DNA from: a virus
Taxonomy: Duplodnaviria; Caudoviricetes
Length of the DNA stretch: 63,679 nucleotides
Virus record (IMG/VR): IMGVR_UViG_3300030102_005966
Location: 1 to 63,679 of that record
Strand: one strand, 5' to 3'
Shown: positions 1-63,679 of the stretch, piece by piece
How positions within the stretch are numbered: position 1 is the stretch's first letter
How the letters are laid out: each line of letters starts with the position of its first letter
The notes under the pieces: generated by a model
The model's input: only the letters and a program-made list of their open reading frames with translations
Database searches by the model: none
What the model was told of the DNA's origin: nothing
Program-made: the position numbers and the translations under genes

Positions 1-730
1 TGCCCTTGATGGAGCCACCTGCTCCGTTAGGGGAAACTTGTAATACGGGTTTTGCACTGCCTCTATAAGAGTCAAGTTCGGCGTCTAAAAGCTTCTGAGC
101 GATAGACCAGTGGTATTCTGCTCGCTGCACATCAGCGTTGTCTTCAGCTACCTTGCCCAGCAGTGCATGTTTCAGTATGGATTTGTCATGAGGGACAAAA
201 ACATTATCGCTGGTGCTGTCAACATGGACATACTTGCGCTTCAGTAGAAGCGTTGCCTTGGAGTTAGAGTCTACCGGAGATACTCTGTATTGCCTACGTG
301 GAGTGCTTAGCAGAGCATCGGGATTATCGGCATACGGGTCTTTCGTAGCAGAGAAACCGTCATCAATAAAGCCCCTCATATGGGACTTATATGTAGCAGA
401 TGCTGTCGTAGCAGGCTCCCCATACCTACGGTAATCATGCCACATGCTATAGATGGGGGCGGGATCATCTTCCAAAATGGCTGATATGACGGAATCATAT
501 CCCACACCGGAAGAGGAGTGGTCTTCCGGTAGAAGCCAAACCCCCTTGCTCACATCCTGCTCCGCGAGGACAACGAGCATATCACGCCAAAAACCCATGT
601 GGTAGAGGCGTGGCATCACCTCATTCAGGGCTATAAAAAATTCAGCATCAGCCGAGGAACCCGCTGGAACGTAGGGGTCTATATACTTGGCGTTAGTAGT
701 TTTTAACGCTGATACTAATGCAGTTGGCAT
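1..730 (-). CDS. Putative head-tail adaptor/tail tubular protein, allele A (runs off the window start)
   Basis: Manual translation from ATG 730: MPTALVSALK...ALNEVMPRLYHMGFWRDML...SMWHDYRRYGEP...AEYHW...KPVLQVSPNGAGGSIKG. Clear homologue of the ORF at 62880..63608. Missing from the ORF track because the stop is cut off. Function inferred from position. Confidence 0.6.
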   Translation of the reverse strand, partial: MPTALVSALKTTNAKYIDPYVPAGSSADAEFFIALNEVMPRLYHMGFWRDMLVVLAEQDVSKGVWLLPEDHSSSGVGYDSVISAILEDDPAPIYSMWHDYRRYGEPATTASATYKSHMRGFIDDGFSATKDPYADNPDALLSTPRRQYRVSPVDSNSKATLLLKRKYVHVDSTSDNVFVPHDKSILKHALLGKVAEDNADVQRAEYHWSIAQKLLDAELDSYRGSAKPVLQVSPNGAGGSIKG

Positions 731-739
731 GACTCGTTA

Positions 740-767
740 AATATAGGGGAAATGGTGGTTATTTCAA
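740..767 (-). promoter_or_regulatory. Sigma70-like promoter, near-leaderless
   Basis: Minus strand TTGAAA-N16-TATATT, ending 9 nt before the ATG at 730; repeated at the window end. Confidence 0.45.
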
Positions 768-775
768 GGGGTGGG

Positions 776-1936
776 TTACCCGTCAAGTTCACCCTCTATA
801 ATATTCTTATTGGGATTAATAATTATCTTTTTATCTAAAGGAATACCGCCAGCGTCTAAAAACGGTTCTTCTGTTGTTACTCTTTTATTGGCGGTAACGA
901 TAAAAGATAGATCGTAAGGCGTCGTAGTTGGGGTATCATCCGGAGCGGGGGATGAAGCCCCTATTACAATAGTAGGAGCCCAGTAAACATGGTCAAACAC
1001 CTGCTGACCTATAGGTGGTTTTCCTTCGTTTACGAGTATCTCCTTCCCGCCTAAACCACCCGGACCTCCTCCTCCCTCTAAGGGTCTTCCAGCGACCTCG
1101 GGAGGTGGACCTGTCTCTTGGGGGTCGCGGCTCTCACCGATAACTACACTGTAGTTACCTAAATCATCAGAACCCTCATCAGCTGTTTCTCCTGCTCCTA
1201 TTTCCTCGTCGGTCTTTCCTTTGATACGCATTAACTTCGTAACATCTTGACCGTCTTCAACGTCTTCGTGCCGAGACAACTGCCCTATTTGGGAGTCATC
1301 ACTAGGCTCTTCGGTATTAGGAATTAGGTTTAATCTACAACTTGTTACACCTATAGCTTTATCTCCTGAATCTCCGGGGTCGGCGTTGCATGTCCACTCT
1401 AGCGACAGAGTGCCAAAAGCACCTCCGTCACCGGGTTCAGATTCAGAAAATTCTACGTAACGTAATACGTGCACACTCCCGGTATCCGGCTCCTCTTGTT
1501 CAAAATCAGAAGGAACCGTGCGTATAATTCCTTCTATTGGGTCTTGGCTTTCCACCCCAAACTGCTCCCCACTGGCTATCCTAATAACGGAAACAGTGCT
1601 CCATAGCTCTCCGTAATAAACACGAAGAGTCAACCGTGAGCCCACATCAGAGGGTGGGAGGGGGTTTCCGTTTGCATCTTTAGTAACTTGTTTGGTATAC
1701 CGCTCCATTTTAAATGGATGCACACCAACACCTACAGAGTCTACATCTGTTGGGGGGTGGACATGCCCCGTGGGGTGATCTCCATATTCATTTGAAAAAG
1801 ACGTAGAATCATATGAGGGAAATCTACGTCCCCTGACATTAGGAGTCGTTAGCTCATAATCATCCCGCCCAGCCCCAAACTCACCCTTGCCCTCAGCCCC
1901 ATGGTTAGGAAAATCATTTATAGGTGAGTCCGCCAT
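776..1936 (-). CDS. Virion structural/tail-associated protein (acidic, Gly/Pro-rich)
   Basis: 386-aa ORF directly after the 571-aa gene in the structural operon. Confidence 0.5.
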   Translation of the reverse strand: MADSPINDFPNHGAEGKGEFGAGRDDYELTTPNVRGRRFPSYDSTSFSNEYGDHPTGHVHPPTDVDSVGVGVHPFKMERYTKQVTKDANGNPLPPSDVGSRLTLRVYYGELWSTVSVIRIASGEQFGVESQDPIEGIIRTVPSDFEQEEPDTGSVHVLRYVEFSESEPGDGGAFGTLSLEWTCNADPGDSGDKAIGVTSCRLNLIPNTEEPSDDSQIGQLSRHEDVEDGQDVTKLMRIKGKTDEEIGAGETADEGSDDLGNYSVVIGESRDPQETGPPPEVAGRPLEGGGGPGGLGGKEILVNEGKPPIGQQVFDHVYWAPTIVIGASSPAPDDTPTTTPYDLSFIVTANKRVTTEEPFLDAGGIPLDKKIIINPNKNIIEGELDG

Positions 1937-1938
1937 TG

Positions 1939-3654
1939 TTAGGTTGTTTTTACATCCTTAAGGGACATATTTTTACTTGTAATAGGAGCGTAGGCTTTAA
2001 CACGTTCTCTTAACCACCCTCCCCGGTAAGGCTTTTGCGTATCTGAAACTATTAAGCTTTCAGGCCAATCTGTGTAATTGGTTTCAGCATAGATAAAATT
2101 AGCTCCTGCCAGTTCCCAAACTGGGTGATCTGTCCCAGTCGTTATAGTTAAATTAATTTCCGTGTGTAGCGTTGGGGGGACATGCAATGTCTCCAAAGGA
2201 GATACAAAACTTACAGGGAGGGGCTGCATAGGAACAACCTTTGTAAGATAATTGTTACCGCCGTCCGCTCCATCTTTCCCCGTAGGAGCCATTCTAAACT
2301 TTTTCTTACGCCAAAACAAAGTAACCTCGACCTTAGTGGGTCCGCTATACGCCTGACGCGCATATTCGGCAAACACAACCGTGTCACCCCCTCCATTTTT
2401 ACGGGTCCATGTATAACCACCAATACCCCCTAGAGCACCATCTAGGTCTCCGTTTGGTTCGCCGGTTCCTGTTAACACCGCAGGCCACGAAAAATTTTGG
2501 TAAGTTGTATATTTAGATACTTGGTTATTGGTATCTTCTTCCTTACTGGGCTTAATTACCTGACGCTCTACAACAGCATACCAGTTATCAGATAGCTGAC
2601 GCCCTTCACGCATAATACCATAGGCGTCTACACCCCAAAAATTGTAGCTTTTTGTGCTGCCTCCGACACCATCATTATAATATTCATCCGCTTGGTCACT
2701 TGAAGATGTTACACTGTATACTGTATCGGGGTCTGCAAATACATGGTGGGCGGCTGTATCAAAATCCCCACCGAAATCTGATCCATCCACGATAACATTT
2801 GTGTCTGTGACCCCCTCATTGTTTGACGTATCAGAAAAATTTGTCGTAGCGTAGACGGGCTCATTTTTATGATAAAGAGTTTCTTTTGAAGGCAAGGCTC
2901 CAAAGTTAGATGTAACGTCTGCCTCTGAAAAAGCTGTAGAAGATGGATCGTTATAGGGAAAAGAATCGTCCACATCCACACGACGAATGGGAACTTTCTT
3001 AACGTAAACTCTCTGCTCTACAACAAACAAGGTGTCCAAAAAGTCATCGCCGGAACGAACCTGTTTGCGTTCAAATAATATATACTCTTTATCAAACAGA
3101 ATCGAACCTGAATTGTGTCCGCCTGCGGATAGTTGAACACCAGTAAAGGGAGTAATCTCCGGGTCACCGGAAGGCATGTATGTATTGAATCCTTTCTGCT
3201 CCCCCCGTTTTAAGGCATTCTCAGAATCAGTAGCTACGTTAAATCCTACATTAGGGAAGTTTGTATCAAAGAAGTTGATTCCAGCTATGTTAGACCCTGC
3301 GGATGACGGAGAGTCACGAGGTATGACATACGTCCTAACCACGGTAGTATACCGTGGGCTTTCAACTCCCGCTTCTTGGAACTCCCAATTATAGTCGTCT
3401 TGATCAGCCCGGTCTTTTACATAATACCAAAGCTGAAACTGTCCCTGCTCATCGTCGTCGCTCTTTATAAGAGCTAACTTAAAATTAGGGAAGCGGTCCG
3501 TGTTTGGGTGGGCAGTCCCGAAAGGAGTATCATCAGCGGTAGCCGCCGAACCAACACTCTTACTACAATCAACCCGTTCAACGACTACAAGGTCGTTGAT
3601 CTTAGGAGTCGCAAAATCAATAACCCGTTGCCTTCTGTTAGACGAAATAGGCAT
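1939..3654 (-). CDS. Putative tail/virion structural protein
   Basis: 571 aa, beta-rich composition, downstream of the capsid gene in the structural operon. Confidence 0.5.
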   Translation of the reverse strand: MPISSNRRQRVIDFATPKINDLVVVERVDCSKSVGSAATADDTPFGTAHPNTDRFPNFKLALIKSDDDEQGQFQLWYYVKDRADQDDYNWEFQEAGVESPRYTTVVRTYVIPRDSPSSAGSNIAGINFFDTNFPNVGFNVATDSENALKRGEQKGFNTYMPSGDPEITPFTGVQLSAGGHNSGSILFDKEYILFERKQVRSGDDFLDTLFVVEQRVYVKKVPIRRVDVDDSFPYNDPSSTAFSEADVTSNFGALPSKETLYHKNEPVYATTNFSDTSNNEGVTDTNVIVDGSDFGGDFDTAAHHVFADPDTVYSVTSSSDQADEYYNDGVGGSTKSYNFWGVDAYGIMREGRQLSDNWYAVVERQVIKPSKEEDTNNQVSKYTTYQNFSWPAVLTGTGEPNGDLDGALGGIGGYTWTRKNGGGDTVVFAEYARQAYSGPTKVEVTLFWRKKKFRMAPTGKDGADGGNNYLTKVVPMQPLPVSFVSPLETLHVPPTLHTEINLTITTGTDHPVWELAGANFIYAETNYTDWPESLIVSDTQKPYRGGWLRERVKAYAPITSKNMSLKDVKTT

Positions 3655-3664
3655 GGGTTACGGA

Positions 3665-4297
3665 TTAAGTTTTGCCTATAACGGTTACCGTTATTTTGTT
3701 TCCAACAGCACCAGCGATTGAAAACTTACATTGATCAGTTATATCTGAACCACCTATTGGTGCTTGGGGAACCATTAGGACGGATCGTGATTTAGCGTCC
3801 CCACCTTTAAGTTTAAAATCACCTATAAAATCAGCGGAGTAACCACCACCATACCCACTTGCATCCGCTTGAAAAGTAACATCAGCAGTGTTTGTGGCAG
3901 GGGTTTCAAAAAGGACAGCTACAAGGGTAGCCATAGTTTGAGTGCCTCCCGCTCTATTGTCATTAACGGCAACCCCCTCAGGGTCTTGTTGGTTCTTTGC
4001 AGCGTCACTATCCTCTTGATCAGTGGGGTTATCGCGCATTGTAAATGATACCTTTGTGGACCCTGCGCTTGTTACGACGGTTGATCCAGTTGACCACGTT
4101 AGTGCAAACTCATCAGTTCCCGAACTCCTACCCGTAGCCTCAAAAGAATACGCAATATCAGCTGTAGCTGACGTTATAGCATGGGATACAAGGCTACCTA
4201 CCTTGGGGTTAGATATAACATTCGTCCTATCCGCAGATGACGACATTGTCGCCTGCAGTTGGGACTTACAGATTATTCCTGAAAGTGTTTGTGCCAT
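3665..4297 (-). CDS. Putative virion structural protein
   Basis: 210 aa, Ser/Thr/Ala/Gly-rich, structural operon. Confidence 0.5.
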   Translation of the reverse strand: MAQTLSGIICKSQLQATMSSSADRTNVISNPKVGSLVSHAITSATADIAYSFEATGRSSGTDEFALTWSTGSTVVTSAGSTKVSFTMRDNPTDQEDSDAAKNQQDPEGVAVNDNRAGGTQTMATLVAVLFETPATNTADVTFQADASGYGGGYSADFIGDFKLKGGDAKSRSVLMVPQAPIGGSDITDQCKFSIAGAVGNKITVTVIGKT

Positions 4298-4303
4298 AAT
4301 ATA

Positions 4304-4798
4304 TTACATGTAAGAACCTACGTCAGGCTCGGGAATCTCTACGTCGGGGGGAACCATGTTCTGCTGCCCTCTGTCGAGGTCAACATTGCGGAACAACACA
4401 AGTGCTGCTTCAGTTAAACTAACTTCGCCACTCATCAAACCTTGAACCACTTGTGGGTTCTCAGCAAGCACTCCCTCAATCTGTGACATCTGCTCCATAG
4501 AAACAGGTGAAGCAGGATCGAAGTCTGCACCGTGGATAGCACGGTAGAGGTCGAACATAACATTAGCTTCCGGAAGGTTAGCGGGAGGTTCTCCCCCACC
4601 TTCAGGAGCTGGCTCAGCCATAGGCTCAGGGGCGGGCTCAGCCATAGGCTCGTCCGCAGCTGCGGGCAGTGCCCCAATAATTACATTAAGAGCTGCGTCA
4701 TTAGACTCAACATCTTGACCTGTTGCAGCAGCTTCTGCCTCAGCAGCAGCCATTCCTTCCTTATCGTAATCAAATTTCTTTTTTCCAACTGTAGGCAT
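4304..4798 (-). CDS. Hypothetical acidic protein with MAEPAPE repeat
   Basis: 164-aa ORF tightly packed with its neighbours. Confidence 0.6.
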   Translation of the reverse strand: MPTVGKKKFDYDKEGMAAAEAEAAATGQDVESNDAALNVIIGALPAAADEPMAEPAPEPMAEPAPEGGGEPPANLPEANVMFDLYRAIHGADFDPASPVSMEQMSQIEGVLAENPQVVQGLMSGEVSLTEAALVLFRNVDLDRGQQNMVPPDVEIPEPDVGSYM

Positions 4799-4819
4799 AA
4801 TCGTTTTAGGTATAAAAGA

Positions 4820-4863
4820 AGGAACCCCGATCCCCCCTCATTGTCAAGCGGATCGGGGTTCCT
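4820..4863 (-). terminator. Stem-loop, probable terminator
   Basis: ggaaccccgatcc...ggatcggggttcc, followed by TTCTTTT on the minus strand. Confidence 0.55.
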
Positions 4864-4883
4864 GTGAATTATGGAGCTAAGAA

Positions 4884-5030
4884 TTAGGCAAGCTCAGTTT
4901 TAAGTTCTGAAAGTTTCATAGCTTTAATTTTCTGCTCTGAAACATCGTAAACTAAAACGAGATCGGTGGCTAAATCAGCGTCAGTGGCGGTGATTGTCTC
5001 AAGGATAGGCGTGTCGTCTAAAGTCGGCAT
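4884..5030 (-). CDS. Small protein after the major capsid gene (possible capsid accessory protein), 48 aa
   Basis: Manual translation MPTLDDTPILETITATDADLATDLVLVYDVSEQKIKAMKLSELKTELA*; below the ORF-track length cutoff. Confidence 0.6.
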   Translation of the reverse strand: MPTLDDTPILETITATDADLATDLVLVYDVSEQKIKAMKLSELKTELA

Positions 5031-5057
5031 AATTTTTTACTTGTTGAATTAAATTAT

Positions 5058-5087
5058 GCGGGGTTCCCTTTTTACAGGGAACCCCGC
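5058..5087 (-). terminator. GC-rich stem-loop after the capsid gene
   Basis: gcggggttccct/agggaaccccgc inverted repeat just after the capsid stop codon. Confidence 0.55.
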
Positions 5088-5093
5088 TTTAGA

Positions 5094-6428
5094 TTAAGCA
5101 GCAGGTGTCGAGCTAGTGCGCTTGAAGATAATGACGTAACCGAAGTTAGTCTTAATGGGCTTCGAGGCACTCGCCATAATACCACGGAAGAAACCAATGG
5201 TTCCGTCAGGGTTGTATGCGGCGTCAGGGATGTTAGTCCACCTGAAGTCACCCTTATAATCAACGGGATCGAAGGTAAGACCGTTGCCTCCACTAATAGG
5301 AGCAGGAATCAAAGACTCCATCACGTCATCAACGAGGACGTAAGCAGCCTCATATTTAGCACTCTCGTATAAGGGATTCGGGATGATAGTGTTACCGGAC
5401 ACTACGAAAGGATCAACTCTGTCAAGCACGTTGGATGAGGCTGCTCCATCTGTGTAACGAGTAGTCAGGTCATCTACCAAGTGATAGAAGCCACGGAAGC
5501 TCTTCTCAACTCCAAGAGGAGCGATAAGCTCACCAACCTTAGCATTGTTGTAACGCACATCGTCACGGAAGCCAGCTTCAGTCTGAAGCTGATAAGATGC
5601 TTCAGAAGACATGACTACAGAGAAGACCGGACGGCCATTCTCACGACCATAGGCTTTAGCACCTGCTCCAGCACGAATAAGCTGGTAGTAGATTTTGTCC
5701 ATGATCGCGTTGGAGATGTTAGCAGTAAGGTCTGCCTGACCATCGTTGCCCTCGTCAATGTCGGTTTGACCTGCACCGCCGATATCTTGCGTGGTGCTGA
5801 CTTTAGTAGAGTCAGTGCTACCACCTACGGCAAATGAATTCAAGGACTCTACGTTAGTAATGAACGTGCTGGAAGCAGATTTACAAAGAACAGTGTTGTC
5901 AGCAAGACGGTCATACTCGTCACGATAACGCTCTTCCCACGTATTGCGGACGGACTCTTTCATCAAGTCCATGATAGCGCGAAGCTGGTCAGTGCGGTGT
6001 GCGGCATAACGCAGGTCTTCAACATTAATTCTCGGAGATTCGACAACAGCTTTTTTGAGGCTGTAAGGCTTTAGCGACTTGGTGAAGTCGATAGATGCTT
6101 TCTTCTCAAGATTGATTGCGTCTGAAGCGGTAGTCTGCCCGTCAGTGAAACCCGCGTTACTACTAGCACTTCCAGTTTGAACTGCCCGCCAGTCAACACC
6201 AACAGTGCCACTAGCAAGTGATCCACCATCTTTAATAGGCAGAGCACGGTCGTAGATAAGAGTGTTAAGTTGATATCCCATTCCCTCAGGGAACGTGGAT
6301 TGTTTAACAAGGTCGATCCACGGAGAAGTGTGGAGAGTCGCCTTGTGAATGTCATCGCCAATACGATTTGCTTCCTGAGTCAGGATGTTGTTAACCGCAG
6401 CGGCGTCATTTGCAAATGATCCAGCCAT
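5094..6428 (-). CDS. Major capsid protein (probable HK97 fold)
   Basis: 444 aa, downstream of portal and scaffold, with its own promoter and a 3' stem-loop; size and sequence character fit an MCP. Confidence 0.75.
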   Translation of the reverse strand: MAGSFANDAAAVNNILTQEANRIGDDIHKATLHTSPWIDLVKQSTFPEGMGYQLNTLIYDRALPIKDGGSLASGTVGVDWRAVQTGSASSNAGFTDGQTTASDAINLEKKASIDFTKSLKPYSLKKAVVESPRINVEDLRYAAHRTDQLRAIMDLMKESVRNTWEERYRDEYDRLADNTVLCKSASSTFITNVESLNSFAVGGSTDSTKVSTTQDIGGAGQTDIDEGNDGQADLTANISNAIMDKIYYQLIRAGAGAKAYGRENGRPVFSVVMSSEASYQLQTEAGFRDDVRYNNAKVGELIAPLGVEKSFRGFYHLVDDLTTRYTDGAASSNVLDRVDPFVVSGNTIIPNPLYESAKYEAAYVLVDDVMESLIPAPISGGNGLTFDPVDYKGDFRWTNIPDAAYNPDGTIGFFRGIMASASKPIKTNFGYVIIFKRTSSTPAA

Positions 6429-6515
6429 TGTAATATAAAGTTAAAATGAGTTGTTAGGTTATAAGTGAAGATAGACCTCTCCCCTTTCGGTCGGGAAAAC
6501 GATCTACTTTAAGTG

Positions 6516-6625
6516 TCTTATGAACCCTGTTTCCTAGAACTAATTTAGGCTAGAGCAACCGGACAGAGATTCGTGGTGTATCATAAGAGACCTAGAACTA
6601 TTCATGGCTAGAGCAACCTAGTCTG
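6516..6625 (-). promoter_or_regulatory. Tandem structured motif in the capsid 5' leader
   Basis: Two copies of GGTTGCTCTAGCC-N6-AGTTCTAGG on the minus strand (6533-6560 and 6591-6618), with different closing stems. Confidence 0.55.
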
Positions 6626-6639
6626 TTTACGATACAAAG

Positions 6640-6668
6640 AAGATAAGGGTAAAAAGACAGGGGGTCAA
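6640..6668 (-). promoter_or_regulatory. Sigma70-like promoter of the capsid gene
   Basis: TTGACC-N17-TATCTT on the minus strand. Confidence 0.6.
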
Positions 6669-6683
6669 CTGCCTATTTTGTAT

Positions 6684-7010
6684 CTAATCCTTATTGGGGG
6701 TATGACCGTTGTAGAGCTTCTCCATTATCTTCTCTACATCTAATTCAAGCATGGATATCTTTAAATCCTGACGAACATCAGAGGGCAGAGAACCACTCCC
6801 CCACTTGCCAGCAGGCCACAGTTCGGTGAACTCTGAGTTCTTAGCCACGTCCTTAGCGATCATCTTGATTTGGAAATCGTTGTGCTGGACTTCCGATTGT
6901 AGCTTGGATGCCCACCAAACAATACCACCTGCTTGGATAGCCAGCCCTACGAGTAGAGAAACAATAAATTTAGGGTCGATAGGACTGCTAGATTCTTTGC
7001 AACGGCTCAT
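6684..7010 (-). CDS. Single-TM membrane protein with coiled coil
   Basis: Hydrophobic stretch FIVSLLVGLAIQAGGIVWWA followed by a soluble domain. Confidence 0.55.
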   Translation of the reverse strand: MSRCKESSSPIDPKFIVSLLVGLAIQAGGIVWWASKLQSEVQHNDFQIKMIAKDVAKNSEFTELWPAGKWGSGSLPSDVRQDLKISMLELDVEKIMEKLYNGHTPNKD

Positions 7011-7282
7011 TAATTCAACTCCTTCTTTTTAATTTCCAAGCGATCCCACACCATCTTCTCAGCTAAGTGACTATCCTTCGTCCCTTCGGGCAAGTTAGTG
7101 TGTTCCTGCAACCACTCAAGAGCATTGTGTAGCCCCGTCTTATACAGGGAACAACGATGCTGTAAGTGCATCTTCTGCTCACGCAGGGACTCATAGTCTT
7201 CCCTGAGGGCTTTTGTTTTTATATGGGGATTGGACTTAATATAGTTATTATAGTCCTTATTGGAAATGTGATCAGAAGGCAT
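7010..7282 (-). CDS. Hypothetical protein
   Basis: 90 aa, stop overlaps the next start. Confidence 0.55.
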   Translation of the reverse strand: MPSDHISNKDYNNYIKSNPHIKTKALREDYESLREQKMHLQHRCSLYKTGLHNALEWLQEHTNLPEGTKDSHLAEKMVWDRLEIKKKELN

Positions 7283-7283
7283 C

Positions 7284-7490
7284 TTACTTCATTTGATCTT
7301 CGACAGCCTCAAGGAACGATTTAGCCGCATTAACAGCTTCTTTAAAAGACATAGTAGCCAAAACTTTTTTTGGTTTGTCGTGCCCATAACCAGCATCTTT
7401 CAACACAAGATGCTCCTCTACTGTGTTGGCTTTTACAGCGATCCCCTCCTTATACATGTCGTGGGGCTTAAAGGGCTTATCCTTTTTCAT
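7284..7490 (-). CDS. Hypothetical protein
   Basis: 68 aa, tightly packed in the operon. Confidence 0.55.
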   Translation of the reverse strand: MKKDKPFKPHDMYKEGIAVKANTVEEHLVLKDAGYGHDKPKKVLATMSFKEAVNAAKSFLEAVEDQMK

Positions 7491-7491
7491 A

Positions 7492-7554
7492 CTAGTAACC
7501 AGTTTTTGGTTTGGGCTTAGGCTTAGGCTTGGGCTTTTTAGATGTAGCTTTCAT
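7492..7554 (-). CDS. 20-aa Lys/Pro minigene (MKATSKKPKPKPKPKPKTGY)
   Basis: Fills the gap between neighbours exactly, with 1-nt spacing on each side. Confidence 0.4.
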   Translation of the reverse strand: MKATSKKPKPKPKPKPKTGY

Positions 7555-7555
7555 A

Positions 7556-7810
7556 TTATTTTCTACTGCGGTTGGTTGCTTTAAGGAAAGCAGCTTTTTC
7601 TGCCCCAGTGTAAGAAGCTCGTTGCTTGCCTTTGGCGGTTGCTTGTTTCTTTTTTCTGTTTCCCGCTGCTCTTTGAGCGGGCGTTAATGATTCCCGAGCG
7701 GCTTTGGGTAGGTAACGCTCCCCCGTTTCAGATGATTTCTTACCGGAAGAAGTCCCCCAATCCTCTTTTGTCCACTGCTTTAGGGACTTTTGGGGTTTCT
7801 TGTAAGCCAT
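7556..7810 (-). CDS. Small basic phage protein (resembles the C-terminal part of DUF5872)
   Basis: KKPQKSLKQWTKEDW...GERYLPKAA motif. Confidence 0.6.
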   Translation of the reverse strand: MAYKKPQKSLKQWTKEDWGTSSGKKSSETGERYLPKAARESLTPAQRAAGNRKKKQATAKGKQRASYTGAEKAAFLKATNRSRK

Positions 7811-7989
7811 TACTTATAACCTCCACCAGCCTTTTTATACTCACGAGCTAAAAACTGCGCCTTGCGAGCAGACCACTGCCCCGGTTTACCTCCTTTAGAC
7901 CCAGCCATAATACGCTTAAACAAACGCTTACGCATACCGGGCTTCGTGTAGTTACCGGCTTCGTTAACCCGTGACTTTTTACCCGGCAT
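7810..7989 (-). CDS. Small basic phage protein (resembles the N-terminal part of DUF5872), 59 aa
   Basis: Manual translation MPGKKSRVNEAGNYTKPGMRKRLFKRIMAGSKGGKPGQWSARKAQFLAREYKKAGGGYK*; stop/start overlaps on both sides. Confidence 0.65.
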   Translation of the reverse strand: MPGKKSRVNEAGNYTKPGMRKRLFKRIMAGSKGGKPGQWSARKAQFLAREYKKAGGGYK

Positions 7990-8213
7990 TACCTATAGCC
8001 CCCACTGATACGTATTCTCTTCCCCATCGTGGTTTCGTATTTAGCTTCAGCTTCTTTACGAGCTTCCTTAAGCATTTGGGCAGTTATGGTAGGGCGGCTA
8101 TCTTTTTTCTTTTTCACCAACTCCTTCATAGTCTTCCTCATCTTCTCAGGAGACTTAACTTTGTTCGCGGGGATGCGCTTCTTTACTTTGCGTATAATCT
8201 TTTTACCGGGCAT
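7989..8213 (-). CDS. Small basic protein
   Basis: 74 aa, Lys/Arg-rich, coupled to the next gene. Confidence 0.55.
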   Translation of the reverse strand: MPGKKIIRKVKKRIPANKVKSPEKMRKTMKELVKKKKDSRPTITAQMLKEARKEAEAKYETTMGKRIRISGGYR

Positions 8214-8225
8214 TGTTATTAGTGG

Positions 8226-8534
8226 TTACCATTTGACTTTGTCCGCCCAATAAGCGGCGGACATTTTGCCTCGTTTAATGTTCTTAGCATGGCGGGCTTT
8301 AAAGGACGCTCTTTTCTTACGCATCCTATCTGACTCACCTGCCTTCGGCTTCCCAGCAGTTTTAGCTCCTTGCTCTCCGAAGCGGATAATCTTTACCTTA
8401 TCCCCTTCTTTTGCCGCCACTACGTGGCTCTTCTTAGAGTGACCGGGAGTCCGCTTGGGTTTATTAAACCCCGCGAAAGTCTCGCCCCGAAACTGAATTC
8501 GCCCACTAGGTAACCGTTTAAATTTAGCAGCCAT
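8226..8534 (-). CDS. Small basic conserved phage protein
   Basis: FNKPKRTPGH...KIIRFGEQG...SFKARHAKNI...AAYWADKVKW motif, a pattern familiar from aquatic phages. Confidence 0.65.
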   Translation of the reverse strand: MAAKFKRLPSGRIQFRGETFAGFNKPKRTPGHSKKSHVVAAKEGDKVKIIRFGEQGAKTAGKPKAGESDRMRKKRASFKARHAKNIKRGKMSAAYWADKVKW

Positions 8535-8568
8535 TAGTAAGCATAACTTAACTTTTAACTGTTCTCAA

Positions 8569-9798
8569 CTACCCGGAACCCAAGATGGAGTCAATAGCCT
8601 CCACAAAAGACTTTTCACGAGCAATCTTAGAACCACCCTCAGATGCTGGTGCCCCCGATACCGTAGGCTCTGCTTCCTCATACTCGGCAAGCTTGTCCGT
8701 CAGAGTTTCCGCTTCCTTCCTTGCCCCCAAATACTCACGGATAATAGTAGGTAGGAGCTGGGCAGCAACTGAATTGTATGCAAAGTCAACAGGGTGGACT
8801 ACAGACGGGTCGAGCCCCGCAGCCTTTTCTTCAATGCCACTCATATCCAACCCCTCAAATCCACTTAGGAAAGGCAGTTTTTCATTAACACGCTTCACCA
8901 CATTACGAGTGACGTTCGTCCGAAGTTCCGCTTGCTTAGCCAGTTCCTCGTTTTGCCGTTGCTCTTCCAGTGCCTGCGCCTCTTTTAAAGCTGCGTCAGC
9001 GTTAGTATACAGCTCCTCTCTTCTCTGCAGGATAGGTTCTAGGTCTTCAATAATCCGGTAAACACTTGCCTTGTCCCGGTCAGAGGCAGAATACAAAAGG
9101 TCGCTAAGCATCGAATCCTGCTTAGCAGTATCCTCCTCAGCAATAGCATCAATCAAGTTATCCGCTTCAATTTCGTATTTGGATGCAATTTCACTAGCCC
9201 GTTCCAAAACAGCATTAAGGGGCTCTGCCACCGCTTCTTGGTATGCGGAGGTAGCCTCCAAATCAGTCACCAACTTTTCCTGCTCAAACTCAGCAAGCTT
9301 GGCCTTCAGGGTGTCAAAGTCCTGCCCCTCGACAAGACCGCTCATTTCCTTCATCTTCGCCTCTTGCTCCTTCATCGTCTGACGAAGCTCCTCCACCTCG
9401 GAACGGTTGCTCTTCAGCTCGTTCTTAAGTTGCTTAAAACGGTTGGCAGCTTTCGGAGTCCAGTCATCCCCCACATCCGCAGACAAAGACTCAATAGGGT
9501 CTTCCTCCGCAGCTGGTTCCTCCTTCGTGGTTACTGGTTCCTGTTCCGTGGACGATGGTTCCTCCGTAGCTTTCTCAGGCTCAGGAGTAGGCTCAGGAGT
9601 AGGCTCAGGAGTAGGCTCAGGCTCGGCAACTGCTTCCGGTTCAGGGTTGGTAGCTTGGTTAAGTGCCTTGTCTATAGCATCCGTAAAACTTAAGGCGGGC
9701 TCAGGAGTCGCGTTCGGTAAGGAGGATTCAGGAGTTGGTGCCGCTTCGGGAGCTGCTTCTTGGTTTTCCGCTACTGCGGTGTCTGTATGTGTTTCCAT
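8569..9798 (-). CDS. Capsid scaffolding protein (putative)
   Basis: Acidic, Pro-rich disordered N-terminus plus long coiled coil; lies between portal and capsid genes. Confidence 0.65.
   Translation of the reverse strand: METHTDTAVAENQEAAPEAAPTPESSLPNATPEPALSFTDAIDKALNQATNPEPEAVAEPEPTPEPTPEPTPEPEKATEEPSSTEQEPVTTKEEPAAEEDPIESLSADVGDDWTPKAANRFKQLKNELKSNRSEVEELRQTMKEQEAKMKEMSGLVEGQDFDTLKAKLAEFEQEKLVTDLEATSAYQEAVAEPLNAVLERASEIASKYEIEADNLIDAIAEEDTAKQDSMLSDLLYSASDRDKASVYRIIEDLEPILQRREELYTNADAALKEAQALEEQRQNEELAKQAELRTNVTRNVVKRVNEKLPFLSGFEGLDMSGIEEKAAGLDPSVVHPVDFAYNSVAAQLLPTIIREYLGARKEAETLTDKLAEYEEAEPTVSGAPASEGGSKIAREKSFVEAIDSILGSG
9577..9620. repeat. 12-bp tandem repeat encoding (EPTP)n
   Basis: aggctcaggagt about 3.5 times. 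Confidence 0.85.
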
Positions 9799-10088
9799 TC
9801 TTCAGGTTGGGTAGGCTGTTGGTTTTGTCCTTTCAAAACAGTTAACTTGTGAATATCACTAAAAGCATCACGGTATCCTGCATACCATGCATGTCGGTGG
9901 CTATTTTCGGAGGGATCGGAACTGACCGTGGAGTTTGTTGGTCCTGCGATTTCTTTGAGTGTAGCTGCTGCCGATTGGAAAGTCTCAGACTCCACGATAG
10001 CTCGCAGTTCCGTAACTTTTTTGGGGTCATTGAACCAATGATTAAGGGGTATAGGTAAAGGTGTAGGTAAGGTTTTGGTTTTGGGCAT
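9771..10088 (-). CDS. Small protein downstream of portal
   Basis: 105 aa, typical position between portal and scaffold. Confidence 0.6.
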   Translation of the reverse strand: MPKTKTLPTPLPIPLNHWFNDPKKVTELRAIVESETFQSAAATLKEIAGPTNSTVSSDPSENSHRHAWYAGYRDAFSDIHKLTVLKGQNQQPTQPEEWKHIQTPQ

Positions 10089-10094
10089 AAAGGG

Positions 10095-12335
10095 TTAACG
10101 CTGCGCTTGATCCCGCATCTTCATCACGTTCGCAGCGTCCCGCATAGCTTGTTCTTGGTTGAACTTCGCCTGCTTTATCTCCATGTCCAGCTGGGCTTTT
10201 TGCTGGGCCATTTGCATCTTCATCTGATGCTCTTGGAGTTTGGCGTCCATCATGGGGTCGCCTTGCTGCTCGGCCCCTTCGGGTGCAGCCTGCGCTTGGT
10301 CGCGCTGAATCTTTTGCACTTGCTTGGAGGTATTATTAATCATCTCCTCTGCAAACTGTAGTGCTTGGTTAGCCTCACCTACCATAGCTTCCTGCGAAGG
10401 GTCTTGGGCAAGAAGCTGAGTCGTCTCAGCGATATGCTGATAGAACGCCTGCATAGCAGGAAGCGACTGAACGGGGTCTGCCACCCCTTCATTAAGCTGC
10501 TCGATAAGTAGCATCATCTCCGGAACATGGATCTGGAGGTGGGCTCCATGAATCTCATTAGACTCAACAGGCACGGGGGTTCCCTGCATTAACTGCTGGT
10601 TCTCAAAGAACGCAATCTTATTATCTACTGTCGGACGGGCTTCTTCTACCTGCGGTGCGTAGCGGTCAGCGAGATCGTGACCTACGCGAGTTGAGACAAT
10701 ATCCCTAGTCAGGTTCTGACGCCCTACCTCATCGAACGAACCTGCTATCGCCTGCAACTCGCGTAGAGCCACTAATCGGTTAGCATAACTTCCATTTCCG
10801 ATAGAGCGCACTGCTTTCGTGCGAGCTACATCCAAGGTTCGGATAAACGACTCCGATATACCCCGGTTAGCGCAACGGGTATAAAAATCCTTAAGGGCTG
10901 GGTCAGACTTCTTGGAAGTCACTATACGGCGGACTACTTCACGGAGAAGCCTATTCCAACTTGAATAGAAAAGATTTAAGGAAGCTCCTGAGAGGCGGGT
11001 GCTAACATCCATGTCAGCCACCACTTGCATTTGGTTCCTGTATGGCGACCCCTGTTGTGGTCCATACGTGCTTACGGTATCCGTGTTTAATGCCAGCTGC
11101 TGGGATATATCCTCAAGGGCTGGCTGCACCGCCGTGCCTAGGTTCGGAATTGCCTTCTCGATAATGTTGACGTTCGGAGACAACACGGCATAGGCTCCGT
11201 AGTATGTAAAGCCCAACTCATCCAACGCACGTTGGCTGTCGGGTTGGATCATTACCGCAGAAGCGAGCATCGCTCCGTCAATCATTTGGCACCTCAAACG
11301 GTTGCTCGTCTGAATGTGGTTGAATATACGGTGACCTAAACCACGAATAGAGTGGTAAGTGCCATTGCTCCCCGTCCCGTAGGTAAATATAACGTAAGCC
11401 TGCTCGGGGGTTTCATAGCGAGAAATCTTTTTGTATAGAAATTCCTTAGGGCTGTTTTCCGCTGCGATATAGTGAGAAACACTTCCATCTATTTCGCGCA
11501 CCCAAAAGTGCAAGACGGATACGGTGGGGTTTTGATGCCCCGCATGTAAATCATTATTTTTTAGCTCTTGTTGGGTTGCCTCCCAGTCAGTGTATGTATG
11601 GTGTCTCGATGTCCTCCCGCTTGTGCTGGCATTCTTTACGATCACCCGCTTAACTTCATCCACATCCCACCCTACACGGGCTGCTGCCTTCTCATTCTTA
11701 ATGAAGGCATACAGCTCGTGCAGGTGGTATTCACGACGACCGATGGCAATGTCGATAGCGTTTTCAGATGCTGGGGTTTGGCGGGGAATCAAAATGTCCG
11801 TAAAAGAACCTACCCGAAAACGCCACTCGTCGGGCGTATCAAAGTAAGTGATTCCTGTGCCATGTTTAATGAATGATGTGCAGAGCCTCAAGTAGCTTGA
11901 ATGAAACTCAGGCCACGAGCGCAGCATATGAGTAATCTCTTCCGCTACAATCCCCTCTTGCTCGGTTATCTCGGCAGGTTCCCCTTCGGTTCCTCTAACC
12001 TCAACCAGTCGCTCAAGCGAAGAATAAAGATCCACATAAGCGGACAGGGATATATCAAGCAAGCGTTGTGCTTCTCCAAAGTTTAAGTTGGTCTTTAACC
12101 CCTGACCACTAGCCGAAAGAGCCCCAGCATCGTAGGGATTAGCTCCATCAAACATTGCGTCAATACGAGCGCGGTTAATAGATGAGGACTCATCCGCTCG
12201 GCGCAATCCGTGATAAATGTTTATTGCGCTTTTTACGTCTTTTAATCTTGGTTCTACGGGCTTCCCTTTATCGTCAAGAGAGCCGAGACCGTCTAAGGCG
12301 TTAAGCTCGAAATTCGTCTCATACATTGAATGCAA
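10095..12335 (-). CDS. Portal protein (putative)
   Basis: 746 aa with a Gln/Met-rich C-terminal coiled coil typical of P22-like portals; first gene of the head module. Confidence 0.7.
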   Translation of the reverse strand: MHSMYETNFELNALDGLGSLDDKGKPVEPRLKDVKSAINIYHGLRRADESSSINRARIDAMFDGANPYDAGALSASGQGLKTNLNFGEAQRLLDISLSAYVDLYSSLERLVEVRGTEGEPAEITEQEGIVAEEITHMLRSWPEFHSSYLRLCTSFIKHGTGITYFDTPDEWRFRVGSFTDILIPRQTPASENAIDIAIGRREYHLHELYAFIKNEKAAARVGWDVDEVKRVIVKNASTSGRTSRHHTYTDWEATQQELKNNDLHAGHQNPTVSVLHFWVREIDGSVSHYIAAENSPKEFLYKKISRYETPEQAYVIFTYGTGSNGTYHSIRGLGHRIFNHIQTSNRLRCQMIDGAMLASAVMIQPDSQRALDELGFTYYGAYAVLSPNVNIIEKAIPNLGTAVQPALEDISQQLALNTDTVSTYGPQQGSPYRNQMQVVADMDVSTRLSGASLNLFYSSWNRLLREVVRRIVTSKKSDPALKDFYTRCANRGISESFIRTLDVARTKAVRSIGNGSYANRLVALRELQAIAGSFDEVGRQNLTRDIVSTRVGHDLADRYAPQVEEARPTVDNKIAFFENQQLMQGTPVPVESNEIHGAHLQIHVPEMMLLIEQLNEGVADPVQSLPAMQAFYQHIAETTQLLAQDPSQEAMVGEANQALQFAEEMINNTSKQVQKIQRDQAQAAPEGAEQQGDPMMDAKLQEHQMKMQMAQQKAQLDMEIKQAKFNQEQAMRDAANVMKMRDQAQR

Positions 12336-12368
12336 AATCTAAAGTGTTTTGAACACAAATACAAGTGC

Positions 12369-12848
12369 TTATAGGGAGCCGCTCGCTAGGTCTACAACGG
12401 TATCGACAGCAAGGAACTTACGGGAGCCATCTGAACGGTATAGCGTGACATACGACTTGTCGCGCTTCATGGTAGCTCGCACTGGGTAACACTTGCCAGC
12501 ATTCGGTCCCCTCTTCGGAGGGTCTATGCAGTAGATGGCTCCGTAGTGCGTGGTTGCGTATCGCGGGAAGCCGGGGACGATGGTCGCCTGCAGTCCTTCC
12601 AGTATCTCCTCACGGGTCAGGTATTCGGATGGGGGCTCGCCAAACGTAGATTCGGCTAGGCGAGTAGAGTCGAACACCCACTTCTCGCCATTATCCTTGT
12701 ATACCTGTGCATACCACTTGCCGTTCTTAAATTGTTGTATGAGGCGTTTCCCCTCGCGCCACACGTTCCCGTCAGGCGTAAGGCAGTATTTCAAAGCCCC
12801 ATCTATAAATACACTATTTTCCGGTGCTGCTATAACGGTTGTAGCCAT
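12369..12848 (-). CDS. NUMOD4/HNH-associated-like protein without a recognisable HNH core
   Basis: Two repeats of an Y..T.dG.V/I...Y.V.L pattern (IVPGFPRYATTHYGAIY); no HNH motif seen. Confidence 0.4.
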   Translation of the reverse strand: MATTVIAAPENSVFIDGALKYCLTPDGNVWREGKRLIQQFKNGKWYAQVYKDNGEKWVFDSTRLAESTFGEPPSEYLTREEILEGLQATIVPGFPRYATTHYGAIYCIDPPKRGPNAGKCYPVRATMKRDKSYVTLYRSDGSRKFLAVDTVVDLASGSL

Positions 12849-12877
12849 TAGAGAAAATTATTGAATCTGCCCTATAT

Positions 12878-12951
12878 ATAAACTATTTCCTATATAGGTC
12901 TGTGGTTTATTCTACTTTAGAATAAATTACATACTGCTTCTCAGAAACTTT
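12878..12951. repeat. ~75-bp dispersed element with palindromic TTTATTCTA-N3-TAGAATAAA core, copy 1
   Basis: Aligns by eye with the reverse complement of 48074-48147. Confidence 0.65.
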
Positions 12952-12968
12952 TCAACTTATTGTTTCAC

Positions 12969-13229
12969 TCAAGACTTTTCTTCTTTCTGCATCTCTGCCC
13001 ACAACTCAGCCGCCCGTTTTAAACGTGAGCGGTGTAAGCGTTCCTTGTTCTTGCGGTAATATGCGCGGTTGTATTTGCGCGTATTCTCCAACCACTTGGG
13101 GTCTGTCTCCTTACGTAGCTCCTTACGCCTTTTTATCGCTTCCTTGTTTTCTTCGTAGTATTTCTTTTGGTAGGCTTTACGGGCATCCTTGTTTTCTTCG
13201 TAGTATTTTTGCTTGTCGGGATTGGGCAT
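12969..13229 (-). CDS. Small basic helical protein with KYYEENK repeats
   Basis: 86 aa; repeat type common in N-termini of phage endonucleases; TTGACA about 30 nt upstream. Confidence 0.55.
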   Translation of the reverse strand: MPNPDKQKYYEENKDARKAYQKKYYEENKEAIKRRKELRKETDPKWLENTRKYNRAYYRKNKERLHRSRLKRAAELWAEMQKEEKS

Positions 13230-13304
13230 CCTTATTCATATGCGCGGTTGAATTGGTGTCAAATTTTTTCTTATACTCTCATATATAGATATGCACACGC
13301 GCAC

Positions 13305-13952
13305 GAAAATACGCCACCCTACGGGTGGCGTATTCTGATAACTTCCGACAAGATGTCTAATCTCTAATCGAGATTAGACATAAAAAGATTTGCAACTCCC
13401 TTATAGTGAATACTTAACCCCTAAAGGGTTAAGTATTCAGGGTTCAGGAACCACCTCATCTCGCGTGTGTAGAGAGTGATTTCGCATGTGCACGGCTCTG
13501 CTAAAGCAGAGCGGGGGTTGTATTTCGTTTTGTTGATGACCCTCTCGTTCAGTGTGGAGTATATCCATACTCCACACTGAACCCTGCGCGTTGGTTAAAG
13601 GAACTTGTTCCTTTAACCCGATTCATTAACCATTTTGGATTCAATCAGTTTATATCAATGCATTGATATAAACACCTGTGCGCGAATACTGGAACAAGTT
13701 CCAGTATTTTCCTGAGCTGGAGGCAAGGCAATTTTGGGAAGTGAGCTGACCATCTACCGATGGTCGTGCGCGTTGCTCTGCTTGCAGAGCCAATTTAATC
13801 GGTGTTTTTAGCCTTTGGCTCTGCTAAAGCAGAGCGTCTGCGCGACAGTGCGTGGCTAACAAGTTAGCTCCTGCCCTGTAGCACTCAGCCCCGCCTAGCG
13901 CGGCGCGGATAAGGCGGAGGCGCGACCCAGTTATTTTCTCTGAAAATAACTG
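13305..13952. repeat. Array of about 13 sequence-diverse palindromes (non-coding)
   Basis: Examples: 13308-13334, 13353-13381, 13407-13439, 13547-13582, 13593-13618, 13648-13673, 13686-13709, 13928-13952; arms 6-16 bp. Confidence 0.9.
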
Positions 13953-13994
13953 AAAAAAAAGAATTTGCCAAGTTCGGCGTTTTGGTGCTAGTGT
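13953..13994 (+). promoter_or_regulatory. Candidate main early promoter
   Basis: A-tract, then TTGCCA-N18-TAGTGT with a TG extension; faces the 12-kb plus-strand block. Confidence 0.45.
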
Positions 13995-13999
13995 TTTTG

Positions 14000-14430
14000 G
14001 GTCATCGGAAATCGACTGACCGAGCCGAACGGTTCGCTGGCTGAACTTGATCGCCAGTCGCCGGGAGAGAGAGATCCTGCTCTCCTGCAAATTTGGCTAC
14101 TCATCCTTGATCCCTTCCTTGTTTGGTAAGGCAGATAGGATGAACCCTACGGGGTTTAGGATAGCTACTATGGTAATTGGAGAAGAATATCTTCGACTTT
14201 TGAGGCAATAAAGTTCCCTCATGGAGATGCACAGCATCTAATCGAAGTAACGATCCATGGTGGTAGTGAGCTGGGATGTCCATGCTTTAGCATGGTCATG
14301 AGTCTTGAAGACGCTCGTCTCCCTCACAGTTAACTGGCTAGGAAGCTGAATCATGTAGTGGATGATTAACTGTCCTACAAGGAAACATGTTGGTTAACAA
14401 TTAAACTCCTTCGGGAGACAATTTCAAAGT
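14000..14430 (+). ncRNA. Large structured leader/ncRNA candidate
   Basis: No credible plus-strand ORF; many nested helices with G-U pairs valid only on the plus strand, e.g. taggatag/ctgtccta enclosing gctactatgg/ccatggtggt and cttcga/tcgaag. Confidence 0.55.
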
Positions 14431-14448
14431 TTATAAAGATTTCATTTA

Positions 14449-14503
14449 AACCCGTTTGGATACAATCCAAACACAACCGCTACCTTCGGTAGCTTAGAAA
14501 GGA
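14449..14503 (+). repeat. Early leader element copy 1 (two hairpins + SD)
   Basis: aacccgtttggatacaatccaaacacaaccgctaccttcggtagcttagaaagga directly before the ATG. Confidence 0.9.
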
Positions 14504-14508
14504 ACATC

Positions 14509-15009
14509 ATGGCTAAAGCTAAGATGACCAACCGTAAAACAGCAACTAAGAAAGTTGCTAAGAAAGCTCCTGCCAAACGTAAAGTTTGGAAGAAGCGTCC
14601 AGCAACCAAGAAGGTTGCCAAGGAGACAGCAACCAAGAAGGTTGCTAAGAAGGTGAGTCCAAAGGACTCCACCAAGGAACGGAAGACCGCTCCGGTCTTC
14701 AACCCTCTCGCTACAGCATTTGCTGTAGCTAGGGAAGCAATCGAACTCTTCCGACAGGGAGAGATCGAAGACCTGAGTTTCCTTTACAAGGAACTCACTG
14801 CCTGTTGCTCCGCTAGGAGCAACGGAGACGGTAGCCTTGCATCTCAGATTGAGATGCAACAGTGGAGGCACAACTTTGCCTCCATCCTCTTCGGTATCCT
14901 TGAGGATACCTTGCAAACCGTCGAAGACGGTGGCTCCCTTGAGGAACTCAAGGGTAGGATAGTGGAACAAGTTCCACAAGCTGAGGACTTTGTATCCTCC
15001 ACCCTGTAA
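14509..15009 (+). CDS. First early protein; histone-H1-like basic N-terminus, acidic C-terminal domain
   Basis: ATKKVAK repeats; strong SD. Confidence 0.75.
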   Translation: MAKAKMTNRKTATKKVAKKAPAKRKVWKKRPATKKVAKETATKKVAKKVSPKDSTKERKTAPVFNPLATAFAVAREAIELFRQGEIEDLSFLYKELTACCSARSNGDGSLASQIEMQQWRHNFASILFGILEDTLQTVEDGGSLEELKGRIVEQVPQAEDFVSSTL

Positions 15010-15086
15010 AGGGTAGGAGTTCAAGGAACTCCGAGTCAGGGACACTGTAGGTAACTACAGTGTCCTTGCGTTGGAAGTCTTTGTTT

Positions 15087-15145
15087 AACCCGTTTGTATC
15101 CAAAGGATACAAACACAACCGCTACCTTCGGTAGCTTAGAAAGGA
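15087..15145 (+). repeat. Early leader element copy 2
   Basis: aacccgtttgtatccaaaggatacaaacacaaccgctaccttcggtagcttagaaagga. Confidence 0.9.
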
Positions 15146-15151
15146 TAGCTT

Positions 15152-15403
15152 ATGGATAAGCTATTGGAACTGTTGGATAACATTCTTAACGAATGTACTG
15201 ACAGTGCTGTTATACAGCAACTTGTTTACATGAGGTTGGCTTTAGTCAACCTCAGTAAACGAAAGGGTGGATGCCCTAAGTTCACAACTGTTTACAGTTG
15301 TGCGTTCGGTCATCTCTTTGAAGAGATGATGAAGCTACAGGATGCAGAACTCGAAGAGATCTGCATGGAACTTGATTCCCCTCATGAATATGAGGAAGAA
15401 TAA
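15152..15403 (+). CDS. Small acidic early protein
   Basis: 83 aa, follows a leader element. Confidence 0.7.
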   Translation: MDKLLELLDNILNECTDSAVIQQLVYMRLALVNLSKRKGGCPKFTTVYSCAFGHLFEEMMKLQDAELEEICMELDSPHEYEEE

Positions 15404-15590
15404 AGTGGTCATAAAGACCATCAACTCTCCGATTCAACGGAGAGTATGGCAGAGCATGACTCTTAGTCATGCTATGAAGCAAGCCCCAACTCCATCGGAG
15501 TTAAGGGCTAAGTCGGCAACCCAGTCCAGTAAGGGCTGGGTTGATTTCTTGGAGTCCAGTCTTACAGACTGTAAGCTGAAGCTGGACTGA
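15390..15590 (+). CDS. Hypothetical early protein (start uncertain)
   Basis: ORF overlapping the end of the upstream gene. Confidence 0.45.
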   Translation: MRKNKVVIKTINSPIQRRVWQSMTLSHAMKQAPTPSELRAKSATQSSKGWVDFLESSLTDCKLKLD

Positions 15591-15591
15591 A

Positions 15592-15645
15592 CACTCCACC
15601 CTCCACCCTCTACAGGGTGGAGGGTTCAACCTAAATTAGAAAGGA
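15592..15645 (+). repeat. Second leader class: accctccaccct/agggtggagggt hairpin + SD, copy 1
   Basis: Near-identical copy at 16111-16162; related forms at 22308 and 23941. Confidence 0.8.
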
Positions 15646-15654
15646 ACTTAGCCA

Positions 15655-15882
15655 ATGGCTAATTACATCAACACTTTACAGGAAGCTGTAAAGGAACATC
15701 ATGCTGACAAAGAGAGAGCAATCGAAACAATTAATTGTTTCATGAACTATCTCCAATCATCCAAGTTTTGGAATGATACCACCATCCAAGTTGTAGAAGT
15801 TGCTAGACTTCTACACAACATCAAGTCAGAACTTGATGTTGATAGATACGAACCCGATTGTATCCAAAAGATACAATCATAA
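15655..15882 (+). CDS. Hypothetical early protein
   Basis: 75 aa, SD AGAAAGGA. Confidence 0.7.
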   Translation: MANYINTLQEAVKEHHADKERAIETINCFMNYLQSSKFWNDTTIQVVEVARLLHNIKSELDVDRYEPDCIQKIQS

Positions 15883-15909
15883 CCGCTACCTTCGGTAGCT
15901 TAGGAAGGA
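15851..15909 (+). repeat. Early leader element copy 3 (overlaps the 3' end of the upstream gene)
   Basis: aacccgattgtatccaaaagatacaatcataaccgctaccttcggtagcttaggaagga. Confidence 0.85.
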
Positions 15910-15913
15910 ACTT

Positions 15914-16105
15914 ATGGCATCAAACTATAAGTTTTATAGACGACCAGCAATCGTCATTCGCTCCAACGCTAAAAGCGGTGGAGGCTATGCCCTTCAGAGG
16001 CAGAGCGATGAGCTTTATGAAAAGCTCATGGAGGCAGAGGCAGTGATAAGATCACTGCAAGCGAAGCGGAGACTTCGCATTCCCTTGGAAGACCAAGATT
16101 GGTAG
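15914..16105 (+). CDS. Hypothetical early protein
   Basis: 63 aa after a leader element. Confidence 0.7.
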   Translation: MASNYKFYRRPAIVIRSNAKSGGGYALQRQSDELYEKLMEAEAVIRSLQAKRRLRIPLEDQDW

Positions 16106-16110
16106 TCCAT

Positions 16111-16168
16111 ACTCTACCCTCCACCCTCTACAGGGTGGAGGGTATAACTTAAACAGAAAGGATACAAA
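16111..16168 (+). repeat. Second leader class, copy 2
   Basis: actctaccctccaccctctacagggtggagggt...agaaaggatacaaa. Confidence 0.8.
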
Positions 16169-16173
16169 GTATC

Positions 16174-16395
16174 ATGCCTTCTTTTAGAACCAAGACAGCA
16201 AGTCAGTCTCACCTCGATCTTCGTGAGGCTAAGAGGTCTTGCTGTATACCAAACCACCAAGATACTTGGTGGTTCAAAGACAAGCCTTGGAAGAAACCCA
16301 AGGCTTGGAGAGGATCGAAACTAGCCAAGAGGCTTTCCGCTAAAGCGGAAAGAAAACAAGCAAAGCTTAACTTAAACAGAAAGGATACAAAGTGA
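16174..16395 (+). CDS. Small basic early protein
   Basis: 73 aa, strong SD. Confidence 0.65.
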   Translation: MPSFRTKTASQSHLDLREAKRSCCIPNHQDTWWFKDKPWKKPKAWRGSKLAKRLSAKAERKQAKLNLNRKDTK

Positions 16396-16733
16396 GTATT
16401 GAGAATGATACCGTGACAGGTGGTGAATATCCCTCATGGGATAATCACACTGCAAAGTTATTCAGAGATGCTAAAGCATCTGCTGAACTATTTACTCCAC
16501 CACTTTATAAGTGGATGGAGTATGCTGATGATGATCGTAACCCCCTTGGGGTTACTGATGGTAAGGTTCTTAACCTTACCGAACCCGACCCCGGAGGGGT
16601 CGAAGAGATTGGCTTTGGTATTCCTATGGAATACCAAGATGACACTCCGTCATTTGAAACCCAACCAAAACTTAACCCTGAAGGGTTAAAGAACCTCAAA
16701 GAAAGGACACAAAGTAATGGATACTACGTATAA
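16392..16733 (+). CDS. Hypothetical early protein
   Basis: GTG start after agaaaggatacaaa. Confidence 0.65.
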   Translation: MSIENDTVTGGEYPSWDNHTAKLFRDAKASAELFTPPLYKWMEYADDDRNPLGVTDGKVLNLTEPDPGGVEEIGFGIPMEYQDDTPSFETQPKLNPEGLKNLKERTQSNGYYV

Positions 16734-16932
16734 CGGCTGGAGAAATCGCTCCACTTGGTTAGTTAATGTTTGGTTTAACCCAACATCCTCTGATCTTGAC
16801 TCCATAAAAGAAAGTCTTGATCAAAAGGTAGATGATCTACGTAACTCTAATGATATGCTGGACAACTTCCTCGCTGACCATATCAATTTAGATGAAATTG
16901 ATTGGGAGGAGTTAGCTGAGGCTCTCGCCTAG
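16717..16932 (+). CDS. Conserved small phage protein (YNGW.N..TW.VN.W family)
   Basis: N-terminal TYNGWRNRSTWLVNVWF motif; SD gaaagga. Confidence 0.7.
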   Translation: MDTTYNGWRNRSTWLVNVWFNPTSSDLDSIKESLDQKVDDLRNSNDMLDNFLADHINLDEIDWEELAEALA

Positions 16933-17058
16933 GTGCAGGCGAAAAACACCACCCTCTCGGAAAGGTGGTATAGCATTCTCTAACATAGTGTAGAGAATGC
17001 ATACCTCCTTTCCTTAGAGAGGGGGGTGAGCAACCGAATTTCAAAACCCCCTTTTGAT

Positions 17059-17112
17059 AACCCGTTTGGATTCACTCCAAACACAACTGCCACTACGGTG
17101 GCTTAGAAAGGA
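17059..17112 (+). repeat. Early leader element copy 4
   Basis: aacccgtttggattcactccaaacacaactgccactacggtggcttagaaagga. Confidence 0.9.
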
Positions 17113-17120
17113 CATAGCTT

Positions 17121-18251
17121 ATGGCTAAGTCAGAAGTGCCGATAAGAAAGTTATCGGTTTCAGAAGTTGGTGCTATTGCACCACTCACCTATCAGACAAA
17201 CAGATTCTTCTGTTTGCTGGGCAAGGGAGGCAATGGTAAAACTACCATCGCTTCCACCGTGGTAGCTCCGGCTATCGGAGCTACTAGGGCAATGATCCTG
17301 AACTTCTCAGGATCATCTCCGATGGAGGTTCTTGGTTACGGCATCCCCGATGCTTCTACAAGAGACCTTTGGTTCTCTTGTCCTGAGAATCTCCCTACTA
17401 GGGAGAGGATCGGGGATGAGAAAATCCTTCTCGTCCTTGACGAGTTCACTGACTGGGACTTAGCAGTCCAGTCACTGTTCAAGTCTTGCTTCAACCCTGT
17501 TGATGGTGAGGCGAAGATCGGGACTCACGTTCTTGGTAAGAACGTCAAGATCATGGTGACTGGTAACCGTCGCCAAGACGGTTCCAGTAAGTCTTCGGTT
17601 CTGTCTGCTCCACAAGTGGAGAGACAGTTTACTTACATCCTTGAACCCACTCTTGATGAGTGGATTCAGTGGGTAGCCGACGAAGGCTTCGGTGACTCCG
17701 CCATTTTGACATATCTTGATATGGCAAATGGTCTTGAGGGAGTTGACCATTTCAATCCTATGATTGGAACTTGGGAAGGTGCTCCTCATCCATGTCCTAG
17801 GACATGGGATGCCGCTATCCGGTCAGTGTCTTTGACATCTGACCAGAACCTCCAGTCTATCCTTCTTGAAGGATCGGTTGGAATTGAAGCAGGCTCTGCC
17901 TGTATGTCCTTCTTGAATACTGTAGCAACTATGTTGCCAGTATACAAAAGGATTAGGGATGGAGTGGAAGAGATGGCACTCGACTCTAATGGAGTCGAAC
18001 GCTCACCCCAAGACCAGTATGGTCTTGTCCACTGTGCTCTCCGCAATCTCCTGAAGGAGACTGCGTCAGACCCTGAGGCAGCAGTAGTCGAAGACTCTGC
18101 TGGTAATACTGACATCGACTGGTTCGTCGATAGATTCCTTCTTGCTGGCAAGAATGAGATCGGTGAATGGGGCTACTCCGCTACTAAGCGGAATGGAGTT
18201 CCCATCAACAACCACCCTAAGCGTGAGCGTCTCCAAGGATTTGGAGACTAA
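17121..18251 (+). CDS. MoxR/CbbQ-like AAA+ ATPase
   Basis: Walker A GKGGNGKT, Walker B LLVLDEF, sensor TGN, C-terminal PCPRTW motif. Confidence 0.8.
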   Translation: MAKSEVPIRKLSVSEVGAIAPLTYQTNRFFCLLGKGGNGKTTIASTVVAPAIGATRAMILNFSGSSPMEVLGYGIPDASTRDLWFSCPENLPTRERIGDEKILLVLDEFTDWDLAVQSLFKSCFNPVDGEAKIGTHVLGKNVKIMVTGNRRQDGSSKSSVLSAPQVERQFTYILEPTLDEWIQWVADEGFGDSAILTYLDMANGLEGVDHFNPMIGTWEGAPHPCPRTWDAAIRSVSLTSDQNLQSILLEGSVGIEAGSACMSFLNTVATMLPVYKRIRDGVEEMALDSNGVERSPQDQYGLVHCALRNLLKETASDPEAAVVEDSAGNTDIDWFVDRFLLAGKNEIGEWGYSATKRNGVPINNHPKRERLQGFGD

Positions 18252-18350
18252 GCGCACTCACACTTCCCTCTTAGGAGGGGGGTTAGTAACTACTCTTTAT
18301 GCAGTAAAGAGTAGTTACACCCCCTCCGTTAAGAGAGGGAAGATAAACAA

Positions 18351-18403
18351 AACCGTTTGGATACAATCCAAACACAACTGCTACCTTTGGTAGCTTAGAA
18401 AGG
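18351..18403 (+). repeat. Early leader element copy 5
   Basis: aaccgtttggatacaatccaaacacaactgctacctttggtagcttagaaagg. Confidence 0.9.
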
Positions 18404-18410
18404 GTTAGTT

Positions 18411-19307
18411 ATGGCTAACACTGTTATCGTCGATGACAAAAAGATCGACACCAAAATGCGAAGCATAGTGAAATGCACTTTCACTGCTTCTTGTCCAGCA
18501 GCTACGGTGGTTCACCGTGTTGCCACTGAGAAAGTCAGTGACATCTACAACTCCAGCGACGAAGTCGCTTGGGTAAAGGTAGCTCCGATTCCCCGTAAGG
18601 GGAGTGTCTACGGTAGCTTAACCTCTGTTATTAACTCTACTGGAGTTAAGATCAGAGACATGGGCTTACCTTGTAAGACCGGAGGGACTTACATCCAGTC
18701 TGCTGATATCGAAGAGGTTATTACCATCTTCGATGAAGGTCAGAAGGAACTTGATCGACTTATCAAAGTCGTTCTTCCGGCTGAGTGGGACGGTATCGTA
18801 GCTAAAGCTACGAAGGATATGGGGGAACTTGCTAAAGCAGTTCCCATCCCAACTGCTGAAGTGTTCGGTTCCAAGTTTGGAATGGACATCATTTGGGAGC
18901 ACAGCCCTCAAGATATTGAGGGGACTGTAATGAAAGGAGTTGCCAACGAAGTTGCGGCTCGGATCAGAGCACAATCAAAGAAGTCCACTAAGGACATGTT
19001 TGTCACTGCTCATGGAGCACCTATTCAGGAAGTCATTACCTTCCTGACTGACACAATCAAACACCTTAGTGGTGGTAAGAGGTTGGGTCAGAAGAGGTTC
19101 GACAATGCCGCTAAAGCGGCTCAGAAGTTAGCGAAGAAAAACATTCTCGATCTCCCTGAGATTGAGAGTGTTATCCAAGCTATGGCTTCGATTGGTGCAA
19201 CCAATCGTGATGACATTGTCACTGACAGTGACAAGGATAAAGTCATCGAGAAAGTGAAACACGCTACCAAGGTAGCGTTGACTGCCAAGGCAGACCTTGG
19301 TCTGTAG
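18411..19307 (+). CDS. Helical partner protein of the AAA/vWA module (DUF3150-like by position and character)
   Basis: 298 aa between the AAA and vWA genes; family call is tentative. Confidence 0.5.
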   Translation: MANTVIVDDKKIDTKMRSIVKCTFTASCPAATVVHRVATEKVSDIYNSSDEVAWVKVAPIPRKGSVYGSLTSVINSTGVKIRDMGLPCKTGGTYIQSADIEEVITIFDEGQKELDRLIKVVLPAEWDGIVAKATKDMGELAKAVPIPTAEVFGSKFGMDIIWEHSPQDIEGTVMKGVANEVAARIRAQSKKSTKDMFVTAHGAPIQEVITFLTDTIKHLSGGKRLGQKRFDNAAKAAQKLAKKNILDLPEIESVIQAMASIGATNRDDIVTDSDKDKVIEKVKHATKVALTAKADLGL

Positions 19308-19309
19308 TT

Positions 19310-19364
19310 AACCCGTTTGGATACAATCCAAACACAACTGCCACCTCCGGTGGCTTAGAAAGGA
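19310..19364 (+). repeat. Early leader element copy 6
   Basis: aacccgtttggatacaatccaaacacaactgccacctccggtggcttagaaagga. Confidence 0.9.
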
Positions 19365-19369
19365 ACACT

Positions 19370-20953
19370 ATGAGTGTTGCTGTTAGAGCGAAAGCTCGTG
19401 AAATTCCTAGCTACGTAGTAGCTGGGTCAAAGATATCCGTTCCCATTAATGGGAAGGACATCCTTGCTAGGGCATTGAGAGTAGTCAGAGACTACTGTCC
19501 ACTTGCCTACGGCAAGTTGGTAGCCATGGACTGGTTCGGCACTGACCGAACTGCCTACGGTGCTACCGATGGTAGGAAGCTTTTGCTTAATCCCAAGGGA
19601 TTAGCGAAGCTGGCAGAGACATCCGACCCTGTCGGACTGACTGCCTTCTTGCTTCTCCATGAAGCTTACCATGCTTTGCTTGGTCATGGTCATAGACTGA
19701 AAGGTCTTAACCACGATTTAGCAAATCGTGCCGCTGACTACTCAATCAACTGGTTGATTAGTCAGGAGAACAACAAGTATGATAGGGAACACTTCCCTAT
19801 CATCGAAGGTGCTCTGCTTGATTCTCGCTTTGACAATATGTCAACCATCGAGATATACCGTCAGTTGCTCAAGGAGCAACCCGAACCACCTCAGGGTGAC
19901 AACCCTGAGGGGGGTGGAGGTGGAGAACGGATCAACGTCAACGGCACTCCTAATCCCGAAGGGGATTCGGAGGACGGTGATGGTGACGGAGACACCGAAG
20001 GTGGTAGCACCGAAGGTGAGGACACTGGAAGTGGAAACACCGAAGGTGACGAAGACGGTGAAGGCACTGAAGGTGGAGACACCGAAGGTGACGGCGGGGA
20101 TGACACCGAAGGTGACGACTCCACTAGTGGAGGAGGAGCTGACACCAACCCCGGCAAGCCGAAGTCTGACAGTGAAATTCTCGGAGATGACTTTGCTGGC
20201 AAGGGAGGTCAAGATACCTTCGAGCCGAAGGCTAATCCGAAGGAGAAGAAATCTCAGGAAGAGATTGAGAAGGAGATTGATCAGCACAACGAAAAGGTTG
20301 TGTTGATTGATCGGATGGCTGAATCCTGTGGGATTGGTGGCTCTGCTGGAACACGTTCTGTTGCAGAACAGAACAGTGTTACAAAGAAGCCCTTTGACTG
20401 GGCTTCCTATCTCATCCACTGGATGTCAGCAAGGCTGGATGAAGGTTGGAACAAGATGTTCAACACTCCGATGTATTCCTCTACAGGAATGGTTTGTGCT
20501 GGACGAGAGAGAAAGTCAGCTGGAAAGCTGGTCATCGTCGTAGACGATAGTGGATCTATCTATGATAGACTTCTCAAGTTGTTCTTGCTCTGTGTCCAAG
20601 AAGTCTTGGACGAGATGAAGCCTGAGGTTATACACCTCATTGCTGTAGACAACCACTATCCTACAGAGGATAGACAGTGGGAGTTAAGACCGGGGGACAC
20701 CGTCCCCGACAGACTCCCCAATGGTGGTGGAGGCACTGCTTTTCAGCCAGCATTTGACTGGGTGGAGGACAACTGTCCTGACTGTGATGGTCTTGTCTAC
20801 ATCACTGATGGTCAGAGCTGGGATATCAGTGATATCCGCGAGCCGGACTATCCGGTCTTTTGGTTGAGCTGGTGGCTCAACAAGGATAGCTTCCCCTTTG
20901 GGGACGCTCACCGGATTGATCCATCAATCGCCAGTTACGACCACGGTCGGTAA
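19370..20953 (+). CDS. DUF2201-like metallopeptidase + acidic linker + vWA domain protein
   Basis: ATDG, HEAYH, N.AAD..IN; long G/D/E/T linker; MIDAS VDDSGS, GGGGT, YITDG. Confidence 0.85.
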   Translation: MSVAVRAKAREIPSYVVAGSKISVPINGKDILARALRVVRDYCPLAYGKLVAMDWFGTDRTAYGATDGRKLLLNPKGLAKLAETSDPVGLTAFLLLHEAYHALLGHGHRLKGLNHDLANRAADYSINWLISQENNKYDREHFPIIEGALLDSRFDNMSTIEIYRQLLKEQPEPPQGDNPEGGGGGERINVNGTPNPEGDSEDGDGDGDTEGGSTEGEDTGSGNTEGDEDGEGTEGGDTEGDGGDDTEGDDSTSGGGADTNPGKPKSDSEILGDDFAGKGGQDTFEPKANPKEKKSQEEIEKEIDQHNEKVVLIDRMAESCGIGGSAGTRSVAEQNSVTKKPFDWASYLIHWMSARLDEGWNKMFNTPMYSSTGMVCAGRERKSAGKLVIVVDDSGSIYDRLLKLFLLCVQEVLDEMKPEVIHLIAVDNHYPTEDRQWELRPGDTVPDRLPNGGGGTAFQPAFDWVEDNCPDCDGLVYITDGQSWDISDIREPDYPVFWLSWWLNKDSFPFGDAHRIDPSIASYDHGR

Positions 20954-20994
20954 CCAATCGTCCTAAGCATGACATTAAACTGCTTACTTATACT

Positions 20995-21033
20995 AACCCG
21001 TTTGGATATAATCCAAACACAAAACAGAAAGGA
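20995..21033 (+). repeat. Early leader element copy 7 (first hairpin + SD only)
   Basis: aacccgtttggatataatccaaacacaaaacagaaagga. Confidence 0.8.
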
Positions 21034-21038
21034 AGCCA

Positions 21039-21257
21039 ATGGCTTATGAAAAAATAGCGGTTAAGATTAACCGTAGAGATGGAGATGGAGTGTATTACAT
21101 ACAGTCCATAAAGGGATCAGTAACCCTTACGGTTATCATTGATAACCAAGACGAAACGCTGAGAGTAGGTGACGAAGTGTCTGAGAAGGAGGTTGAATAC
21201 CTCGTTGATCGGCATAGGTCTTACTCTGTAACTATAAGCAGTGTGAAAGGAGGTTAA
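21039..21257 (+). CDS. Hypothetical early protein
   Basis: 72 aa, strong SD. Confidence 0.7.
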   Translation: MAYEKIAVKINRRDGDGVYYIQSIKGSVTLTVIIDNQDETLRVGDEVSEKEVEYLVDRHRSYSVTISSVKGG

Positions 21258-21260
21258 GTT

Positions 21261-21689
21261 ATGTGGATACATAGTGAAAAAGGATTCCTCTCTATAGTAG
21301 AGTTCATTGGGAGTCCCGATAACTTGCTTGTAAGAGCAAGGTATGACGGAGACATTGAACGTATCTTTGGAGAAGATACTTATGTGATGGCTGGAGCTGG
21401 CTCTGACTATGAATTCCGGGCTGTTGTTCCTAGGGAACAAGTGTCTGCTGTCATTCATAGAATGGTTGACGAAATTAGTTACCCTAATTTTAAAGACCGG
21501 ATGGAGAACGTCCATCGTCGCCAACATTCGGACTACCTAGGTAGTATCCACCCTGCTATCAAACCATCAACTGATATGGTTGAAGTAAAGCAAAATGCTT
21601 TACATAGAGTTTGGGAAGTTATGTTCCAAGCTCAACAAGAAGCTGACGCTTGCATAGACTGGACTAATGTAGTCGAGACTAGTGAGTAA
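21261..21689 (+). CDS. Conserved hypothetical protein (MW....GF.S.V...L.VRAR...DY.FR...I.Y.NFK family)
   Basis: Recognisable motif pattern; SD aaaggaggt. Confidence 0.7.
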   Translation: MWIHSEKGFLSIVEFIGSPDNLLVRARYDGDIERIFGEDTYVMAGAGSDYEFRAVVPREQVSAVIHRMVDEISYPNFKDRMENVHRRQHSDYLGSIHPAIKPSTDMVEVKQNALHRVWEVMFQAQQEADACIDWTNVVETSE

Positions 21690-21697
21690 ATAAACAA

Positions 21698-21750
21698 AAC
21701 CGTTTGGATACAATCCAAACACAACTGCCACTACGGTGGCTTAGAAAGGA
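21698..21750 (+). repeat. Early leader element copy 8
   Basis: aaccgtttggatacaatccaaacacaactgccactacggtggcttagaaagga. Confidence 0.9.
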
Positions 21751-21755
21751 TCAAC

Positions 21756-22295
21756 ATGAAAGATGTTGAAACTAAAGTAGCCGATTACATCGGTAAAAAT
21801 CCTGCATTTAGAATGCAGGTAGCTAAGTTCCTGCTGTCACAGGAACTATTAGAAGAGGGTTATACCCTGAGTTCTTCGGAACCGGAGGTGACCACTCCCC
21901 CCAAACAAGAGAGGGTAAAGAACACGACCACTACTGGTCATGTTCTCTACTGGAGCAACAAACTTCTGAATGACAGAGCAGAGGAAGTTGCTAGGATAAT
22001 TCAGGAACTTGTTCCTGACACCACCCTTGATGGATGCCGTGGTAAAAACACCAACGGTATGAAGTCGGTTGTTCACAACCTGTGGCGAGGCAAGAAAGCA
22101 GTGGATGCTGTTGAACTGGCGTTAGGTGAACCTAACTCCATAAAGTCCCGAAGGACTATTGGAAGACAAACCGCTAGTCGGTTTGTCAATCGCTTCCTAG
22201 TTCCTTACTTCCTCCTTGAGGACAGGGGACACTTCGATAAGGCAGACCCTTCCAAGGGAATGGGTCTTGAGGATTTAATTGCTTCAAACCTGTAG
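21756..22295 (+). CDS. Hypothetical early protein
   Basis: 179 aa after a leader element. Confidence 0.7.
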   Translation: MKDVETKVADYIGKNPAFRMQVAKFLLSQELLEEGYTLSSSEPEVTTPPKQERVKNTTTTGHVLYWSNKLLNDRAEEVARIIQELVPDTTLDGCRGKNTNGMKSVVHNLWRGKKAVDAVELALGEPNSIKSRRTIGRQTASRFVNRFLVPYFLLEDRGHFDKADPSKGMGLEDLIASNL

Positions 22296-22377
22296 CAATT
22301 AATCCACACTCCACCCTGTCTCCTCCACACTGGAGGAGGCAGGGTATTAAACAACAAACAAGAAAGGATACAAAACA

Positions 22378-22698
22378 ATGAGTGTTTTGACAAAGACCGT
22401 GAAGACGGAAACAAAAGAACCGCTACCGAGTGTAGCGGAATTATTAGAACTGCTGGAAAACATCAGCAGTCACATGAACGAAGCCAGTAGTTTACTGGGG
22501 GATGTTGAAGGCTATGTCGAAGACGTAGTCGAAGAGGTTAAGGGTATAGACGGGGAGAACAAATCCTATGAGGTAGAGCAGTTGCTCTACGAGAATGTCA
22601 TACTCCAAGCTGATAGCATCAGCATCGACAATGAAATTGGCGAGGTCAATGATATTGTTAATAGCCTCCATAATGATATGGAGGTAGGTGATGAGTGA
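22378..22698 (+). CDS. Highly acidic small protein
   Basis: 106 aa, Glu/Asp-rich, SD agaaaggatacaaaa. Confidence 0.7.
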   Translation: MSVLTKTVKTETKEPLPSVAELLELLENISSHMNEASSLLGDVEGYVEDVVEEVKGIDGENKSYEVEQLLYENVILQADSISIDNEIGEVNDIVNSLHNDMEVGDE

Positions 22699-22855
22699 AT
22701 CAACAGAGGACTTCTTAGAAAGGTTTGAGCAATTCTTAATGAAAGAAGTTGGCGAGAACTGGTACTACGAATTCACAATGGAAGAAGACTCAACCTTATA
22801 CTTCAAGGTATTGAATGTGTGGGGTGAGCAGTTCAAGGAGGACAACGATGAGTAG
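22691..22855 (+). CDS. Small acidic protein, 54 aa
   Basis: Manual: MSESTEDFLERFEQFLMKEVGENWYYEF...; SD ggaggt; overlaps both neighbours. Confidence 0.55.
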   Translation: MSESTEDFLERFEQFLMKEVGENWYYEFTMEEDSTLYFKVLNVWGEQFKEDNDE

Positions 22856-22961
22856 CAAAATAGAAATGATACTTTCGTTGATCACGCTACCCACTATAGG
22901 AATAGTGGGGTTCTTGGTGATGATCATCAAAGAGAAACTAAACAGAAAGGATACAAAGTGA
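22848..22961 (+). CDS. 37-aa single-TM peptide
   Basis: Manual: MSSKIEMILSLITLPTIGIVGFLVMIIKEKLNRKDTK*; SD aaggagg. Confidence 0.5.
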   Translation: MSSKIEMILSLITLPTIGIVGFLVMIIKEKLNRKDTK

Positions 22962-23287
22962 AGATTATAAATATACTTGTAGGAGATGCAGATCAAGCTA
23001 CCGACATTTGTCGGATGCTTAATCACGCCGAAGCAGTAGGAGAACTCGACTTCTCCTTTGACGTATCAGTAACAGATACTGAATCGGATGAAGATGAAGA
23101 ACCGGAGGTTGTCATGTCATGGGATAGAGAGATGTTCTTTGAGGATGACGAAGTCACCGATGAGGAGTGGGCTGAGTGTTGTGCTAAAGCAAATGGCATG
23201 GACTGCTCCGGAATATGGGAGGATGTGGCTTTTACAATCGAAACTCATCTAAAGGAGATGAGGGAAGCAAAGAAAGGAGATGCCTAA
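22958..23287 (+). CDS. Acidic hypothetical protein
   Basis: 109 aa, GTG after agaaaggatacaaa. Confidence 0.7.
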   Translation: MKIINILVGDADQATDICRMLNHAEAVGELDFSFDVSVTDTESDEDEEPEVVMSWDREMFFEDDEVTDEEWAECCAKANGMDCSGIWEDVAFTIETHLKEMREAKKGDA

Positions 23288-23444
23288 CATCAAGATGTTC
23301 ATCTACAAATCGGGCGACTACTGGAAGATATGTTCTTCCAACAACCCAACCAATGTGATTACTCTTGATGACCCGAAGGGTGCAAAGAGAATTGCTTGGT
23401 GCTTGGGCTGGAAGTTGGTTCGCAAAAAGGAATGGGACTCTTAG
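23280..23444 (+). CDS. Small protein, 54 aa
   Basis: Manual: MPNIKMFIYKSGDYWKICSSNNP...; agaaagg SD. Confidence 0.45.
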   Translation: MPNIKMFIYKSGDYWKICSSNNPTNVITLDDPKGAKRIAWCLGWKLVRKKEWDS

Positions 23445-23457
23445 TCCTGCCAATATA

Positions 23458-23551
23458 TTTAAGACCAGTGGTAGCCCTGCTGGTGCATAGCTTTGTAATG
23501 GCGGATGTCATTACCTATGTGCTGGCGGGGTTACTTATGGTCTATAGAAAC
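23458..23551 (+). ncRNA. Long G-U-rich RNA hairpin
   Basis: ggtagccctgctggtgcatag pairs with ctatgtgctggcggggttact through many G-U wobbles, valid on the plus strand only. Confidence 0.6.
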
Positions 23552-23605
23552 TGCATGTTAATGCAACAGCAACAAGATAAAACAAGATAAAAGGAGATAA
23601 TTAAA

Positions 23606-23926
23606 ATGAAGAAAAAATATTACACACTTTTTGTTACGGAAGAAAGTGATTATCATTGTGAAAGGATAGTCGCAACTTACGAGGCTGAAGAAAACTCAAA
23701 CCCAAAAGATCTTTTTGATCTATTCTTAGAAGAACAAAATGAGAAGAACGCTTGTTGGAGTGCAACAGAGGGAAAAATACCTAACAACAACTCATCGTAT
23801 GTAGTCGAAGGAATAACAGTATCAGACTCTCCTGTATACTTCATCCATTTAGATGAAGTAGATGGAAGTAAATACAATAAGGGTTTAGGACTCATTCACG
23901 ATCCATCAAACAGACTAGGATTTTAG
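23606..23926 (+). CDS. Hypothetical protein
   Basis: 106 aa, SD aaaggag, more AT-rich than neighbours. Confidence 0.7.
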   Translation: MKKKYYTLFVTEESDYHCERIVATYEAEENSNPKDLFDLFLEEQNEKNACWSATEGKIPNNNSSYVVEGITVSDSPVYFIHLDEVDGSKYNKGLGLIHDPSNRLGF

Positions 23927-23984
23927 TCCCGAATATTAATAGCCCCCTCTTCGGAGGGGGCATCCAAAACAGAAAGGATACAAA

Positions 23985-24299
23985 GTGAGTAAACAAAAAG
24001 AAATTCATGTAGAATACGAGTTGATTTTGCGGTATCAAACCGACACTGAACTCGTCTTAGACGTAAGAAAAGATACTGTCGATTCAGATGGCGAACCTAT
24101 AGAAGAAGAGTATGTCGAAGGATTTTTCTACGACCATCGGGATCTCAAGAAAAACTATAAAGATGCTGTCACAGAATTCCTTGAACTAAAAGAAAAATAT
24201 CCCGATGCTCATGTCACCGATGATATTCTAGAGGAAGCAACAGAGTTATTAGCAATCCGTTACGGCAAAGGCTCATGGGAGGTAGCATCAAATGGGTGA
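23985..24299 (+). CDS. Acidic hypothetical protein
   Basis: 104 aa, GTG after agaaaggatacaaa. Confidence 0.7.
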   Translation: MSKQKEIHVEYELILRYQTDTELVLDVRKDTVDSDGEPIEEEYVEGFFYDHRDLKKNYKDAVTEFLELKEKYPDAHVTDDILEEATELLAIRYGKGSWEVASNG

Positions 24300-24627
24300 A
24301 CGAAATCCCAAGAACAAATCAGTCTACGTGGTGGAGCTTGAGCTTGCTGTTTCAGAACGGGGGTTCTTCAAGAAGAACAACCCTGACTACAAGGAAGGTC
24401 AACCATGCGTCTACGTAGGCATGACCGGACGCGAACCAACCGAAAGGTTTGCAGTCCATAAGAGTGACAGCCCGAAGGGAAGCCGAAAGGTAAGACGCTT
24501 CGGGATCAAACTCCTACCGGAGTTATACGAACACCTCAATCCCATGACATGGGATGAGGCTACTAAGCAAGAAAAAGAACTGGCTGACACCCTCCGTAGC
24601 AAAGGCTACGGAGTGGTGCAGTCTTAA
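24292..24627 (+). CDS. GIY-YIG-like nuclease
   Basis: SVYVVEL...CVYVGMTG..P.ERF..H...E..LA motif pattern. Confidence 0.7.
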   Translation: MGERNPKNKSVYVVELELAVSERGFFKKNNPDYKEGQPCVYVGMTGREPTERFAVHKSDSPKGSRKVRRFGIKLLPELYEHLNPMTWDEATKQEKELADTLRSKGYGVVQS

Positions 24628-24643
24628 CGAGAAAGGATACAAA

Positions 24644-25057
24644 ATGGTTAGGCTACTTTATAGTGATGTCCCTCGTATTTACGAGAAAGACCAACGGTGG
24701 GAAAACTCCATGATACCTTATGCTGATCATTACGTTATGAGTAATGGAAATCTTACAAGGCTCGAAGGAACAGACCCCGGACACAGCTACGGTTACTTTG
24801 CTACAACCGTAGCCCAAGGAATAGTAATGGACACTCCACCGGAGATGGAACATCGCAATCAAAGCCCAATCCCCTGCATATACGAAGATAACTGGATGCA
24901 TTTCAAGTGGGAAGTTATCGACCAACTGCTCCCGATCTATGATCGTGCTGACGATTGGACTAGCGAAGTTGGTTTGGATAAAGAGGTAGTGGATCAGACA
25001 GAGTGGGACTCATGGTGTAAACCTGCTGATGGTTGGGATTCACTTGATGTCTATTAA
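24644..25057 (+). CDS. Paralog 1 of the E.NWM.F....D.LLPI.D family
   Basis: Start re-assigned to the ATG after gaaaggatacaaa; shares the motif with the next two genes. Confidence 0.7.
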   Translation: MVRLLYSDVPRIYEKDQRWENSMIPYADHYVMSNGNLTRLEGTDPGHSYGYFATTVAQGIVMDTPPEMEHRNQSPIPCIYEDNWMHFKWEVIDQLLPIYDRADDWTSEVGLDKEVVDQTEWDSWCKPADGWDSLDVY

Positions 25058-25074
25058 AATAGAAAGGATACAAA

Positions 25075-25566
25075 ATGGTTAAGCTAACAAAACAGACTAG
25101 TGGTGGATATAATCATCCACGATTAATCCGAAACAATAAAGGGGACACGGTAAATTCTTTTACGGTGTATAACTCTGAGTGGTATGACGAACAACTTGCT
25201 GACTGCAGTGGCGACTTGATGTATACTCGCGGTGAAACAGCGATTCCGGAGGAAGATATTCTGAATGCAAAAGAATCCGGTCGGTCGCGTCGGTGGCGAC
25301 CCGACGAAAGTAACTGGATGGACTTCCAAATATCTGTTCATGATGAACTTCTTCCCATCTACGATGATTGTGTGAGGGACAATGATTGGTATTGCAGAAA
25401 GCGAAGGGGGTGTCACTCTTCCTTCGCCATCGGTGAGGGAAGTATTCCTGCACCAGCAGAGGGAGACTTCAACCACGCTAGAAGAACCCATACCTATTAC
25501 CAATCAGTGGCAGAGATGAGGGAAGCAGACAAAAAAGCTGAAGAAAAAAGGATACAAAATGGTTAA
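25075..25566 (+). CDS. Paralog 2 of the E.NWM.F....D.LLPI.D family
   Basis: ESNWMDFQISVHDELLPIYDD. Confidence 0.7.
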   Translation: MVKLTKQTSGGYNHPRLIRNNKGDTVNSFTVYNSEWYDEQLADCSGDLMYTRGETAIPEEDILNAKESGRSRRWRPDESNWMDFQISVHDELLPIYDDCVRDNDWYCRKRRGCHSSFAIGEGSIPAPAEGDFNHARRTHTYYQSVAEMREADKKAEEKRIQNG

Positions 25567-25894
25567 GCTAACGACGACGAGATATCCCCCTAGTCCTGTT
25601 ACAGGGAAGAGGGGTGGAGGTTTCCGGACTGTATATAATACAGACTGGATAAAAACTCCCCACTACTATGGGGCTACGGATGTTATCCAACATACTGAAT
25701 GGAAATGGGGGCGCGGGGCTACCTATCTCTTGGAGATTCCGGAGGAAGCTATTGATAACAAAAAAGAAAGCTTTCCTAATGAAAGTAATTGGATGAACTT
25801 CCAAGTTCATGCTCAAGATGAACTTCTTCCCATCTTCGATGATTATGCGAGAGAGATTTATGAGAATGCTCACCGGGATGGAGTTCCATTCTAA
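25559..25894 (+). CDS. Paralog 3 of the E.NWM.F....D.LLPI.D family
   Basis: ESNWMNFQVHAQDELLPIFDD. Confidence 0.7.
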   Translation: MVKLTTTRYPPSPVTGKRGGGFRTVYNTDWIKTPHYYGATDVIQHTEWKWGRGATYLLEIPEEAIDNKKESFPNESNWMNFQVHAQDELLPIFDDYAREIYENAHRDGVPF

Positions 25895-26040
25895 ACGAAC
25901 AGAGACTAGGAAATCGTAGGAGAGCTACGATCCGGGTTCTTTTATACTTACTTATCCCGTGTGGGGTTAAGTAAGAAAGTAACTGGAAGGGTTATATTTG
26001 TTTTCCCCCAGTTCACCCTCATTGAACACTCTGTTTGTTT

Positions 26041-26081
26041 ACCCCCTTGTCTACCTCACGGTAGGCAAGGGGGTTTTTTTT
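26041..26081 (+). terminator. Intrinsic terminator ending the early block
   Basis: cccccttgtctacc-tcac-ggtaggcaaggggg followed by a T9 run. Confidence 0.85.
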
Positions 26082-26196
26082 ATGTCCACACTCCACACTC
26101 CACCATTTTTAATGGTTCGTGGTTGGCGTTAGCCAACACCAACACCCATGCCACTCCCGTATACGCGAGTATACGGGGCTTTAAAAACCCACATTT

Positions 26197-26242
26197 GCCC
26201 AGTTCTCAGTCGCACATAGCGATTGGGGGCTGGGCTTTTTTT
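26197..26242 (+). terminator. Second tandem intrinsic terminator
   Basis: gcccagttctcagtcgc...gcgattgggggctgggc followed by a T-run. Confidence 0.75.
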
Positions 26243-26602
26243 GTGCCTACGAACAGGGGGTAGGACAACGGCGGGGGGACACGCACACCTTTTTCGATTG
26301 GCGGTTTTGTATCCAAACTAGCCACCACTAAAGAGGGGGGTTGAAAAAATGAGATGATGCACCCCTTTATTTTTTGGCGTTTTTGTATCCAAGCTGGTTT
26401 CAGGGTTAATCGAGATAAGATTTCTATAGAGTTAAGTCGTTGATAATAAGGGAGGGATAACCCGTTTGAATACATTTAATTTTAGTTACAGAGTGTTAAA
26501 CCTCCCGACGAAAGTAAGTATGTGGCGGAAAAGAATTTAATTAGGGGGTGTATGAACTCGAGACACGTAGTTTTTGTATCGCCTGCCACGCAGCCGCACG
26601 CA

Positions 26603-26698
26603 GCGCGGGCTTTTTAAACTGATTTGGATACAAAATGAATTTACCGGGCGCGGGCTTTTTAAACTGATTTGGATACAAAATAAATTTACCGGGCGCGG
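26603..26698. repeat. 45-bp direct repeat x2 containing TTTGGATACAAAA
   Basis: gcgcgggctttttaaactgatttggatacaaaat(g/a)aatttaccgg at 26603 and 26648; flanked by inverted cgcagccg/cggctgcg. Confidence 0.9.
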
Positions 26699-26741
26699 AC
26701 GGCTGCGCGGGCAGCGTAATCGTTTTTGTATCCAAAGTCCT

Positions 26742-26786
26742 TACGTGTGTGCGCGTGTGCGTGTGCGTGTGCGTGTGCACACGTGT
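26742..26786. repeat. 45-nt alternating pyrimidine/purine tract, (GTGTGC)n-like
   Basis: tacgtgtgtgcgcgtgtgcgtgtgcgtgtgcgtgtgcacacgtgt. Confidence 0.9.
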
Positions 26787-26796
26787 CGCGGGGGAG

Positions 26797-26844
26797 GAGC
26801 AGGACATGTTACCCTTGAAAGAGCAGGACATGTTACCCTTGAAA
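26797..26844. repeat. 24-bp perfect tandem repeat x2
   Basis: gagcaggacatgttacccttgaaa twice. Confidence 0.9.
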
Positions 26845-26898
26845 AAGAATTGGAATCTGTTCTTTACATGTTAAAATATATGGCTATATGTTATAACC

Positions 26899-27231
26899 AT
26901 GAAGATCGTTAGAGAGATACTTCCGAACGGAGTCCCTATGGTTGTTCAAGCTGAAATAGATGAGCATAATGATATCATCGACGGTTCGGTAAAGGTGTTT
27001 CCAATCTTCCCTTCCCCTCAAGAGAATACGGAGGAAGCTTTAATGGACAGTTTAGGCACGCCCGTCATAGAACTAGACCCACACAAATGCCACATAGGGG
27101 AGGAGTTCCCCTTCGATTGTTCAAAGTTTGAGCGAAGGCTACAGAAAACCCTTAACCACAGTTACGCCAAAGAATTCCTAAAATTCATAATGAACCCTGA
27201 CCAAGACCAAGACCAAGACCAAGACCAATGA
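26899..27231 (+). CDS. Hypothetical protein ending in a (DQ)5 repeat
   Basis: 110 aa; TGTTATAAC immediately before the ATG suggests a leaderless transcript. Confidence 0.65.
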   Translation: MKIVREILPNGVPMVVQAEIDEHNDIIDGSVKVFPIFPSPQENTEEALMDSLGTPVIELDPHKCHIGEEFPFDCSKFERRLQKTLNHSYAKEFLKFIMNPDQDQDQDQDQ

Positions 27232-27575
27232 GTTTAAATCTACAACGTAAAATAGATGGAGCGGATATACGTGACGCTATCTCTGAATTATCCGGCTTCA
27301 GTTCAGCTGAACTAGCAGACCCCCAGCTAAGGTGGAATAGAAAGATAGCATCTTGGAGGGCACTCGGGCTTTACATCGGTAGGGAGCGGGGACTCTCTTA
27401 CAAAGATGTGGCTAATTTCTTTGGTGTCCACGGCATGACTGCCTACCACTCGTATAAAAAAGTAACTTATGAGTTGGCTACAGACGAAACCGTATCCAAC
27501 TTGATCAAAAAAATAGAATACAAAATAGATAACAAACATGAAAACGACGACCGCGAAATCCAAGACTCCCCTTAG
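27228..27575 (+). CDS. Stand-alone DnaA domain IV-like helix-turn-helix protein
   Basis: R.RKIASWRALGLYIGRERGLSYKDVANFFGVHGMTAYHSYKKV...D..V..LI..I follows the DnaA C-terminal pattern R...a..Rq.aMYL.r....Sl..IG..F..dHtTV.ha..KI. Confidence 0.65.
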   Translation: MSLNLQRKIDGADIRDAISELSGFSSAELADPQLRWNRKIASWRALGLYIGRERGLSYKDVANFFGVHGMTAYHSYKKVTYELATDETVSNLIKKIEYKIDNKHENDDREIQDSP

Positions 27576-27846
27576 GCACATCCCATGCCCAACTTTTGGT
27601 TACTCCGTATGGAGGGCACAGCAGGGCGTTAACCTAATCGGGCATGAGGACTTGGTTCTACTCAACTTTATAGAATGTGACAAAGGGGGCTTCCAATGCC
27701 TAAGTATGTTGACTACCGAAGAGGAAGATCGTTACCATATTCTCGGTAGCAAGGAAGACGATTTGAATACAATCCTGTTTAGTGGAACTGACAGGCGCAT
27801 GGCAGAAAGATACTTCTACCACATGGCTTCCCGATATCTAGAATAA
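27538..27846 (+). CDS. Hypothetical protein
   Basis: 102 aa, last gene before a convergent terminator. Confidence 0.6.
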   Translation: MKTTTAKSKTPLRHIPCPTFGYSVWRAQQGVNLIGHEDLVLLNFIECDKGGFQCLSMLTTEEEDRYHILGSKEDDLNTILFSGTDRRMAERYFYHMASRYLE

Positions 27847-27876
27847 GGTTCGTGCTGTCTCCTTATTCTAGGGGTG

Positions 27877-27913
27877 AACCCCGATTCGACCACTACTCGG
27901 ATCGGGGTTTTTT
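27877..27913 (+). terminator. Terminator between convergent genes
   Basis: aaccccgat...atcggggtt followed by a T-run. Confidence 0.75.
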
Positions 27914-30900
27914 ATTTACCCACCTCTTCAACGCGAGGCAATTTGCTAAACTCATCAAGATAGATGTCGAGTCGGCGTCTACCCTTACCGTCCCGAAGGG
28001 CTGGCTTGGACAATATGTTCTGTATGAAATCCCTTGTGGGTGGGATACGCCCAACCGAATTCTTATAAAGCATATTCAGACGCTGGTTGGATACATTAGC
28101 TTCCTTCATCATGCTGAAGGCTCGTTCCTTTGTTAGCCCCGCTTTCTCGCCACCACGGATTTTCCGCACCATATCATCATGCAAACGGACAAGTCCTTTG
28201 TATTCATCACGAGCCATCTGTCTTATCTCGGATTCAGTGAACTCACGAGTCTCGGAAAACAGTCTGTTTTTCTTGCTTCGGATTCGGTCATATGTTCCAC
28301 GCATATCCCCAAGGAACCTGCTAAATAACTTAGGCGCATCTACATCGTGAATCTTAAATGGTCTAATCTCTTGAGCTATTACACCCGTTGATGTGTATTC
28401 CCAATCCTCAAAATCTTCTCCGCGAACATCCCAAGCTCGGTTAACTGCCTTAAGCATTTTGGGTTCAAAAGCATCACGATAGATAAAGTTTATTAGCTTC
28501 TTGGATTTCTCTGATGGTAGGTCAATGGACTCGTAAATCGGGTTACCCGTCATGGGGTCGATGTTTCTGTAGAAGGCGTTATATAAAGTGCCCCACATGA
28601 TCTGCTCGTCCGCGAAGATATCGAATGTCAACGTCCCTAGAATATCTGCGAAGACATCTCCTTCACGGTTGTTCAACAAGGATTCCACTCCTCGGAGTAA
28701 CGGATCAAGTATAACTGCGAAGGGGTTGATAAACGTCAGGTCAAACATCTTCGGTTTCTCACCTTCCTTCTTATTGGGTAGGTAGAAGAATGTGTTGTCT
28801 CGGGCATACTCAGGAACGCCCGCCCTCATGAACTCATCCTCCTCATCACCGAAACCTAGAATACCCTTGAGCAAGTAGGAGGCTCCTATTCCCATAACGC
28901 CTAAAGTTCCACTAGCTCCTACAAACCTCCACCTACCTCGGGCTTTCTCCACAGCGTTACCGCTCTTCATTTCTTGGAGTGCTAACTTAAATGTATTCAC
29001 AGTAATTCTAGGAACCTCAGTTTTAAAACGGAGGAACGGTGAGTGGAATACATGCAACCACTTGTCTTGGAATGCCTTAACGATTGGGAGTGTTTGGCTA
29101 TAGGACTGCGAGGTCATCAGAACTTTCTTCGCAGCCATGCGCTCAAGTTCATCATCCGTCCTGTTTTGTAAATTGCTCCCGTCAGAAACCCTGTTTGCGT
29201 GATCCCTGCCTTTCTTAAGAGTCTTTAGCTCATGCTCAAAATAAGCAATCTTATGAGCCGCATCAATGGCGAACGATATATCTTTTGCTTTCTCCAGTGG
29301 AACTTCCCACAAAGCTTTCTTTGTCTTGCTCAGTAGCTTTTCGCTATTCTTCAAAAGCCTGTCCAAATCCGAAGTCATGGAATCCACAGACTTAGTGCCG
29401 GTTAGTAAATCCGAAATCAGATTTGTATTCACATCATCCCCAATAATGTTTAGGGCGTGTAGCCTCATCCGGTAGTCGTCTAATGGTTTTGTATCCATTC
29501 CAACTATCGTCCCCAGTTCCCTTCCTGTTTCTGTAAGGAGTTTCGTAATGCCCGCCCCCGGAGCTAACCCCTGCATCGGACCAAAATATATGAGGTTAGA
29601 TAAGGCGTTGCGTAGGTAGAACCCAGCTGATCCCAGTGTCTTGAAAGCCATGGATAATCCAGTTGTCCGTGAAGCAACCTCCAATGCTTTCTGCATATAG
29701 TTCTCAGCCGAATTAACTTGTGACTTCCTCACAGCCTTGCTGAAATGAGCATTCAAACCGTCCGCTAATTCAGGCGGTCCAAACAGCTCTCCTCGATTAT
29801 GCCCTTCCTCATCTATAAAATTAGTGAACGGGTCATACTTAGCAGACCTAGCCGCTCCTCCAAGGGACTGGCGTCCCCTGACTGGTATAAATTTTTCATA
29901 CTTAGTGGCTTCAACTAAGTTATCGGATTCTCTTGCCTCCCGTATTTTCTCATCCAGCTCGGCGCGAGTTAGTAGCCACCCACTCTTACGCCCGATAGTT
30001 GCCGAGTGACGTAGGAACGCTTGGTTACTAGCCATCGTCCCCACAGTCATAATGGATCTAAAGAGATTATCAAGGTTGGAAGACTCGTCGTATTCCCCTA
30101 ACAGTTTCCTCAAAGCCGGAGGCACTTCCTTGCGCTTGCGGATGTTGTCGATGAGGGGCTTGAACGGCGAACCCTCGCCGTAGCGTTTTGCCTTATTGTC
30201 TTGGTATTCAAACGAATCAACATACTCTTGAGCCGCATTCATGCCGTAAGTGTTGCCTTGGTTGAGCCTCTTGTAGTTAGCCAGTTCCTCGTCCGCTTCT
30301 GCTTTGGCTTCAGACTCGCTCATCTTAGAACTATCCATAAGCCTCTTTACAGTCGCCTCTCTGAACTGATCCTCAAAGAAATCTGCCGCCATGCTACGAA
30401 CCTTATGGAACTCAGAATCTTCCATGACCCGCTTACCCCAATCAGCCTCCGTAAACATTTTATAAGCGCGAGTTAGGTAGATGCCCATGTTGGCATCGAA
30501 GTGCGCTTTCATGCCACCCCCTAGATTGTAGAGAGAACTAACTTCAGAAGAGAGGTCATCAAGTAGATTACGAAGAGATACTAGATGATTGACCAGTTCT
30601 TTACCGTTAGGTAAACGCTCAAGAGTATAAAGAGCATTTGCCTTCTTTTCATGTAACCCGAGAGCTACCGCTTCTTCCTTGGCTTTGATCTTCGATATCC
30701 TATCATCTTGTGCCGTTTGGTAGAGAGCCAAAGCTTGGTCATACGTAATGTCCCCTGCTTTTTGTCGAGTGCCGATAGCCTCTATAGAAGTAGCGTAGTC
30801 TGTTTCAATTATAGCAAGGTCTTCTTGTGATACGTAAGCTCCCTCAGAATCTCCAATAGCGGCTGAAAGAAGAGTCGCGTCGGCTCCTTCTACAGAACCG

Positions 30901-33900
30901 AAAGATTTCTTCAGCAGTTTATCGAGCTTAGTTTTGTATTGCTTAACGACAGCTCCCACTGCTCGCTGAAACCCTCGACGATTGTCGTCTAGGTCTGTAA
31001 TGCGTCTATCCAGTTCACCTTGAAATATAGCCCACCCCGGTTTTTCATAGTCACCTGTATGGAAGAAAGGTATCTCAAGTAGCTTCTTAGCTGATGTCCC
31101 GAAGTCTACCCTACCGGAACCGATGTCTAAGGGGATATGGGACTGATCCGTTGGTTTGGATCTAAATTGGTTAGCAGGGTCTGCCTTCATACTGCTGTGC
31201 AGGCTGGCTCCGGAATCAATTAGAACCTTGGCTTTCTTCTCCCTAACCTCAGATAGGCGTAAGGAGTGGGCGGCAGTATAGCGACCTCTTAGTTTTTGGT
31301 TCCAACTCATCTCAGAAGGGGCACTTTCTACCCCTCCAAGGGATTGCTCATGGATAGCCATAAGTGTTTCGTGTGGAGCCGGACCGGGGTTAAATATATC
31401 CACAAATACAGTGCCCCCTTCTTCCTGTTCGGAAATCTCGTCAGGATAGTATGAGCGGGGCAACTCATCAGCGGATACCATGTTAATGCCCTCTCCTCTT
31501 TTTACGCCCGTTAACTGAGACAATGCGCGAGGGAATCTCTGATTATAGTTTTGGCGGTGGATGTTCCCTCCGTATTGCAGGTTCACTCCCTCTCCTCTTT
31601 GGATACTTCCGGATTTATTACCAGCCGCAACCTCTTTCCGTATGTGGTTGAGTAAGTCATCCCCAACCTTAGATGCCATAACAGAGTGGGGGACAGTTCG
31701 GATTTCCTTTTCGTAGTTCAATTCATTTTCATAACTACGCGCACCTCCTTGAGTTTCCGTAATAGCCCCATTAAAAACTAGGCTCCCTCTGAACAGGCTA
31801 CCGGACTGTCTCCGACTGGTGGGATCAACCGTGGGGGTTTGTATCAAATGACCTACTTTGTTGCCCCCTTTAAGAACAACTTCTGTTAGCACCTCGTGAG
31901 GCTCCGGCTCTTTTCCAAAGAACATTTGGGCAGTTCCTTGGACATCTGCCTTACCCATCCAAGAGCCCACCATATTAAGAAGCTTCTCAAATTGATATAG
32001 TTCGGTGGGCTCCGCTACTTTTGCCAATTCCTTTTGTAGGCGGGGGCTTATCCCCAGCAAAAAGTCGTCTATGTTATTAGTGGGGACTGCTAAGTTACCG
32101 TGGTTTTTAACTACATTGGCAGAGCGAGAACTAGCTAACTTCTTGTAGCCTTCCAATACGCCCATGAGTTTCTTAAGATTGGGGATCTTCTTAGCCTGCT
32201 TCTGTATGGATTCCTCACTTACGAAAACAAGCTCCCCTATATTCTCAACGTCACCTCCCGTTAAAAAGTTTTGATACAATTCCGAGTTCCCCTTAGCGGT
32301 GTCCGGGTATCTCGCAATCGCTTGCCTCCACTCTTGCTGTTTCTTAGGCTTCCCGGCTGACGTAAATGTCAATGGTTTGAAACGAATATGGAACCCATCC
32401 CCTTCCGGGTTGAGGGGAGCCATCATGGAAATAGACAAAGGCTCATCGGGAGTGTCGGGGATATTCCCTTGTTGGTCAGTGCTAAGCAGCGTTGGGGGTC
32501 TACCTTTTGCACGGATCACTACTCTCGGACTGCTCGCCCCCACGCCCGAAGTTATGTTATCGCCTTCAATTATATTCCACTCAACACCCTGAACATTAAA
32601 CCGTTCGGCGTCGGACTCAAAGGAATCAACGATATGCTCTCCTGTGCTCCATGTGAGGTAATCATACTTACCATTTTTGAGTGCAAAAGAAAGAACACGC
32701 TCAAGAGCTTTCTCCGCGTATTTGTCGTTATAGCGTTTAGGTGGCTTAGTGCTTCGAGCTTCTTTAGTAGTTGTATCCAAAGACACTAACTGGTCTCCAG
32801 TTCCCTTCTCACTCCACTCCAAGTGGGTAGTGTTTTGTGCAACATTACCCACCAAACCACTGGCTGTTATGACATTGAAGTGCTGCATCCCTACGCTTAA
32901 ACCTTCAATAAACTCATGTGTGCCATATTCCTCTCCCAACAAAGAAGCTAATTGGGATTGCTTACGGTCTACACCTCGGGAGTCGGATACCCAGTCTGAT
33001 TGGATTTCCTCTACGTGCAGGGCTAAACTACCGTCAGGAGTCTCCCTCTCCGTTAATCGAATATGCGCTAATATGTTATAGGCATCTTCATCAAAAGCAG
33101 TGTCAACTCCACTGCCCATAACCGCTTTCTTACCAAAATGGCGGGAGGTATGTGCCGCAGTATCCGGGTCTCGGGGAATGGTAAGGAGAATTTCTTTATA
33201 AGGTTTTTCCCCTCTCTTCCCTCTCCGTAATTCCCATGCTTGGTAGTCTTCGGAATCCTCAAAAGGAGCCCCCATAGCAGGTGCTAGATGCCTACTGTGT
33301 TCCAGCACATAATCGTGATAACCCACCGTTCGGTGGAAATGTGCTTCCTCAACAGGTGAGGCGTCTCCCCGTCTAAGTTCGCCAATAGGAACGTCTTCCC
33401 TCTCCGGAGAGGTGGGGGTTGTGTATTCCCCGGTTTCCGGATCAATGCGAAACTCTGTTGCGGTAGGGTCAATTTCTTGGGGAGCCAGTGGGTCTCCTTC
33501 TGCATACCCTTTCATCACCCCTTCAATCAAAACCTCTCCTGTGTTAGCGGTAACCTTACCCGTCTTCCAATCAATCGAGAGAACGTCACGGGCAACGGTT
33601 TCGTCCGCATAGCTATCTTGGATTCTGTTAGATATGAGGTCTTCGTAAAAGGTATACTCTATGGCAAGTCGAGATAAAGTAGATGTATCAAAAATAGCTT
33701 GGGGTTGGTAGTGGGTATCGGAATCTTTAATTACTACATCTTTGCGATTATCGGAAGCAATCCAACCACCTACTGCAAACTCCATATCTGCCTCTAAGTA
33801 GTCAGGGATTGGTTGCTTTAAATAGTTTTTCAGGTCTTTAAGTTCACCTTCCTCCGGTATCGTGAACTTACCTAAATCGAGTAAGACGCCTTGGGTAGAC

Positions 33901-36900
33901 ACGGGGTTATACTCCATTATCTCCGTAGCAAGATCGAAATCTTCCTCGGTTTCTAGCTTTCTTATCAACTGAGTATCTCCCCCGGAGAAAGCTTTGCGGA
34001 GATTAACTAGCCGATGAACTATTAGCTCAACGGTAAGCCCGTCTAAAATTTCTAATTGTTCATGAGAATTAAACAGGGGCTCTGTCCGAGTAAGGACAGC
34101 ATTTGTTATTGTTTTGTTTTGAGCTGCTAAAACAAAATTCCTAGCCATCTCCCCATCATCAAACGACTGATATGATTCCCGAAGCCCCTCAAGAAAAGCA
34201 GTTGCCCCACTTATAGTAAAGGTTTGGGTTTCAATCTGTGTGCGGAGATTAGCTACTTTCTCACGGGTGAACACATCAAACTCTGCTCCAAAGTCGTCAG
34301 CCAAAAAGTCATAAAGAGCCTCGTTTGCTCTTATATAAACGGGCTCCGAGTCTAGCTTGGGGTCATCATCAGTAAGAGGGACATCAACCAGTTCGACTCC
34401 TGTATCCCCTTTACGTAAGGAGAACCGATGTGACCTTTCAACGTCAACAATCTTAAGGTTGTTGTCGGATATAAAATCCAAAACCTCTTGCTTCAAAACC
34501 TTGCCTGCTCCGCGAATAACACTCCCCTTTTCGTCGCGGTCTTCTTGAGCGCGATCTGTATTTAGCTCCGGATTAAATGCCGCCTCAAGTCCCCGATCTA
34601 CGAGGAACTCAAACTCAGATTGAGGAACGCCCTGCTGGAAGAAAATGGCTCTAACTTGATTCCAATCTAGTCCCTTCTTTGCCCAGTTACTTTCTTCAAC
34701 CGCTTTAGCAGCTTTGGAATACCAGTAAGTTTCTTGGGTGTCCTTATCTAAAGAGGATACAAAACTAGGACCGCGCCTCGTGGCTCGGATGGATGTGTTA
34801 AGTTCTTCCGATATCCCCGCCTTCCGGAGCAAATTCAATCGGCGTTGCTTCAACATTGCCTTCATGGGCTCATTGCCTGTTTTAAACAACGTATCAACTA
34901 GCGTGTCTATTGTATCCTCCTTGACGGCGGCGACACGCCTCGCGGATCTTTTAAGGTCAGCATCTGACATACCACCAAACACCTTAGCGGACATTTCATT
35001 CATTGATGGGTCACGCAAGGATTCCCACTCAGTTACTTCATCATTCCACGCCTCACCTTTAGGAGCACCCTGTGCCCTGTATTCCAACGCTCCACCGGGA
35101 TCAATGTGTGTGGCAACATCTACCCCGATCTGTTTCCCCTTGGCGTCCACCACGGGTTGCATCATTAAATTATCAGCTACCAGCCCCACGGCATCCCAAT
35201 TTGCAAGCCACGCATGAGCTGCAAAATCCTGCTGGGCAGACTCAACATGCTCTGGATTATTTGTATCGAAAGCCTTTAACTCCGGAACCCACTCGGAAGC
35301 CGTTCCCAGCTTTCCATCTAGCTCAACAAAATAAAGCGGGACTGTGGTGGACTTAGTAACCCTGTAGAGGAGGGAAGCAAGCATTTCATTACCTGCATGA
35401 TCTCTCGACTGGGACTCCTTGTAATAAAACGTGGTCCCGTCTTTAGTTGTATAAAGACCCCCCGGATTTGACCCTAGCTGCCCCCCTATCCGCTCCCACT
35501 TGGACTCGTCAGGGCTGTGCCTCGGGTGAAGATACAGATCAGAGATATCAAAATCAGTATCAAGCCCCATATCACCATACTCCCTTCTCTCGGAACTGGC
35601 GAAGGTCTGCCTTCCCCCCAAGGCGACGGATGACAACTGCCAGTTTTTAATGGGTTTTCTATCGTCCTCTGTTTGCAGCTCATCAAACAAATCAGCGGAA
35701 GTTTCCGAAGGAGCGTATTTAAATCCGATGCTATGGGCATCCTGAAGGTCTTGAATATACTTGGCTATCTTTACTTCTTCCGCTATTGGTCCCCGCCCTT
35801 TCCGTAGATCATCAAGAACCTCGTCATCTAAAGGTTTGAGGTCGTTACCAAACCGGGCAGTTGGTAACATTATATCCCCGAAAACTGACGTTAATATAGT
35901 CCCCGCTTGTATGGTGGGGGTGTCAGGGTCTTCTGATATATATCCTTCTCCGGTAAGAGAATACCTAGCTTCTTTGGATACTTTGTCGTTAATTAAATCT
36001 AGCCTTTCCGCTGATACAGGGTTTCGTGCGAGCCACGCAGATATTGCTTTGTGGGCTGTGCGAGGAGTTCCCGCCTTAATCTCAGACTCAAGGTTATCCC
36101 CACCAAAATCTCCTGACATGGTTATACTGCGGAAAACAAAATCAGCAGCTCCCGTGGACGCCCTAAGGGAAGTCCTATTCATGTCGCTAGTGTGGAAGTT
36201 ATTACGCTCCTCAATGTCAACGATCTTGAGGGTATCCGTATTTATAGTGGCTCCGGCAGAATTTTTAATTAGATTAGAAGAATGAACTCGGTCTTTGTTC
36301 CATGGTTTAGGTTCAATCGGGTTAAAGTTTTCGTCCACCTTGCCTTCGGGAGAGAAGAACGGAACCCAAATATTTGGTGACATACCCTCAGCAGGATCAC
36401 TTTGCCAGTCCTCATACATGCGGACAGTGGTAGCTCCTGCTTCTTCAGCTACAGAAGCATTTTCCCACGAATAGAAACTACCTCCACGTAAAGCCTCTAG
36501 GGTTTTTCCATTTAAGTATCTATCTTTTATATGATCCAACTCTTGGGATAGTAATGACCTAAACTCAGCTACTACATCTTGAACACTAGTAGCTCGATAC
36601 TTTATAAAGGAATCCATCTCAGATTCATTTATATTGTTAGTGTTGGCAAAGACCTCACTAAGCGTTTGTTCAACAGGGGGTCCGGCGTCGCCTATCCGTT
36701 CACGTTGAAGGCTCTCTTTTTCCTTTGCTATTTCTTCGGCGGCTACACTATCATCCTCCTCAACCCCCATACTATAATCCTCAAGCCTACCCTCCAGTTG
36801 GTGTATAAGAAAATCTTGCTCATTTAGTGCTTCGAGAAGCTTTTTATTCTCCTCAAAATTATCCATGGCACGTTTTGAGTCCCGTTCAATTAGCGTGTCG

Positions 36901-39900
36901 TTCCACTTGCTAACGTCATAGTCGTTACGAAAATCAAATGGATTGTCTGATTTTATCCCAACTTGATATAAGTCCGTAGGACGGAAAGACACAACACCAA
37001 CATCGGAGGTCACTACAGAAGCTTCCGGGTCAGAGGCAAAACCTACCGAGGTAGCTCCTACCTTCTGTAAAGCCGTTGGGTTACCAGTGAATCCAGCCTC
37101 CTCCCATACTTTTTTGTTAAAGCTTCCTTCTAACGCCTGTCGCCTAAGATACTGTTCAGCAGGGAGCCTTGTAGTTATGCCCTGCAGGGCATAATCGGGG
37201 TCATCAACCAATTCGGCTAACCTCCTCTCGTATTCTTTAGTTATAAAGGGAGCTAGTTGCGCCTGAACCTTCGGAGGAAGTAAAGTAAGTGATCTTATGT
37301 CGTATCCCCTAGCCTCTCGCACATCTGTCCATATGCCTGCAAACCTCCATGATTTCCATTCTTGAGCAAACTTTATATCGGGGGCGGCAGAAAAACCATC
37401 ATTCTCCGTCCGGAACTTTGATGGCGGGTTAAACAAGGCATTAGTCCCGTGCCAAAAAGATGTCTGCATCCCCGCCGCTTTTTGGTTCTTCGTTACCTCC
37501 ATAGAGAGTGTAGCGAAAGACCTGTTGTTATCTACACTCCACGCCTCAAGGACATCGTTAAAGGTAGCAATAGCTGTTTGCTCACGCAGATAAGCTTTAA
37601 CTTTAGCTAAGCCTGCCTCTACCTTAGTGCGGAATGCTCCGTTACGTTTGACTGTGGGGTCGTCTTCTTCAACAGCTTTAATAATTGCCTCGGCGGAAAG
37701 GTTAATCTGCGCTGGGTTAACTTTCCCAGCGGTGGCGGCGATTGGCTCTAAAGGTAGTATAGTATCAGCGGTTTCTTGCGCTTCGGTATTTTCACGCAAA
37801 ACTTGATCGAGAGACTTAAAATCGCCCGATACACCATTATAAAGGTCATGAAGAATTACTGTAGGGTATTGCAAACCCAAGTCTTTCCAAAGATACGCAG
37901 GTCCGAATGCCTTATAATCATTAGATGTTACTGAGGAGAACCACAAAGGTTTATCTTCTTCAAAAGCTTGAGCTGCCTCTGCATAACGTGCGTCGAACCT
38001 ATCTTGTAATGAGTCATCGCCGTTGTCCCCATTAAGAGCAGTTCGCCATGCCTTGTGTCCTTCTTCCAACGTATCAGCCACAATGGAGGACTTACGTGCC
38101 TCAATCGAAGAAGGTGTAATCCGGCGAGCGGCTGGGACAATTTCTCCTCGGGTGTCGAGAAGTATCGGAGGAACGGAGGCTCCCTCAAAACCAGCAGCAG
38201 AAAGTTTTTTGGATAGAAAGTCTTTAAGCTTAGTGGTCGATTTAGGGTTATTCCGAATCCAATTCTGAACTGCCCGGTTACGGTCGTAATCAGTGTGGCT
38301 ATTATTTAAGGACACTTGCAGGTCGTCATCGCCTTTATCCCCTGTTAAAGCTTTTGAATAAACAGCATCTTCCGCACCTGTAAGCGCAGCTGTCCCCGCA
38401 AAAAACTTATCGCGTAGCGCAAACAAACTGTCTGCCGGATTAGCTGGGTCAAAAGTAAGAACACCAGGGTCATACCGATACCCGTTTTGCATCGCATGGT
38501 ATTCCTCCTCGATTGATTTGAGAGCAGCTTCATACCTAGGATTGTTTCGTTTGAAACGAGATGCCACTGACATACGGGCATACATACGCTGTAGTGCGTG
38601 TTTCATCACTTTAAACAGTGATGGCTTCTGGCTAAAGAAACGCTGAGCATCTTCCGTAGTAGCTCCGTTAACTCTTATTTGAAGTTGCTGGCGCAGGAAC
38701 TCATCCATTAAAAGACGCTTTCGGTTTGCTACTACTTCAGGGTCTTCGGACTGGAGTTCTGCAGTTAGCTCCGCTAAATCTTCCTTAGACCTATTTGCGT
38801 AATAAGCCTCTGCCATTTCCACAAACTCTCGATCTGTAGTCTCATCAATTAAGGCATCTAACTCTGACTGACTTACCGACTCAACAGCAGCAACGTGTAT
38901 GATTTCTTCGTCCCAAATGTAGTCAACAATCTTCTGCAGGTTATGGTTACCCATATCCCCCGCCTCTTCTAGAAACAGTCGTTGAATTAAATTATCGGGG
39001 CTTACGTATACAGTTCCTAAGGATTGATACATGACATTACCTTGGGTAGCCATGCTGTCAGGCATCAACGCTATTCTTACATGGTGTCGGTAAGCAAGTC
39101 CATTAAGCCTTTTGGATACAACCTTAACAAGTTGGTTAGCCCTGCGGAGAGTGGTGGGTGACCATCCTTTTATAGGTTCTCCCTTTGATGTCGTAGACGA
39201 CATCAAAGCAGATTGCATTGCCCCCTCAAACTCATTTGTCCAGTTGCGTCTATCGGCTCGGATATCCTTAATAACTTTAGGTGTAGGAGCTGGGGTGGTC
39301 GTAGGAGTTACTACTTCGGGAGTTGACTCAACTTCAGAAGCCGTTCCTGCAAAAGCATCAACAGCCGCATAACCGTCGGCGGCTTGTGTAATAGCCTCAT
39401 TAGCTGCCGCTTCAAGAGCCGTAGTAAATGATAAAGCGTTTTCGTTGCTTGACCTTTGAATAGGTAAAGCGAATGAAGTGACTTGCTCTAAAGCTTCCCG
39501 ATATCTACTTACCTGTCCGGGCTGTATGTTTAGATTAAATACTCTAAGAATAGCATCAAGGACTCGTCTAAAAACATTCGGAGACGATTGGCTAGATAGA
39601 GCTTTTAGAACTCCTTGGAACTCCGGGGAAGTAAAAAGATGAGATATAAACTCGTCAACACTACCTAAAGCATCCGCGACAAGTGGGGTCATCATCCCGT
39701 TCTTTGATGCTTCCGTGGCAATTTCTGCCATTAAATTTTCGATGCCTTCAATCGCAGCTTGTTGCTCCGGGGTGATTACTGGAGCAGTGCTCCCCGGAGG
39801 TCTGTCAGCTCCTTCCGGAATACCCCTTACTATATCAGCCGTAAGGGCGTGTAAATATTCATGAAGAAGAACGCCGGAAACACCCGCCCCGTTATGACCA

Positions 39901-42900
39901 TTAACAAATATAGCTACCGTGTGGGTTCCGTCAGATGACTTTGTATACTTACCAGCTAGGTGTCCTTGCTGGGAACTTGTAAGGACGAACTTTACATTAC
40001 GTATAAAGTCTTCGCTGCGGAGCAGCATTTTAGCAGCCAGCTTACGAAGGGGGTCAGGATCAGTCGATTCAATTTTGCGTAAGGCAGATATAACTGTCTC
40101 AGGGTCGCCATTAACTAAACCTAATGTATCAATTTCGTTTAAGTTTTGCTCTAGGATAGCTTCTTCGTTTAGCTCAGTTACATACGAGTTAGCGAATAAC
40201 TCAAACGAAGCTGACCGCACCGACCGAACGAGGTTGGTTGTCTGCCTATCAGTTAAATCGGAGCGGAGAATACGTTTAGCGTATGCTCGCATAGACCCCA
40301 TGAATTCTGCATCTTCTTCGATATTACCGTAAACGGAATCAGAACCAGTCCAATACAACCGGAGTAAAGCAGCAAGCGGTCTGCCCTTCTTTCCGGGCAC
40401 GTTTGTTATAAAATCAAATAAAGCGTTTAGCTCAGTCCCTTCATTAGGTCCGGAAGTAGCCCAAGAGAACAAAACGCCTAAGGCGTCCTCATTTGAAAGG
40501 CTTTCAACGTAATCACGAGCGTCACCCCCATAAACACTACGGGTTAAGAAATTATTTATCTGCCCCCGCACTGACTGCACCTTGCCTAAGAGAGCAATAG
40601 AAGCGCGAGTTAACGGGATAAGAACCCTAGTGGATCGGCGGGGTAGCCCAGCCGCAACCATGGGTTCTACCAAAGCGTCAAGCTTTCGCTCTTGGGCAGT
40701 TGTATTAGACTCATCAAGGGGTTTCTTAGCTGCTTTCCATACTTTTACATTAGCGGCTTGTCTCCTGCGGTTCTGTAAATTTTGATACCTGTCCTTTACC
40801 CGAGTGGCAATAGCTGGGATATCCGGCATACGCCCCTCAGAAAAAAGAGAGTTATTTAATACAAAGTCACGTAAGAAAATATTTAAAACCGCATCGGGCT
40901 GCGTTGTCGGGTTACTTAAAACAGGAAGTGAATCAGCCACAACACGAGCTGTCCCGCTTTTACCGAGTTGAGTCCTCTGTAGCAAAGCAGGAATAGCTCC
41001 CGCCGTAGGAACAAGAAGCTCCCCTCTTTTGGTTTGCCGTGTCTCTACTAAGCCATCGGCAATTAACCCCTGTCTAAGAGACAACAAGTGAAGCATTAAC
41101 TGAGCTTCTAACTTAACCGCAGACTCAGCATGAGAAGCAGCATCTTTACGCAGACGAGTGCGCTCCCCCTCAGCGGGCTGAGCAGGACGCAGAAGGTTTT
41201 CAAGGATGGAGGGATCGGAATCAAAGTATTGACGGAGAGACCCTATTGCCATTTCGACAGGAACCGATTCCCCGTCTTCGACCATTACAGTGTCCCCCTC
41301 GTTATTGATAGTATAGGCTCCCTTACCCACATCATAAGATGAGACACCAAATAAGCTTACCAGTCTTCCTAGTTGAGCAAGCGTATTGTCATATGTAGGT
41401 AGTGGCTCTCTAACTACATTTAGGGATACTACAGTGCCTCCTTGGACAACCCCTTTAACTAGACCCGTTGAGTCGTCAAAAAGGATTGCAGGGTTGACTT
41501 GGTCAGTTCCCCTAGGAACTCGGACAGGAACCCCATGAGCAAGTAGCAAAGATACTGTTGCAGGATCATTGTCAAATACCCCTAGACCTTCGGAGTCCAC
41601 ATAAGCACGTATCTTTCCATCTTCGTCCCGTATAACTTTTTTATCAGATCCCTTAAGACCTTTGTAACCCCGTGCTGGGCTTACTTTAACTTTTGGATAC
41701 TTTTCGTTTATTTTCTCAGCGAGAAGCTCTGTCTTTTGCTTATAGTAATTAGCAGGATACTTACTCCTAGAGGGCATCCCCCGCTCCCCCGGCTTTAGCT
41801 CAACGAGTTCACCCGAATGGACTAAAGCATTAAAAGCTAATACTTCGGCGGCAGTATATCTATCGTCTATAAATTCTTCTTTTGTAAGCTTCTTACGTGT
41901 AGTTGCTTTTTTCTTAGCTTTCTTAGCTTTCTTAGCTTTCTTAGCTGCTTTCTTCTTAGCTGATTTTTTCTTATCCCCTACCTGAAGTTCGTTCAGCCTC
42001 TGTTCAGCTTCATCTTCACTCTCAGCCGCTACGTCATCACTAGATATCTCAAGCTGGGCAGCTGTATCTTCACGAGAACTAGGAACGGCTTGCTCAGGTT
42101 TGTTCTTTTCAGCTAACTCAGCGGCACTAAGATTTTCTGATCCCTTTAAATGGTCAACTGCAGTTCCTACTGGATCAGTTTCGGCACTATCGTCTACCGA
42201 TACCACAGGAACATCAGCCGTCGTAGCTGCTTCAGATGTTATGGGCTCGCTTTCCTGTATGTCGTTAAGGACAGAATTAGTAATAACGCTTCGAGCCCCA
42301 CGACCTAGTTTATATTTGGATTCTTTGTCCGCTTTCTTTTGCCTCTCTAACATGTCTATGGCTTGCGCCACAGACTCCGGGTTAACATTTTTGCGGAGTT
42401 CACCCAAAAGCTCCATCATGTCTTCGTCAGAAGTAGACTTAGGAGGAGCTGTATTAGCATCCGGAGTTGTGTTTTCAATCTCTCTGTCGATGCGCTCAAT
42501 TTCTTTTGACGCTCTAGCAAACCCTTTTTCTTGCTGCTCTCTCTTAGCCTTAAATTCAGCAGGTAGCGAGGATCGGAACACCGCTATCTTATTCATTTGC
42601 TCAGCTAACGTAAGAGCCTGCCCCGTCCATTCTCCCGTGTATGGGTTTCTCACTCCAATTATAACCCCACTATCCGTGACATTATAATCCGGGTCATTAG
42701 TAACAGCCGCGACAGAGTCTTCATTTTCCAGCCGAGGAAGAAGCTCCTGTTGTTCTTTGGTAAACTCTTGAGAGACTTCTGAGTCCGCAGTCTCCAGCTC
42801 TTTGCGTAAGGGAGCCAGTGCAGAATGCAGCATATCCCAATGAGTAAATCTTTGCTTTGAATCAAAATGCCGGAACTGCTCTTCCTCTTCCACTAACTCA

Positions 42901-45728
42901 GTGGTTGCCGCCTTAGCAAGCATCTCTCCCTCTGCCCCTTCTGCCATGGGTATCATCTGATCCGCTCTAGGCTGCAAAGCAGGTTTAATAATATCGTTAC
43001 TCCGTTGCCTGCCTTGAGACATAGGAACAATACTGGCTCCTTGAACCATGGCTCGGGTAAACCTATCGAAGTATTCTGCAGAATACATCGAACCGGACTC
43101 CTTCAGAGCACTTAAAACTTTGTCTGTTACGACATCACGGTATTGAGAAATTTCATCCCGCACACGCCGGAGCCCCAACTTTTTAGAAGTAGCAGCTAGT
43201 GAAGACTGCAGAGTTGTAGTTGCTCCAGCGGTGACTCCACCAAGAGCCGCCGCCATTAAGGTGCCCGTCAACCACTCCCCAAAGGAAAGTTTCTCGTTGG
43301 TTGCATGTGCAACAAGGGGTTGATTAATGGCTTCATCCAAACCTTCTTCTAAACTTTCCCACCACACATCCCCCGTTAGTAATTTAAGTGACCTTATAAC
43401 AGAAGGAATAATACCTTTGGATGCAAGTTCTTCTGTAAGTAGAGCAGCCGCTACCTCACGGGTTTTTTGGTCGTCAAACCTCTTAGACCCTTTGAGCATT
43501 TTATTGAGGACATACCCCATTTCCTTGCCTGTCAGCCGCTTCTCAAGAGCCCTTTCTAGTCCACCTCTTCCTAGTGCACTAAAAGCACCTGTTATAGATG
43601 CAGTTATAAACCCAGCTAGTAACCCAGTGCCAACTGCTTTTTCATGAATTTCTTCATGAGTCATGTCGGGATTGGCTTCCTTAAGTGAAGTGTATACAAC
43701 CGAATAAGTTGAACTGGAACTCCGGACAAAAGCAGGAACCATAGCTCCCGCGACAGTGGTAACTCCTTTAGATCCTTTTATAGTAGTAAACGTCTTTCCA
43801 ACATGAGTCCAAAAAGGAAGAAGGTCTCCCTTCATCACTTGTTTAGAGGTTGCATTTAACCCCTTTGCAACCGTAGTAGCCCCTTGAGCTGAAACTTTTA
43901 CAGACGCCGAGAGCATCTCGTCCACCGCTCCTCTTCCTAGTTTAGTAGCCGGGGCTGTAAGTGAAGTCTTAACAACAGATGACTGAGCACCTCTTCTTCC
44001 CAGTCCCGTTACAGCCGCTTTTCCTGCCGCTTTTAAAGTCTGTTTAAGAGCAACCCCACCTGCAACAGCTGCCGCACCAGTTCCTGCCGTAGCTACGGTA
44101 GCTACAACACCCGCAAAAATGTCAACAATAGCCGGAAGTAAAGTTTCGACAGCAGATACACCAAAACCCCAGCCACCTTCCCAGTGACCAAACATGTTGG
44201 CTACTTGCCTGCGCCGAGCAGCATCCGCCTGAACCTCTGCTATATACTCACGGGCTCCTTCGCTTTCAAATGCAATAGCAGGGATTGCAGCCGCTAACGA
44301 ACCGAAGCCTCCGTGGACAACTGTATCGAACGCCATCCCACCGAAGTTCTCAAGGTTGTCGTAGTTGTCAGGGTTAGCTAGGAATGTATCAAAAATCTCT
44401 AAGGGGTCGGTAACTCCAGCCACTGCTGCTGCTTCTTTGTGTGCCAACCATTGTTCAGAAGTTGCTGCCGTATCAGTTAGTAGGGTGCCGTAGTGTTCGT
44501 AGGTATTACGTAAAAATGACTCCCGTTGAGTGCGTAAAAGCTTTTTCTGAAAGGGGGTATATTTTTTAGACGACTCTACTGCGTTTTCAAAGACATCCTT
44601 CTTTAACATCAAAGAAGGATGGGCGGCAACCCCCATCGGACCAGTTACCCGGATACTGTCTTCAGGGTTATCCCCAGCTTCGTATTTAAAAAAATCGTCC
44701 CGTTGAACTGATTCCATGGTGACCTGCATCTGCAGCCACTCTTTTACCACTTCCGGTGAATAAGAAGTCCACTTTAAGTAGGGATCAATACCTTTCTTAG
44801 TAAACGATTTGTTGGACTCATAGCCACGCTCTTCATCACGAGCATCAGCTAGGGCAGATATTATCCGTTTTACAGCACCTGACCGGACTGTAACATCTTG
44901 AACATTCTCCTCATCCAATCCACCTTCAAGAACATCAAAGATTAAGTTTGCCCGTCTTAAGGCTCTCTCATTATCTTTCGTAGGGGACTCACTGATCCGC
45001 TCCATTATGGACTGAATAGCGGAGCCTACTGACTGCAACTCGGCAATACGCATCAGAGTAGCTTTACCCTCTGAACCCTCAACCTCTCCAGTGTGGGCAG
45101 TGACGTAAGGGAGGTCTGAAGACTTGAGTAATCCAGCGTCCAACGAATCTTGAACTGCTTTAGTGTATCCTACTGCCTCTACAACAGATGAGTTAGTAAT
45201 AATTCGTGGACCTTCTTCGGTAGCAATAGAAGCGAATGCAAATTTACCCCCACCCACTAAATCCTCAATAGACTCTTTGTATTGTTTATTAAGGTCAGCC
45301 TGTTGGTCGGGAGTCAGGTCGCTCAAGTCCTCCGCATTCCACACTTCGCCTCTCTTATAATCCCACTGATTAATTAGTGCGAGCTTTTCGTCGTTAACGG
45401 CAGGTAGTTCTGTTAACCCTTTGCTTTCAAAAAGACCAGTAGACTGCTCCTGCTCCGTCAACAAGTCGTTGGCTTGCAGCTCAGTGAACATTGTAGAGTG
45501 CAGTGCCACCTCATTAGAGTTAGTCCACTTGTGCCCTTTATTGATGTGGTCACGACGAACAAAATCAGCATAATCAAAAAGTTCATCTCTACCTGTAAGA
45601 GGGGACTCCGTTTCCGGTCGGGATGCCCGTAAATCAAGCAACGTCATAGAAGGCGAAAAAGGAACAGTTGGTGTCTGTTCCTTTGGGTTCGCCGGAGATG
45701 TGGTGGGTCGGCTAATATCAACTGACAT
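27912..45728 (-). CDS. Giant (5938 aa) polyvalent virion/ejection protein
   Basis: Uninterrupted ORF. Gly/Ala hydrophobic N-terminal segments; zincin LLHEYLH...DEF (~39.85 kb); ART-like FWHGT (~37.45 kb); HipA/PI-kinase-like GSNPGG...YYK...NE...NWD...N...IDPGG (~35.5-34.9 kb); AHIR...EEIQSDW domain (~33 kb); LPD38-like C-terminus. Confidence 0.8.
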   Translation of the reverse strand: MSVDISRPTTSPANPKEQTPTVPFSPSMTLLDLRASRPETESPLTGRDELFDYADFVRRDHINKGHKWTNSNEVALHSTMFTELQANDLLTEQEQSTGLFESKGLTELPAVNDEKLALINQWDYKRGEVWNAEDLSDLTPDQQADLNKQYKESIEDLVGGGKFAFASIATEEGPRIITNSSVVEAVGYTKAVQDSLDAGLLKSSDLPYVTAHTGEVEGSEGKATLMRIAELQSVGSAIQSIMERISESPTKDNERALRRANLIFDVLEGGLDEENVQDVTVRSGAVKRIISALADARDEERGYESNKSFTKKGIDPYLKWTSYSPEVVKEWLQMQVTMESVQRDDFFKYEAGDNPEDSIRVTGPMGVAAHPSLMLKKDVFENAVESSKKYTPFQKKLLRTQRESFLRNTYEHYGTLLTDTAATSEQWLAHKEAAAVAGVTDPLEIFDTFLANPDNYDNLENFGGMAFDTVVHGGFGSLAAAIPAIAFESEGAREYIAEVQADAARRRQVANMFGHWEGGWGFGVSAVETLLPAIVDIFAGVVATVATAGTGAAAVAGGVALKQTLKAAGKAAVTGLGRRGAQSSVVKTSLTAPATKLGRGAVDEMLSASVKVSAQGATTVAKGLNATSKQVMKGDLLPFWTHVGKTFTTIKGSKGVTTVAGAMVPAFVRSSSSTYSVVYTSLKEANPDMTHEEIHEKAVGTGLLAGFITASITGAFSALGRGGLERALEKRLTGKEMGYVLNKMLKGSKRFDDQKTREVAAALLTEELASKGIIPSVIRSLKLLTGDVWWESLEEGLDEAINQPLVAHATNEKLSFGEWLTGTLMAAALGGVTAGATTTLQSSLAATSKKLGLRRVRDEISQYRDVVTDKVLSALKESGSMYSAEYFDRFTRAMVQGASIVPMSQGRQRSNDIIKPALQPRADQMIPMAEGAEGEMLAKAATTELVEEEEQFRHFDSKQRFTHWDMLHSALAPLRKELETADSEVSQEFTKEQQELLPRLENEDSVAAVTNDPDYNVTDSGVIIGVRNPYTGEWTGQALTLAEQMNKIAVFRSSLPAEFKAKREQQEKGFARASKEIERIDREIENTTPDANTAPPKSTSDEDMMELLGELRKNVNPESVAQAIDMLERQKKADKESKYKLGRGARSVITNSVLNDIQESEPITSEAATTADVPVVSVDDSAETDPVGTAVDHLKGSENLSAAELAEKNKPEQAVPSSREDTAAQLEISSDDVAAESEDEAEQRLNELQVGDKKKSAKKKAAKKAKKAKKAKKKATTRKKLTKEEFIDDRYTAAEVLAFNALVHSGELVELKPGERGMPSRSKYPANYYKQKTELLAEKINEKYPKVKVSPARGYKGLKGSDKKVIRDEDGKIRAYVDSEGLGVFDNDPATVSLLLAHGVPVRVPRGTDQVNPAILFDDSTGLVKGVVQGGTVVSLNVVREPLPTYDNTLAQLGRLVSLFGVSSYDVGKGAYTINNEGDTVMVEDGESVPVEMAIGSLRQYFDSDPSILENLLRPAQPAEGERTRLRKDAASHAESAVKLEAQLMLHLLSLRQGLIADGLVETRQTKRGELLVPTAGAIPALLQRTQLGKSGTARVVADSLPVLSNPTTQPDAVLNIFLRDFVLNNSLFSEGRMPDIPAIATRVKDRYQNLQNRRRQAANVKVWKAAKKPLDESNTTAQERKLDALVEPMVAAGLPRRSTRVLIPLTRASIALLGKVQSVRGQINNFLTRSVYGGDARDYVESLSNEDALGVLFSWATSGPNEGTELNALFDFITNVPGKKGRPLAALLRLYWTGSDSVYGNIEEDAEFMGSMRAYAKRILRSDLTDRQTTNLVRSVRSASFELFANSYVTELNEEAILEQNLNEIDTLGLVNGDPETVISALRKIESTDPDPLRKLAAKMLLRSEDFIRNVKFVLTSSQQGHLAGKYTKSSDGTHTVAIFVNGHNGAGVSGVLLHEYLHALTADIVRGIPEGADRPPGSTAPVITPEQQAAIEGIENLMAEIATEASKNGMMTPLVADALGSVDEFISHLFTSPEFQGVLKALSSQSSPNVFRRVLDAILRVFNLNIQPGQVSRYREALEQVTSFALPIQRSSNENALSFTTALEAAANEAITQAADGYAAVDAFAGTASEVESTPEVVTPTTTPAPTPKVIKDIRADRRNWTNEFEGAMQSALMSSTTSKGEPIKGWSPTTLRRANQLVKVVSKRLNGLAYRHHVRIALMPDSMATQGNVMYQSLGTVYVSPDNLIQRLFLEEAGDMGNHNLQKIVDYIWDEEIIHVAAVESVSQSELDALIDETTDREFVEMAEAYYANRSKEDLAELTAELQSEDPEVVANRKRLLMDEFLRQQLQIRVNGATTEDAQRFFSQKPSLFKVMKHALQRMYARMSVASRFKRNNPRYEAALKSIEEEYHAMQNGYRYDPGVLTFDPANPADSLFALRDKFFAGTAALTGAEDAVYSKALTGDKGDDDLQVSLNNSHTDYDRNRAVQNWIRNNPKSTTKLKDFLSKKLSAAGFEGASVPPILLDTRGEIVPAARRITPSSIEARKSSIVADTLEEGHKAWRTALNGDNGDDSLQDRFDARYAEAAQAFEEDKPLWFSSVTSNDYKAFGPAYLWKDLGLQYPTVILHDLYNGVSGDFKSLDQVLRENTEAQETADTILPLEPIAATAGKVNPAQINLSAEAIIKAVEEDDPTVKRNGAFRTKVEAGLAKVKAYLREQTAIATFNDVLEAWSVDNNRSFATLSMEVTKNQKAAGMQTSFWHGTNALFNPPSKFRTENDGFSAAPDIKFAQEWKSWRFAGIWTDVREARGYDIRSLTLLPPKVQAQLAPFITKEYERRLAELVDDPDYALQGITTRLPAEQYLRRQALEGSFNKKVWEEAGFTGNPTALQKVGATSVGFASDPEASVVTSDVGVVSFRPTDLYQVGIKSDNPFDFRNDYDVSKWNDTLIERDSKRAMDNFEENKKLLEALNEQDFLIHQLEGRLEDYSMGVEEDDSVAAEEIAKEKESLQRERIGDAGPPVEQTLSEVFANTNNINESEMDSFIKYRATSVQDVVAEFRSLLSQELDHIKDRYLNGKTLEALRGGSFYSWENASVAEEAGATTVRMYEDWQSDPAEGMSPNIWVPFFSPEGKVDENFNPIEPKPWNKDRVHSSNLIKNSAGATINTDTLKIVDIEERNNFHTSDMNRTSLRASTGAADFVFRSITMSGDFGGDNLESEIKAGTPRTAHKAISAWLARNPVSAERLDLINDKVSKEARYSLTGEGYISEDPDTPTIQAGTILTSVFGDIMLPTARFGNDLKPLDDEVLDDLRKGRGPIAEEVKIAKYIQDLQDAHSIGFKYAPSETSADLFDELQTEDDRKPIKNWQLSSVALGGRQTFASSERREYGDMGLDTDFDISDLYLHPRHSPDESKWERIGGQLGSNPGGLYTTKDGTTFYYKESQSRDHAGNEMLASLLYRVTKSTTVPLYFVELDGKLGTASEWVPELKAFDTNNPEHVESAQQDFAAHAWLANWDAVGLVADNLMMQPVVDAKGKQIGVDVATHIDPGGALEYRAQGAPKGEAWNDEVTEWESLRDPSMNEMSAKVFGGMSDADLKRSARRVAAVKEDTIDTLVDTLFKTGNEPMKAMLKQRRLNLLRKAGISEELNTSIRATRRGPSFVSSLDKDTQETYWYSKAAKAVEESNWAKKGLDWNQVRAIFFQQGVPQSEFEFLVDRGLEAAFNPELNTDRAQEDRDEKGSVIRGAGKVLKQEVLDFISDNNLKIVDVERSHRFSLRKGDTGVELVDVPLTDDDPKLDSEPVYIRANEALYDFLADDFGAEFDVFTREKVANLRTQIETQTFTISGATAFLEGLRESYQSFDDGEMARNFVLAAQNKTITNAVLTRTEPLFNSHEQLEILDGLTVELIVHRLVNLRKAFSGGDTQLIRKLETEEDFDLATEIMEYNPVSTQGVLLDLGKFTIPEEGELKDLKNYLKQPIPDYLEADMEFAVGGWIASDNRKDVVIKDSDTHYQPQAIFDTSTLSRLAIEYTFYEDLISNRIQDSYADETVARDVLSIDWKTGKVTANTGEVLIEGVMKGYAEGDPLAPQEIDPTATEFRIDPETGEYTTPTSPEREDVPIGELRRGDASPVEEAHFHRTVGYHDYVLEHSRHLAPAMGAPFEDSEDYQAWELRRGKRGEKPYKEILLTIPRDPDTAAHTSRHFGKKAVMGSGVDTAFDEDAYNILAHIRLTERETPDGSLALHVEEIQSDWVSDSRGVDRKQSQLASLLGEEYGTHEFIEGLSVGMQHFNVITASGLVGNVAQNTTHLEWSEKGTGDQLVSLDTTTKEARSTKPPKRYNDKYAEKALERVLSFALKNGKYDYLTWSTGEHIVDSFESDAERFNVQGVEWNIIEGDNITSGVGASSPRVVIRAKGRPPTLLSTDQQGNIPDTPDEPLSISMMAPLNPEGDGFHIRFKPLTFTSAGKPKKQQEWRQAIARYPDTAKGNSELYQNFLTGGDVENIGELVFVSEESIQKQAKKIPNLKKLMGVLEGYKKLASSRSANVVKNHGNLAVPTNNIDDFLLGISPRLQKELAKVAEPTELYQFEKLLNMVGSWMGKADVQGTAQMFFGKEPEPHEVLTEVVLKGGNKVGHLIQTPTVDPTSRRQSGSLFRGSLVFNGAITETQGGARSYENELNYEKEIRTVPHSVMASKVGDDLLNHIRKEVAAGNKSGSIQRGEGVNLQYGGNIHRQNYNQRFPRALSQLTGVKRGEGINMVSADELPRSYYPDEISEQEEGGTVFVDIFNPGPAPHETLMAIHEQSLGGVESAPSEMSWNQKLRGRYTAAHSLRLSEVREKKAKVLIDSGASLHSSMKADPANQFRSKPTDQSHIPLDIGSGRVDFGTSAKKLLEIPFFHTGDYEKPGWAIFQGELDRRITDLDDNRRGFQRAVGAVVKQYKTKLDKLLKKSFGSVEGADATLLSAAIGDSEGAYVSQEDLAIIETDYATSIEAIGTRQKAGDITYDQALALYQTAQDDRISKIKAKEEAVALGLHEKKANALYTLERLPNGKELVNHLVSLRNLLDDLSSEVSSLYNLGGGMKAHFDANMGIYLTRAYKMFTEADWGKRVMEDSEFHKVRSMAADFFEDQFREATVKRLMDSSKMSESEAKAEADEELANYKRLNQGNTYGMNAAQEYVDSFEYQDNKAKRYGEGSPFKPLIDNIRKRKEVPPALRKLLGEYDESSNLDNLFRSIMTVGTMASNQAFLRHSATIGRKSGWLLTRAELDEKIREARESDNLVEATKYEKFIPVRGRQSLGGAARSAKYDPFTNFIDEEGHNRGELFGPPELADGLNAHFSKAVRKSQVNSAENYMQKALEVASRTTGLSMAFKTLGSAGFYLRNALSNLIYFGPMQGLAPGAGITKLLTETGRELGTIVGMDTKPLDDYRMRLHALNIIGDDVNTNLISDLLTGTKSVDSMTSDLDRLLKNSEKLLSKTKKALWEVPLEKAKDISFAIDAAHKIAYFEHELKTLKKGRDHANRVSDGSNLQNRTDDELERMAAKKVLMTSQSYSQTLPIVKAFQDKWLHVFHSPFLRFKTEVPRITVNTFKLALQEMKSGNAVEKARGRWRFVGASGTLGVMGIGASYLLKGILGFGDEEDEFMRAGVPEYARDNTFFYLPNKKEGEKPKMFDLTFINPFAVILDPLLRGVESLLNNREGDVFADILGTLTFDIFADEQIMWGTLYNAFYRNIDPMTGNPIYESIDLPSEKSKKLINFIYRDAFEPKMLKAVNRAWDVRGEDFEDWEYTSTGVIAQEIRPFKIHDVDAPKLFSRFLGDMRGTYDRIRSKKNRLFSETREFTESEIRQMARDEYKGLVRLHDDMVRKIRGGEKAGLTKERAFSMMKEANVSNQRLNMLYKNSVGRIPPTRDFIQNILSKPALRDGKGRRRLDIYLDEFSKLPRVEEVGK

Positions 45729-45744
45729 GTATCTAAATAGATTA

Positions 45745-47058
45745 TTAATTTCCTAAGCTAAAGGCAGGGTTTCGGGCAGGGGCTTGGGTATTTCCGGTAG
45801 AGTCTTCTACTATAGACCCTAAAATATTTGTTTCTCTATCAAGATAAAATCTAACTAAAGCAGCTGCATCTTGCAAAGGAGCTAAGACGTTTTTATTTTT
45901 CCAAGTGTAAGTCTTTCTATCTTCAATTATTTTATTAAGGTTTTCTATTGCGGGGTCATCCTTTAATACCCGTTCAGGTGCCACTATAGCAAGTAAAGAA
46001 AGAATATTACCGGCAATAGTGGCAGGGTCTGTCTTTATATTTCTACCCCCAAACGCACCATAACCCATAGTATCATCCGCGCTTGCCACAAAGTTTTTCT
46101 CCAGTGATTGCAATCTCTCACGGGCATCTGATATCCGCTTTATACGTAAGTTATATCGTTGAAGATTAAACTCTCGCTCCGCCTTAGTCGCAGATATACG
46201 CCTATCAGCAGCAAAATAGCTTGCTGCCTGTTTAGCGATGAGTGCTGATTGAGAGTGTAAACCCAAATCATCTATTAACTTCCCTTGATCTTCTGTCGAT
46301 AAGTCAGACAAGACCTGAGCCGCCTGAAGACCAAAAGACCTATCAGCTCTCTTGGCTGCATCTTCATATTGCCTCTCGCCAGTTAACTCCGCACGAGCAC
46401 TTCCAACCATAGAAGCTATGCGAGGTCTGTCCATTAGAGCAGCTACTTGGGGATCACGGGAAAGGATGCCTATCTTCTGCAGCTTTACTTCCCTAGATTC
46501 GGGTCCAGCCATAATATTACCGATCCGCCCACTTAACCCACCAAGCATATCTTCTACCTCACGATCCTTTCCTATGTCGCGGCGGAACGCTGCCAATTTT
46601 TCAGAAGCTGCTTGAAAAGCTTGCTCTGAGGCTCGGGTTCTCATGTCGCGCTCAGCACGTTTAGCTTGTAACTCTTCAGCAGCCAAGGCATCTCCTGTAA
46701 ACCCACTTGCATACTTATCAACTAACATCTGCTGCTCGCTACTAGATAAGCCGGAAGAACCTAAGGAACCAAAAAACTGCCCCCGTAACGGAGCAATATC
46801 TCTTTCAAAGTCTAACCCGCCTGCTGTTGCTTGAGCCTGCAACGCCTGAATATCACGCGCAGCTTGATCAAGTTCCCGAAACTCAGGACGCATAATGCTC
46901 GGTTCTTGTAACCGAGCCATCTCTGCAGCCGCCGCCATCTTCCCTGCTTCACCCCTAAAGCCTTTCTTGGCTAGTCGCCGGGATGCTCTTTTAAGACGCG
47001 AAGAATTACGGTCGAGAGACCGCCGTTGTGTAAAAAAGGTATCGTCAGGTGATGGCAT
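45745..47058 (-). CDS. Putative internal virion/ejection protein
   Basis: 437 aa, Ala/Arg/Gln-rich helical, immediately upstream of the giant gene. Confidence 0.55.
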   Translation of the reverse strand: MPSPDDTFFTQRRSLDRNSSRLKRASRRLAKKGFRGEAGKMAAAAEMARLQEPSIMRPEFRELDQAARDIQALQAQATAGGLDFERDIAPLRGQFFGSLGSSGLSSSEQQMLVDKYASGFTGDALAAEELQAKRAERDMRTRASEQAFQAASEKLAAFRRDIGKDREVEDMLGGLSGRIGNIMAGPESREVKLQKIGILSRDPQVAALMDRPRIASMVGSARAELTGERQYEDAAKRADRSFGLQAAQVLSDLSTEDQGKLIDDLGLHSQSALIAKQAASYFAADRRISATKAEREFNLQRYNLRIKRISDARERLQSLEKNFVASADDTMGYGAFGGRNIKTDPATIAGNILSLLAIVAPERVLKDDPAIENLNKIIEDRKTYTWKNKNVLAPLQDAAALVRFYLDRETNILGSIVEDSTGNTQAPARNPAFSLGN

Positions 47059-47060
47059 TA

Positions 47061-48020
47061 TTACTTTTTCTCCTTAGTTGCTTCCCTAAGTAGTGGGTTT
47101 GTGCCGGGAGGTGTATACACCGGACCAGCCTCTGCCTCGTCTTTTGATATATTAGGCACGGTTGCTCCTCTCTTTGTAGTCCCTGTAGTCCCTGTAGTCC
47201 CTGTAGTCCCTGTAGGTTTTTTCTTGTAAAGATCCATAAACGACTGACCCGATTTCTTAGACCCTCTATACGACACGCCCCGTTCGGTTTGAGTAGCTAC
47301 CATAGGCGTATTTGAACCTTTGGTTTTTTGAGCAGTAGGAGTGCCCGCAGACTTTCTTGCGGTGGCTATTGATCGTCTTAAATTTTTAATGCTATCTTCT
47401 TTATCCCACTTTTCTTTCCACCGAGCATCCTGCCCCCTTTTCTCACGCTCATAACGCTGCTGGGGAGTTTCCCGCTTACCGGCTATGGACTGCCTAATCT
47501 TTTGTATTTTTCCTGCTTGTGTGAGGTTAGCTTTTTGTTCAGGGGTTTCTGCATACGTCCTTGCTAAGAAATCAGAAACGTCTTTTCCGCGCAACCCCAG
47601 CCCTGCTGCTTTTTCTTCCATCCCCGGTTGACCGAGGACAGCGGCTCTAATATCTTTGTCGCTCCCTTTTGTCTGTTCTTCTTTATATTTTTCATACATA
47701 CCCTTTAGCTCTTTAGCAAAACCCTGACGGGCTTTATTTAATTCGGAACGGGTGGTGTATTTTGGAGCGGCAGGGGCAGCAGGGGCGTCGTCGCGGTCAA
47801 ATTTCTTTTTTTGAATATCACGAAACAATTTCATGAATTGTTTTGCTCGCTTCGCTTCGCCTTGAGCCCCTGACCTATCTATCGCATCCAATTCCTTAGT
47901 AGCTCCTTTTGGCTTTGGTGCTTGTCCGAATAAGAAGTCAGCTAATCCTGTAGGTGTTGGTCCGAATAAGTAATCAGATAAGTCCTTTCCTGCGAGTGGT
48001 TTCTCGTTACCGTTTGCCAT
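47061..48020 (-). CDS. Basic low-complexity protein, putative internal virion protein (ATG 48020 preferred)
   Basis: Lys-rich; repeated DYLFG/DFLFG motif; 9-bp tandem repeat (GTT peptide) near 47175-47213. Confidence 0.55.
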   Translation of the reverse strand: MANGNEKPLAGKDLSDYLFGPTPTGLADFLFGQAPKPKGATKELDAIDRSGAQGEAKRAKQFMKLFRDIQKKKFDRDDAPAAPAAPKYTTRSELNKARQGFAKELKGMYEKYKEEQTKGSDKDIRAAVLGQPGMEEKAAGLGLRGKDVSDFLARTYAETPEQKANLTQAGKIQKIRQSIAGKRETPQQRYEREKRGQDARWKEKWDKEDSIKNLRRSIATARKSAGTPTAQKTKGSNTPMVATQTERGVSYRGSKKSGQSFMDLYKKKPTGTTGTTGTTGTTKRGATVPNISKDEAEAGPVYTPPGTNPLLREATKEKK

Positions 48021-48073
48021 CGTATAGTTTAATTTTTTTGTGTCCAAAGTCAAGAGCTGGACTTGACACCTAT

Positions 48074-48147
48074 AAAGTTCTCTTAAGTAATGTCTGTAGT
48101 TTATTCTAAAATAGAATAAACTACAGACAGGGTATAGAAAAGTTTAT
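48074..48147. repeat. ~75-bp dispersed element, copy 2, with a perfect 18-bp-arm palindrome
   Basis: tgtctgtagtttattcta-aaa-tagaataaactacagaca (48091-48129). Confidence 0.8.
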
Positions 48148-48149
48148 TA

Positions 48150-49925
48150 CTACGAAATAAGAGAGCTGTCAGTTGGGCGTAAAATTGACGTTAAGTTCTT
48201 CAGGCTCCGTTTTGGTTTGCTTAAAGTTTGATTGTTTTCGTCGGGGGGTGATACAGCAGTGAGCCCGTGTCGCTGGCGAGCTAAGTCCAAACAAAGAAAC
48301 GCTGCGTCTGCCAAGTCAGGGGACTTACCAAACCTCGCCTTGAACGCTGGTTTGGATTCAATACGAATACGGAGCGTCCCGCCCTTAACTGTTTCGTAGT
48401 TTCTACCCGTAATCTCCTGAGCTAAGTCAGCGTTGATGCCAAAGAATTGTTTTGTTCTGATCAGTTCCTTACCCACCCACCAAAGCTCGGACACACGATT
48501 CATGTAGAGTTCCGTGCCTACTAGCTTACTATTCTCACTCACCCTCTTATCCGATGCTTTACCACCAAAAGAAACGCGAAGAATCTGATCGCTCCATTCC
48601 CCTGCAAGGACATCGCAAAAAGGAGCACCCGCACCAGTGCTGTCCACAGCGAGGTCTTGGCCTGCAATGCCGCGTTTCTTGCACTCATCCACAATCTGCC
48701 TCACAATCTGAAAAGTCCTCGGGACCGCTTTGTTGGTGGCATCGTCCGTGATTTCCACCAAATCACCCAGCTCGAATACAAAGTGCCCTTTTGTATCGTA
48801 GCCAACTTTTCCGCAGGCGAGCACCGTCCGGTCACCTCCATTAGTAAAGGCGGGGTCGAGCCCTGCAATAGGTGTGGGTTTGCCTGACCACTCCACAGAA
48901 CCCATAGCTCCTGACTGGGCTAGTTCTGCTTCGTTGTATATCCCTTCAGCCTCGTCCGAATCAAAGAACACAGCCCGCACCATTCGCATATACCCCCTAC
49001 TCTTAGGACCGAGCAAAGCCTTGTCTTCGTTGAGCTTTTCGGTCGTAGGTAGCCAAGGATATATAGTCTCCTCCGCTATTACGTTTGGTGACTTCTCCCC
49101 ATCGAAGCGGAGATATTTCCCGTTCCACTTAGTAGTCCAGCTTTCTGCTGTCTGCGTGTCAATCAAATCCCATCCCTCTTTCGGTTCACTCCACACTCCA
49201 AAGGCGTCAAACCGAGAATTGGGATTGGACATCCCGATCATCTGGAATTCAGGGTTCTTCGACAGGTTAGATAATCCAGCTTGGAGTATGGATTCGCTGA
49301 TTTCCGAAAGTTCGTCGCAAACAACGAGAACGCGCTTTTGCTTGATTCCGATGAACTTACCTACAGCTTCTCTTGTCCTACTCCGCTCTGCTGCGATTAG
49401 AGCCAAGCCAGCCCGTTCGATTAGAGTCCCTTTCTCGTTTACGTAACTTGCGCTACCTATCGAGTCACGAATCTTGATGGGTGCTCCTTCGATTACCGTT
49501 AGCAAACTAATGACTGAACCCCATATCCGCTTCCTTGCTTCCCTAAGTGTTGTGGATGTAAGCAAGATAAGGGTGTCTCTCGGTTGTGATAACCAGTTAA
49601 GGACTGCCCATGCCGCCATGGTGTGTGACTTACCACTGTTTGCAGCCCCACCTATAGCAACATACTTGTTCTGAATCACGGCACGAATCATCTCCACCGC
49701 CCAAGGATGCTTTACCATTAACGGTTCAGGTAAGTCGGGATGATTCCACAGCTCGTCACATAGCCGCCAAAAGTAATACTCTCGCGCTTTGTTAGAACCG
49801 TGGTGAGCAAACCCATAAAGTAAAGCGGTGAGCAAGCTTGTGGGCTTTATCATAAGCCCTCCTACATCCATCTTTTTAGTTTTGGGGTCTATACGTGGCT
49901 CGAAGACAGGTAATGATTTACTCAT
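48150..49925 (-). CDS. terL: Terminase large subunit
   Basis: Walker A GAANSGKS, Walker B LVVCDE, motif III MSNP; nuclease AGLDPA..GGD, VDSTGAG, SPDLADA. Confidence 0.9.
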   Translation of the reverse strand: MSKSLPVFEPRIDPKTKKMDVGGLMIKPTSLLTALLYGFAHHGSNKAREYYFWRLCDELWNHPDLPEPLMVKHPWAVEMIRAVIQNKYVAIGGAANSGKSHTMAAWAVLNWLSQPRDTLILLTSTTLREARKRIWGSVISLLTVIEGAPIKIRDSIGSASYVNEKGTLIERAGLALIAAERSRTREAVGKFIGIKQKRVLVVCDELSEISESILQAGLSNLSKNPEFQMIGMSNPNSRFDAFGVWSEPKEGWDLIDTQTAESWTTKWNGKYLRFDGEKSPNVIAEETIYPWLPTTEKLNEDKALLGPKSRGYMRMVRAVFFDSDEAEGIYNEAELAQSGAMGSVEWSGKPTPIAGLDPAFTNGGDRTVLACGKVGYDTKGHFVFELGDLVEITDDATNKAVPRTFQIVRQIVDECKKRGIAGQDLAVDSTGAGAPFCDVLAGEWSDQILRVSFGGKASDKRVSENSKLVGTELYMNRVSELWWVGKELIRTKQFFGINADLAQEITGRNYETVKGGTLRIRIESKPAFKARFGKSPDLADAAFLCLDLARQRHGLTAVSPPDENNQTLSKPKRSLKNLTSILRPTDSSLIS

Positions 49926-49929
49926 TCAG

Positions 49930-49958
49930 TTGAAATTTTTGAATACAAAGAGTATAAT
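49930..49958 (+). promoter_or_regulatory. Strong sigma70-like promoter of the plus-strand terS/replication operon
   Basis: TTGAAA-N17-TATAAT ending 9 nt before GTG 49968; the spacer contains the box variant TTTGAATACAAA. Confidence 0.75.
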
Positions 49959-49967
49959 TTACATATT

Positions 49968-50573
49968 GTGGCAGCGAAATCTAAAAAACCACAGTTACTT
50001 CAACGGGCTCTTGAGCTTTATAACCAAGACTACAAGCTCAATGCGATTAGCAGAGAGCTAGGTATTCACTCGTCTACTCTTCGGCGGTGGTTTCGTAAAG
50101 AAGGAATTGAAGCAAAGACCAACCCCCACGGCAGTAATCCACGAGAAGAAGACCCCGACCCACTTCAAACAGCTGTTGATAACAATCTAGAAGACGCCAC
50201 CGCAGAAGCTATTAAGCTTGCAGCACATGACGCAAGGTTAGCCGAAGACAAGGCGATGATGGAAATTGCCGAGTCGCAATCTAGCCCAGCTGAAAAATAC
50301 CAAAGCTACGTCGCTGCAGCCTCTATTAAGATATTACGTGATTCAATAAAAAACTTACGCGGACCCCGGACAGTTAAGGAGTTAAGCGAGTTGGATCAAT
50401 TAATACGTAGAAACCTAGGGCTCAATTCTAGGACAGGTGGAGGTCAAAGTAAGATGCAAATTGACATCAGCATTTTAAATGACACGAAAGCGGATAGAGG
50501 TGGTGGAGCCTTGAAGGTTGAATCCAAAAAAGTAATTGAGGCTGAAACCATTGAGGACTCTGAAGATGTTTGA
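49968..50573 (+). CDS. N-terminal HTH protein, putative terminase small subunit
   Basis: ALELY....LNAISRELGIHSSTLRRW HTH, helical middle, beta-like C-terminal tail; adjacent (divergent) to terL. Confidence 0.55.
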   Translation: MAAKSKKPQLLQRALELYNQDYKLNAISRELGIHSSTLRRWFRKEGIEAKTNPHGSNPREEDPDPLQTAVDNNLEDATAEAIKLAAHDARLAEDKAMMEIAESQSSPAEKYQSYVAAASIKILRDSIKNLRGPRTVKELSELDQLIRRNLGLNSRTGGGQSKMQIDISILNDTKADRGGGALKVESKKVIEAETIEDSEDV

Positions 50574-50811
50574 ACCTGACGAAGATTACTCCGATGGGTT
50601 ATTAAAATACCCCGATCTAGAACAAGCGTTTATAGGACCTGTAGAAAGGCACGGGAAAGCCCCTATTGCGTGTTACTCAAAAAAAGACACGATCAATCTG
50701 TTGCAGAGAAAACTACGTGTGTCGGCTAGTGAAGCTCATGAAACATATGAGTTTGATCTTCTGCAGATAGATCACGGAGAAGCCACTCCTGTATTCTTAG
50801 ATGATACCTAG
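50566..50811 (+). CDS. Conserved small phage protein, paralog of 58966..59226
   Basis: L..AF.G...A.YS....I.....EA.E......GE.TP pattern shared with 58966..59226. Confidence 0.6.
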   Translation: MFEPDEDYSDGLLKYPDLEQAFIGPVERHGKAPIACYSKKDTINLLQRKLRVSASEAHETYEFDLLQIDHGEATPVFLDDT

Positions 50812-50814
50812 GAT

Positions 50815-51063
50815 ATGTTCCCCGACCGTATTATCGTTAAAGACCCTGCTGTAATCGTTAGGAAGAACTTACCTCAGGGTGAGTTTACTTTTGAACAGCA
50901 CAAAATGCTGGGTGTCTTTTTCTTGGTTATTCCGAGCACAGCCAAAGAAGTTTATTACCTACAGATGCTCGGCAAGAACATAGACCTATTTATTCCTGCC
51001 TCCGGGGACGGTCTAATTGTTCGACAAAAATGTTTAGGCGCAGGTATCCCTCTTGCTGATTAA
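50815..51063 (+). CDS. Hypothetical protein
   Basis: 82 aa, coupled to the next gene. Confidence 0.55.
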   Translation: MFPDRIIVKDPAVIVRKNLPQGEFTFEQHKMLGVFFLVIPSTAKEVYYLQMLGKNIDLFIPASGDGLIVRQKCLGAGIPLAD

Positions 51064-51545
51064 TGATTATTGGTATTGATAATGGTCTCGACGGGGGTCT
51101 CGTCGCAATATCTAAGCACACTGGTGGCATTATATCTAAAACAGTTATGCCCACTATGCGTCGCGCTGGAAAACGTGAAGTCAACACGGTTGAGGTTTAC
51201 AAGTGGATGGTTGGATTGCACACTCCATTTTGTATTGCTATCGAGGAACCGTTGAAACATGCTCGTTCTTCTCAAGCCGTTAGGTCAATGGGAATTAGTT
51301 TCGGTAAAATATTAGGAATGGCTGAATGCAAAGGCTGGGACATCATGTGTATCAGCGTTCACAAATGGCAAAAGCAAATGCTCGGACATATACCAAAAGG
51401 GAAAACGAAAGAAGCTGCCCTCGACCTAGCATATGAATTAGTTCCCGACGAGTGCTGGCAAAAATCAAAAAGGGCAAGCAAGCCCCACGACGGCATGGTT
51501 GATGCCTTTCTCATTGCCCGATACGTGCGTGGGAAAACTGCTTAA
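51063..51545 (+). CDS. RuvC-like Holliday junction resolvase
   Basis: IIGIDNG, IAIEE, FG...G, W.K, K..A, HDGMVDAFLIA. Confidence 0.8.
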   Translation: MIIGIDNGLDGGLVAISKHTGGIISKTVMPTMRRAGKREVNTVEVYKWMVGLHTPFCIAIEEPLKHARSSQAVRSMGISFGKILGMAECKGWDIMCISVHKWQKQMLGHIPKGKTKEAALDLAYELVPDECWQKSKRASKPHDGMVDAFLIARYVRGKTA

Positions 51546-51594
51546 TTCAATTTTTTTCTAGACACCATTGAGGAGTCGTCGTAGATAACCCCTC

Positions 51595-52890
51595 ATGAAA
51601 ACTCTGTTTACGAAACAGGAAGAAGCAGCTGACTTCTTCCTAAGGACACTGAAGGAAGGCAGAAACACTCTCGACGCATCAGCCGTCGGGACAGGTAAAA
51701 CTGTTGTAGCTGCCTACGTAGCCGAAAAACTTAAATGCCCCGTAGCGGTAATATGCCCTAAGGCAGTGATACCCTCATGGGAACGCGAACTAAACGAACG
51801 GGGTATAAAACCCATATTCGTTTTGAATTACGAAAAGATAAGAAGGGGTGTGGCTCCACACATGCGGAAGTCAGGTAAAAAAATTATGACATGGCACCTC
51901 CCAAAAGACACCCTCATACTTATGGATGAGATACAGAGGGCAAAAGGACCGTATACTCAGAACGCTCAGTTATTAATCTCGTTAATCCAACAAGGATACC
52001 GGGTGCACGGAATGAGTGCGACCGCTGCGGAAGACCCTACAGAAATGCGCCCACTAGGATACATGCTTGGACTCCACAGCCTTAACAAGTCTGAGGGAAT
52101 ACTTTCAAACTGGTATAGGTGGATGGGTCAGCATGGGTGTAAAAAAGATCACTGGGGTCAGTGGCGTGTTGTCTCTCGCTCACGTATAGCAGGAGTGCGT
52201 GAAAAGATTTTTGGCACTACTGGACACAAGCTGACTGTCTCAGACTTTCCGGACTCCTTTAAAAACAACCGTGTATTTGAGGAACCTATACAATTCTCCA
52301 GTAGCAGTAAGATTGCTAAGGCTTACGAAGATTTAGGTATAACGCCGAGCATCGTGGAGTCCTATGTTGAGAACGGAACGGTTACTGATAGCGAGCACAT
52401 GCTGGTTAACATCCTTAGGGCACGACAACTTGCCGAGAGCTTCAAGGCAGTTGACCTCGCGGAGATGGCTCAAGACATGTTGGATGAAGGAAATAGTGTA
52501 GTTATTTTCGTGAACTTCCGAGAGACTGTTGATCTTCTGACCGCTAAATTGAATTGCGGAAGGATTGACGGAGGGCAGACCGTTGAAGAAAGGCAAAAAG
52601 TTATCGACGACTTCCAAGCAGACAAGACTCATGTGGTGGTCGCCAATATTGCTGCAGGGGGAACTGGACTATCACTACACGATTTAAATGGAAACCGACC
52701 CCGTGTTAGTTTAATATGCCCCACATTTGCAGCAAAGGACTACGTTCAAACTCTCGGACGGATACACCGTAATGGAGCCAAAAGTGATGCGCTCCAAAAA
52801 GTGCTGATAGCTGCGGACACCGTAGAAGAAAATGTAATGACTGCTATCAACAGAAAACTAAGTAACATGAAAGAGCTATTAGAAGTATGA
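51595..52890 (+). CDS. Superfamily 2 helicase
   Basis: GTGKT, DEIQ, SAT, GGTGLSL, QTLGRIHR. Confidence 0.9.
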   Translation: MKTLFTKQEEAADFFLRTLKEGRNTLDASAVGTGKTVVAAYVAEKLKCPVAVICPKAVIPSWERELNERGIKPIFVLNYEKIRRGVAPHMRKSGKKIMTWHLPKDTLILMDEIQRAKGPYTQNAQLLISLIQQGYRVHGMSATAAEDPTEMRPLGYMLGLHSLNKSEGILSNWYRWMGQHGCKKDHWGQWRVVSRSRIAGVREKIFGTTGHKLTVSDFPDSFKNNRVFEEPIQFSSSSKIAKAYEDLGITPSIVESYVENGTVTDSEHMLVNILRARQLAESFKAVDLAEMAQDMLDEGNSVVIFVNFRETVDLLTAKLNCGRIDGGQTVEERQKVIDDFQADKTHVVVANIAAGGTGLSLHDLNGNRPRVSLICPTFAAKDYVQTLGRIHRNGAKSDALQKVLIAADTVEENVMTAINRKLSNMKELLEV

Positions 52891-54023
52891 CTGACTCACC
52901 CGACCACGCATCAAGGGGTCATCACCCCCACTCACCCTCATCTCTGAAATACAAACACGCCTGCGCCGGATACAATAGCCGGGAAGGGACAAGTGCTGCA
53001 GCAGAAAAAGGAACCCGTATCCATGAGGCTCTTGAAGTCCGTGACCCTTCAGCCCTTCACGACGAAGAAGAGGTGAGCATATATGAAGAAATAGTAAAAG
53101 AGGAAGCAACCTTTCTCGACTCATTTACAAACGGTAGTTACACGGAACACAATGAAGTAATGCTGGATGTCGAGCTGGATGGAACATCCACCTATGGAAC
53201 ATGCGACCGACTTATTCTCGTAGGCGAAGACCAAGCTATCCTCGCGGATTACAAGACAGGCATATCTGTTATCGACGAACCTCGCGAGAACTGGCAGGCA
53301 AAAGCTTACACTGTCGGTGCTTTCCAGCGTTACCCCCACATTGAGACAATCCAGTTTGTATTCTACGTCCCCGTGAGAAACCAAACTCTGACGGGTGAGT
53401 TTAAACGAGAAGAACTCCCTCAGCTTATTGAAGAGCTATCCAATGTAATTAAGAGGGCAGAGGAAGTAGTGCCCAAGTGGGAGAAAGGAGCCCCACCCCT
53501 GTCTGATTTAAGCCCAAATGTAAACTGCAGATTTTGCGCTTACGAAGACAGGTGCCCTGCTCTTGGCGGTTTAGCTATAGAAGTTGCTTCCCGTGTTGCA
53601 GCAGGAAGCATCCCCGACGGAGATATTGAGAATCCCGAAGACCCGGAAACAATGGAGAAGCTTTGGTCAGTTGCCAAAATCGTATCGAACTGGGCATTGC
53701 GGATCAAATCGAAGGCGATAGCAATGGCTAAGGATGGAGTTGAATACCCATCGCTTCGTCTGCGCTCTATGGGGTCTCCACGGAAATGTAATGACAACGT
53801 GAAGCTGTTAGAAATAGCAGCTCAAATTTCTGATGTGGAGAATGAGGAGGAACTTCGGAGAGAGATTATTGAAATGGCTAATTTACCCTTACGAAAAGTA
53901 GCTGATATGGTAGGTAGTTACGCCGAGGAGGGAGAAAAAAGACAAAAAGCCAATGATTTTCTTGACGCAGCTGAGAAGGCGGACATAGTAAGCACTTCAG
54001 AAGAAAGATTCACTCTTTCCTAA
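52887..54023 (+). CDS. PD-(D/E)xK Cas4-like/DUF2800-type exonuclease
   Basis: SPSS..C, GT..H, GTCD, DYKTG, Q...Y, CRFC....CP. Confidence 0.8.
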   Translation: MTDSPDHASRGHHPHSPSSLKYKHACAGYNSREGTSAAAEKGTRIHEALEVRDPSALHDEEEVSIYEEIVKEEATFLDSFTNGSYTEHNEVMLDVELDGTSTYGTCDRLILVGEDQAILADYKTGISVIDEPRENWQAKAYTVGAFQRYPHIETIQFVFYVPVRNQTLTGEFKREELPQLIEELSNVIKRAEEVVPKWEKGAPPLSDLSPNVNCRFCAYEDRCPALGGLAIEVASRVAAGSIPDGDIENPEDPETMEKLWSVAKIVSNWALRIKSKAIAMAKDGVEYPSLRLRSMGSPRKCNDNVKLLEIAAQISDVENEEELRREIIEMANLPLRKVADMVGSYAEEGEKRQKANDFLDAAEKADIVSTSEERFTLS

Positions 54024-54054
54024 AACACTAAACACTAAACACTAATCTTTAATC

Positions 54055-54699
54055 ATGAGCACTAAAGTAGCGAAGAAAGAAAAAGAAGAGTTGGCAGTAG
54101 CTGAGTTGCCTAAATTAATCATCAGCGCAGAAGACATTGAAATTCCCAAGCTCAATGTTATTCAAAAGCAAAGCAACATCGACGGTAACCCCGGCTCCTT
54201 GATGCTAGAACAAACCCACGAGATTGTGGGTAAAGACCAAGAGGTCTCCGTGACTGTTGTCAACGCTGTCAAAAGATGGCGAGAGGACATTGACTTTGAC
54301 CTCGACGAGATGCCTCGTTATGCAGATAGCGAAGAAGAACGTGCAGCTTTGCAAGCTGACTCCAACTGGTCTGTTATTGAAATCTCGGACATTGTTTTGC
54401 TTTTTGAGAAACCTGAGGGTGGCGATGATACCGTCTACCCTTACCCTATCGGGGACTCACAGTATGCCCTCGGTAAATTGAATGTGCAGAAGGACGGATA
54501 CCGTTGCACCTACAAAAGGCTCGCTACTTATGCAGCCTTTAATCCAACTCAGCCCTTGGCTTCTATCAAATGGAATTTCAAGTGCGAGTTGCTCACAAGA
54601 GGAAAATACTCGTGGTTCGTCCCATCCCTTACCGTAAGCTCAGATGAGCCTTCCGGTGAGGTTGTTGACTTCATCAGTAAGATTTGGACTACTTCCTAA
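54055..54699 (+). CDS. Putative ssDNA-binding protein
   Basis: DIEIPKLNVIQ...PG motif; position between nuclease and polymerase. Confidence 0.55.
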   Translation: MSTKVAKKEKEELAVAELPKLIISAEDIEIPKLNVIQKQSNIDGNPGSLMLEQTHEIVGKDQEVSVTVVNAVKRWREDIDFDLDEMPRYADSEEERAALQADSNWSVIEISDIVLLFEKPEGGDDTVYPYPIGDSQYALGKLNVQKDGYRCTYKRLATYAAFNPTQPLASIKWNFKCELLTRGKYSWFVPSLTVSSDEPSGEVVDFISKIWTTS

Positions 54700-54700
54700 C

Positions 54701-54925
54701 ATGACTGCTGAACCCAACTTTGAAATTTCAGTCCTTGAAGGTGAAATCGAGGGGACTGAAAAAATGATTGAGGATATATCCCAAAAGATTGTGATCCTTG
54801 AGAACCAAAAAAATCGACTGACCTATGTCTTGGAGGTATTTAACGATACCCTTAAAGGACTTAGTGAATCACCCCAACAAGGGGTCATGACACTGGAGAG
54901 TAGCTCTTGTGCTACGGAAAGTTGA
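54701..54925 (+). CDS. Small coiled-coil protein
   Basis: ATG 1 nt after the upstream stop (MTAEPNF...). Confidence 0.5.
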   Translation: MTAEPNFEISVLEGEIEGTEKMIEDISQKIVILENQKNRLTYVLEVFNDTLKGLSESPQQGVMTLESSSCATES

Positions 54926-54987
54926 TAAACATACACTTTCAGTGTGCTTGGTGGATCTGAGCAATAAATCAAAAACACTGATCAACT

Positions 54988-55034
54988 AACCCCGGCAATC
55001 TCTTCGTGTCCTTTCGAGGTTGCCGGGGTTCTTT
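54988..55034 (+). terminator. Terminator-like hairpin just before the polymerase gene
   Basis: aaccccggcaatctc...gaggttgccggggttcttt. Confidence 0.6.
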
Positions 55035-55042
55035 ATGCCCGA

Positions 55043-56803
55043 ATGAAAACATACGCGTTAGACTACGAATCTTATTACGACAAAGAATGTTCGATCAAAA
55101 CCCTCGGACCGCTTGGCTATTTCTCCCACCCGGACTTTGATCCTTACCTAATGTCTGTTGTAGGAGACGATGGTTTTGAATGGGTGGGGGACCCAAAAGA
55201 GTTTGAGTGGAGTAAGCTGGAAGGGCAAAGAGTTCTTTCCCACAACGCTGCATTCGATGAGACTCTGTATCTTTTTGGAGTAGAGAAGGGGTGGTGGGAC
55301 TCCGTAAATGTGGGTGAATGGTTATGCACCGCCGACATGGTTGCCTTCTGTGGATTGCCGAGATCACTGAAGAACTCATCAGCGGAGTTATTTGATTTAG
55401 AAGTATCCAAAGAAACTAGAGACTCAATGAGGGGTAAGAACTGGGAGGACATGGATGACGACTTTAAAAAAGAAGTGTGTGAATACGCACTGAAAGACTC
55501 AGTCCTTTGCCTTCGTTTATGGGAGGAACTTAAAGATAAATGGCCTAAAGCGGAGCAGGAAATAAGCACAGTAAACCGAAGGTGTGTGCAGAGGGGTCTA
55601 CCCATCAATACCAAACTTCTTAAAGAGCAGAAAGATATATTAACTCAACGCCTCTTTGAAGCGGAGAACTCCATACCTTGGATCGGAAATGCCCCTCCAT
55701 TATCGAGGAAAGCTTTTAACGAAGAATGCCGGAAGTTAAACTTAGAGCCTCCCGCAAGCCTCGCCTTATCAAGTGAGGAAGCCAACGATTGGATTAAGAA
55801 GCACGGGAAAGAACACTTATGGATTGGAGCCGTTAGGGACTACAGAAGAATCAATAGTATCAAAAAGAAATTAGAGAGCTTTGACTACGCTACACTGAGT
55901 GATGACCGATTCTACGGTGGGTGCCTGTATTTCGGAGCCCATACCGGGAGGTTCTCAGGGTCAGGAGGTAATCTTAATCTTCAGAACCTACCCCGAGGGG
56001 ATATGTTTGGTGCGAACCTGCGCCACCTCATAGCCCCGAAGAAGGGGCGGAAGCTAGTCGTGGCTGACCTGTCACAGATTGAAGTCCGCACATTATGCTG
56101 GCTGGCTAAAGACACAATGGCTCTTGAAGAGATTAGAGAAGCTAGTGATATCTACGAAGTATTCGCCCGACGCTTTGGCGTGTGGGATGGTGATGATGGT
56201 CAGTTTGGTGAGGAGGAGCCTGAACTTAGGCACCGTGTGAAAACGATGGTGCTTGGTTGCGGGTATGGGGTAGGAGCTAAAAAGTTTGCATCCATTGCAG
56301 GTATGACCGTTAAGCAGGCGACAGATCGTGTGAACTTGTATCGCACTAGTATGACCAAGGTGGTTGCCTTATGGAACTTTCTTAATCGCAGAGTCCATGT
56401 GTGCTACTCTCAACTCTTACCCTTTTCTTTTCCTCTGCCCTCAGGACGAGTTATGAACTACGGGAATGTTAAAGTAGTTCTGCAACACGGACGTAGGCAA
56501 TACGTAGTTATGATCAACAAAGGGACGAAGAAGATTCCTATGAAAGTGTGGGGTGGGCTTCTTTCCGAAAATTTATCGCAGGCATTGGCGCGAGACATTT
56601 TTTCATACATCCTGACGCAACTACACAAGAAAGGACATGAAGTAATCCTACACGTTCATGACGAAGTTGTAATCGAATGTGACGAGGAAAAAGCAGACGA
56701 GGTATTAGAGGATGTGCTAAGGGTAATGTCCGAAGCACCCCCATGGATACCGGACATCCCGCTTGCTGCCGAAGGAAAGATTCTAAATAAATACGAAAAA
56801 TAA
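55043..56803 (+). CDS. polA: Family A DNA polymerase with 3'-5' exonuclease
   Basis: Exo DYE, HNAAFD, YALKD; HTGRFSG, NLQNLP, motif A DLSQIEVR, motif B RHRVKTMVLGCGYG, motif C HVHDE. Confidence 0.95.
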   Translation: MKTYALDYESYYDKECSIKTLGPLGYFSHPDFDPYLMSVVGDDGFEWVGDPKEFEWSKLEGQRVLSHNAAFDETLYLFGVEKGWWDSVNVGEWLCTADMVAFCGLPRSLKNSSAELFDLEVSKETRDSMRGKNWEDMDDDFKKEVCEYALKDSVLCLRLWEELKDKWPKAEQEISTVNRRCVQRGLPINTKLLKEQKDILTQRLFEAENSIPWIGNAPPLSRKAFNEECRKLNLEPPASLALSSEEANDWIKKHGKEHLWIGAVRDYRRINSIKKKLESFDYATLSDDRFYGGCLYFGAHTGRFSGSGGNLNLQNLPRGDMFGANLRHLIAPKKGRKLVVADLSQIEVRTLCWLAKDTMALEEIREASDIYEVFARRFGVWDGDDGQFGEEEPELRHRVKTMVLGCGYGVGAKKFASIAGMTVKQATDRVNLYRTSMTKVVALWNFLNRRVHVCYSQLLPFSFPLPSGRVMNYGNVKVVLQHGRRQYVVMINKGTKKIPMKVWGGLLSENLSQALARDIFSYILTQLHKKGHEVILHVHDEVVIECDEEKADEVLEDVLRVMSEAPPWIPDIPLAAEGKILNKYEK

Positions 56804-58969
56804 ATGCAATACAGATACATTAAAAACCTAAAAGAGAAGAAAGTAAGCGTATTCACCGATCCTTCATCCCTCACACATACTAAACCTACCTTTGCTTCTA
56901 AAGCAGCTTTTAGGGACTGGTGCTCTGATAGCACTACCGATCACGTATTCTATTCGACGGTAGAAGGGGACAACCCTGCTTTGAGGATTTCAAACGACAA
57001 CCCTCCTCATGCTATTTGGGGGATCGTAGGAGACTACGATTCATCCGTAGATTGGGACATTGTTGACAAGATGATAACAGCCCAATGCCGGGGGCATATG
57101 CCTACGTGGAGGGCAAAGACAGAGTCAGGTTACATCCGTCTAGTATGGGAGTTTGAAACTAAGATGCCCATAGACCCTGACCTTTTTATTCCTTTTATGA
57201 AAAGGCTTTCGACGGCACTCAACATGGAGCGGGTATTCGCAGGCTTTGACTCAGCTTCTCTCAGATCAAATCAATACTTTGAACTTGGTGCAGAGTGGGA
57301 ACGTATTGGTGATCCTTTACCGGAATCGTTTTATCGAACTGCCTTGCTTAAGGCAGCAATGGACAAACCGCCCCAAGCAGCAGAGACCTCAATCCCTATT
57401 GATGTAGTAGCCTCCGAAATTGAAAAGAGATTCCCCGGACGGTGGGATGGAGAGTTTACTATAGGGGCTCGCGGTCCTTTGTTTTGGATAGATGATGGAA
57501 TTGATCGTGAAGGGTGTCAGGTAGTTGATGACGGGATTGTTTGTTACAGTGACCGAGCGGGGAAAGGATTTGTAACATGGCGCGAGATACTAGGTAAAAA
57601 GTTTGTTGAGGATTACGAGACTAAAAAACTAGGGGACTTACTTGATCACTACTGGTTCAACGGGAAGAGTTTTTTCAAACTGGTCTACGGGTCAGCAGTA
57701 ACGATTCCTAAGGAGCAACTTATCTTAGAGCTTCGTAGAGCCGGGTATTCACCAAGAGCCAAGAAAGGTCAACCCCTGTCCGAAGTAGAGGCGGCTATAC
57801 TCACTATATCTAATGATAACCGTATAGATGAGATTGCTCCCGTTGTATTCTCAAAGGATCGTATAGTCACATACAACTCACACCGCATACTTAACAACGC
57901 GAATATCTCTCCTGTAGAGCCTGCTGACGATGGTGACCCATCTCTTTGGCCTTTCTTACATGATTGGTTACACCAGCTGTTCGTTAATGACGGGCGTCCA
58001 ACCGTTGAGTATTTCTTCGCATGGATGAAACGATTCTACCACGCGATACTGGAAAAGACAGATGACCAAGGGCAAGCCCTTATCCTTGTTGGACCAACTA
58101 ACAAGGGTAAATCACTTCTATCCAATCGAGTTATCAGTGCGATGGTTGGAGGGTTCGCGGACGCCTCCGACTACTTAAGTGGTCAGACAAACTTTAATAA
58201 AGACCTAGCTGGTAAAGCCGCTTGGGTTATTGACGACACAACCTCAGCCGCTTCTTTTCAAGACCAGCGGAGGGCTAACGAGCTTATAAAAAGGACAGTA
58301 GCAAATCCTCGAATAGAGTATCATGCAAAATACGCGGATGCTGTCTCAGTCCCATGGACAGGGCGCATTATATTTAGTGTCAACGAAGACGCTAACAGCC
58401 TGTCTGTTATACCAAGCTTGGACTCCAGTAACCGCGACAAACTGATGGCTCTGAGGGTTAGTGATAACGCAACAAGTAACTTCCCACCTAACACGGTCGT
58501 CGAACAAATTATTGAAGAGGAGCTACCCCACTTTGGGAGATACCTTTTAGACTGGGGAGTCCCACAAGAAATAGAAGGACTCAACCGCTTTGGCGTTATT
58601 AGTTACATTGATAAAACCATAGCCACTGCTGCTTATGATAACTCAAGCCGAAGCAGTGTAGCTGAGCTTGTTGAGTTCTTTGTCCGCCGTGCCCGTGAAG
58701 GCGGGATGTCAGGGTTGTGGCAGGGCACCCTGACCGACTTTCAAGTTAGCCTCCATGAGTTTAATGCAGGCAATACTGTTGGTATGTCGCGCAACCTTGA
58801 GTTTGTGCGTCGAGGTATGTTAGTTATGGAGGACTCTAGTAGGAACGACAAAACGCTTCGACCTATTAGATCAACAGATACTGGGAGTGGTAAAGTTTGG
58901 GAGATATCCCTTGATACTGCTTATGATATAGCGCAAAGCTTAAAGAGCCCTGAGCCTGTAAGCCCATGA
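56804..58969 (+). CDS. Primase-helicase (N-terminal primase-like region, C-terminal SF3/D5-like P-loop)
   Basis: DYD and T.SG motifs in the N-terminus; GPTNKGKS, FN..L.GK...IDD. Confidence 0.75.
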   Translation: MQYRYIKNLKEKKVSVFTDPSSLTHTKPTFASKAAFRDWCSDSTTDHVFYSTVEGDNPALRISNDNPPHAIWGIVGDYDSSVDWDIVDKMITAQCRGHMPTWRAKTESGYIRLVWEFETKMPIDPDLFIPFMKRLSTALNMERVFAGFDSASLRSNQYFELGAEWERIGDPLPESFYRTALLKAAMDKPPQAAETSIPIDVVASEIEKRFPGRWDGEFTIGARGPLFWIDDGIDREGCQVVDDGIVCYSDRAGKGFVTWREILGKKFVEDYETKKLGDLLDHYWFNGKSFFKLVYGSAVTIPKEQLILELRRAGYSPRAKKGQPLSEVEAAILTISNDNRIDEIAPVVFSKDRIVTYNSHRILNNANISPVEPADDGDPSLWPFLHDWLHQLFVNDGRPTVEYFFAWMKRFYHAILEKTDDQGQALILVGPTNKGKSLLSNRVISAMVGGFADASDYLSGQTNFNKDLAGKAAWVIDDTTSAASFQDQRRANELIKRTVANPRIEYHAKYADAVSVPWTGRIIFSVNEDANSLSVIPSLDSSNRDKLMALRVSDNATSNFPPNTVVEQIIEEELPHFGRYLLDWGVPQEIEGLNRFGVISYIDKTIATAAYDNSSRSSVAELVEFFVRRAREGGMSGLWQGTLTDFQVSLHEFNAGNTVGMSRNLEFVRRGMLVMEDSSRNDKTLRPIRSTDTGSGKVWEISLDTAYDIAQSLKSPEPVSP

Positions 58970-59226
58970 CAAGAGAAGACATAGAGGTATTTATCGAAAA
59001 CATAACCGAGGAAACCATCCTGCTCGCTGATGGTTTAGACGAAGCTTTTCTAGGGGTAGCTACAGAAGAAGATGTCCCACGAGCAGTCTACTCAATAGAG
59101 AGATGCATCAAGGCTTTTACCAAAGAGGGAATGAGCGAAGAGGAGGCAGCAGAATACTTTTGGTTTAATACTGCTGGGGCTTACGTAGGGGAAAAAACCC
59201 CTATTTGGATTAGCACCCCTTTGTAG
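58966..59226 (+). CDS. Conserved small phage protein
   Basis: ADGLDEAFLG...VYS...MSEEEAAEYFWFN..GAYVGEKTP. Confidence 0.7.
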   Translation: MTREDIEVFIENITEETILLADGLDEAFLGVATEEDVPRAVYSIERCIKAFTKEGMSEEEAAEYFWFNTAGAYVGEKTPIWISTPL

Positions 59227-59752
59227 ATTTAAAAGACTTAGGCGGGTTTAGCTCACTAATATCTATTTTGAATCCAGCTAGTCTATGTTCATACCCATTT
59301 ATATCAACTTCCCCCTCAGCTATATATTGAGCTTCGTCTAGAAAAGTAGATACAGGAAGCCAGCCAACAATATAAACTCTTTGGAAATCCCTGCGAACAC
59401 GAGTAAACAAAAACACATCGGCTTCGGGAGTCATGTCAACCGCACCGTTTACAAAAGCACTAAAATGAGGAGCAGGAGAACTCCCGCAAACTTTGGATTT
59501 TACTTCAACCTTTTGTTTCCGATAAACAATATCGTAAAAACGGATTGTATCTCCTACGTATTTACTACGGGGAAGATATTTATTAACCGCAATTTCGCCA
59601 AGGCACCCAGCCAGTCGGTTCATGTTAGCCGAAGGGGAGCCGGGGACAATACCTAGCCGACACGCTCGTTCATGAGCTAAGGTAACATCACGACTAGAGG
59701 GAGTGAAGACGACAAAATCTTTGACCGTCTTAAACCTTCGGGCTCTCCTCAT
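59210..59752 (-). CDS. Putative restriction-endonuclease-fold protein
   Basis: G.LGE.AV...YD.......VEVKS PD-(D/E)xK-like pattern; start moved to MRRARR. Confidence 0.5.
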   Translation of the reverse strand: MRRARRFKTVKDFVVFTPSSRDVTLAHERACRLGIVPGSPSANMNRLAGCLGEIAVNKYLPRSKYVGDTIRFYDIVYRKQKVEVKSKVCGSSPAPHFSAFVNGAVDMTPEADVFLFTRVRRDFQRVYIVGWLPVSTFLDEAQYIAEGEVDINGYEHRLAGFKIDISELNPPKSFKSTKGC

Positions 59753-59757
59753 GTTAA

Positions 59758-60060
59758 CTAAGATTGTATCCTCTTTAAAATAGCATCCCACGCAGGAAAA
59801 AATATTTCTTCCATACATCTAACGATAGGCTCTTGTTCGTATCGTTCAGACCACGCCAACCCGGATAAGAACAAACTAGCCTCCATCATCTCATGTCGGA
59901 GGGTATCAAGAGCTACTTCTTCAGAAAGCCCAGTATTAATTTGTATCTTTTTTTCGTCGTGGAAATACTCCCCGAAAGTGTCGCTATCAGTCCCCTTAAA
60001 CGGTTTGACTACTAAACGGATTCGCCGTCCAGCAATACTCACTGTTTTGGGAAACTTCAT
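59758..60060 (-). CDS. Small zincin-like protein with a variant HExxE motif
   Basis: FG.Y......I.IN......DTLRHEMMEA...E. Confidence 0.55.
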   Translation of the reverse strand: MKFPKTVSIAGRRIRLVVKPFKGTDSDTFGEYFHDEKKIQINTGLSEEVALDTLRHEMMEASLFLSGLAWSERYEQEPIVRCMEEIFFPAWDAILKRIQS

Positions 60061-60066
60061 TTTTCC

Positions 60067-60624
60067 CTACCATCGACTGGCTAAATTAGTGTAAAGGCGA
60101 AGTCCACTTGCTATAGATAAAGCAATACCTTCTTTATGGTTAAGGGCGAGATCCCAGTCGCACCGGTTTGAACCAAAAAAGGGTTCAGCTATAACAGCAG
60201 GGCAGTGAGTTAATCGCAAAAAAGCGGCTCCTCTGCTGCCTTTTCTCCTCCCTTTAATCCCTCGACTAGTAAGCGTAGGAAAGGAATCTTCCATAGAGTC
60301 TCGGAGAGACCGAGCTAATAAACGCCCCTGCTCACTGGTTTCCCAATATAGCCACTCATGCCCCGTTGCAGATGGGGTGGCTGAGTTAAAGTGCAACTCG
60401 ACGGCTATATCAACATTGTCATCCCTAAGCTTTCGAGCAAGCCACTTCATAGAACTCGTGTATCCATTACCGGAGTAAGAATCGTATACGCGAATGGGAA
60501 GCTTAACTTTATCAATTATTCGATCAGCTAGGTCGCAGTTATAGTCATATTCACTAGTATGCCCATTAACTGCAATAGCTCCGCAGTCTCCTTGCCTACT
60601 GTGACCTACGCAAAGAGCAATCAT
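60067..60624 (-). CDS. Endolysin, N-acetylmuramoyl-L-alanine amidase (Amidase_3)
   Basis: GHS, E, ELHFNS, PAVIAEPFF.SN. Confidence 0.9.
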   Translation of the reverse strand: MIALCVGHSRQGDCGAIAVNGHTSEYDYNCDLADRIIDKVKLPIRVYDSYSGNGYTSSMKWLARKLRDDNVDIAVELHFNSATPSATGHEWLYWETSEQGRLLARSLRDSMEDSFPTLTSRGIKGRRKGSRGAAFLRLTHCPAVIAEPFFGSNRCDWDLALNHKEGIALSIASGLRLYTNLASRW

Positions 60625-60860
60625 TTACCTCCCTCCCCGATGACAACGGCACGGCGGTAGCTCCACTCGCTGTGGAACTTCTGACCCCGCCCTAATAGGA
60701 CTCCTTCAGCAAACTGATACTCCACACCCTTTTTCAGGGTAACGTGTGGGGGATCATAGATTGCTGAATTTGTTGCGTTCAAGTCGCTCGCGCTGCGCCA
60801 ATCTTTCGAGACGCAGCTTTGCAGCAGGACTACCGTCAGCAGCAGCCCTATCCATTTCAT
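60621..60860 (-). CDS. Lipoprotein, putative o-spanin (Rz1-like)
   Basis: MKWIGLLLTVVLLQSC lipobox; overlaps the upstream gene out of frame, in the lysis cluster. Confidence 0.55.
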   Translation of the reverse strand: MKWIGLLLTVVLLQSCVSKDWRSASDLNATNSAIYDPPHVTLKKGVEYQFAEGVLLGRGQKFHSEWSYRRAVVIGEGGK

Positions 60861-60951
60861 CTTGGATACTATATAAATAGACACGTTGCTTCCAACTGAC
60901 GTATGCAGAATACGCATTACACGCGGCTGCTATCGCCTTGAAAATACTCAC
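60754..60951 (-). CDS. Putative i-spanin-like protein
   Basis: 65 aa, weakly hydrophobic N-terminus plus helical tail; overlaps the lipoprotein gene. Confidence 0.4.
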   Translation of the reverse strand: MSIFKAIAAACNAYSAYVSWKQRVYLYSIQDEMDRAAADGSPAAKLRLERLAQRERLERNKFSNL

Positions 60952-61112
60952 TTCTTCTTATTCAGCACCGACCACACAAGACCAACGAGGGTCACAATGG
61001 CAGATACACCAGTTGTGATTTGATCGTCGGATGCGATCCCGGCCTGAGTCATGAAGCCTCCCCCGAAGGTGAGGATGTGTCTTACGATTCCTAGTATAGC
61101 GTCTTTACTCAT
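60948..61112 (-). CDS. Putative holin, 54 aa, two TM segments
   Basis: Manual: MSKDAILGIVRHILTFGGGFMTQAGIASDDQITTGVSAIVTLVGLVWSVLNKKK*. Confidence 0.7.
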   Translation of the reverse strand: MSKDAILGIVRHILTFGGGFMTQAGIASDDQITTGVSAIVTLVGLVWSVLNKKK

Positions 61113-61288
61113 TTTTTATTCTTGTTCTTTAACAGATGATACAGTGAAACCACTGCAACTGCAATTCCTAAAAGACCTCCCAAAATCTGAATAGCCCACT
61201 CCATCTGTTCTTGATACGGAGAGAGAACCGCGAGTGTTGATCCGGCTATTCCGGTGGCTCCTTTAGTGATTATCTCTCCGGTGTTCAT
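61109..61288 (-). CDS. Small membrane protein (holin/antiholin-like)
   Basis: Start at MNTGEIITKG; TM segment and basic C-terminal tail. Confidence 0.55.
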   Translation of the reverse strand: MNTGEIITKGATGIAGSTLAVLSPYQEQMEWAIQILGGLLGIAVAVVSLYHLLKNKNKK

Positions 61289-61539
61289 TGTAATCCATTC
61301 AGTAGCGTCTCTAGCGGGGAATACACCCAATCGGCAGGTATTTCGTCTACAAGAGACTCTTCCTCTTCTGAAGTTAATAGATGGTAGCGGCTCGATACTT
61401 TAATTATACCCCTGTTAGCTCCGCCCTCTTCAGCATATACAGACCAAACCATAGGCGTTGATAAACCCTCATCGGTAGCCCCTTTTTCAGAACGCTCTAC
61501 GGCTTCTTGGTAGCTGTCAAAAACTAGATATTTTTTCAT
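61285..61539 (-). CDS. Small protein after the tail-fibre-like gene
   Basis: 84 aa, stop/start overlaps on both sides. Confidence 0.6.
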   Translation of the reverse strand: MKKYLVFDSYQEAVERSEKGATDEGLSTPMVWSVYAEEGGANRGIIKVSSRYHLLTSEEEESLVDEIPADWVYSPLETLLNGLQ

Positions 61540-62567
61540 TAAAAGTGATTAAATGCGGCGTTTATATTAGCTACAATACCTGAATCATTTGATGACTGAT
61601 TAGAGTCATAAACAATGAATTCTTGAATTGGCCCGTTGTGGGAGTAGTTACCACCAAGACTGTGGTGACCTATACCTTGATTACTAGCCGTCCCTGCAAA
61701 GGAAACACTATTAGAAGAAGAACCGGAGTGAGAGCCAGCAGTTCCGTTATGGCTTATAGTCTGAGAAGACGTAGACGCATTGAAGGAAAAAATTCTTGGA
61801 ATATCAAGGTAGTCAAAAGCGGCAGACGGCCCTCCTCCTCCGAATCCGGGGGGATAATAGCCTGTATCTTCGTGCGGCCCTGTCTTAATAGAACCTAACC
61901 CTAAGTTAGAATAAAATATCTCATCACCACTGCTATATAAAAGATGACCGCAATATTCGGTAGCCCCATCACTTAACCACCATGTGCTACCTATTGGAGC
62001 CGCACCATAAGATAGGGCAAGGTCGACCTTGCTTACCCAAAAAACAGATACGTTTCCTATAGATAGACCTGAGTTACTTACTTGCAGAAAACTGGTGTCA
62101 GCAACGTCCGAATCAGTCACAAACTTTACAGCAGTATTAACTGTCCCGCCCGATCCACTTGTTACTAAGCTCCCTCCGTCATATATTCGGGGTTGCTCGC
62201 CGGGAGTATTAGAAGTCGCGTTAGACCCCTCTCCCGATTGGTCATACCAAGTATCCACATACCCCTCGTTGTTAGAACCCGTAGCCCCTGTTACAAAAGC
62301 ATCTAAAGTATCTCCTGAACCGACTGGATTGTTAGCAGTAGGTGAGTCCCCTGCCACGATTCCATTATCATTAAACGCTATGTCAGCAGTCTCATCATCG
62401 TCATTCCTGACCTTCATGGCATACCCCGTATAATCAGTCCGTAGTTTACGAACCGAATACGCTCTATGAGCATTCGGGTAAGTATCCAACAGCAACGGTG
62501 TGCTGGCGAACAACCCACTCGCTGGGTCAGCGGTTAAACCGCCACCTAATCCAAGTCGGGGAGCCAT
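61539..62567 (-). CDS. Concanavalin A/LamG-like structural protein (fibre or decoration)
   Basis: AYSVRKL..DYTG...VR, GYV.TWYDQSG...A.....QP.I, G.IQE.IVY. Confidence 0.65.
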   Translation of the reverse strand: MAPRLGLGGGLTADPASGLFASTPLLLDTYPNAHRAYSVRKLRTDYTGYAMKVRNDDDETADIAFNDNGIVAGDSPTANNPVGSGDTLDAFVTGATGSNNEGYVDTWYDQSGEGSNATSNTPGEQPRIYDGGSLVTSGSGGTVNTAVKFVTDSDVADTSFLQVSNSGLSIGNVSVFWVSKVDLALSYGAAPIGSTWWLSDGATEYCGHLLYSSGDEIFYSNLGLGSIKTGPHEDTGYYPPGFGGGGPSAAFDYLDIPRIFSFNASTSSQTISHNGTAGSHSGSSSNSVSFAGTASNQGIGHHSLGGNYSHNGPIQEFIVYDSNQSSNDSGIVANINAAFNHF

Positions 62568-62573
62568 GGTTCT

Positions 62574-62852
62574 TTAGGCGGCGTGGTAGCAGAGGACTGT
62601 TCCACTATCCAAGGTGACTTTGGAAAACTGTCCGTAGATGGTGATTCCCGCAGGAAGAGTAACGCCCCCCTTTAGGGCTTTTGCTCCCACACCAGTATCA
62701 GTAAGTTCATCCCAAGTAGTTCCCGAAGCATCTAAGACGGCATCCTCAATAACGAGAATAGCACATATGTCCTTTTCGATTGACTCAGTTCCACTACGCA
62801 TGGTTGCTCCAGCCTGACCGAAGGATTGTTTTTCAATGTTGTTTGTAGCCAT
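62574..62852 (-). CDS. Small beta-rich virion protein
   Basis: 92 aa, LPAG.TIYG.F..V.L.SG.V..Y pattern. Confidence 0.6.
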   Translation of the reverse strand: MATNNIEKQSFGQAGATMRSGTESIEKDICAILVIEDAVLDASGTTWDELTDTGVGAKALKGGVTLPAGITIYGQFSKVTLDSGTVLCYHAA

Positions 62853-62879
62853 AGCTAATTATGTTTGAATATAAAATTG

Positions 62880-63608
62880 TTAATACATGCCCTTGATGGA
62901 GCCACCTGCTCCGTTAGGGGAAACTTGTAATACGGGTTTTGCGCCTCCCCTATAAGAATCGAGGTCAGCGTCTAAGAGTTTTTGGCAAGTCTGCCAGTGG
63001 TATTCAGCCCGTTGTATATCGGCGTTGTCTTCAGACAATTTTCCTAAGAAAGCATGTTTAAGAACCGATGGGTCATTAGGCACGAACACCCTATGCGAAT
63101 CCGCGCTGACATCAACATACTTTCTTTTCATCAAGAAAGTCGCTTTCGTGTCTGAATCTACAGGGGAAATCCTATACTTCCTTCGGGCGGGGTCTATGGC
63201 GGCTCCACTACCATCATTGGCGTAATCATCAAATAAAGTAAACCCATCGTCAATTACTCCCACCATGTGTGACGTATAAGTCGCGGAAGCTGTTGTCGAA
63301 GGTTCTCCAAATCGACGGTAGTCATGCCACATACTATATAAGGGCGTAGGGTCGTCATCCAAAATACACGAAAGTATACTGTCATACCCCACTCCTGTAG
63401 AGGCAACATCTTCAGGTAGTATATACACCCCTTTGTGGACGGGTTGCTCCGCAAGAGTGGTCAACATATCCCGCCAAAAACCCATATTGTAAATACGGGG
63501 CATAATCTCGTTCAAGGCTTTGCGGAACTCCACTGCTCCTGTCTGAAGCGATGCATCCAAATACTTTTGGTATTTGGACTGTAAGTCCTCTGCGGTAACT
63601 GCTGGCAT
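62880..63608 (-). CDS. Putative head-tail adaptor/tail tubular protein, allele B
   Basis: 242 aa; ALNEIMPRIY.MGFW N-terminal helix; homologous to 1..730. Confidence 0.6.
   Translation of the reverse strand: MPAVTAEDLQSKYQKYLDASLQTGAVEFRKALNEIMPRIYNMGFWRDMLTTLAEQPVHKGVYILPEDVASTGVGYDSILSCILDDDPTPLYSMWHDYRRFGEPSTTASATYTSHMVGVIDDGFTLFDDYANDGSGAAIDPARRKYRISPVDSDTKATFLMKRKYVDVSADSHRVFVPNDPSVLKHAFLGKLSEDNADIQRAEYHWQTCQKLLDADLDSYRGGAKPVLQVSPNGAGGSIKGMY
62888..62942 (+). repeat. Exact copy of window positions 1-55
   Basis: 55 identical nt, then divergence. Confidence 0.95.
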
Positions 63609-63679
63609 GACTCGTTAAATATAGGGGAAATGGTGGTTATTTCAAGGGGTGGGTTACCCGTCAAGTTCACCCTCTATAA
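63603..63679 (+). repeat. Exact copy of window positions 725-801
   Basis: 77 identical nt up to the window end. Confidence 0.95.

Follow-up and report, generated by a model that had tools for sequence, protein, structure and literature searches.

Predicted RNA structure in a lineage-specific, gene-free stretch ahead of the early genes of an uncultured marine phage

Introduction

At the left end of coliphage T7, the early promoters are followed by a leader that carries no genes but contains an RNase III hairpin, and then by gene 0.3. In phage HK022, the put RNA acts through the β′ zinc-binding domain of the host RNA polymerase. It is a cis-acting RNA of ~70 nt with two stem-loops that suppresses terminators preceding the early genes (PMC9378689). 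A third arrangement is that of the PeSL cassettes of T4-type phages, which combine a strong σ70-like promoter with a stem-loop terminator and are repeated among small early genes (PMC2839356).

Here we analyse positions 14000–14430 of a window that is the complete 63,679-base IMG/VR record of an uncultured marine phage. The locus resembles the left end of T7 in opening its early unit with a gene-free stem-loop stretch before the first early gene, and in having stem-loop elements between early genes, here in the form of a two-hairpin cassette; in contrast to T7, the leader is much longer (up to 1.2 kb) and unrelated in sequence, and no strong host-type promoters were found. With put (PMC9378689), the stretch shares its proposed position, after an early promoter and before a long early transcript, as well as a putative stem-loop RNA that would act in cis without protein, but it differs in comprising 430 nt with many stem-loops, in lacking any similarity and in having no evident strong internal terminators within its unit. 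The neighbouring cassette is, like the PeSL elements (PMC2839356), a short conserved stem-loop module before many small early genes, and contig junctions across gene 1 hint at module exchange; in contrast to PeSLs, it shows neither a conserved σ70-type promoter nor a plus-strand terminator tail.

Using folding ensembles, homology searches and natural strain variation, we find that the stretch is non-coding and structured to a moderate degree; two of its local domains are robust, and it has neither relatives nor a known family. We infer its transcription, its strand and its role, and tentatively, at somewhat less than even confidence, read it as an untranslated leader or spacer of the early operon that is confined to this lineage, moderately structured and generic in its cis role.

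Results

Genome layout and candidate control sites

Leftward late genes occupy positions 2–12848 and are followed by a conserved 86-aa gene (12969–13229), after which a gene-free stretch of ~1.2 kb (about 13290–14508) separates the late genes, which run leftward, from the early genes, which run rightward. Positions 14000–14430 form its final third, upstream of the first early gene. Every one of the small genes from 14509 to 27846 runs rightward; beyond them come a leftward ORF of 5,938 aa (27912–45728, minus strand), neither half of which gave a Pfam or PHROG match, and then the terminase and replication block. A search of a phage collection returned no match to 13400–14700 (blastn) or to the neighbouring 746-aa protein (tblastn). 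TerL and the DNA polymerase share at most 27% identity with those of cultured phages, and the phage appears to have no close cultured relative. The features of the region are as follows.

13258–13330, plus strand: single-copy motif conserved throughout the phage family (exact 13-mer, ATATATA box, A-run, GGGTGGCGT box), from an alignment of 21 sequences
13308–13952, no strand assigned: ten perfect palindromic hairpins (8–16-bp stems, 2–5-nt loops) in the first half of the gene-free stretch
13965–13994, plus strand: weak candidate rightward promoter, TTGCCA then TG-n-TAGTGT (8/12; manual reading, below scan threshold)
13971–13966 and 13948–13943, minus strand: candidate promoter overlapping the previous one, TTGGCA and TATTTT (9/12)
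14000–14021, plus strand: first hairpin, GGUCA.../...UGACC (pair probability 0.59–0.99)
14063–14086, plus strand: hairpin GGGAGAG/CUCUCCU (probability 0.89–0.95)
14101–14156, plus strand: hairpin UCAUCCU/AGGAUGA with an inner stem, then a small hairpin AACCC-UACG-GGGUU (probability 0.59–0.95)
14164–14264, plus strand: domain B, a 10-bp closing stem (three G-U pairs) around four small hairpins (0.97–0.99 in three contexts)
14276–14299, no strand assigned: hairpin CCAUGC-UUUA-GCAUGG with a flanking AUG/CAU extension (probability 1.00)
14317–14419, plus strand: domain C′, a 7-bp closing stem GUCUCCC/GGGAGAC around three hairpins (0.96–0.99 in three contexts)
14379–14405, plus strand: Shine–Dalgarno-like AAGGAAAC, then a 5-codon mini-ORF (14388–14405), from reading the sequence
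14446–14508, plus strand: first copy of the two-hairpin cassette that stands before at least seven early genes, at the right edge of the stretch
15084–15151, 15846–15913, 17059–17120, 18349–18410, 19308–19369 and 21694–21755: further cassette copies, with a half copy at 20994–21022

The motif at 13258–13330 adjoins the start of the 86-aa gene and marks the left edge of both the gene-free stretch and the hairpin domain. Its exact 13-mer occurs once in the window and once per locus in 36 of 66 related loci, and many relatives have TTCATG-like short repeats after the motif. We regard the motif as a candidate early promoter, origin or packaging site. The original prediction had placed the stretch after the early promoter and before the first gene; the second half of this placement holds, whereas for the first half no plus-strand σ70-like site of at least 9/12 exists within 13700–14390. 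The weaker candidate at 13965–13994, the spacer of which contains a strain change (13971–13973), would start an RNA at about 14000. Promoter-like sites, of which 5 were found and 3.4 ± 1.7 expected, show no enrichment.

Strong plus-strand intrinsic terminators stand at the end of the unit (26041–26074 and 26197–26235), with another at 27876–27910. Between 14430 and the first genes there is no canonical hairpin followed by a T-run, and inside the unit there are only weak T-tailed hairpins. The hairpin-rich domain starts at 13308, immediately to the right of the motif, and ends near the two strong terminators, which would fit one rightward unit of ~12–13 kb that includes the flagged stretch. The proposed antitermination would find little to act upon, since the first strong plus-strand terminators come only at the unit's end (26041–26235), and the put arrangement of early genes behind terminators needing read-through is not found here.

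Coding potential and known RNA families

The stretch contains no credible ORF, as had been predicted: all of its small ORFs lack the conserved start region of the early-gene type, none of six that were compared matched a PHROG family below E 0.1, and a 1-base deletion at 14083 (contigs of runs X3 and X7) frameshifts three of them. The Shine–Dalgarno-like site and mini-ORF at 14379–14405 are similar to the start regions of early genes. Two other readings of this segment were discarded: a decayed cassette copy at 14388–14425 went unmatched by an nhmmer cassette profile at E 10, and a boxA-like element at 14388–14400 rested only on a consensus, the heptamer TTAACAA occurring 11 times in the window, which is estimated to be near chance for a 7-mer. 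Within the stretch, no motif is repeated.

Rfam 15 is expected to cover the large bacterial and phage RNAs, introns, RNase P, tmRNA and 6S. With membership taken to require that a hit to a family's covariance model reach that family's gathering threshold, the whole window gave no match; at E ≤10, the region 12800–15200 gave only two chance-level eukaryotic hits, both outside the stretch core. ARAGORN detected no tRNA or tmRNA in the stretch. Elsewhere, at 16029–16125 on the minus strand, it listed an odd 'tRNA-???' with a 2-base anticodon that is most likely an artefact of dense hairpins. Among the 21 runs listed, there is no RNA run that contains the stretch.

Local domains rather than one enclosed fold

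The plus strand of 14000–14430 folds at −146.4 kcal/mol against −125.1 ± 5.7 for its shuffles (z −3.76; 0 of 100 as good), confirming that it folds better than shuffled controls; the minus strand does so equally well (−132.6 against −110.4 ± 5.8; z −3.83; 0 of 100). All 12 helices named in the original prediction are complementary and lie, to within a base, about where they had been placed. The taggatag arm begins at 14157 and its final G doubles as the opening G of gctactatgg, and cagttaa/ttaactg competes with taggatag/ctgtccta for three shared bases (14370–14372).

As a measure of helix support we took the mean pair probability in the folding ensemble in three sequence contexts, including 14000–14430 and 13900–14600. 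Seven of the 12 reach at least 0.88 in the 14000–14430 context (ggtca/tgacc, ggagag/ctctcc, tcatcct/aggatga, gctactatgg/ccatggtggt, tgagg/cctca, agatgc/gcatct and ccatgc/gcatgg), two of which, ggtca/tgacc and tcatcct/aggatga, fall to 0.59 in the wider 13900–14600 context. The ctggc/gccag helix has a probability of 0.47–0.76, and four helices are unsupported: gagccg/cggttc (0.08–0.40), cttcga/tcgaag (0.01), cagttaa/ttaactg (0.04) and taggatag/ctgtccta (~0.001). The last of these, which had been thought to enclose the 3′ half, carries a penalty of 7.5 and 6.8 kcal/mol in two contexts when enforced, and the long-range pairs of the minimum-energy structure (14022–25/14313–16 and 14030–38/14265–73) are lost once flanks are added. 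Because the enclosing helix is both improbable and costly, the picture of a single enclosed 430-nt multibranch RNA fails; the robust part of the predicted fold is instead a chain of hairpins with two closed domains, 14164–14264 and 14317–14419.

The closing duplex of domain B is predicted at −14.5 kcal/mol on the plus strand against −6.8 on the minus strand and −5.9 ± 2.3 for shuffled arms. Its energy is matched by 0.35% of 2000 shuffles and the equal energy of the domain C′ duplex (−14.5 kcal/mol, against about −6 ± 2.3 for shuffled arms) by 0.25% of 2000, percentages that are generous because the closing stems were chosen after the fold was seen; 1.5% of 680 genomic background segment pairs also reach −14.5 kcal/mol. 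Domain B as a whole scores z −3.3 on the plus strand against −1.7 on the minus strand, while sub-domains A and C have no plus-strand preference, C being the stronger on the minus strand. The suggestion that G-U pairing fits the plus strand only is thus retained for domain B and not for the rest of the stretch, and domain B is, in these models, the sole element that appears clearly plus-strand-specific. The 3′ arm of domain C′ competes with a local CUCC-UUCG-GGAG hairpin (UUCG at 14410–14413). The small AACCC-UACG-GGGUU hairpin likewise has a UNCG-type loop (UACG at 14148–14151), a type that is specially stable in RNA. Were transcription to start near 14000, the hairpin at 14000–14021 would form a 5′-terminal stem-loop.

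A hairpin field across the early region

To place this fold in context, we folded 431-nt plus-strand windows with 20 dinucleotide shuffles each. Across 23 consecutive windows from 13138 to 22620 (~9.5 kb), 22 score z −4.2 to −14.9, and windows in an ATPase-like gene (17017) and an HNH-like gene (19603) reach −14.9 and −13.9. The flagged window, at −2.8 in this 20-shuffle run, is the weakest of the 23, and a special structuredness of the stretch is not supported. The 29 late-region windows range from +1.0 to −4.3, two of them lying at or below −3.8. These two, at 4518–5380 (z −3.9 and −4.3), are as far from their shuffles as the flagged stretch and span the gap between two minus-strand genes, of which one ends at 4798 and the other starts at 6428.

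Counting as perfect those hairpins that have a stem of ≥8 bp and a loop of 2–7, we found 96 in the window against 3–11 in ten shuffles; 79 of the 96 start between 13000 and 27000, in a field (13308–26235) that includes real genes. Their density is 10.8 per kb here against 0–3.5 on the early sides of 41 relatives, roughly tenfold. G-T and A-C mismatches are balanced both inside stems (4 versus 4) and at stem ends (14 versus 15), leaving no wobble bias, and the early-region hairpins as a class look strand-symmetric. The flagged stretch sits in a 502-base gap between perfect hairpins (13952–14454), which is unremarkable because neighbouring gaps in the same dense region measure 445 and 423. In the palindrome array, none of the 15 listed strain substitutions falls within the stems (232 bases); 8 are in the loops (30 bases) and 7 lie between hairpins. 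Within gene 1, C14937T and G14953A form a compensatory pair, and stems are kept in natural variants.

Natural variation

Contigs of four runs were compared over 12800–15200, and the counts given here refer to the listed differences, in addition to which 29 further ones exist. Run X3 differs from the window at 12 sites inside 14000–14430, none of them disruptive in the 431-nt fold: five are unpaired, four turn a Watson–Crick pair (A-U or G-C) into G-U on the plus strand (14004, 14097, 14269 and 14316), and three make up a compensated set. Of the four G-U changes, two belong to long-range helices lost in larger contexts. The compensated set (G14064A, A14066G and loss of U14083) re-registers the 14063–14086 hairpin to a perfect 6-bp stem, by a re-pairing that we worked out by hand. 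In the first hairpin, A14004G turns A-U into G-U and C14016T falls in a bulge. The single change in domain B (14248) is in a loop, those in domain C′ (14324 and 14333) are at unpaired positions, the 14276–14299 hairpin has none, and X3 and X6 are free of differences over 14098–14166.

Upon refolding, the X3 variant changes the plus-strand energy by −0.5 kcal/mol, against +4.8 ± 3.9 for 239 random sets with matching mutation types (10% as good), and the minus-strand energy by +1.6 against +6.2 ± 4.8 (18% as good). The structure-compatibility of the X3 differences is therefore not significant (about p 0.1). Listed substitutions amount to 14 in 501 bases of the stretch, 15 in 653 of the palindrome array and 8 in 747 of gene 1 and cassettes; by this count variability in the stretch equals or exceeds that of the flanking sequence.

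Relatives

Searching with the 746-aa gene, we retrieved 66 related loci, to which the late genes (60–82% protein identity) and ~100 bases adjoining the 86-aa gene are common. In none of the 66 did blastn, nhmmer or tblastx detect anything similar to the sequence right of 13344, and the first early gene has no relative among viral contigs. A covariance model of domain B, run against the window and 52 of these loci (747 kb), recovered only itself, the next best hits having E 1.1 and 4.6; conservation thus finds no backing in sequence or in modelled structure. Exact-pattern scans of viral contigs with four stretches (from 14164–14185, 14278–14297 and the cassette) gave 0, 0, 0 and 1 hits, the lone match (L070) being a chance hit. 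A scan of metagenome contigs gave two: L069, which is 99.8% identical over 12531–14500 and adds just the 13971–13973 change, and L068, a chance hit that has just the 20-mer in common with the window. The carriers of the stretch are near-identical strains only, and because it is absent from all more distant relatives no family-wide conserved function can be claimed for it.

Five of the related loci (L008, L029, L061, L062 and L063) have their own gene-free stretch of 1.2–1.4 kb to the right of the 86-aa homologue, unrelated to that of the window. These stretches are AT-rich and 75–88% identical within the group, with TTAACAA-type repeats and with paired hairpins ahead of a conserved 179-aa first gene; in L061, one hairpin is kept with a wholly different stem sequence. 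Since some relatives have such a stretch of their own, a long variable leader or control region is a family trait, and this sequence is not.

The two-hairpin cassette

The cassette ends in a conserved ribosome-binding region before at least seven early genes, and among its seven copies 3 of 14 pairs have compensatory double changes. Both of its hairpins are intrinsic-terminator-like on the minus strand only, with no T-run on the plus strand, and no copy was found in other IMG/VR contigs. In runs X3 and X7, contigs join 14512 to 15086 and 15085 to 14449, across gene 1 at the cassettes; these 14449–15086 junctions reflect either strain gene-cassette variation or an assembly effect of the repeat.

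Discussion

Our analysis describes a stretch that is non-coding, has no Rfam family, folds beyond shuffles and lies upstream of the early genes, and on these grounds the earlier proposal of a cis-acting leader is a fair reading. Rightward transcription together with the early genes would make the stretch the 5′ untranslated leader of the early operon, in which short imperfect hairpins and the two closed multi-stem domains (14164–14264 and 14317–14419) would form. The stretch has more G than C (skew +0.08 to +0.15), a bias contrary to that of Rho loading sites. We hypothesize that the folding of a long, untranslated, G-rich leader could help the transcript to survive and to evade Rho and ribonucleases as far as the first ribosome-binding site. 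A generic cis-acting role is most likely, more so than a dedicated one in catalysis, antitermination or as a decoy, and an antiterminator or decoy function in particular is unsupported.

An unlikely but serious alternative is that the stretch is a functionless spacer, for instance recently acquired or decayed, with a fold that represents the weak end of the process that fills the early region with palindromes. Its restriction to one lineage, the highest density of listed strain differences within 12800–15200, the weakest fold of the 23 early-region windows, the two of 29 late-region windows that fold equally well relative to their shuffles and the non-significant variant test would all fit this. 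What it explains less readily are the closing stems, matched by just 0.25–0.35% of shuffles and 1.5% of the 680 background pairs, and the strain differences, 0 of 12 of which is disruptive and three of which jointly keep one hairpin through compensation; a tightly packed 64-kb phage genome, moreover, rarely retains 0.5 kb of inert DNA.

Rather more doubtful is a control region that works at the level of DNA, an island lacking perfect hairpins with early promoter(s), operators or other protein-binding sites, possibly including divergent promoters at about 13943–13994, in which the RNA fold would be incidental. Overlapping divergent promoter-like hexamers do occur there, the equivalent region of relatives has iteron-like repeats, and the equal significance of the fold on both strands is what DNA symmetry predicts, as is the strand symmetry of the hairpins in the whole domain (4 versus 4 and 14 versus 15). 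The interior of the stretch speaks against such a region, in that 14000–14390 has no strong σ70-type consensus, repeated motifs are absent, a GC content of 45–50% is unlike that of an unwinding element and the 502-base hairpin gap is not unusual beside those of 445 and 423. The closing stem of domain B, moreover, depends on three G-U pairs, which leaves it without a counterpart in DNA.

That same closing stem, with wobble pairs on the plus strand only, is one argument for a dedicated RNA, either a put-like cis antiterminator or anti-pausing element or a stand-alone or decoy RNA built from domains B and C′. Since hairpins elsewhere in the domain show no wobble bias, the stretch is the one place with RNA-type helices; the closing helices of its two multi-stem domains are beyond chance, it has two UNCG-type loops (UACG and UUCG), every strain change is compatible with the structure, and it heads a ~12-kb unit full of hairpins that could pause RNA polymerase. 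We nonetheless consider a dedicated RNA of this sort improbable, as the stretch core has no Rfam match even at E 10, the domain B model finds no homologue or structural analogue in 52 loci, the unit has few plus-strand terminator-like sites inside and its strong ones at the end, the variant test reaches only about p 0.1, conservation of the stretch does not exceed that of its flanks, and put RNAs have ~70 nt and two stem-loops against the 430 nt here (PMC9378689).

Beside the leader or spacer that we prefer stands a bolder version of the RNA idea, in which the stretch would be a plus-strand element of a new kind that conditions the polymerase or the transcript to cross or survive the hairpin field; we give it little credence. 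It would take the 0.5-kb island lacking perfect palindromes, with its two closed domains and their wobble-containing closing stems, as a put-like processive modifier, much larger than put and of unrelated sequence, at the head of a ~12-kb unit whose saturation with perfect hairpins, even inside genes, would be unique to this phage lineage. Should the leader prove to let the polymerase or transcript cope with the hairpin field, it would represent a new type of early-transcription control in phages.

As an ordinary-looking leader or spacer without relatives to study, the stretch matters little alone. Its context is weightier: ~9.5 kb of early sequence, real genes included, is packed with perfect hairpins whose stems are kept in variants. 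In the palindrome array at the left of that field, one loop change, TT to AA at 13605–13606, is the reverse complement of the loop and would fit hairpin flipping or template switching.

Follow-up and report, generated by a model that had tools for sequence, protein, structure and literature searches.

The genome analysed here belongs to an uncultured marine phage, and the window, i.e., the whole stretch of DNA under study, comprises 63.7 kb. An element of approx. 55 nt, formed by two hairpins (HP1 and HP2) and accompanied by a ribosome-binding site, is found ahead of unrelated early genes in seven full copies and one half copy, all of them on the + strand between positions 14449 and 21750. The eight copies of the original prediction are all present, with two of the starts corrected (from 18351 to 18350 and from 21698 to 21697). 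A third hairpin (HP3), contiguous with the element, lies across the start codon of the eight genes that follow. The copies, with their covariance-model scores, are listed below.

14449-14503 (to 14530 with HP3), + strand: copy c1, 86.9 bits, preceding a Lys/Ala-rich ORF of 166 aa (ATG 14509); HP1 GTTTGGAT-aca-ATCCAAAC, linker ACACAAC, HP2 GCTACC-ttc-GGTAGC, Shine-Dalgarno (SD) sequence TTAGAAAGGA, HP3 ~14501-14530
15087-15145 (to 15166 with HP3), + strand: copy c2, 79.1 bits, preceding an 83-aa ORF (ATG 15152); HP1 extended to 10 bp, GTTTGTATCC-aaa-GGATACAAAC, HP2 GCTACC/GGTAGC, HP3 ~15144-15165
15851-15909 (to 15936 with HP3), + strand: copy c3, 74.3 bits, preceding a 63-aa ORF (ATG 15914); HP1 GATTGTATC-caaaa-GATACAATC, linker ATCATAAC, HP3 ~15907-15935
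17059-17112 (to 17131 with HP3), + strand: copy c4, 75.8 bits, preceding a MoxR-like ATPase gene (17121-18251); HP1 of 7 bp with loop ttcac, HP2 GCCAC-tacg-GTGGC, HP3 ~17111-17131
18350-18404 (to 18422 with HP3), + strand: copy c5, 83.1 bits, preceding a 298-aa ORF (18411-19307); HP2 loop ttt, HP3 ~18401-18422
19310-19364 (to 19381 with HP3), + strand: copy c6, 86.3 bits, preceding a 527-aa gene (19370-20953, phrog_1314 match) whose product is presumably vWA-like; HP2 GCCACC-tcc-GGTGGC
20995-21033 (to 21045 with HP3), + strand: half copy c7, 42.1 bits, preceding a 72-aa ORF (ATG 21039); HP1 (loop ata, reads TATAAT) then ACACAAAACAGAAAGGA, HP2 absent, HP3 ~21033-21045
21697-21750 (to 21773 with HP3), + strand: copy c8, 79.4 bits, preceding a 179-aa ORF (ATG 21756); HP2 GCCAC-tacg-GTGGC, HP3 ~21747-21773

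The gap between the last base of the element and the ATG is 5-9 nt in every copy, within the approx. 10 nt that had been predicted, and the orientation and the register relative to the SD and the ATG are identical in 8/8 copies. A 26-nt core was matched six times at ≤3 mismatches, versus 0 in each of 100 shuffled sequences, and a chance origin of the repeated element is excluded. When a covariance model built from the seven full copies was run over the whole window (both strands, filters off), 64 matches at E ≤ 10 were obtained; the full copies scored 74-87 bits and c7 42 bits, the next-best match scored 17.7 bits, and no ninth copy was found by this model on either strand of the 63.7-kb genome. 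Rfam returned no match to the element, at gathering scores or at E ≤ 1, in agreement with the earlier view that it is not a described family. The linker of c3, ATCATAAC, provides the TAA stop of the 75-aa ORF located upstream (15655-15882), and c6 and c8 begin 3 and 8 nt, respectively, past the upstream stop codon, which indicates that these three copies sit inside read-through transcripts. Three features had been overlooked at first, i.e., the start-codon hairpin HP3, a -10-like hexamer in HP1, and the recurrence of a 12-mer of HP1 at sites without hairpins.

Base pairing in HP1 and HP2 is conserved while the sequence changes. In the seven full copies of the window, 98% of 100 cells (16 pairs) are paired, and changes affecting both sides occur at three pairs and one-sided changes at none; the changes quoted in the original prediction were correct. 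In most copies HP2 is no C(UUCG)G tetraloop. A wider alignment of 26 copies (18 distinct), collected from close strains and a relative with a 72%-identical ATPase in addition to the window, showed 99.2% pairing over 250 cells and both-sided changes at 5/14 pairs, these counts referring to an alignment that was fitted to the model; a single pair occurs as U-A, A-U and C-G. Neither the percentage paired nor the covariation score was reached by any of 500 shuffles, and sliding the partners out of register lowered the pairing to ≤40%. The same two helices were predicted by RNAalifold, and the covariation claimed for a structured, portable module holds across the 18 distinct sequences. Orthologous copies in a ~90%-identical strain also carry compensating changes, e.g., A-U versus C-G in HP1 of c3 and U-A versus C-G in HP2 of c2. 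The pairing in HP1 and HP2 is selected. The wobble pairs of HP1, read on the + strand, are U-G in the G001 lineage (two distinct sequences) and G-U in the half copy of strain L129; none is A-C on this strand, and their template-strand equivalents would be C-A mismatches.

The HP2 stem has 5-6 bp and alternates between only two forms, and its loop of 3-4 nt appears as TTC, TCC, TTT, AAA, TAAC, TACG or TTTA; the loop of HP1 ranges from 3 to 9 nt. Since loop sequence and size are free to vary, it is not the loops that are recognised. Conservation is higher in the single-stranded flanks AACCCG, ACACAAC and TTAG than in the stems, pointing to sequence-specific recognition by some protein. Part of this conservation may be due to gene conversion, given that many copies of the same genome are near-identical.

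The start-codon hairpin HP3 is present in 8/8 element-led genes, and in c6 it reads AACACU-AUG-AGUGUU, so that the 3-nt loop is precisely the AUG. The minimum free energy (MFE) of a 36-nt window at the start codon, in a test that used mononucleotide shuffles, was -4.9 to -9.1 kcal/mol (mean -7.7) for these eight genes, versus a mean of -1.7 for 12 other early genes, with values below -4 in 2/12. One HP3 pair changes from C-G to U-A between orthologues, by means of a synonymous change of AAG to AAA and a change in the spacer. HP3 can have an effect only at the RNA level. Folding of the entire leader gave the predicted structure in 8/8 copies, leaving the SD unpaired, at Z-scores of -2.8 to -5.6.

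Promoter-early stem-loop (PeSL) cassettes are known from T4-type phages (available text of PMC2839356 and PMC4122927), and from this analogy the original prediction expected genes to come and go at the elements. Genes are indeed gained, lost or replaced at the element cassettes between close strains. HP2 appears and disappears as one unit at orthologous sites, and the L118 orthologue of c7 is a full double hairpin. In the relative with only a 72%-identical ATPase, the pairing and the linker are kept and the stem sequences differ. The analogy turned out to be deeper than claimed, as more distant relatives carry true PeSL-like cassettes, i.e., sigma70-type promoter-plus-stem-loop cassettes (AAAAGAATTGAC-N16-17-(-10), with inverted-repeat arms flanking the -10), at the same position and before the same genes. 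One of these cassettes (L063) and c4 have CACAACTGCCA...GTGGCT in common. That the relatives hold promoters at the same position argues, by position, for a promoter-like function.

The SD TTAGAAAGGA, which had been assigned to the element and is present in it, is in fact the general SD of the early region, and genes without hairpins use it too. The remaining signals of this region are:

13957..13996, + strand: candidate host-type promoter of the early operon, read by eye and absent from the consensus-scan list
16148..25570, + strand: eight copies of a second, hairpin-free ribosome-binding-site cassette family (D3), AACAGAAAGGATACAAA[A/G]TG
26041-26074 and 26197-26235, + strand: two strong intrinsic-terminator-like hairpins with T7-8 tails

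The candidate at 13957 combines an A-tract with the hexamers TTGCCA and TAGTGT, which are separated by 18 nt, the last three being TGC; its upstream half is similar to the AAAAGAATTGAC cassettes of the relatives, and it is the only plausible host promoter found for the early unit of ~12 kb. A consensus promoter scan revealed no excess of promoter-like sites (24 found versus 19.8 expected). The terminator-like hairpins lie downstream of the last gene start with a strong SD (25559) and probably mark where the early transcription unit stops. In one strain, the 223-bp stretch separating the first and second D3 copies is missing.

We propose, with a probability of roughly 0.45, that the element is an RNA-level leader and translation-initiation cassette within a long host-transcribed early operon, which would keep the SD open between hairpins and double as a recombination linker. 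Acting in the + strand RNA, it would form the upstream portion of an mRNA leader that is both modular and structured, and a single long transcript would extend from the promoter near 13.96 kb as far as the terminators at 26.0-26.2 kb. The host polymerase is favoured, as searches of the phage revealed no RNA polymerase gene, the relatives carry sigma70-type cassettes and canonical intrinsic terminators close the block. Among the 20 sequencing runs listed, none is of RNA; what favours RNA over DNA as the active form is the start-codon hairpin together with two wobble pairs of independent origin.

On the other hand, HP1 could be an operator, or an overlapping operator pair, for a DNA-binding regulator of the phage such as the HTH protein encoded at 49968-50573; its palindrome would then reflect duplex-DNA recognition and control of the early genes. 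The 12-mer TTTGKATMCAAA contained in HP1 occurs 19 times at ≤1 mismatch, versus 0.84 expected, and six of these occurrences are inside HP1. Five others form the following cluster:

26306..26736, both orientations: non-coding cluster in which the 12-mer is present five times, with no hairpin partner arms

The 12-mer is also found at 49938, in the spacer (17 nt) of a TTGAAA-N17-TATAAT promoter that immediately precedes the HTH gene, and G001 likewise has the motif within a TTGACT-N17-TACATT spacer. Moreover, HP1 of G001 keeps ATTGGATACAAA despite a different 3' arm, and in the L118 variant of c5 one HP1 pair is broken and the 12-mer made perfect. The hairpin-free sites and this variant suggest recognition at the DNA level. 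However, symmetric changes in both arms (U-A/A-U/C-G at one pair; G-C/U-A at another) are what base pairing predicts, not a dimer with fixed half-sites, and the extension of stems from 7 to 10 bp fits the same prediction; the TTTG and CAAA arms are 9-13 nt apart in HP1 versus 4 in the free 12-mers. No promoter to be controlled is evident at the elements, and HP2, HP3 and the fixed SD distance are left unexplained. Overall, an operator is considered unlikely.

It is decidedly unlikely that the element serves as a DNA-hairpin promoter like those of N4 and LUZ7, extruded from supercoiled DNA and read by a virion-carried phage RNA polymerase, perhaps a domain of the 5,938-aa protein, with one transcript start per element. 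As in those promoters (available text of PMC4496689 and PMC9163698), there is a short GC-rich hairpin (HP2) that has a 3-4 nt loop and is flanked by conserved sequence; a purine follows the centre of the loop at a distance of 11 nt (here the conserved G of TTAG, matching the N4 geometry), and copies are repeated before early genes. In N4 the loop comprises three nucleotides, G-G-A, contains a sheared G:A pair and has its centre at -11, and specific loop bases are required (PMC4496689); the LUZ7 early and middle promoters are hairpins from which transcription starts at a G 13-15 nt downstream (PMC9163698). The template-strand loop of HP2 is GAA in c1-c3 and GGA in c6, stem length and the spacing between conserved flanks vary as expected for a recognised structure rather than duplex DNA, and this phage also encodes a giant virion-type protein. 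Nevertheless, the loop bases are not conserved here (the template-strand loop can be GAA, GGA, AAA, TTT, GTTA, CGTA or TAAA), the eight copies lie over 7 kb with each abutting an SD, and a start at the G of TTAG would leave the SD at +3 to +8. The wobble pairs favour the non-template strand, being C-A mismatches on the template. Neither a vRNAP nor an RNAPII homologue was detected in the phage, and searches of the giant ORF and beyond gave no RNA polymerase signal: both halves of the ORF matched 0 families in Pfam and 0 in PHROGs, phmmer against the PDB gave only three weak matches to repeat proteins, and tblastn against 50,697 phage records retrieved relatives annotated as ADP-ribosyltransferase and virion-structural proteins but no vRNAP. 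In addition, relatives with the same giant protein family have sigma70-type cassettes.

A true PeSL-type cassette, i.e., a weak host-polymerase promoter with its -10 in the HP1 loop and a stem-loop attenuating read-through, seems very unlikely. The original prediction stated that no -35/-10 lies inside the element; no -35, TGn or conserved AT-rich upstream element precedes any copy, but the HP1 loop region does contain a -10-like hexamer, TACAAT in c1, c3, c5, c6 and c8 and TATAAT in c7. A start ~7 nt downstream would place HP2 at the 5' end of the RNA, and the relatives' cassettes, one of which has sequence in common with c4, have exactly the PeSL layout. This layout, according to the available text of PMC2839356, comprises a short conserved intergenic cassette before unrelated small ORFs, with a stem-loop between the -35 and -10 or overlapping the -10, and the SD and start codon at its end; as here, PeSLs mark points of insertion, deletion and replacement between close strains. 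Against this, the final T of the hexamer is lost in c2 (TACAAA), L118 c3 (TACAAG), and L118 c5 and G001 (TACAAA), c4 has TTCACT, and the distance from hexamer to HP2 shifts by 5 nt between copy types. The elements also differ from PeSLs in lacking a recognisable sigma70 -35/-10, in carrying three hairpins, of which two precede the SD and one covers the AUG, and in their unrelated sequence; their carrier, a phage of ~64 kb that has a giant virion protein, is no T4-type myovirus. Attenuator function was measured for PeSL stem-loops (PMC2839356, available text).

Equally improbable are repeats with no expression function of their own, which would be either linkers for recombination or a small selfish palindrome whose copies are kept similar through gene conversion, or else opposite-strand terminators against antisense read-through from late genes. 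The gene exchange at the cassettes, the gain and loss of HP2 as a unit and the mosaic nature of the copies would fit, and on the - strand, where GGTTGTGTTT comes next, the hairpins were flagged as terminator-like; but the single orientation and register in 8/8 copies, the pairing and linker kept in the relative with the 72%-identical ATPase, the + strand preference of the wobble pairs and a - strand T-tract that is interrupted and opens with two purines speak against this reading.

Among known RNA signals, HK022 put and lambda nut are antitermination leader RNAs, each present in a single copy close behind the promoter of its operon. They resemble the element as cis-acting leader RNAs of an early operon with one or two hairpins and a conserved single-stranded box; in contrast, the element occurs eight times and is fused to a ribosome site, neither of which holds for put or nut, and it has no match in Rfam. 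In T7, RNase III sites and 5' stem-loop stabilisers give rise to processed and stabilised early mRNAs. In T4, RegB cleaves at the SD sequences of early genes (available text of PMC3014915). Both are, like the element, RNA signals that recur in the regions where translation of early genes is initiated, and they control message life and translation; however, classical RNase III sites need longer stems than the 5-10 bp found here, the SD reads AGAAAGGA instead of GGAG, and no nuclease gene was identified.

In the leader and translation-initiation cassette that we favour, the RNA would present, in order, HP1, a single-stranded ACACAAC, HP2, an exposed SD (UUAGAAAGGA), and HP3 with the AUG in or beside its loop. 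We infer that HP1 and HP2 would insulate the ribosome site from any upstream sequence and shield the downstream message from decay starting at the 5' end, and that the CA-rich linker and the open SD may form a landing (standby) site from which the 30S subunit would then capture the partly closed start codon. Through insulation, stabilisation and standby binding, it is proposed, any ORF placed behind the cassette would need no promoter of its own to be expressed, and the ~55 bp DNA repeat would supply the homology for swapping genes.

Seven full copies and one half copy (c1–c8; c7, the half copy, carries hairpin 1 only) of a double hairpin followed by a Shine-Dalgarno (SD) sequence are found on the plus strand of the window, from 14449 to 21750, and each copy ends 5–9 nt before an ATG. 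All eight copies of the original prediction were recovered with a start codon behind them; the element is real, and it is more elaborate than was described there.

Parts of the element, in order
Part 1: AA(C/A)CCG
Part 2: hairpin 1 (HP1), an AT-rich stem of 7–10 bp with a loop of 3–5 nt
Part 3: linker ACA(C/T)AAC(C/T)
Part 4: hairpin 2 (HP2), a GC-rich stem of 5–6 bp with a loop of 3–4 nt
Part 5: TTAGAAAGGA

The last ten bases of the element are a strong SD sequence that is general to this early block. A 26-nt core, allowing up to three mismatches, was matched six times in the window and never in 100 shuffles. R1, a covariance model derived from the seven full copies and run unfiltered on both strands of the window, gave these copies 74–87 bits and the half copy 42 bits, and the next-best match (17.7 bits) is located within a coding region. 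Rfam 15 returned 0 matches for the whole window at gathering thresholds and 0 matches for 13900–22000 at E≤1; the original prediction, too, had recognised no described family.

The claim that pairing is kept while the sequence changes was borne out in the window copies, where 3 of 16 pairs show a change in both partners and no pair a change in just one. In a wider set of 26 copies (18 distinct), whose alignment was fitted to the model and so favours the structure, 99.2% of 250 cells pair. Both-sided changes occur in 5 of the 14 pairs of this set (22 cells), and one HP1 pair is seen as U-A, A-U and C-G. The observed pairing and covariation score were reached by none of the 500 column shuffles, sliding the partners by 1–3 columns lowers pairing to 20–40%, and the same 14 pairs come out of RNAalifold; the number of further pair types does not exceed that of the shuffles (260/500). 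Orthologous copies were compared in L118, a strain that is 83–97% identical over window positions 14678–23407 and carries eight full copies. A compensating change was found in HP1 of c3 (A-U in the window, C-G in L118), HP2 in both c2 and c3 has U-A in the window against C-G in L118, and HP2 is altogether different in c4 and c8; one variant, A-A in c5 of L118, breaks a pair.

Folding each leader together with 30 nt of coding sequence recovered both hairpins and left the SD unpaired, with z-scores of −2.8 to −5.6. A third hairpin (HP3), with the AUG in or beside its loop, is present across the start codon in 8/8 element-led genes, with minimum free energies of −4.9 to −9.1 kcal/mol (36-nt window); −4 kcal/mol is reached at the start codon by only 2 of 12 other early genes (mononucleotide shuffles). 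The AUG is exactly the three-base loop of HP3 in c6 and in the orthologue of c4 at locus L131, and a C-G pair in HP3 of c2 is U-A at locus L129 through a synonymous change of a Lys codon and a change in the spacer. An RNA on the plus strand is favoured by HP3, contiguous with the element and covarying through synonymous change, by two independent HP1 wobble pairs that are G-U on this strand, with no A-C seen, by the free variation of loop sequence and size, and by the position of c3, c6 and c8, which lie inside ORFs or follow them directly. We infer, with a probability of about 0.45, that the element is an RNA-level leader and translation cassette that also acts as a recombination linker. The self-contained leader would present the ribosome site alike whatever sequence lies up- or downstream, and the cassette would also supply the homology by which genes move in and out. 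That this promoter-free, three-hairpin, plug-and-play translation cassette represents a new RNA family is a tentative proposal.

Strong SDs of the TTAGAAAGGA/AACAGAAAGGATACAAA kind are nearly confined to 14.5–25.6 kb of the plus strand. A second RBS repeat family, AACAGAAAGGATACAAA[A/G]TG, precedes hairpin-free genes in eight copies (16148–25570, plus strand). Since its GGATACAAA core is identical to the 3' arm that HP1 has in its long form (c2), HP1 looks like an SD plus spacer paired with its own complement. At 15040–15068, 16974–17001 and 18288–18321, in the gap that separates a stop codon from the following element, there are long perfect hairpins (10–15 bp) that lack T-tails; they may protect the 3' end of the upstream message or serve as its processing sites.

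At 63,679 bp, the window is a complete virus record from IMG/VR (CheckV completeness 100%) that encodes a family-A DNA polymerase, a primase, a helicase, a PD-(D/E)XK nuclease, a large terminase and a MoxR-like ATPase, whose gene follows c4; a 527-aa protein matches phrog_1314. Among 50,697 deposited phage genomes no close relative was found (best DNA match, 1% query cover), and contigs with near-identical DNA are labelled as marine metagenome. Bacterial genomes yielded 0 matches to the element pattern and no ATPase relative, and the 20 runs listed with phage DNA include no RNA run. Several other features surround the early block.

Features around the early block and at the record ends
1–801 and 62888–63679: record ends, 72–100% identical, the last 77 bp being an exact copy of 725–801, with a ~243-aa ORF at each end
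12850–14450: 1.6-kb non-coding stretch between the divergent late (minus) and early (plus) blocks, dense in perfect inverted repeats and GCGCG motifs, with the promoter-like site 13957 and a leader of ~450 nt preceding c1
12898–12951 and 48092–48145: 54-nt repeat, 74% identity, around the palindrome GTTTATTCTA...TAGAATAAAC
14509–15009, plus strand: first early gene, for a 166-aa protein whose N-terminal third consists of Lys/Ala-rich repeats of the ATKKVAKK type
26745–26790: alternating purine-pyrimidine tract with GTGTGC-type units, then two 23-nt direct repeats, directly upstream of the promoter-like site 26843–26877
27912–45728, minus strand: giant ORF of 5,938 aa with an HExxH motif at residue 1964

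Since promoter-like sequences resembling the cassettes of relatives are found in the window only at 13957 and 26843, and the strong intrinsic terminators are two at 26041–26235 and one at 27876–27910, the layout fits a single long host-transcribed unit from ~13.96 to ~26.1 kb. No Rfam match was found in the non-coding stretch 12850–14450. The first early gene product has no PHROG match; its repeats look histone-H1-like, and it is a candidate nucleic-acid-binding protein. One copy of the 54-nt repeat is upstream of the minus-strand gene 12369–12848 and the other is between the minus-strand genes 48150–49925 and 47061–48053, and the repeat is a candidate late promoter or regulator site. Because of the identity of the record ends, the two terminal ORFs are taken as a diverged duplicate, arising either as true paralogues or from two strain variants that were put together in assembling a circularly permuted genome.

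Searching IMG/VR with the ATPase as a single protein gave no match; an alignment of its homologues led to 33 related IMG/VR loci from phages of ~60 kb, and closer homologues exist with 92%, 74%, 72% and 64% identity. Over 38 related loci, R1 detected the element only in G001, a 60,101-bp record with an ATPase 72% identical. The ATPase gene of G001 is preceded by a diverged double hairpin with other stem sequences, one U-G pair and a 9-nt loop, in which CACAAC and TTAGAAAG are kept as in the window; the next two genes keep AACC, HP2 and TTAGAAAGG, and in four small early genes one GC hairpin stands immediately before TTAGAAAG. Further copies were sought with a pattern of linker, HP2 and SD, which gave 22 matches in IMG/VR, with the hairpin only in the G001 copy, and 16 loci in JGI metagenomes. 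Ten of the JGI loci, L118 among them, align to the window or G001; the other six (L120–L123, L125, L128) do not align and were dropped, three of them having model matches of only 17–21 bits. The exact HP1 pattern had 0 matches in IMG/VR and a looser one 49 single matches; when these 49 loci and the six metagenome loci were searched with the model, four of the 49 reached E≤0.01, at 21–26 bits. One of these four, the 12.7-kb viral contig L033, shows at 3517–3556 (minus strand) CCCCG, an 8-bp HP1-like hairpin (GTTTGACA-tcac-TGTCAAAC), ACACAAC, an SD and an ATG. It is a single half-copy look-alike with no second copy, indistinguishable from chance, and its contig has no protein in common with the window at E≤1e-4.

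Genes were expected to be gained, lost or replaced exactly at the element boundaries, and such a case was found between the window and L118, where a 75-aa ORF (15655–15882) is swapped for an unrelated 123-aa ORF in a replacement that extends from the SD before it as far as the first base of c3. L118 has an additional 127-aa ORF flanked by two copies of the hairpin-free RBS repeat, and the related strain L117 an additional 118-aa ORF led by AACC, HP2 and SD, between two G-rich hairpin copies. HP2 is kept or missing as a whole when orthologous sites are compared: L118 has a full c7 where the window has a half copy, and L129 has a half copy of c1 where that of the window is full. In one 287-nt contig of sequencing run X2, 16144 is joined to 16368 via a 26-nt repeat, a 223-bp deletion between RBS repeats in which a 73-aa ORF is gone. 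The contigs of four DNA runs over this region are short and end at repeats; joints 14512>15086 and 15085>14449, with 25–49 nt on one side and within repeats, were not used. Only four early-block ORFs are common to the window and G001, in which the phrog_1314 gene is cut by the contig end.

HP1 could also be a site for a DNA-binding protein. It contains a near-palindromic 12-mer, TTTGKATMCAAA, found 19 times (≤1 mismatch) against 0.84 expected. Six copies are in HP1 and five, without the partner arm, in a non-coding cluster at 26306–26736, after the early terminators; a TTGAAA-N17-TATAAT promoter that immediately precedes a helix-turn-helix (HTH) protein gene has another (49938–49949) in its spacer, and the 12-mer is also seen at 48037–48048. 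In G001 (L092–L094) it is present at 6190, 42356 and 44252 (fwd), in a promoter spacer and control region. Because it recurs without the partner arm and in promoter spacers of both phages, a DNA-binding regulator probably recognises TTTGKATMCAAA. The 12-mer is probably the operator or iteron for such a phage protein, for which the HTH protein encoded at 49968–50573 is a possible candidate; the cluster 26306–26736 could be a replication origin. HP1 may therefore be read at the DNA level as well. That HP1 is an operator is nevertheless unlikely. Double changes that are symmetric in the two arms, and stems that have grown longer, still speak for selection on the pairing itself; DNA-level recognition and selected pairing are not mutually exclusive.

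A hairpin promoter of the N4 type is quite improbable. The hairpins of N4 promoters (PMC4496689; for comparison LUZ7, PMC9163698) have a stem of 5–7 bp, a 3-nt loop and a conserved template-strand G-G-A, are centred at −11, and transcription starts ~11 nt downstream of the loop centre. HP2 resembles them, with a template-strand loop of GAA or GGA in four window copies and a conserved G at +11 from its centre, as in N4; however, the HP2 loops measure 3–5 nt and are not conserved across strains, the template strand reading GAA, GGA, AAA, TTT, GTTA, CGTA or TAAA. Such promoters are used in N4 by a virion RNA polymerase with a T7-like fold, and sequence-based tests, which a very remote fold could escape, detected none in this phage, neither in the giant ORF (Pfam, PHROG, PDB, tblastn) nor among 38 other scanned ORFs.

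The giant ORF belongs to no Pfam or PHROG family and has no PDB relative beyond weak repeat matches. By tblastn, its residues ~3407–3644 are ~40% identical over ~230 residues to phage proteins annotated as ADP-ribosyltransferases, it also resembles virion structural proteins of Cellulophaga and Pseudoalteromonas phages, and it shows no resemblance to vRNAP; its terminal ~700 residues are similar to those of virion structural proteins from the Cellulophaga phages phi18:3 and phi19:3. Relatives of 4.7–5.0 thousand residues occur in other ~60-kb phages, and the protein looks, by sequence, like an injected multi-domain ('polyvalent') virion protein. It is very unlikely that the hairpins are extruded-DNA promoters for an unrecognised RNA polymerase domain hidden in this 5,938-aa protein, whose family is also present in relatives that use sigma70 cassettes; a translation cassette forming a new RNA family is more probable.

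The likeness to the PeSL (promoter-early stem-loop) cassettes of T4-type phages, drawn in the original prediction, holds in part. In the published layout (PMC2839356), a sigma70 promoter with an AT-rich upstream region is combined with a stem-loop that overlies the boxes or lies between them, and the cassette closes with an SD and ATG. PeSL cassettes drive transcription in reporter assays, their stem-loop being a terminator or attenuator. The window elements share the stable stem-loop (two covariation-supported helices, z −2.8 to −5.6), the 3'-terminal SD and start codon (8/8 copies), and the flanking of ORFans with indels or replacements between close phages; in contrast, the strong sigma70-like promoter (−35, −10, AT-rich upstream) is missing. 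A consensus scan gave no promoter-like site at any element, and by eye the HP1 loop offers only a −10-like TACAAT or TATAAT, without −35 or TGn. A host promoter of the PeSL type is thus a highly doubtful identity for the element. Relatives with ATPases of ≤48% identity do have, upstream of this gene, repeated cassettes formed by AAAAGAATTGAC, 16–17 nt, a −10-like hexamer, CTCAACCCTGAAAC and ATG, often with variable inverted repeats flanking the −10, and the same cassettes precede the ATPase and other early genes in loci L060–L071. These correspond to the PeSL layout of PMC2839356. The L063 cassette and c4 have CACAACTGCCA...GTGGCT in common. The genes of L060–L071 are without SD, which suggests hosts of another kind than that of the window phage.

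Finally, that the element has no expression function, or is an antisense terminator, is highly improbable. Other identities were discarded. RNase III sites of the T7 type are irregular duplexes of ~20 bp between genes, and HP1 (7–10 bp) and HP2 (5–6 bp) are too short for them. C(UUCG)G tetraloops do not fit the register, by which the loop has 3 nt in most copies; no hexamers match sigma54 or MotA-box-type promoters; for integron attC sites there is neither a core-site match nor an integrase; and a tRNA-like element was represented only by an ARAGORN prediction at 16029–16125 (minus strand) with undetermined anticodon.

If the hairpins were promoters, the phage would be a second, independent lineage with injected-polymerase transcription, and a hidden polymerase would extend N4-style transcription beyond Schitoviridae to an unrelated lineage, with one promoter per cassette. 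If the RNA-level cassette is the true reading, a newly acquired gene would be expressed through an RNA-level solution rather than a promoter, and the element would be the RNA counterpart of the PeSL cassettes; since relatives keep the promoter form, the switch between promoter and RNA forms would be open to comparative study. The element would then offer a compact insulator of natural origin for ribosome-binding sites, and uncultured marine viruses would have yielded a new structured motif whose covariation is real.

What the first reader, a model, noticed from the sequence alone, without database searches (positions are those of the whole stretch)
14449..27575. Candidate regulon: TTTGGATACAAA box plus a phage-encoded DnaA-domain-IV-like protein
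Seen: the pseudo-palindrome TTTG-GATA-CAAA (reverse TTTGTATCCAAA) forms hairpin 1 of the leader element. Its half GGATACAAA is fused to the SD of many other early genes (about 16160, 16383, 22366, 22949, 23976, 24635, 25066, 25549). Near-full copies cluster in the non-coding locus at about 26305, 26381, 26623, 26668 and 26724, with variants at 26465 and 26571. About 500 bp downstream is a 115-aa ORF resembling DnaA domain IV with an altered recognition helix (VHGMTAYHS instead of DHTTV.H). Established: domain IV binds TTATCCACA, and GTATCCAAA differs from that at two positions. Inference: a re-specified DnaA-type binder that shuts off or organises the early block or marks an origin. The HTH protein at 49968 or a host factor could equally be the binder.
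Basis: partly seen in the sequence, partly recalled or inferred. Interest (0 to 1): 0.8.

Follow-up and report, generated by a model that had tools for sequence, protein, structure and literature searches.

The report
Phage DnaA-box-like motif and binder
An uncultured marine phage repeats a 12-base motif resembling the bacterial DnaA box across its early genes and an origin-like gap, and next to that gap it encodes a small protein with the DnaA DNA-binding fold that probably reads the motif, though binding is untested.

Summary
TTTGGATACAAA (up to 1 mismatch) occurs 17 times against 0.45 expected, and GGATACAAA 18 times against 0.41.

The motif sits in three settings:
- Hairpin 1 of eight, not six, leader cassettes.
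- Eight ribosome-site cassettes.
- Five copies, in both orientations, around a 30% GC trough in a 1-kb non-coding locus.

The 115-aa ORF 27228-27575 has the DnaA domain IV fold. A family profile matches DnaA DNA-binding domains at E 7e-12. The AF2 model (pLDDT 82) matches 3PVP at TM 0.89. Its recognition helix is altered, with Met at the position of E. coli T435.

The box matches TTATCCACA at 7 of 9 positions (chance about 1.3%). A 74%-identical relative keeps the gene and two exact boxes. A distant 59-kb relative has neither.

A further box lies in the spacer of the best sigma-70-like promoter, ahead of the replication genes.

Binding itself is untested; I put the protein-box pairing at about 0.45.

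The hairpin and ribosome-site copies are also recombination points in natural variants, like T4 PeSL cassettes. Part of the "regulon" may therefore be a mobile regulatory cassette.

The parts
14449..14508 (+). Leader cassette 1: AACCCG, hairpin 1 (TTTGGATACAATCCAAA, 14455-14471), CACAAC, hairpin 2 (GCTACCTTCGGTAGC), TTAGAAAGGA, then the ATG of ORF 14509-15009
15087..15151 (+). Leader cassette 2. Hairpin 1 is TTTGTATCCAAAGGATACAAA (15093-15113), with the full box on the - strand
15851..15913 (+). Leader cassette 3. Hairpin 1 is ATTGTATCCAAAAGATACAAT (15857-15877), with the box on the - strand. It overlaps the end of ORF 15655-15882
17059..17120 (+). Hairpin 1 is TTTGGATTCACTCCAAA (17065-17081). 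It precedes the ATPase ORF 17121-18251
18350..18410 (+). Leader cassette 5, hairpin 1 at 18356-18372
19310..19369 (+). Leader cassette 6, hairpin 1 at 19316-19332. It precedes the VWA/DUF2201 ORF 19370-20953
20995..21038 (+). Leader cassette 7, a hybrid: AACCCG, hairpin 1 TTTGGATATAATCCAAA (21001-21017), CACAAAACAGAAAGGA, with no hairpin 2
21697..21755 (+). Leader cassette 8, hairpin 1 at 21703-21719
16149..16173 (+). Ribosome-site cassette AACTTAAACAGAAAGGATACAAAG (box 16160-16168). It is one end of a 223-nt deletion seen in a natural variant
16372..16394 (+). Ribosome-site cassette (box 16383-16391) directly before GTG 16392. It is the other end of that deletion
22366..22374 (+). GGATACAAA before ATG 22378
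22949..22957 (+). GGATACAAA directly before GTG 22958
23976..23984 (+). GGATACAAA directly before GTG 23985
24635..24643 (+). GGATACAAA directly before ATG 24644. It is one end of a 431-nt deletion seen in three runs
25066..25074 (+). GGATACAAA directly before ATG 25075. It is the other end of that deletion
25550..25558 (+). GGATACAAA directly before ATG 25559
25895..26898 (.). 1-kb non-coding locus. It holds two strong terminators (26041-26074, 26197-26235), boxes at 26306-26317(-), 26382-26393(-), 26623-26634(+), 26668-26679(+) and 26725-26736(-), and a leader-like AACCCGTTTGAATACA at 26459-26474. It also holds a variant box at 26571-26583, an AT-rich trough (GC 0.30 at 26420-26499), two 45-nt repeats (26603-26692), a TG/CG run (26745-26785), two 24-nt repeats (26797-26844), and the promoter-like site TTGGAA-16-TAAAAT (26850-26877)
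26899..27231 (+). ORF of 110 aa, first of a three-gene unit, function unknown. It is conserved in L022 at 78% identity
27228..27575 (+). ORF of 115 aa: a standalone protein with the DnaA domain IV fold and an altered recognition helix (VHGMTAYHS)
27538..27846 (+). ORF of 102 aa, function unknown, followed by the bidirectional terminator 27876-27910
49930..49958 (+). Best sigma-70-like site of the scanned halves (TTGAAA-17-TATAAT, 11 of 12), ahead of the HTH and replication module. The box-like TTTGAATACAAA (49938-49949) fills its spacer

Best explanation
The window is a complete, very novel 63.7-kb marine phage genome.

Shown:
- TTTGGATACAAA is a real cis element.
- ORF 27228-27575 encodes a standalone DNA-binding domain of the DnaA domain IV fold, with a changed recognition helix.

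Inferred:
- This protein reads the box, a diverged DnaA box (GTATCCAAA against TTATCCACA), as duplex DNA.
- Its main array is the five boxes in both orientations around the AT-rich trough just upstream of its own three-gene unit. That array would be an origin-like or autoregulatory locus.
- Further sites lie in the eight early leader hairpins and in the spacer of the promoter-like site of the replication module. Once made, the protein would then damp early transcription and modulate the replication genes.
- The protein has no AAA+ domain, so it cannot melt DNA as DnaA does. It would act as a site marker, repressor or recruiter.

The leader hairpins and the GGATACAAA copies at start codons also have a second role, independent of the protein. 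They are small regulatory cassettes (hairpin or hairpins plus ribosome site) between short early genes. Related phages recombine at them to gain and lose genes, as at the PeSL cassettes of T4-type phages.
For: The motif is real and concentrated.
- 17 matches against 0.45 expected, and 18 against 0.41. Markov control.

The fold is established.
- The single sequence matches the M. tuberculosis DnaA DNA-binding domain over its full length (E 0.084).
- It matches the last 94 positions of TIGR00362 DnaA (E 0.0027).
- 6 of 8 family members hit Pfam Bac_DnaA_C, best 1.2e-16. P0009 scores 60.9 bits and P0003 43.5 bits against a cut-off of 31.5.
- The family profile against the PDB gives 3pvp 7.3e-12, 1j1v 8e-8 and 8btg 2.2e-7; the six best are all DnaA.
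- The AF2 model has pLDDT 82.2 and pTM 0.74.
- The eight best Foldseek PDB hits are all DnaA: 3pvp TMt 0.89-0.90 with rmsd 1.3-1.4 A, and 1j1v TMt 0.88.

The recognition helix is altered.
- H, G and M stand at the positions aligned to E. coli D433, H434 and T435 (numbering recalled).
- It is consistent with review PMC5742627, passages read. That review places helix 434-451 in the major groove and calls T435M defective in box binding.

The box looks like a DnaA box.
- It matches at 7 of 9 positions; chance is 1.2-1.5%.
- The window has no canonical TTATNCACA at all.

Gene and array sit together.
- The gene starts about 490 bp after the last box.
- The boxes flank a trough of GC 0.30.

Relatives.
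- L022 (74% nucleotide identity, 72% protein identity) keeps the gene and two exact boxes inside invariant blocks of 20 and 27 nt.
- G001 (59 kb, 98% complete, giant protein 26% identical) has no DnaA-IV match at E up to 1 and no GGATACAAA.

Duplex reading.
- The non-coding boxes are not in hairpins and occur in both orientations, which points to a duplex-DNA reader.
- A box fills the spacer of TTGAAA-17-TATAAT.

Cassette role.
- Contigs of four public runs skip 14512->15086, 16144->16368 (26 nt shared), 24629->25061 (21 nt shared, three runs), 22350->23966 and others, always between cassettes.
Against: - No binding data exist, and no co-variation was found. L022's helix differs at four positions (G69S, T71S, S75A, Y76H) while its boxes are unchanged.
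- In the same relative both copies of the tandem 24-mer next to the gene's promoter carry the same two changes. That 24-mer is an equally adjacent candidate target.
- The window protein alone does not reach any Pfam threshold.
- In the leaders a perfect hairpin is kept through four or five different sequences: stems of 7-10 pairs, loops of 3-5, and the box on either strand. This argues for a structure-dependent function that a DnaA-type monomer does not explain.
- The copies at start codons keep only GTATCC of the DnaA-like 9-mer.
- The absence of gene and boxes in G001 is weak evidence, because that phage is too distant to share any regulatory motif.
- The resemblance to the DnaA box has a 1-4% chance probability, not negligible after the fact.
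Confidence: 0.45

Rival explanations
1. The leader hairpins, ribosome-site copies and non-coding boxes are all cis-regulatory cassettes read by host machinery, and the DnaA-IV-like protein has another target. The cassettes would be a promoter whose -10 is TAYAAT inside hairpin 1, and/or an intercistronic RNA processing and stabilising site. In that site, hairpin 1 ends the upstream RNA, cleavage falls in CACAAC, and hairpin 2 protects the downstream RNA. The protein's own target would be the tandem 24-mer at its promoter, or host DnaA boxes.
For: - All seven leaders that were folded give two tandem hairpins, with z from -3.0 to -4.7.
- Hairpin 1 keeps pairing through different sequences.
- Hairpin 2 has a compensatory U-A to C-G change in 3 of 7 copies.
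- TACAAT or TATAAT occupies hairpin positions 7-12 in 5 of 8 leaders.
- No strong terminator occurs inside the early block before 26041, so long transcripts carrying the hairpins are likely.
- The cassettes are recombination points, as in PeSLs (abstracts of PMC2839356 and PMC4122927).
- The 24-mer pair changes in concert in L022.
Against: - No conserved -35 lies upstream of the leaders, and sigma-70-like sites are not enriched in the block (24 found against 20.3 expected).
- An RNA-only role does not explain five box copies in both orientations, outside hairpins, conserved in a relative.
- It does not explain the box in a promoter spacer 23 kb away, nor the resemblance to the DnaA box next to a DnaA-fold gene.
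Confidence: 0.3
2. The boxes are read by another duplex-DNA binder. One candidate is host DnaA, with the box as a weak DnaA box. The other is the HTH protein at 49968-50573, which may be a small terminase, making the non-coding array a packaging site.
For: - The box is 7 of 9 identical to the DnaA box.
- ORF 49968 has an N-terminal HTH (HTH_23 at 6.3e-6, Terminase_5 at 1e-4) and weak small-terminase PHROG hits. It lies back to back with the large terminase gene.
- Its own promoter carries a box.
Against: - The host is unknown.
- The window has no canonical DnaA box, so nothing suggests that DnaA is recruited.
- The HTH gene is 23 kb from the array, whereas the DnaA-fold gene is 0.5 kb away and stays linked to the boxes in L022.
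Confidence: 0.12
3. Hairpin 1 is an N4-type hairpin promoter. A virion-carried RNA polymerase hidden in the 5938-aa ORF 27912-45728 would read it as extruded single-stranded DNA, starting transcription in CACAAC about 11 nt after the loop centre.
For: - N4 early promoters are short hairpins with conserved and variable stem bases, where the variable ones need only keep pairing (review PMC4496689, passages read). Hairpin 1 shows the same pattern.
- There is a giant ORF of virion-protein size.
- An N4-like ATPase and VWA gene pair lies in the early block.
Against: - No polymerase signal was found in the giant ORF by PHROGs, Pfam, PDB sequences or the Atlas. Its only relatives are unnamed.
- N4 hairpins are GC-rich with 3-nt loops; these are AT-rich with loops of 3-5.
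- Sigma-70-like sites exist for other modules.
- It does not explain the non-hairpin boxes.
Confidence: 0.08

Closest known systems
DnaA domain IV (Pfam Bac_DnaA_C, PF08299) and the 9-mer DnaA box TTATNCACA
   Same: The fold is the same over the whole domain: TM 0.88-0.90 to 3PVP and 1J1V, and profile E 7e-12. The repeated DNA motif shares 7 of 9 positions with the DnaA box, including the TATCCA core. The boxes cluster next to an AT-rich stretch, as in oriC.
   Different: The protein stands alone at 115 aa, with no domains I-III, so it has no ATPase, oligomerisation or helicase-loading part. The recognition helix reads H-G-M-T-A-Y-H where DnaA has D-H-T-T-V-L-H. The window sequence itself is below Pfam's threshold. 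The box differs at positions 1 and 8. It is in a lytic-type phage genome.
PeSL cassettes (promoter-early stem-loops) of T4-type phages (PMC2839356, PMC4122927; abstracts read)
   Same: They are small conserved regulatory cassettes with stem-loops between short early genes of unknown function. Recombination between copies deletes, duplicates or swaps the genes in related phages.
   Different: No recognisable -35/-10 pair is present. There are two hairpins without T-runs plus a ribosome site. A second, shorter cassette type consists of the ribosome site alone. The phage is unrelated.
Hairpin promoters of coliphage N4 read by the virion RNA polymerase (PMC4496689, passages read)
   Same: They are short hairpins before early genes, with a mix of fixed bases and freely changing but paired bases.
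   Different: No polymerase was detected here. The stems are AT-rich and the loops vary in length. The same motif also occurs outside hairpins.
A-site of the ABC primosome: a single-stranded DNA hairpin that carries a DnaA box (PMC6127211, passages read; Masai 1990 and 1995 cited there, not read)
   Same: A DnaA-box-type 9-mer sits in the stem of a short hairpin.
   Different: There DnaA recruits DnaB-DnaC through domains I and III, which this protein lacks. Nothing here shows priming.
Iteron or DnaA-box type replication origins with an adjacent initiator gene
   Same: Repeated sites in both orientations lie around an AT-rich stretch, directly beside the gene of the candidate binder.
   Different: No replication start has been mapped. 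The phage has a DNA polymerase A, helicase and primase set that in T7-type phages works without an initiator (recalled).

Membership tests
Bac_DnaA_C / DnaA domain IV fold | Sequence match to the family model | tested here: inconclusive
   The window protein has no Pfam hit at E up to 1. It does match TIGR00362 positions 344-437 at E 0.0027 and PDB 3pvp at E 0.084. Its relatives pass: 6 of 8 hit PF08299, and two checked ones lie above the 31.5-bit cut-off. The family profile against PDB DnaA gives 7.3e-12.
Bac_DnaA_C / DnaA domain IV fold | Three-dimensional fold (helical domain with basic loop and helix-turn-helix) | tested here: met
   The AF2 model has pLDDT 82.2. The top eight Foldseek PDB hits are all DnaA, with TMt 0.88-0.90 and rmsd 1.3-1.6 A to the isolated domains.
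Bac_DnaA_C / DnaA domain IV fold | Base-contacting residues of the recognition helix (E. coli D433, H434, T435, H439; numbering recalled, helix 434-451 and T435M taken from PMC5742627) | tested here: not met
   The aligned residues are H68, G69, M70 and H74; only the last is kept.
Bac_DnaA_C / DnaA domain IV fold | Specific binding to a 9-bp box | not testable with these tools
   Needs EMSA, footprinting or SELEX.
DnaA replication initiator | AAA+ ATPase domain III and N-terminal domains | tested here: not met
   The ORF is 115 aa and covers domain IV only. The neighbouring ORFs have no AAA+ hit.
oriC-like or iteron origin | Cluster of initiator sites next to an AT-rich unwinding stretch | tested here: met
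   Five boxes and two variants lie within 430 bp. GC falls to 0.30 at 26420-26499, against 0.46 for the genome.
oriC-like or iteron origin | Replication starts there | not testable with these tools
   GC skew follows gene direction only.
PeSL-type mobile regulatory cassette | Recombination between copies creates gene gain or loss in related phages | tested here: met
   Nine of the 14 joints listed fall at cassette positions, several seen in two or three runs from different studies.
PeSL-type mobile regulatory cassette | Strong sigma-70-like early promoter in the cassette | tested here: inconclusive
   TACAAT or TATAAT is present in 5 of 8 leaders, but there is no conserved -35. The scan shows no enrichment.
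PeSL-type mobile regulatory cassette | Stem-loop acting as terminator | tested here: inconclusive
   Stable hairpins are present but carry no T-run.
N4-type hairpin promoter | Phage-encoded virion RNA polymerase | tested here: inconclusive
   No hit in the 5938-aa ORF. A very diverged domain cannot be excluded.

The most novel reading that the evidence does not exclude
The phage runs a private 'DnaA-box code'. A domain-IV-only protein with a re-specified helix recognises one 12-mer in three places:
- as duplex DNA at an origin-like array;
- inside a promoter spacer of the replication genes;
- in the stems of eight hairpins spread through the early block.

The hairpin copies would work like the A-site of the ABC primosome. 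When they are extruded, or exposed on single-stranded DNA, they would mark places where the phage primase-helicase is loaded. One small protein would then couple early shut-off, replication-gene expression and priming.
Probability: 0.12. Interest if true: 0.85.

Novelty: new variant of a known kind. Interest (0 to 1): 0.58.

Why it matters
- DnaA domain IV is known as the DNA-reading end of the bacterial initiator. A free-standing, re-specified copy in a virus with its own cognate box would show how phages borrow and retune the host's origin-recognition module.
- Such a pair would give a compact protein and site for studying how this fold changes specificity.
- My searches for phage DnaA domain IV proteins listed no paper describing such a protein. 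They listed only phage proteins that bind DnaA, and a mention of Bac_DnaA_C in an inovirus survey. This rests on listings and abstracts only.
- Independently, the cassette-mediated gene shuffling seen directly in public marine metagenomes extends the PeSL idea beyond T4-type phages.
- Ribosome sites are confined to the early block, which hints at a translational division of labour worth testing.

Tried and rejected
Searches for relatives:
- No megablast match of 14300-27900 in GenBank phages.
- No relative of the 115-aa ORF in IMG/VR, GenBank phages (only E 0.04-0.7 hits in Pseudomonas phages; none for P0003), or one genome per prokaryote species.
- Relatives P0023 and P0024 were not found in IMG/VR.
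- The metagenome scan returned a single 1189-bp contig.
- The alignment A3 was too diverse for that tool.
- The VWA protein gave only distant loci, L007-L021, which I did not use.

Pattern scans of IMG/VR:
- The leader hairpin gave one unrelated hit.
- The ribosome-site 15-mer gave at least 117 single chance hits.
- The hairpin-2 pattern hit leucine-rich-repeat coding repeats.

Expression:
- No RNA holder is listed among the sequencing runs, so transcript ends could not be seen.

Giant ORF:
- No family, PDB or Atlas hit. Its only relatives are two unnamed giant proteins.

Neighbouring ORFs 26899 and 27538:
- Only weak hits: TyrR N-terminal at E 0.0094, PadR at E about 1, ZPR1 at E 0.035.
- Atlas scores were 0.83 or lower.
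- The AF2 model of ORF 26899 had pLDDT 54 and was not searched.

Other checks:
- Rfam and tRNA scans found nothing relevant.
- The large terminase and DNA polymerase gave no host clue.
- The most repeated 10-mers of G001 are a coding tandem repeat, not a leader.
- P0004, P0005 and P0011 were dropped from the family alignment. They are multi-HTH repeat proteins matched in short stretches only.
- The earlier-findings index was empty.
- Paper supplements were not consulted.

Full report
**What the window is.** The 63,679-bp window is a whole IMG/VR virus record, rated 100% complete and linear. It has no nucleotide match in GenBank phages. Recognisable genes are:
- an ATPase and a VWA/DUF2201 pair in the + strand block 14.5-26 kb;
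- a large terminase, a helicase, an exonuclease, a family A DNA polymerase and a primase;
- a 5938-aa ORF with no family, PDB or Atlas match.

Public runs that hold near-identical DNA are marine metagenomes. The host is unknown.

**The observation.** TTTGGATACAAA with up to one mismatch occurs 17 times, against 0.45 expected from shuffles. GGATACAAA occurs 18 times, against 0.41. Markov backgrounds up to order 5 leave the excess intact: 0.46-2.44 expected in the whole window, and 6 observed against 0.36-1.17 expected even outside 14300-26900.

**Three settings of the motif.**

(a) *Leader cassettes.* I find eight. The six at 14455, 15093, 15857, 18356, 19316 and 21703 align as AACCCG, hairpin 1, CACAAC, hairpin 2, TTAGAAAGGA, then ATG. 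A seventh at 17065 has hairpin TTTGGATTCACTCCAAA. An eighth at 21001 has hairpin TTTGGATATAATCCAAA, lacks hairpin 2, and runs straight into AAACAGAAAGGA.
- The seven that I folded all give two tandem hairpins, with z from -3.0 to -4.7.
- Hairpin 1 exists in five sequence forms, with stems of 7-10 pairs (counting the closing G-C) and loops of 3-5.
- The 9-mer TTTGGATAC lies on the + strand in six leaders (8 of 9 at 17065) and on the - strand in two, at nearly the same place.
- Hairpin 2 shows one compensatory pair change in 3 of 7 copies.

(b) *Ribosome-site cassettes.* Eight + strand copies of AAACAGAAAGGATACAAA end 0-5 nt before a start codon.

(c) *The non-coding locus, 25895-26898.* After two strong terminators come two - strand boxes, then an AT-rich trough (GC 0.30) that holds a leader-like AACCCGTTTGAATACA. 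Then follow a variant box, two + strand boxes inside 45-nt repeats, one - strand box, a TG/CG run, two 24-nt repeats and a promoter-like site.

One more box with a single mismatch fills the spacer of TTGAAA-17-TATAAT at 49930-49958. That is the best sigma-70-like site in the parts I scanned, and it stands ahead of the HTH and replication genes.

**The protein.** Pfam and PHROGs give nothing for ORF 27228-27575 on its own. Other evidence is consistent:
- phmmer aligns it end to end with the M. tuberculosis DnaA DNA-binding domain (E 0.084).
- NCBIfam aligns residues 7-100 with the last 94 positions of the DnaA model (E 0.0027).
- An exhaustive HMMER search found 10 proteins at E up to 0.001.
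- I aligned six of those ten (the window's own protein and five small relatives), P0002 and P0003 (alignment A3). I left out three multi-HTH repeat proteins.
- 6 of the 8 aligned proteins hit Bac_DnaA_C (best 1.2e-16), and two checked ones lie above the curated cut-off.
- The profile hits six DnaA structures, from 7.3e-12 to 2.5e-6.
- The AF2 model (pLDDT 82.2, pTM 0.74) has DnaA as its eight best Foldseek hits, with TM 0.88-0.90 to the isolated domains.

The fold claim is therefore settled. By these alignments the helix reads H68-G69-M70-T71-A72-Y73-H74 where E. coli has D433-H434-T435-T436-V437-L438-H439 (numbering recalled). A review states that helix 434-451 reads the TnCACA part of the box, that Arg399 reads TTA, and that T435M abolishes box binding (PMC5742627, passages). 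The phage protein thus carries a residue that would disable canonical recognition. That fits a changed specificity.

**Is the box its target?**

For:
- The box matches the DnaA box at 7 of 9 positions, which 1.2-1.5% of 12-mers do. The genome has no canonical box.
- The gene lies 0.5 kb from the array.
- In the only close relative recovered (L022, 1189 bp), gene and two exact boxes are kept within invariant blocks of 20 and 27 nt, while neighbouring sequence changes and one 45-nt repeat is missing.
- A distant relative with a complete genome has neither gene nor box.
- The non-coding boxes are not in hairpins and face both ways, so some duplex-DNA reader is implied.

Against:
- Nothing shows binding.
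- L022's helix differs at four positions without any change in the box.
- The tandem 24-mer beside the gene's promoter carries the same two changes in both copies. It is a rival target, although tandem repeats also homogenise by themselves.
- The strict hairpin conservation in the leaders is not needed by a DnaA-type monomer.

I put the pairing at about 0.45.

**What the cassettes also are.** I laid contigs of four runs from four studies on 14300-28000. The joints found were:
- 14512->15086, leader to leader, in two runs;
- 16144->16368, 26 shared letters;
- 24629->25061, 21 shared letters, in three runs;
- 22350->23966, 22373->22691, 22383->22836 and 23575->23971;
- 26656->26707, which removes one 45-nt repeat as in L022.

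Genes between cassettes therefore come and go by recombination at the cassettes. This is what PeSL cassettes do in T4-type phages (abstracts of PMC2839356 and PMC4122927). It gives an ordinary reason for the uniformity of the ribosome-site copies and weakens the idea that each is a regulatory site.

**Other readings.**
- *N4-type hairpin promoter.* It fits the hairpin pattern (PMC4496689 passages), but no polymerase was found.
- *Hairpin with a DnaA box.* This recalls the A-site of the ABC primosome (PMC6127211 passages). That system needs DnaA domains that this protein lacks.
- *Host DnaA or the HTH protein at 49968.* Neither can be excluded as the binder.

**Verdict.** The fold assignment is confirmed. 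The regulon link is plausible, specific and testable, but unproven. Part of the motif's spread is better explained by mobile regulatory cassettes. I file it as a new variant of a known kind (DnaA domain IV with its box), with moderate to high interest.

Noticed in passing
whole window; early block 14509-25894 against the rest: Ribosome-binding motifs are confined to the early block. 22 of 23 early ORFs have AGGA, GGAG or GAGG at -4 to -20, against 3 of 36 other ORFs (my own ORF list; upstream sequences). Either translation initiation differs between early genes and the rest, or the block has a separate origin.
   Followed up: partly
27912-45728 (-): A single 5938-aa ORF takes 28% of the genome and has no Pfam, PHROG, PDB or Atlas match. 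Its only relatives are unnamed proteins of 4757 and 5015 aa on phage contigs.
   Followed up: partly
13230-14450: About 1.2 kb without a convincing ORF lies between the divergent structural and early modules. It is packed with different perfect palindromes of 10-14 bp arms, for example at about 13310, 13350, 13405, 13545, 13590, 13650 and 13685, with GCTCTGCTAAAGCAGAGC occurring twice. The function is unknown.
   Followed up: no
26797-26844 and L022 165-212: Two exact tandem 24-mers (GAGCAGGACATGTTACCCTTGAAA) lie just upstream of the promoter-like site of the three-gene unit. In the relative both copies carry the same two substitutions. This means either concerted evolution or an operator that co-evolves with a binder.
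   Followed up: partly
26745-26785: An alternating purine-pyrimidine run (GTGTGCGC variants, about 40 nt) lies between the last box and the 24-mers. The read-laying tool skipped it as a repeat, and it is shorter in L022.
   Followed up: no
2-730 (-) and 62880-63608 (-): Two ORFs of about 242 aa at the two ends of the record have identical 32-nt upstream sequences but different first codons. They are either tandem paralogues across the record's ends or a sign of how the record was opened.
   Followed up: no
14509-15009 (+): The first early ORF begins with lysine- and alanine-rich repeats (KKVAKK...), visible in the DNA and like histone H1 or AlgP tails (my recollection). It is missing in some natural variants (joint 14512->15086).
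   Followed up: no
24644-25057, 25075-25566, 25559-25894 (+): Three consecutive early ORFs start with the same cassette and the same first codons (ATGGTTAAG or ATGGTTAGG, followed by CTA). They are likely paralogues. The first one is deleted in contigs of three runs.
   Followed up: no
27096-27552: Summed contig depth jumps to 148 and 1395 in two runs over this bin. The cause is probably the (GACCAA)n acidic repeat at 27205-27228, which attracts unrelated contigs; a loose end there reads CAGGACCAGGACCAG.
   Followed up: no
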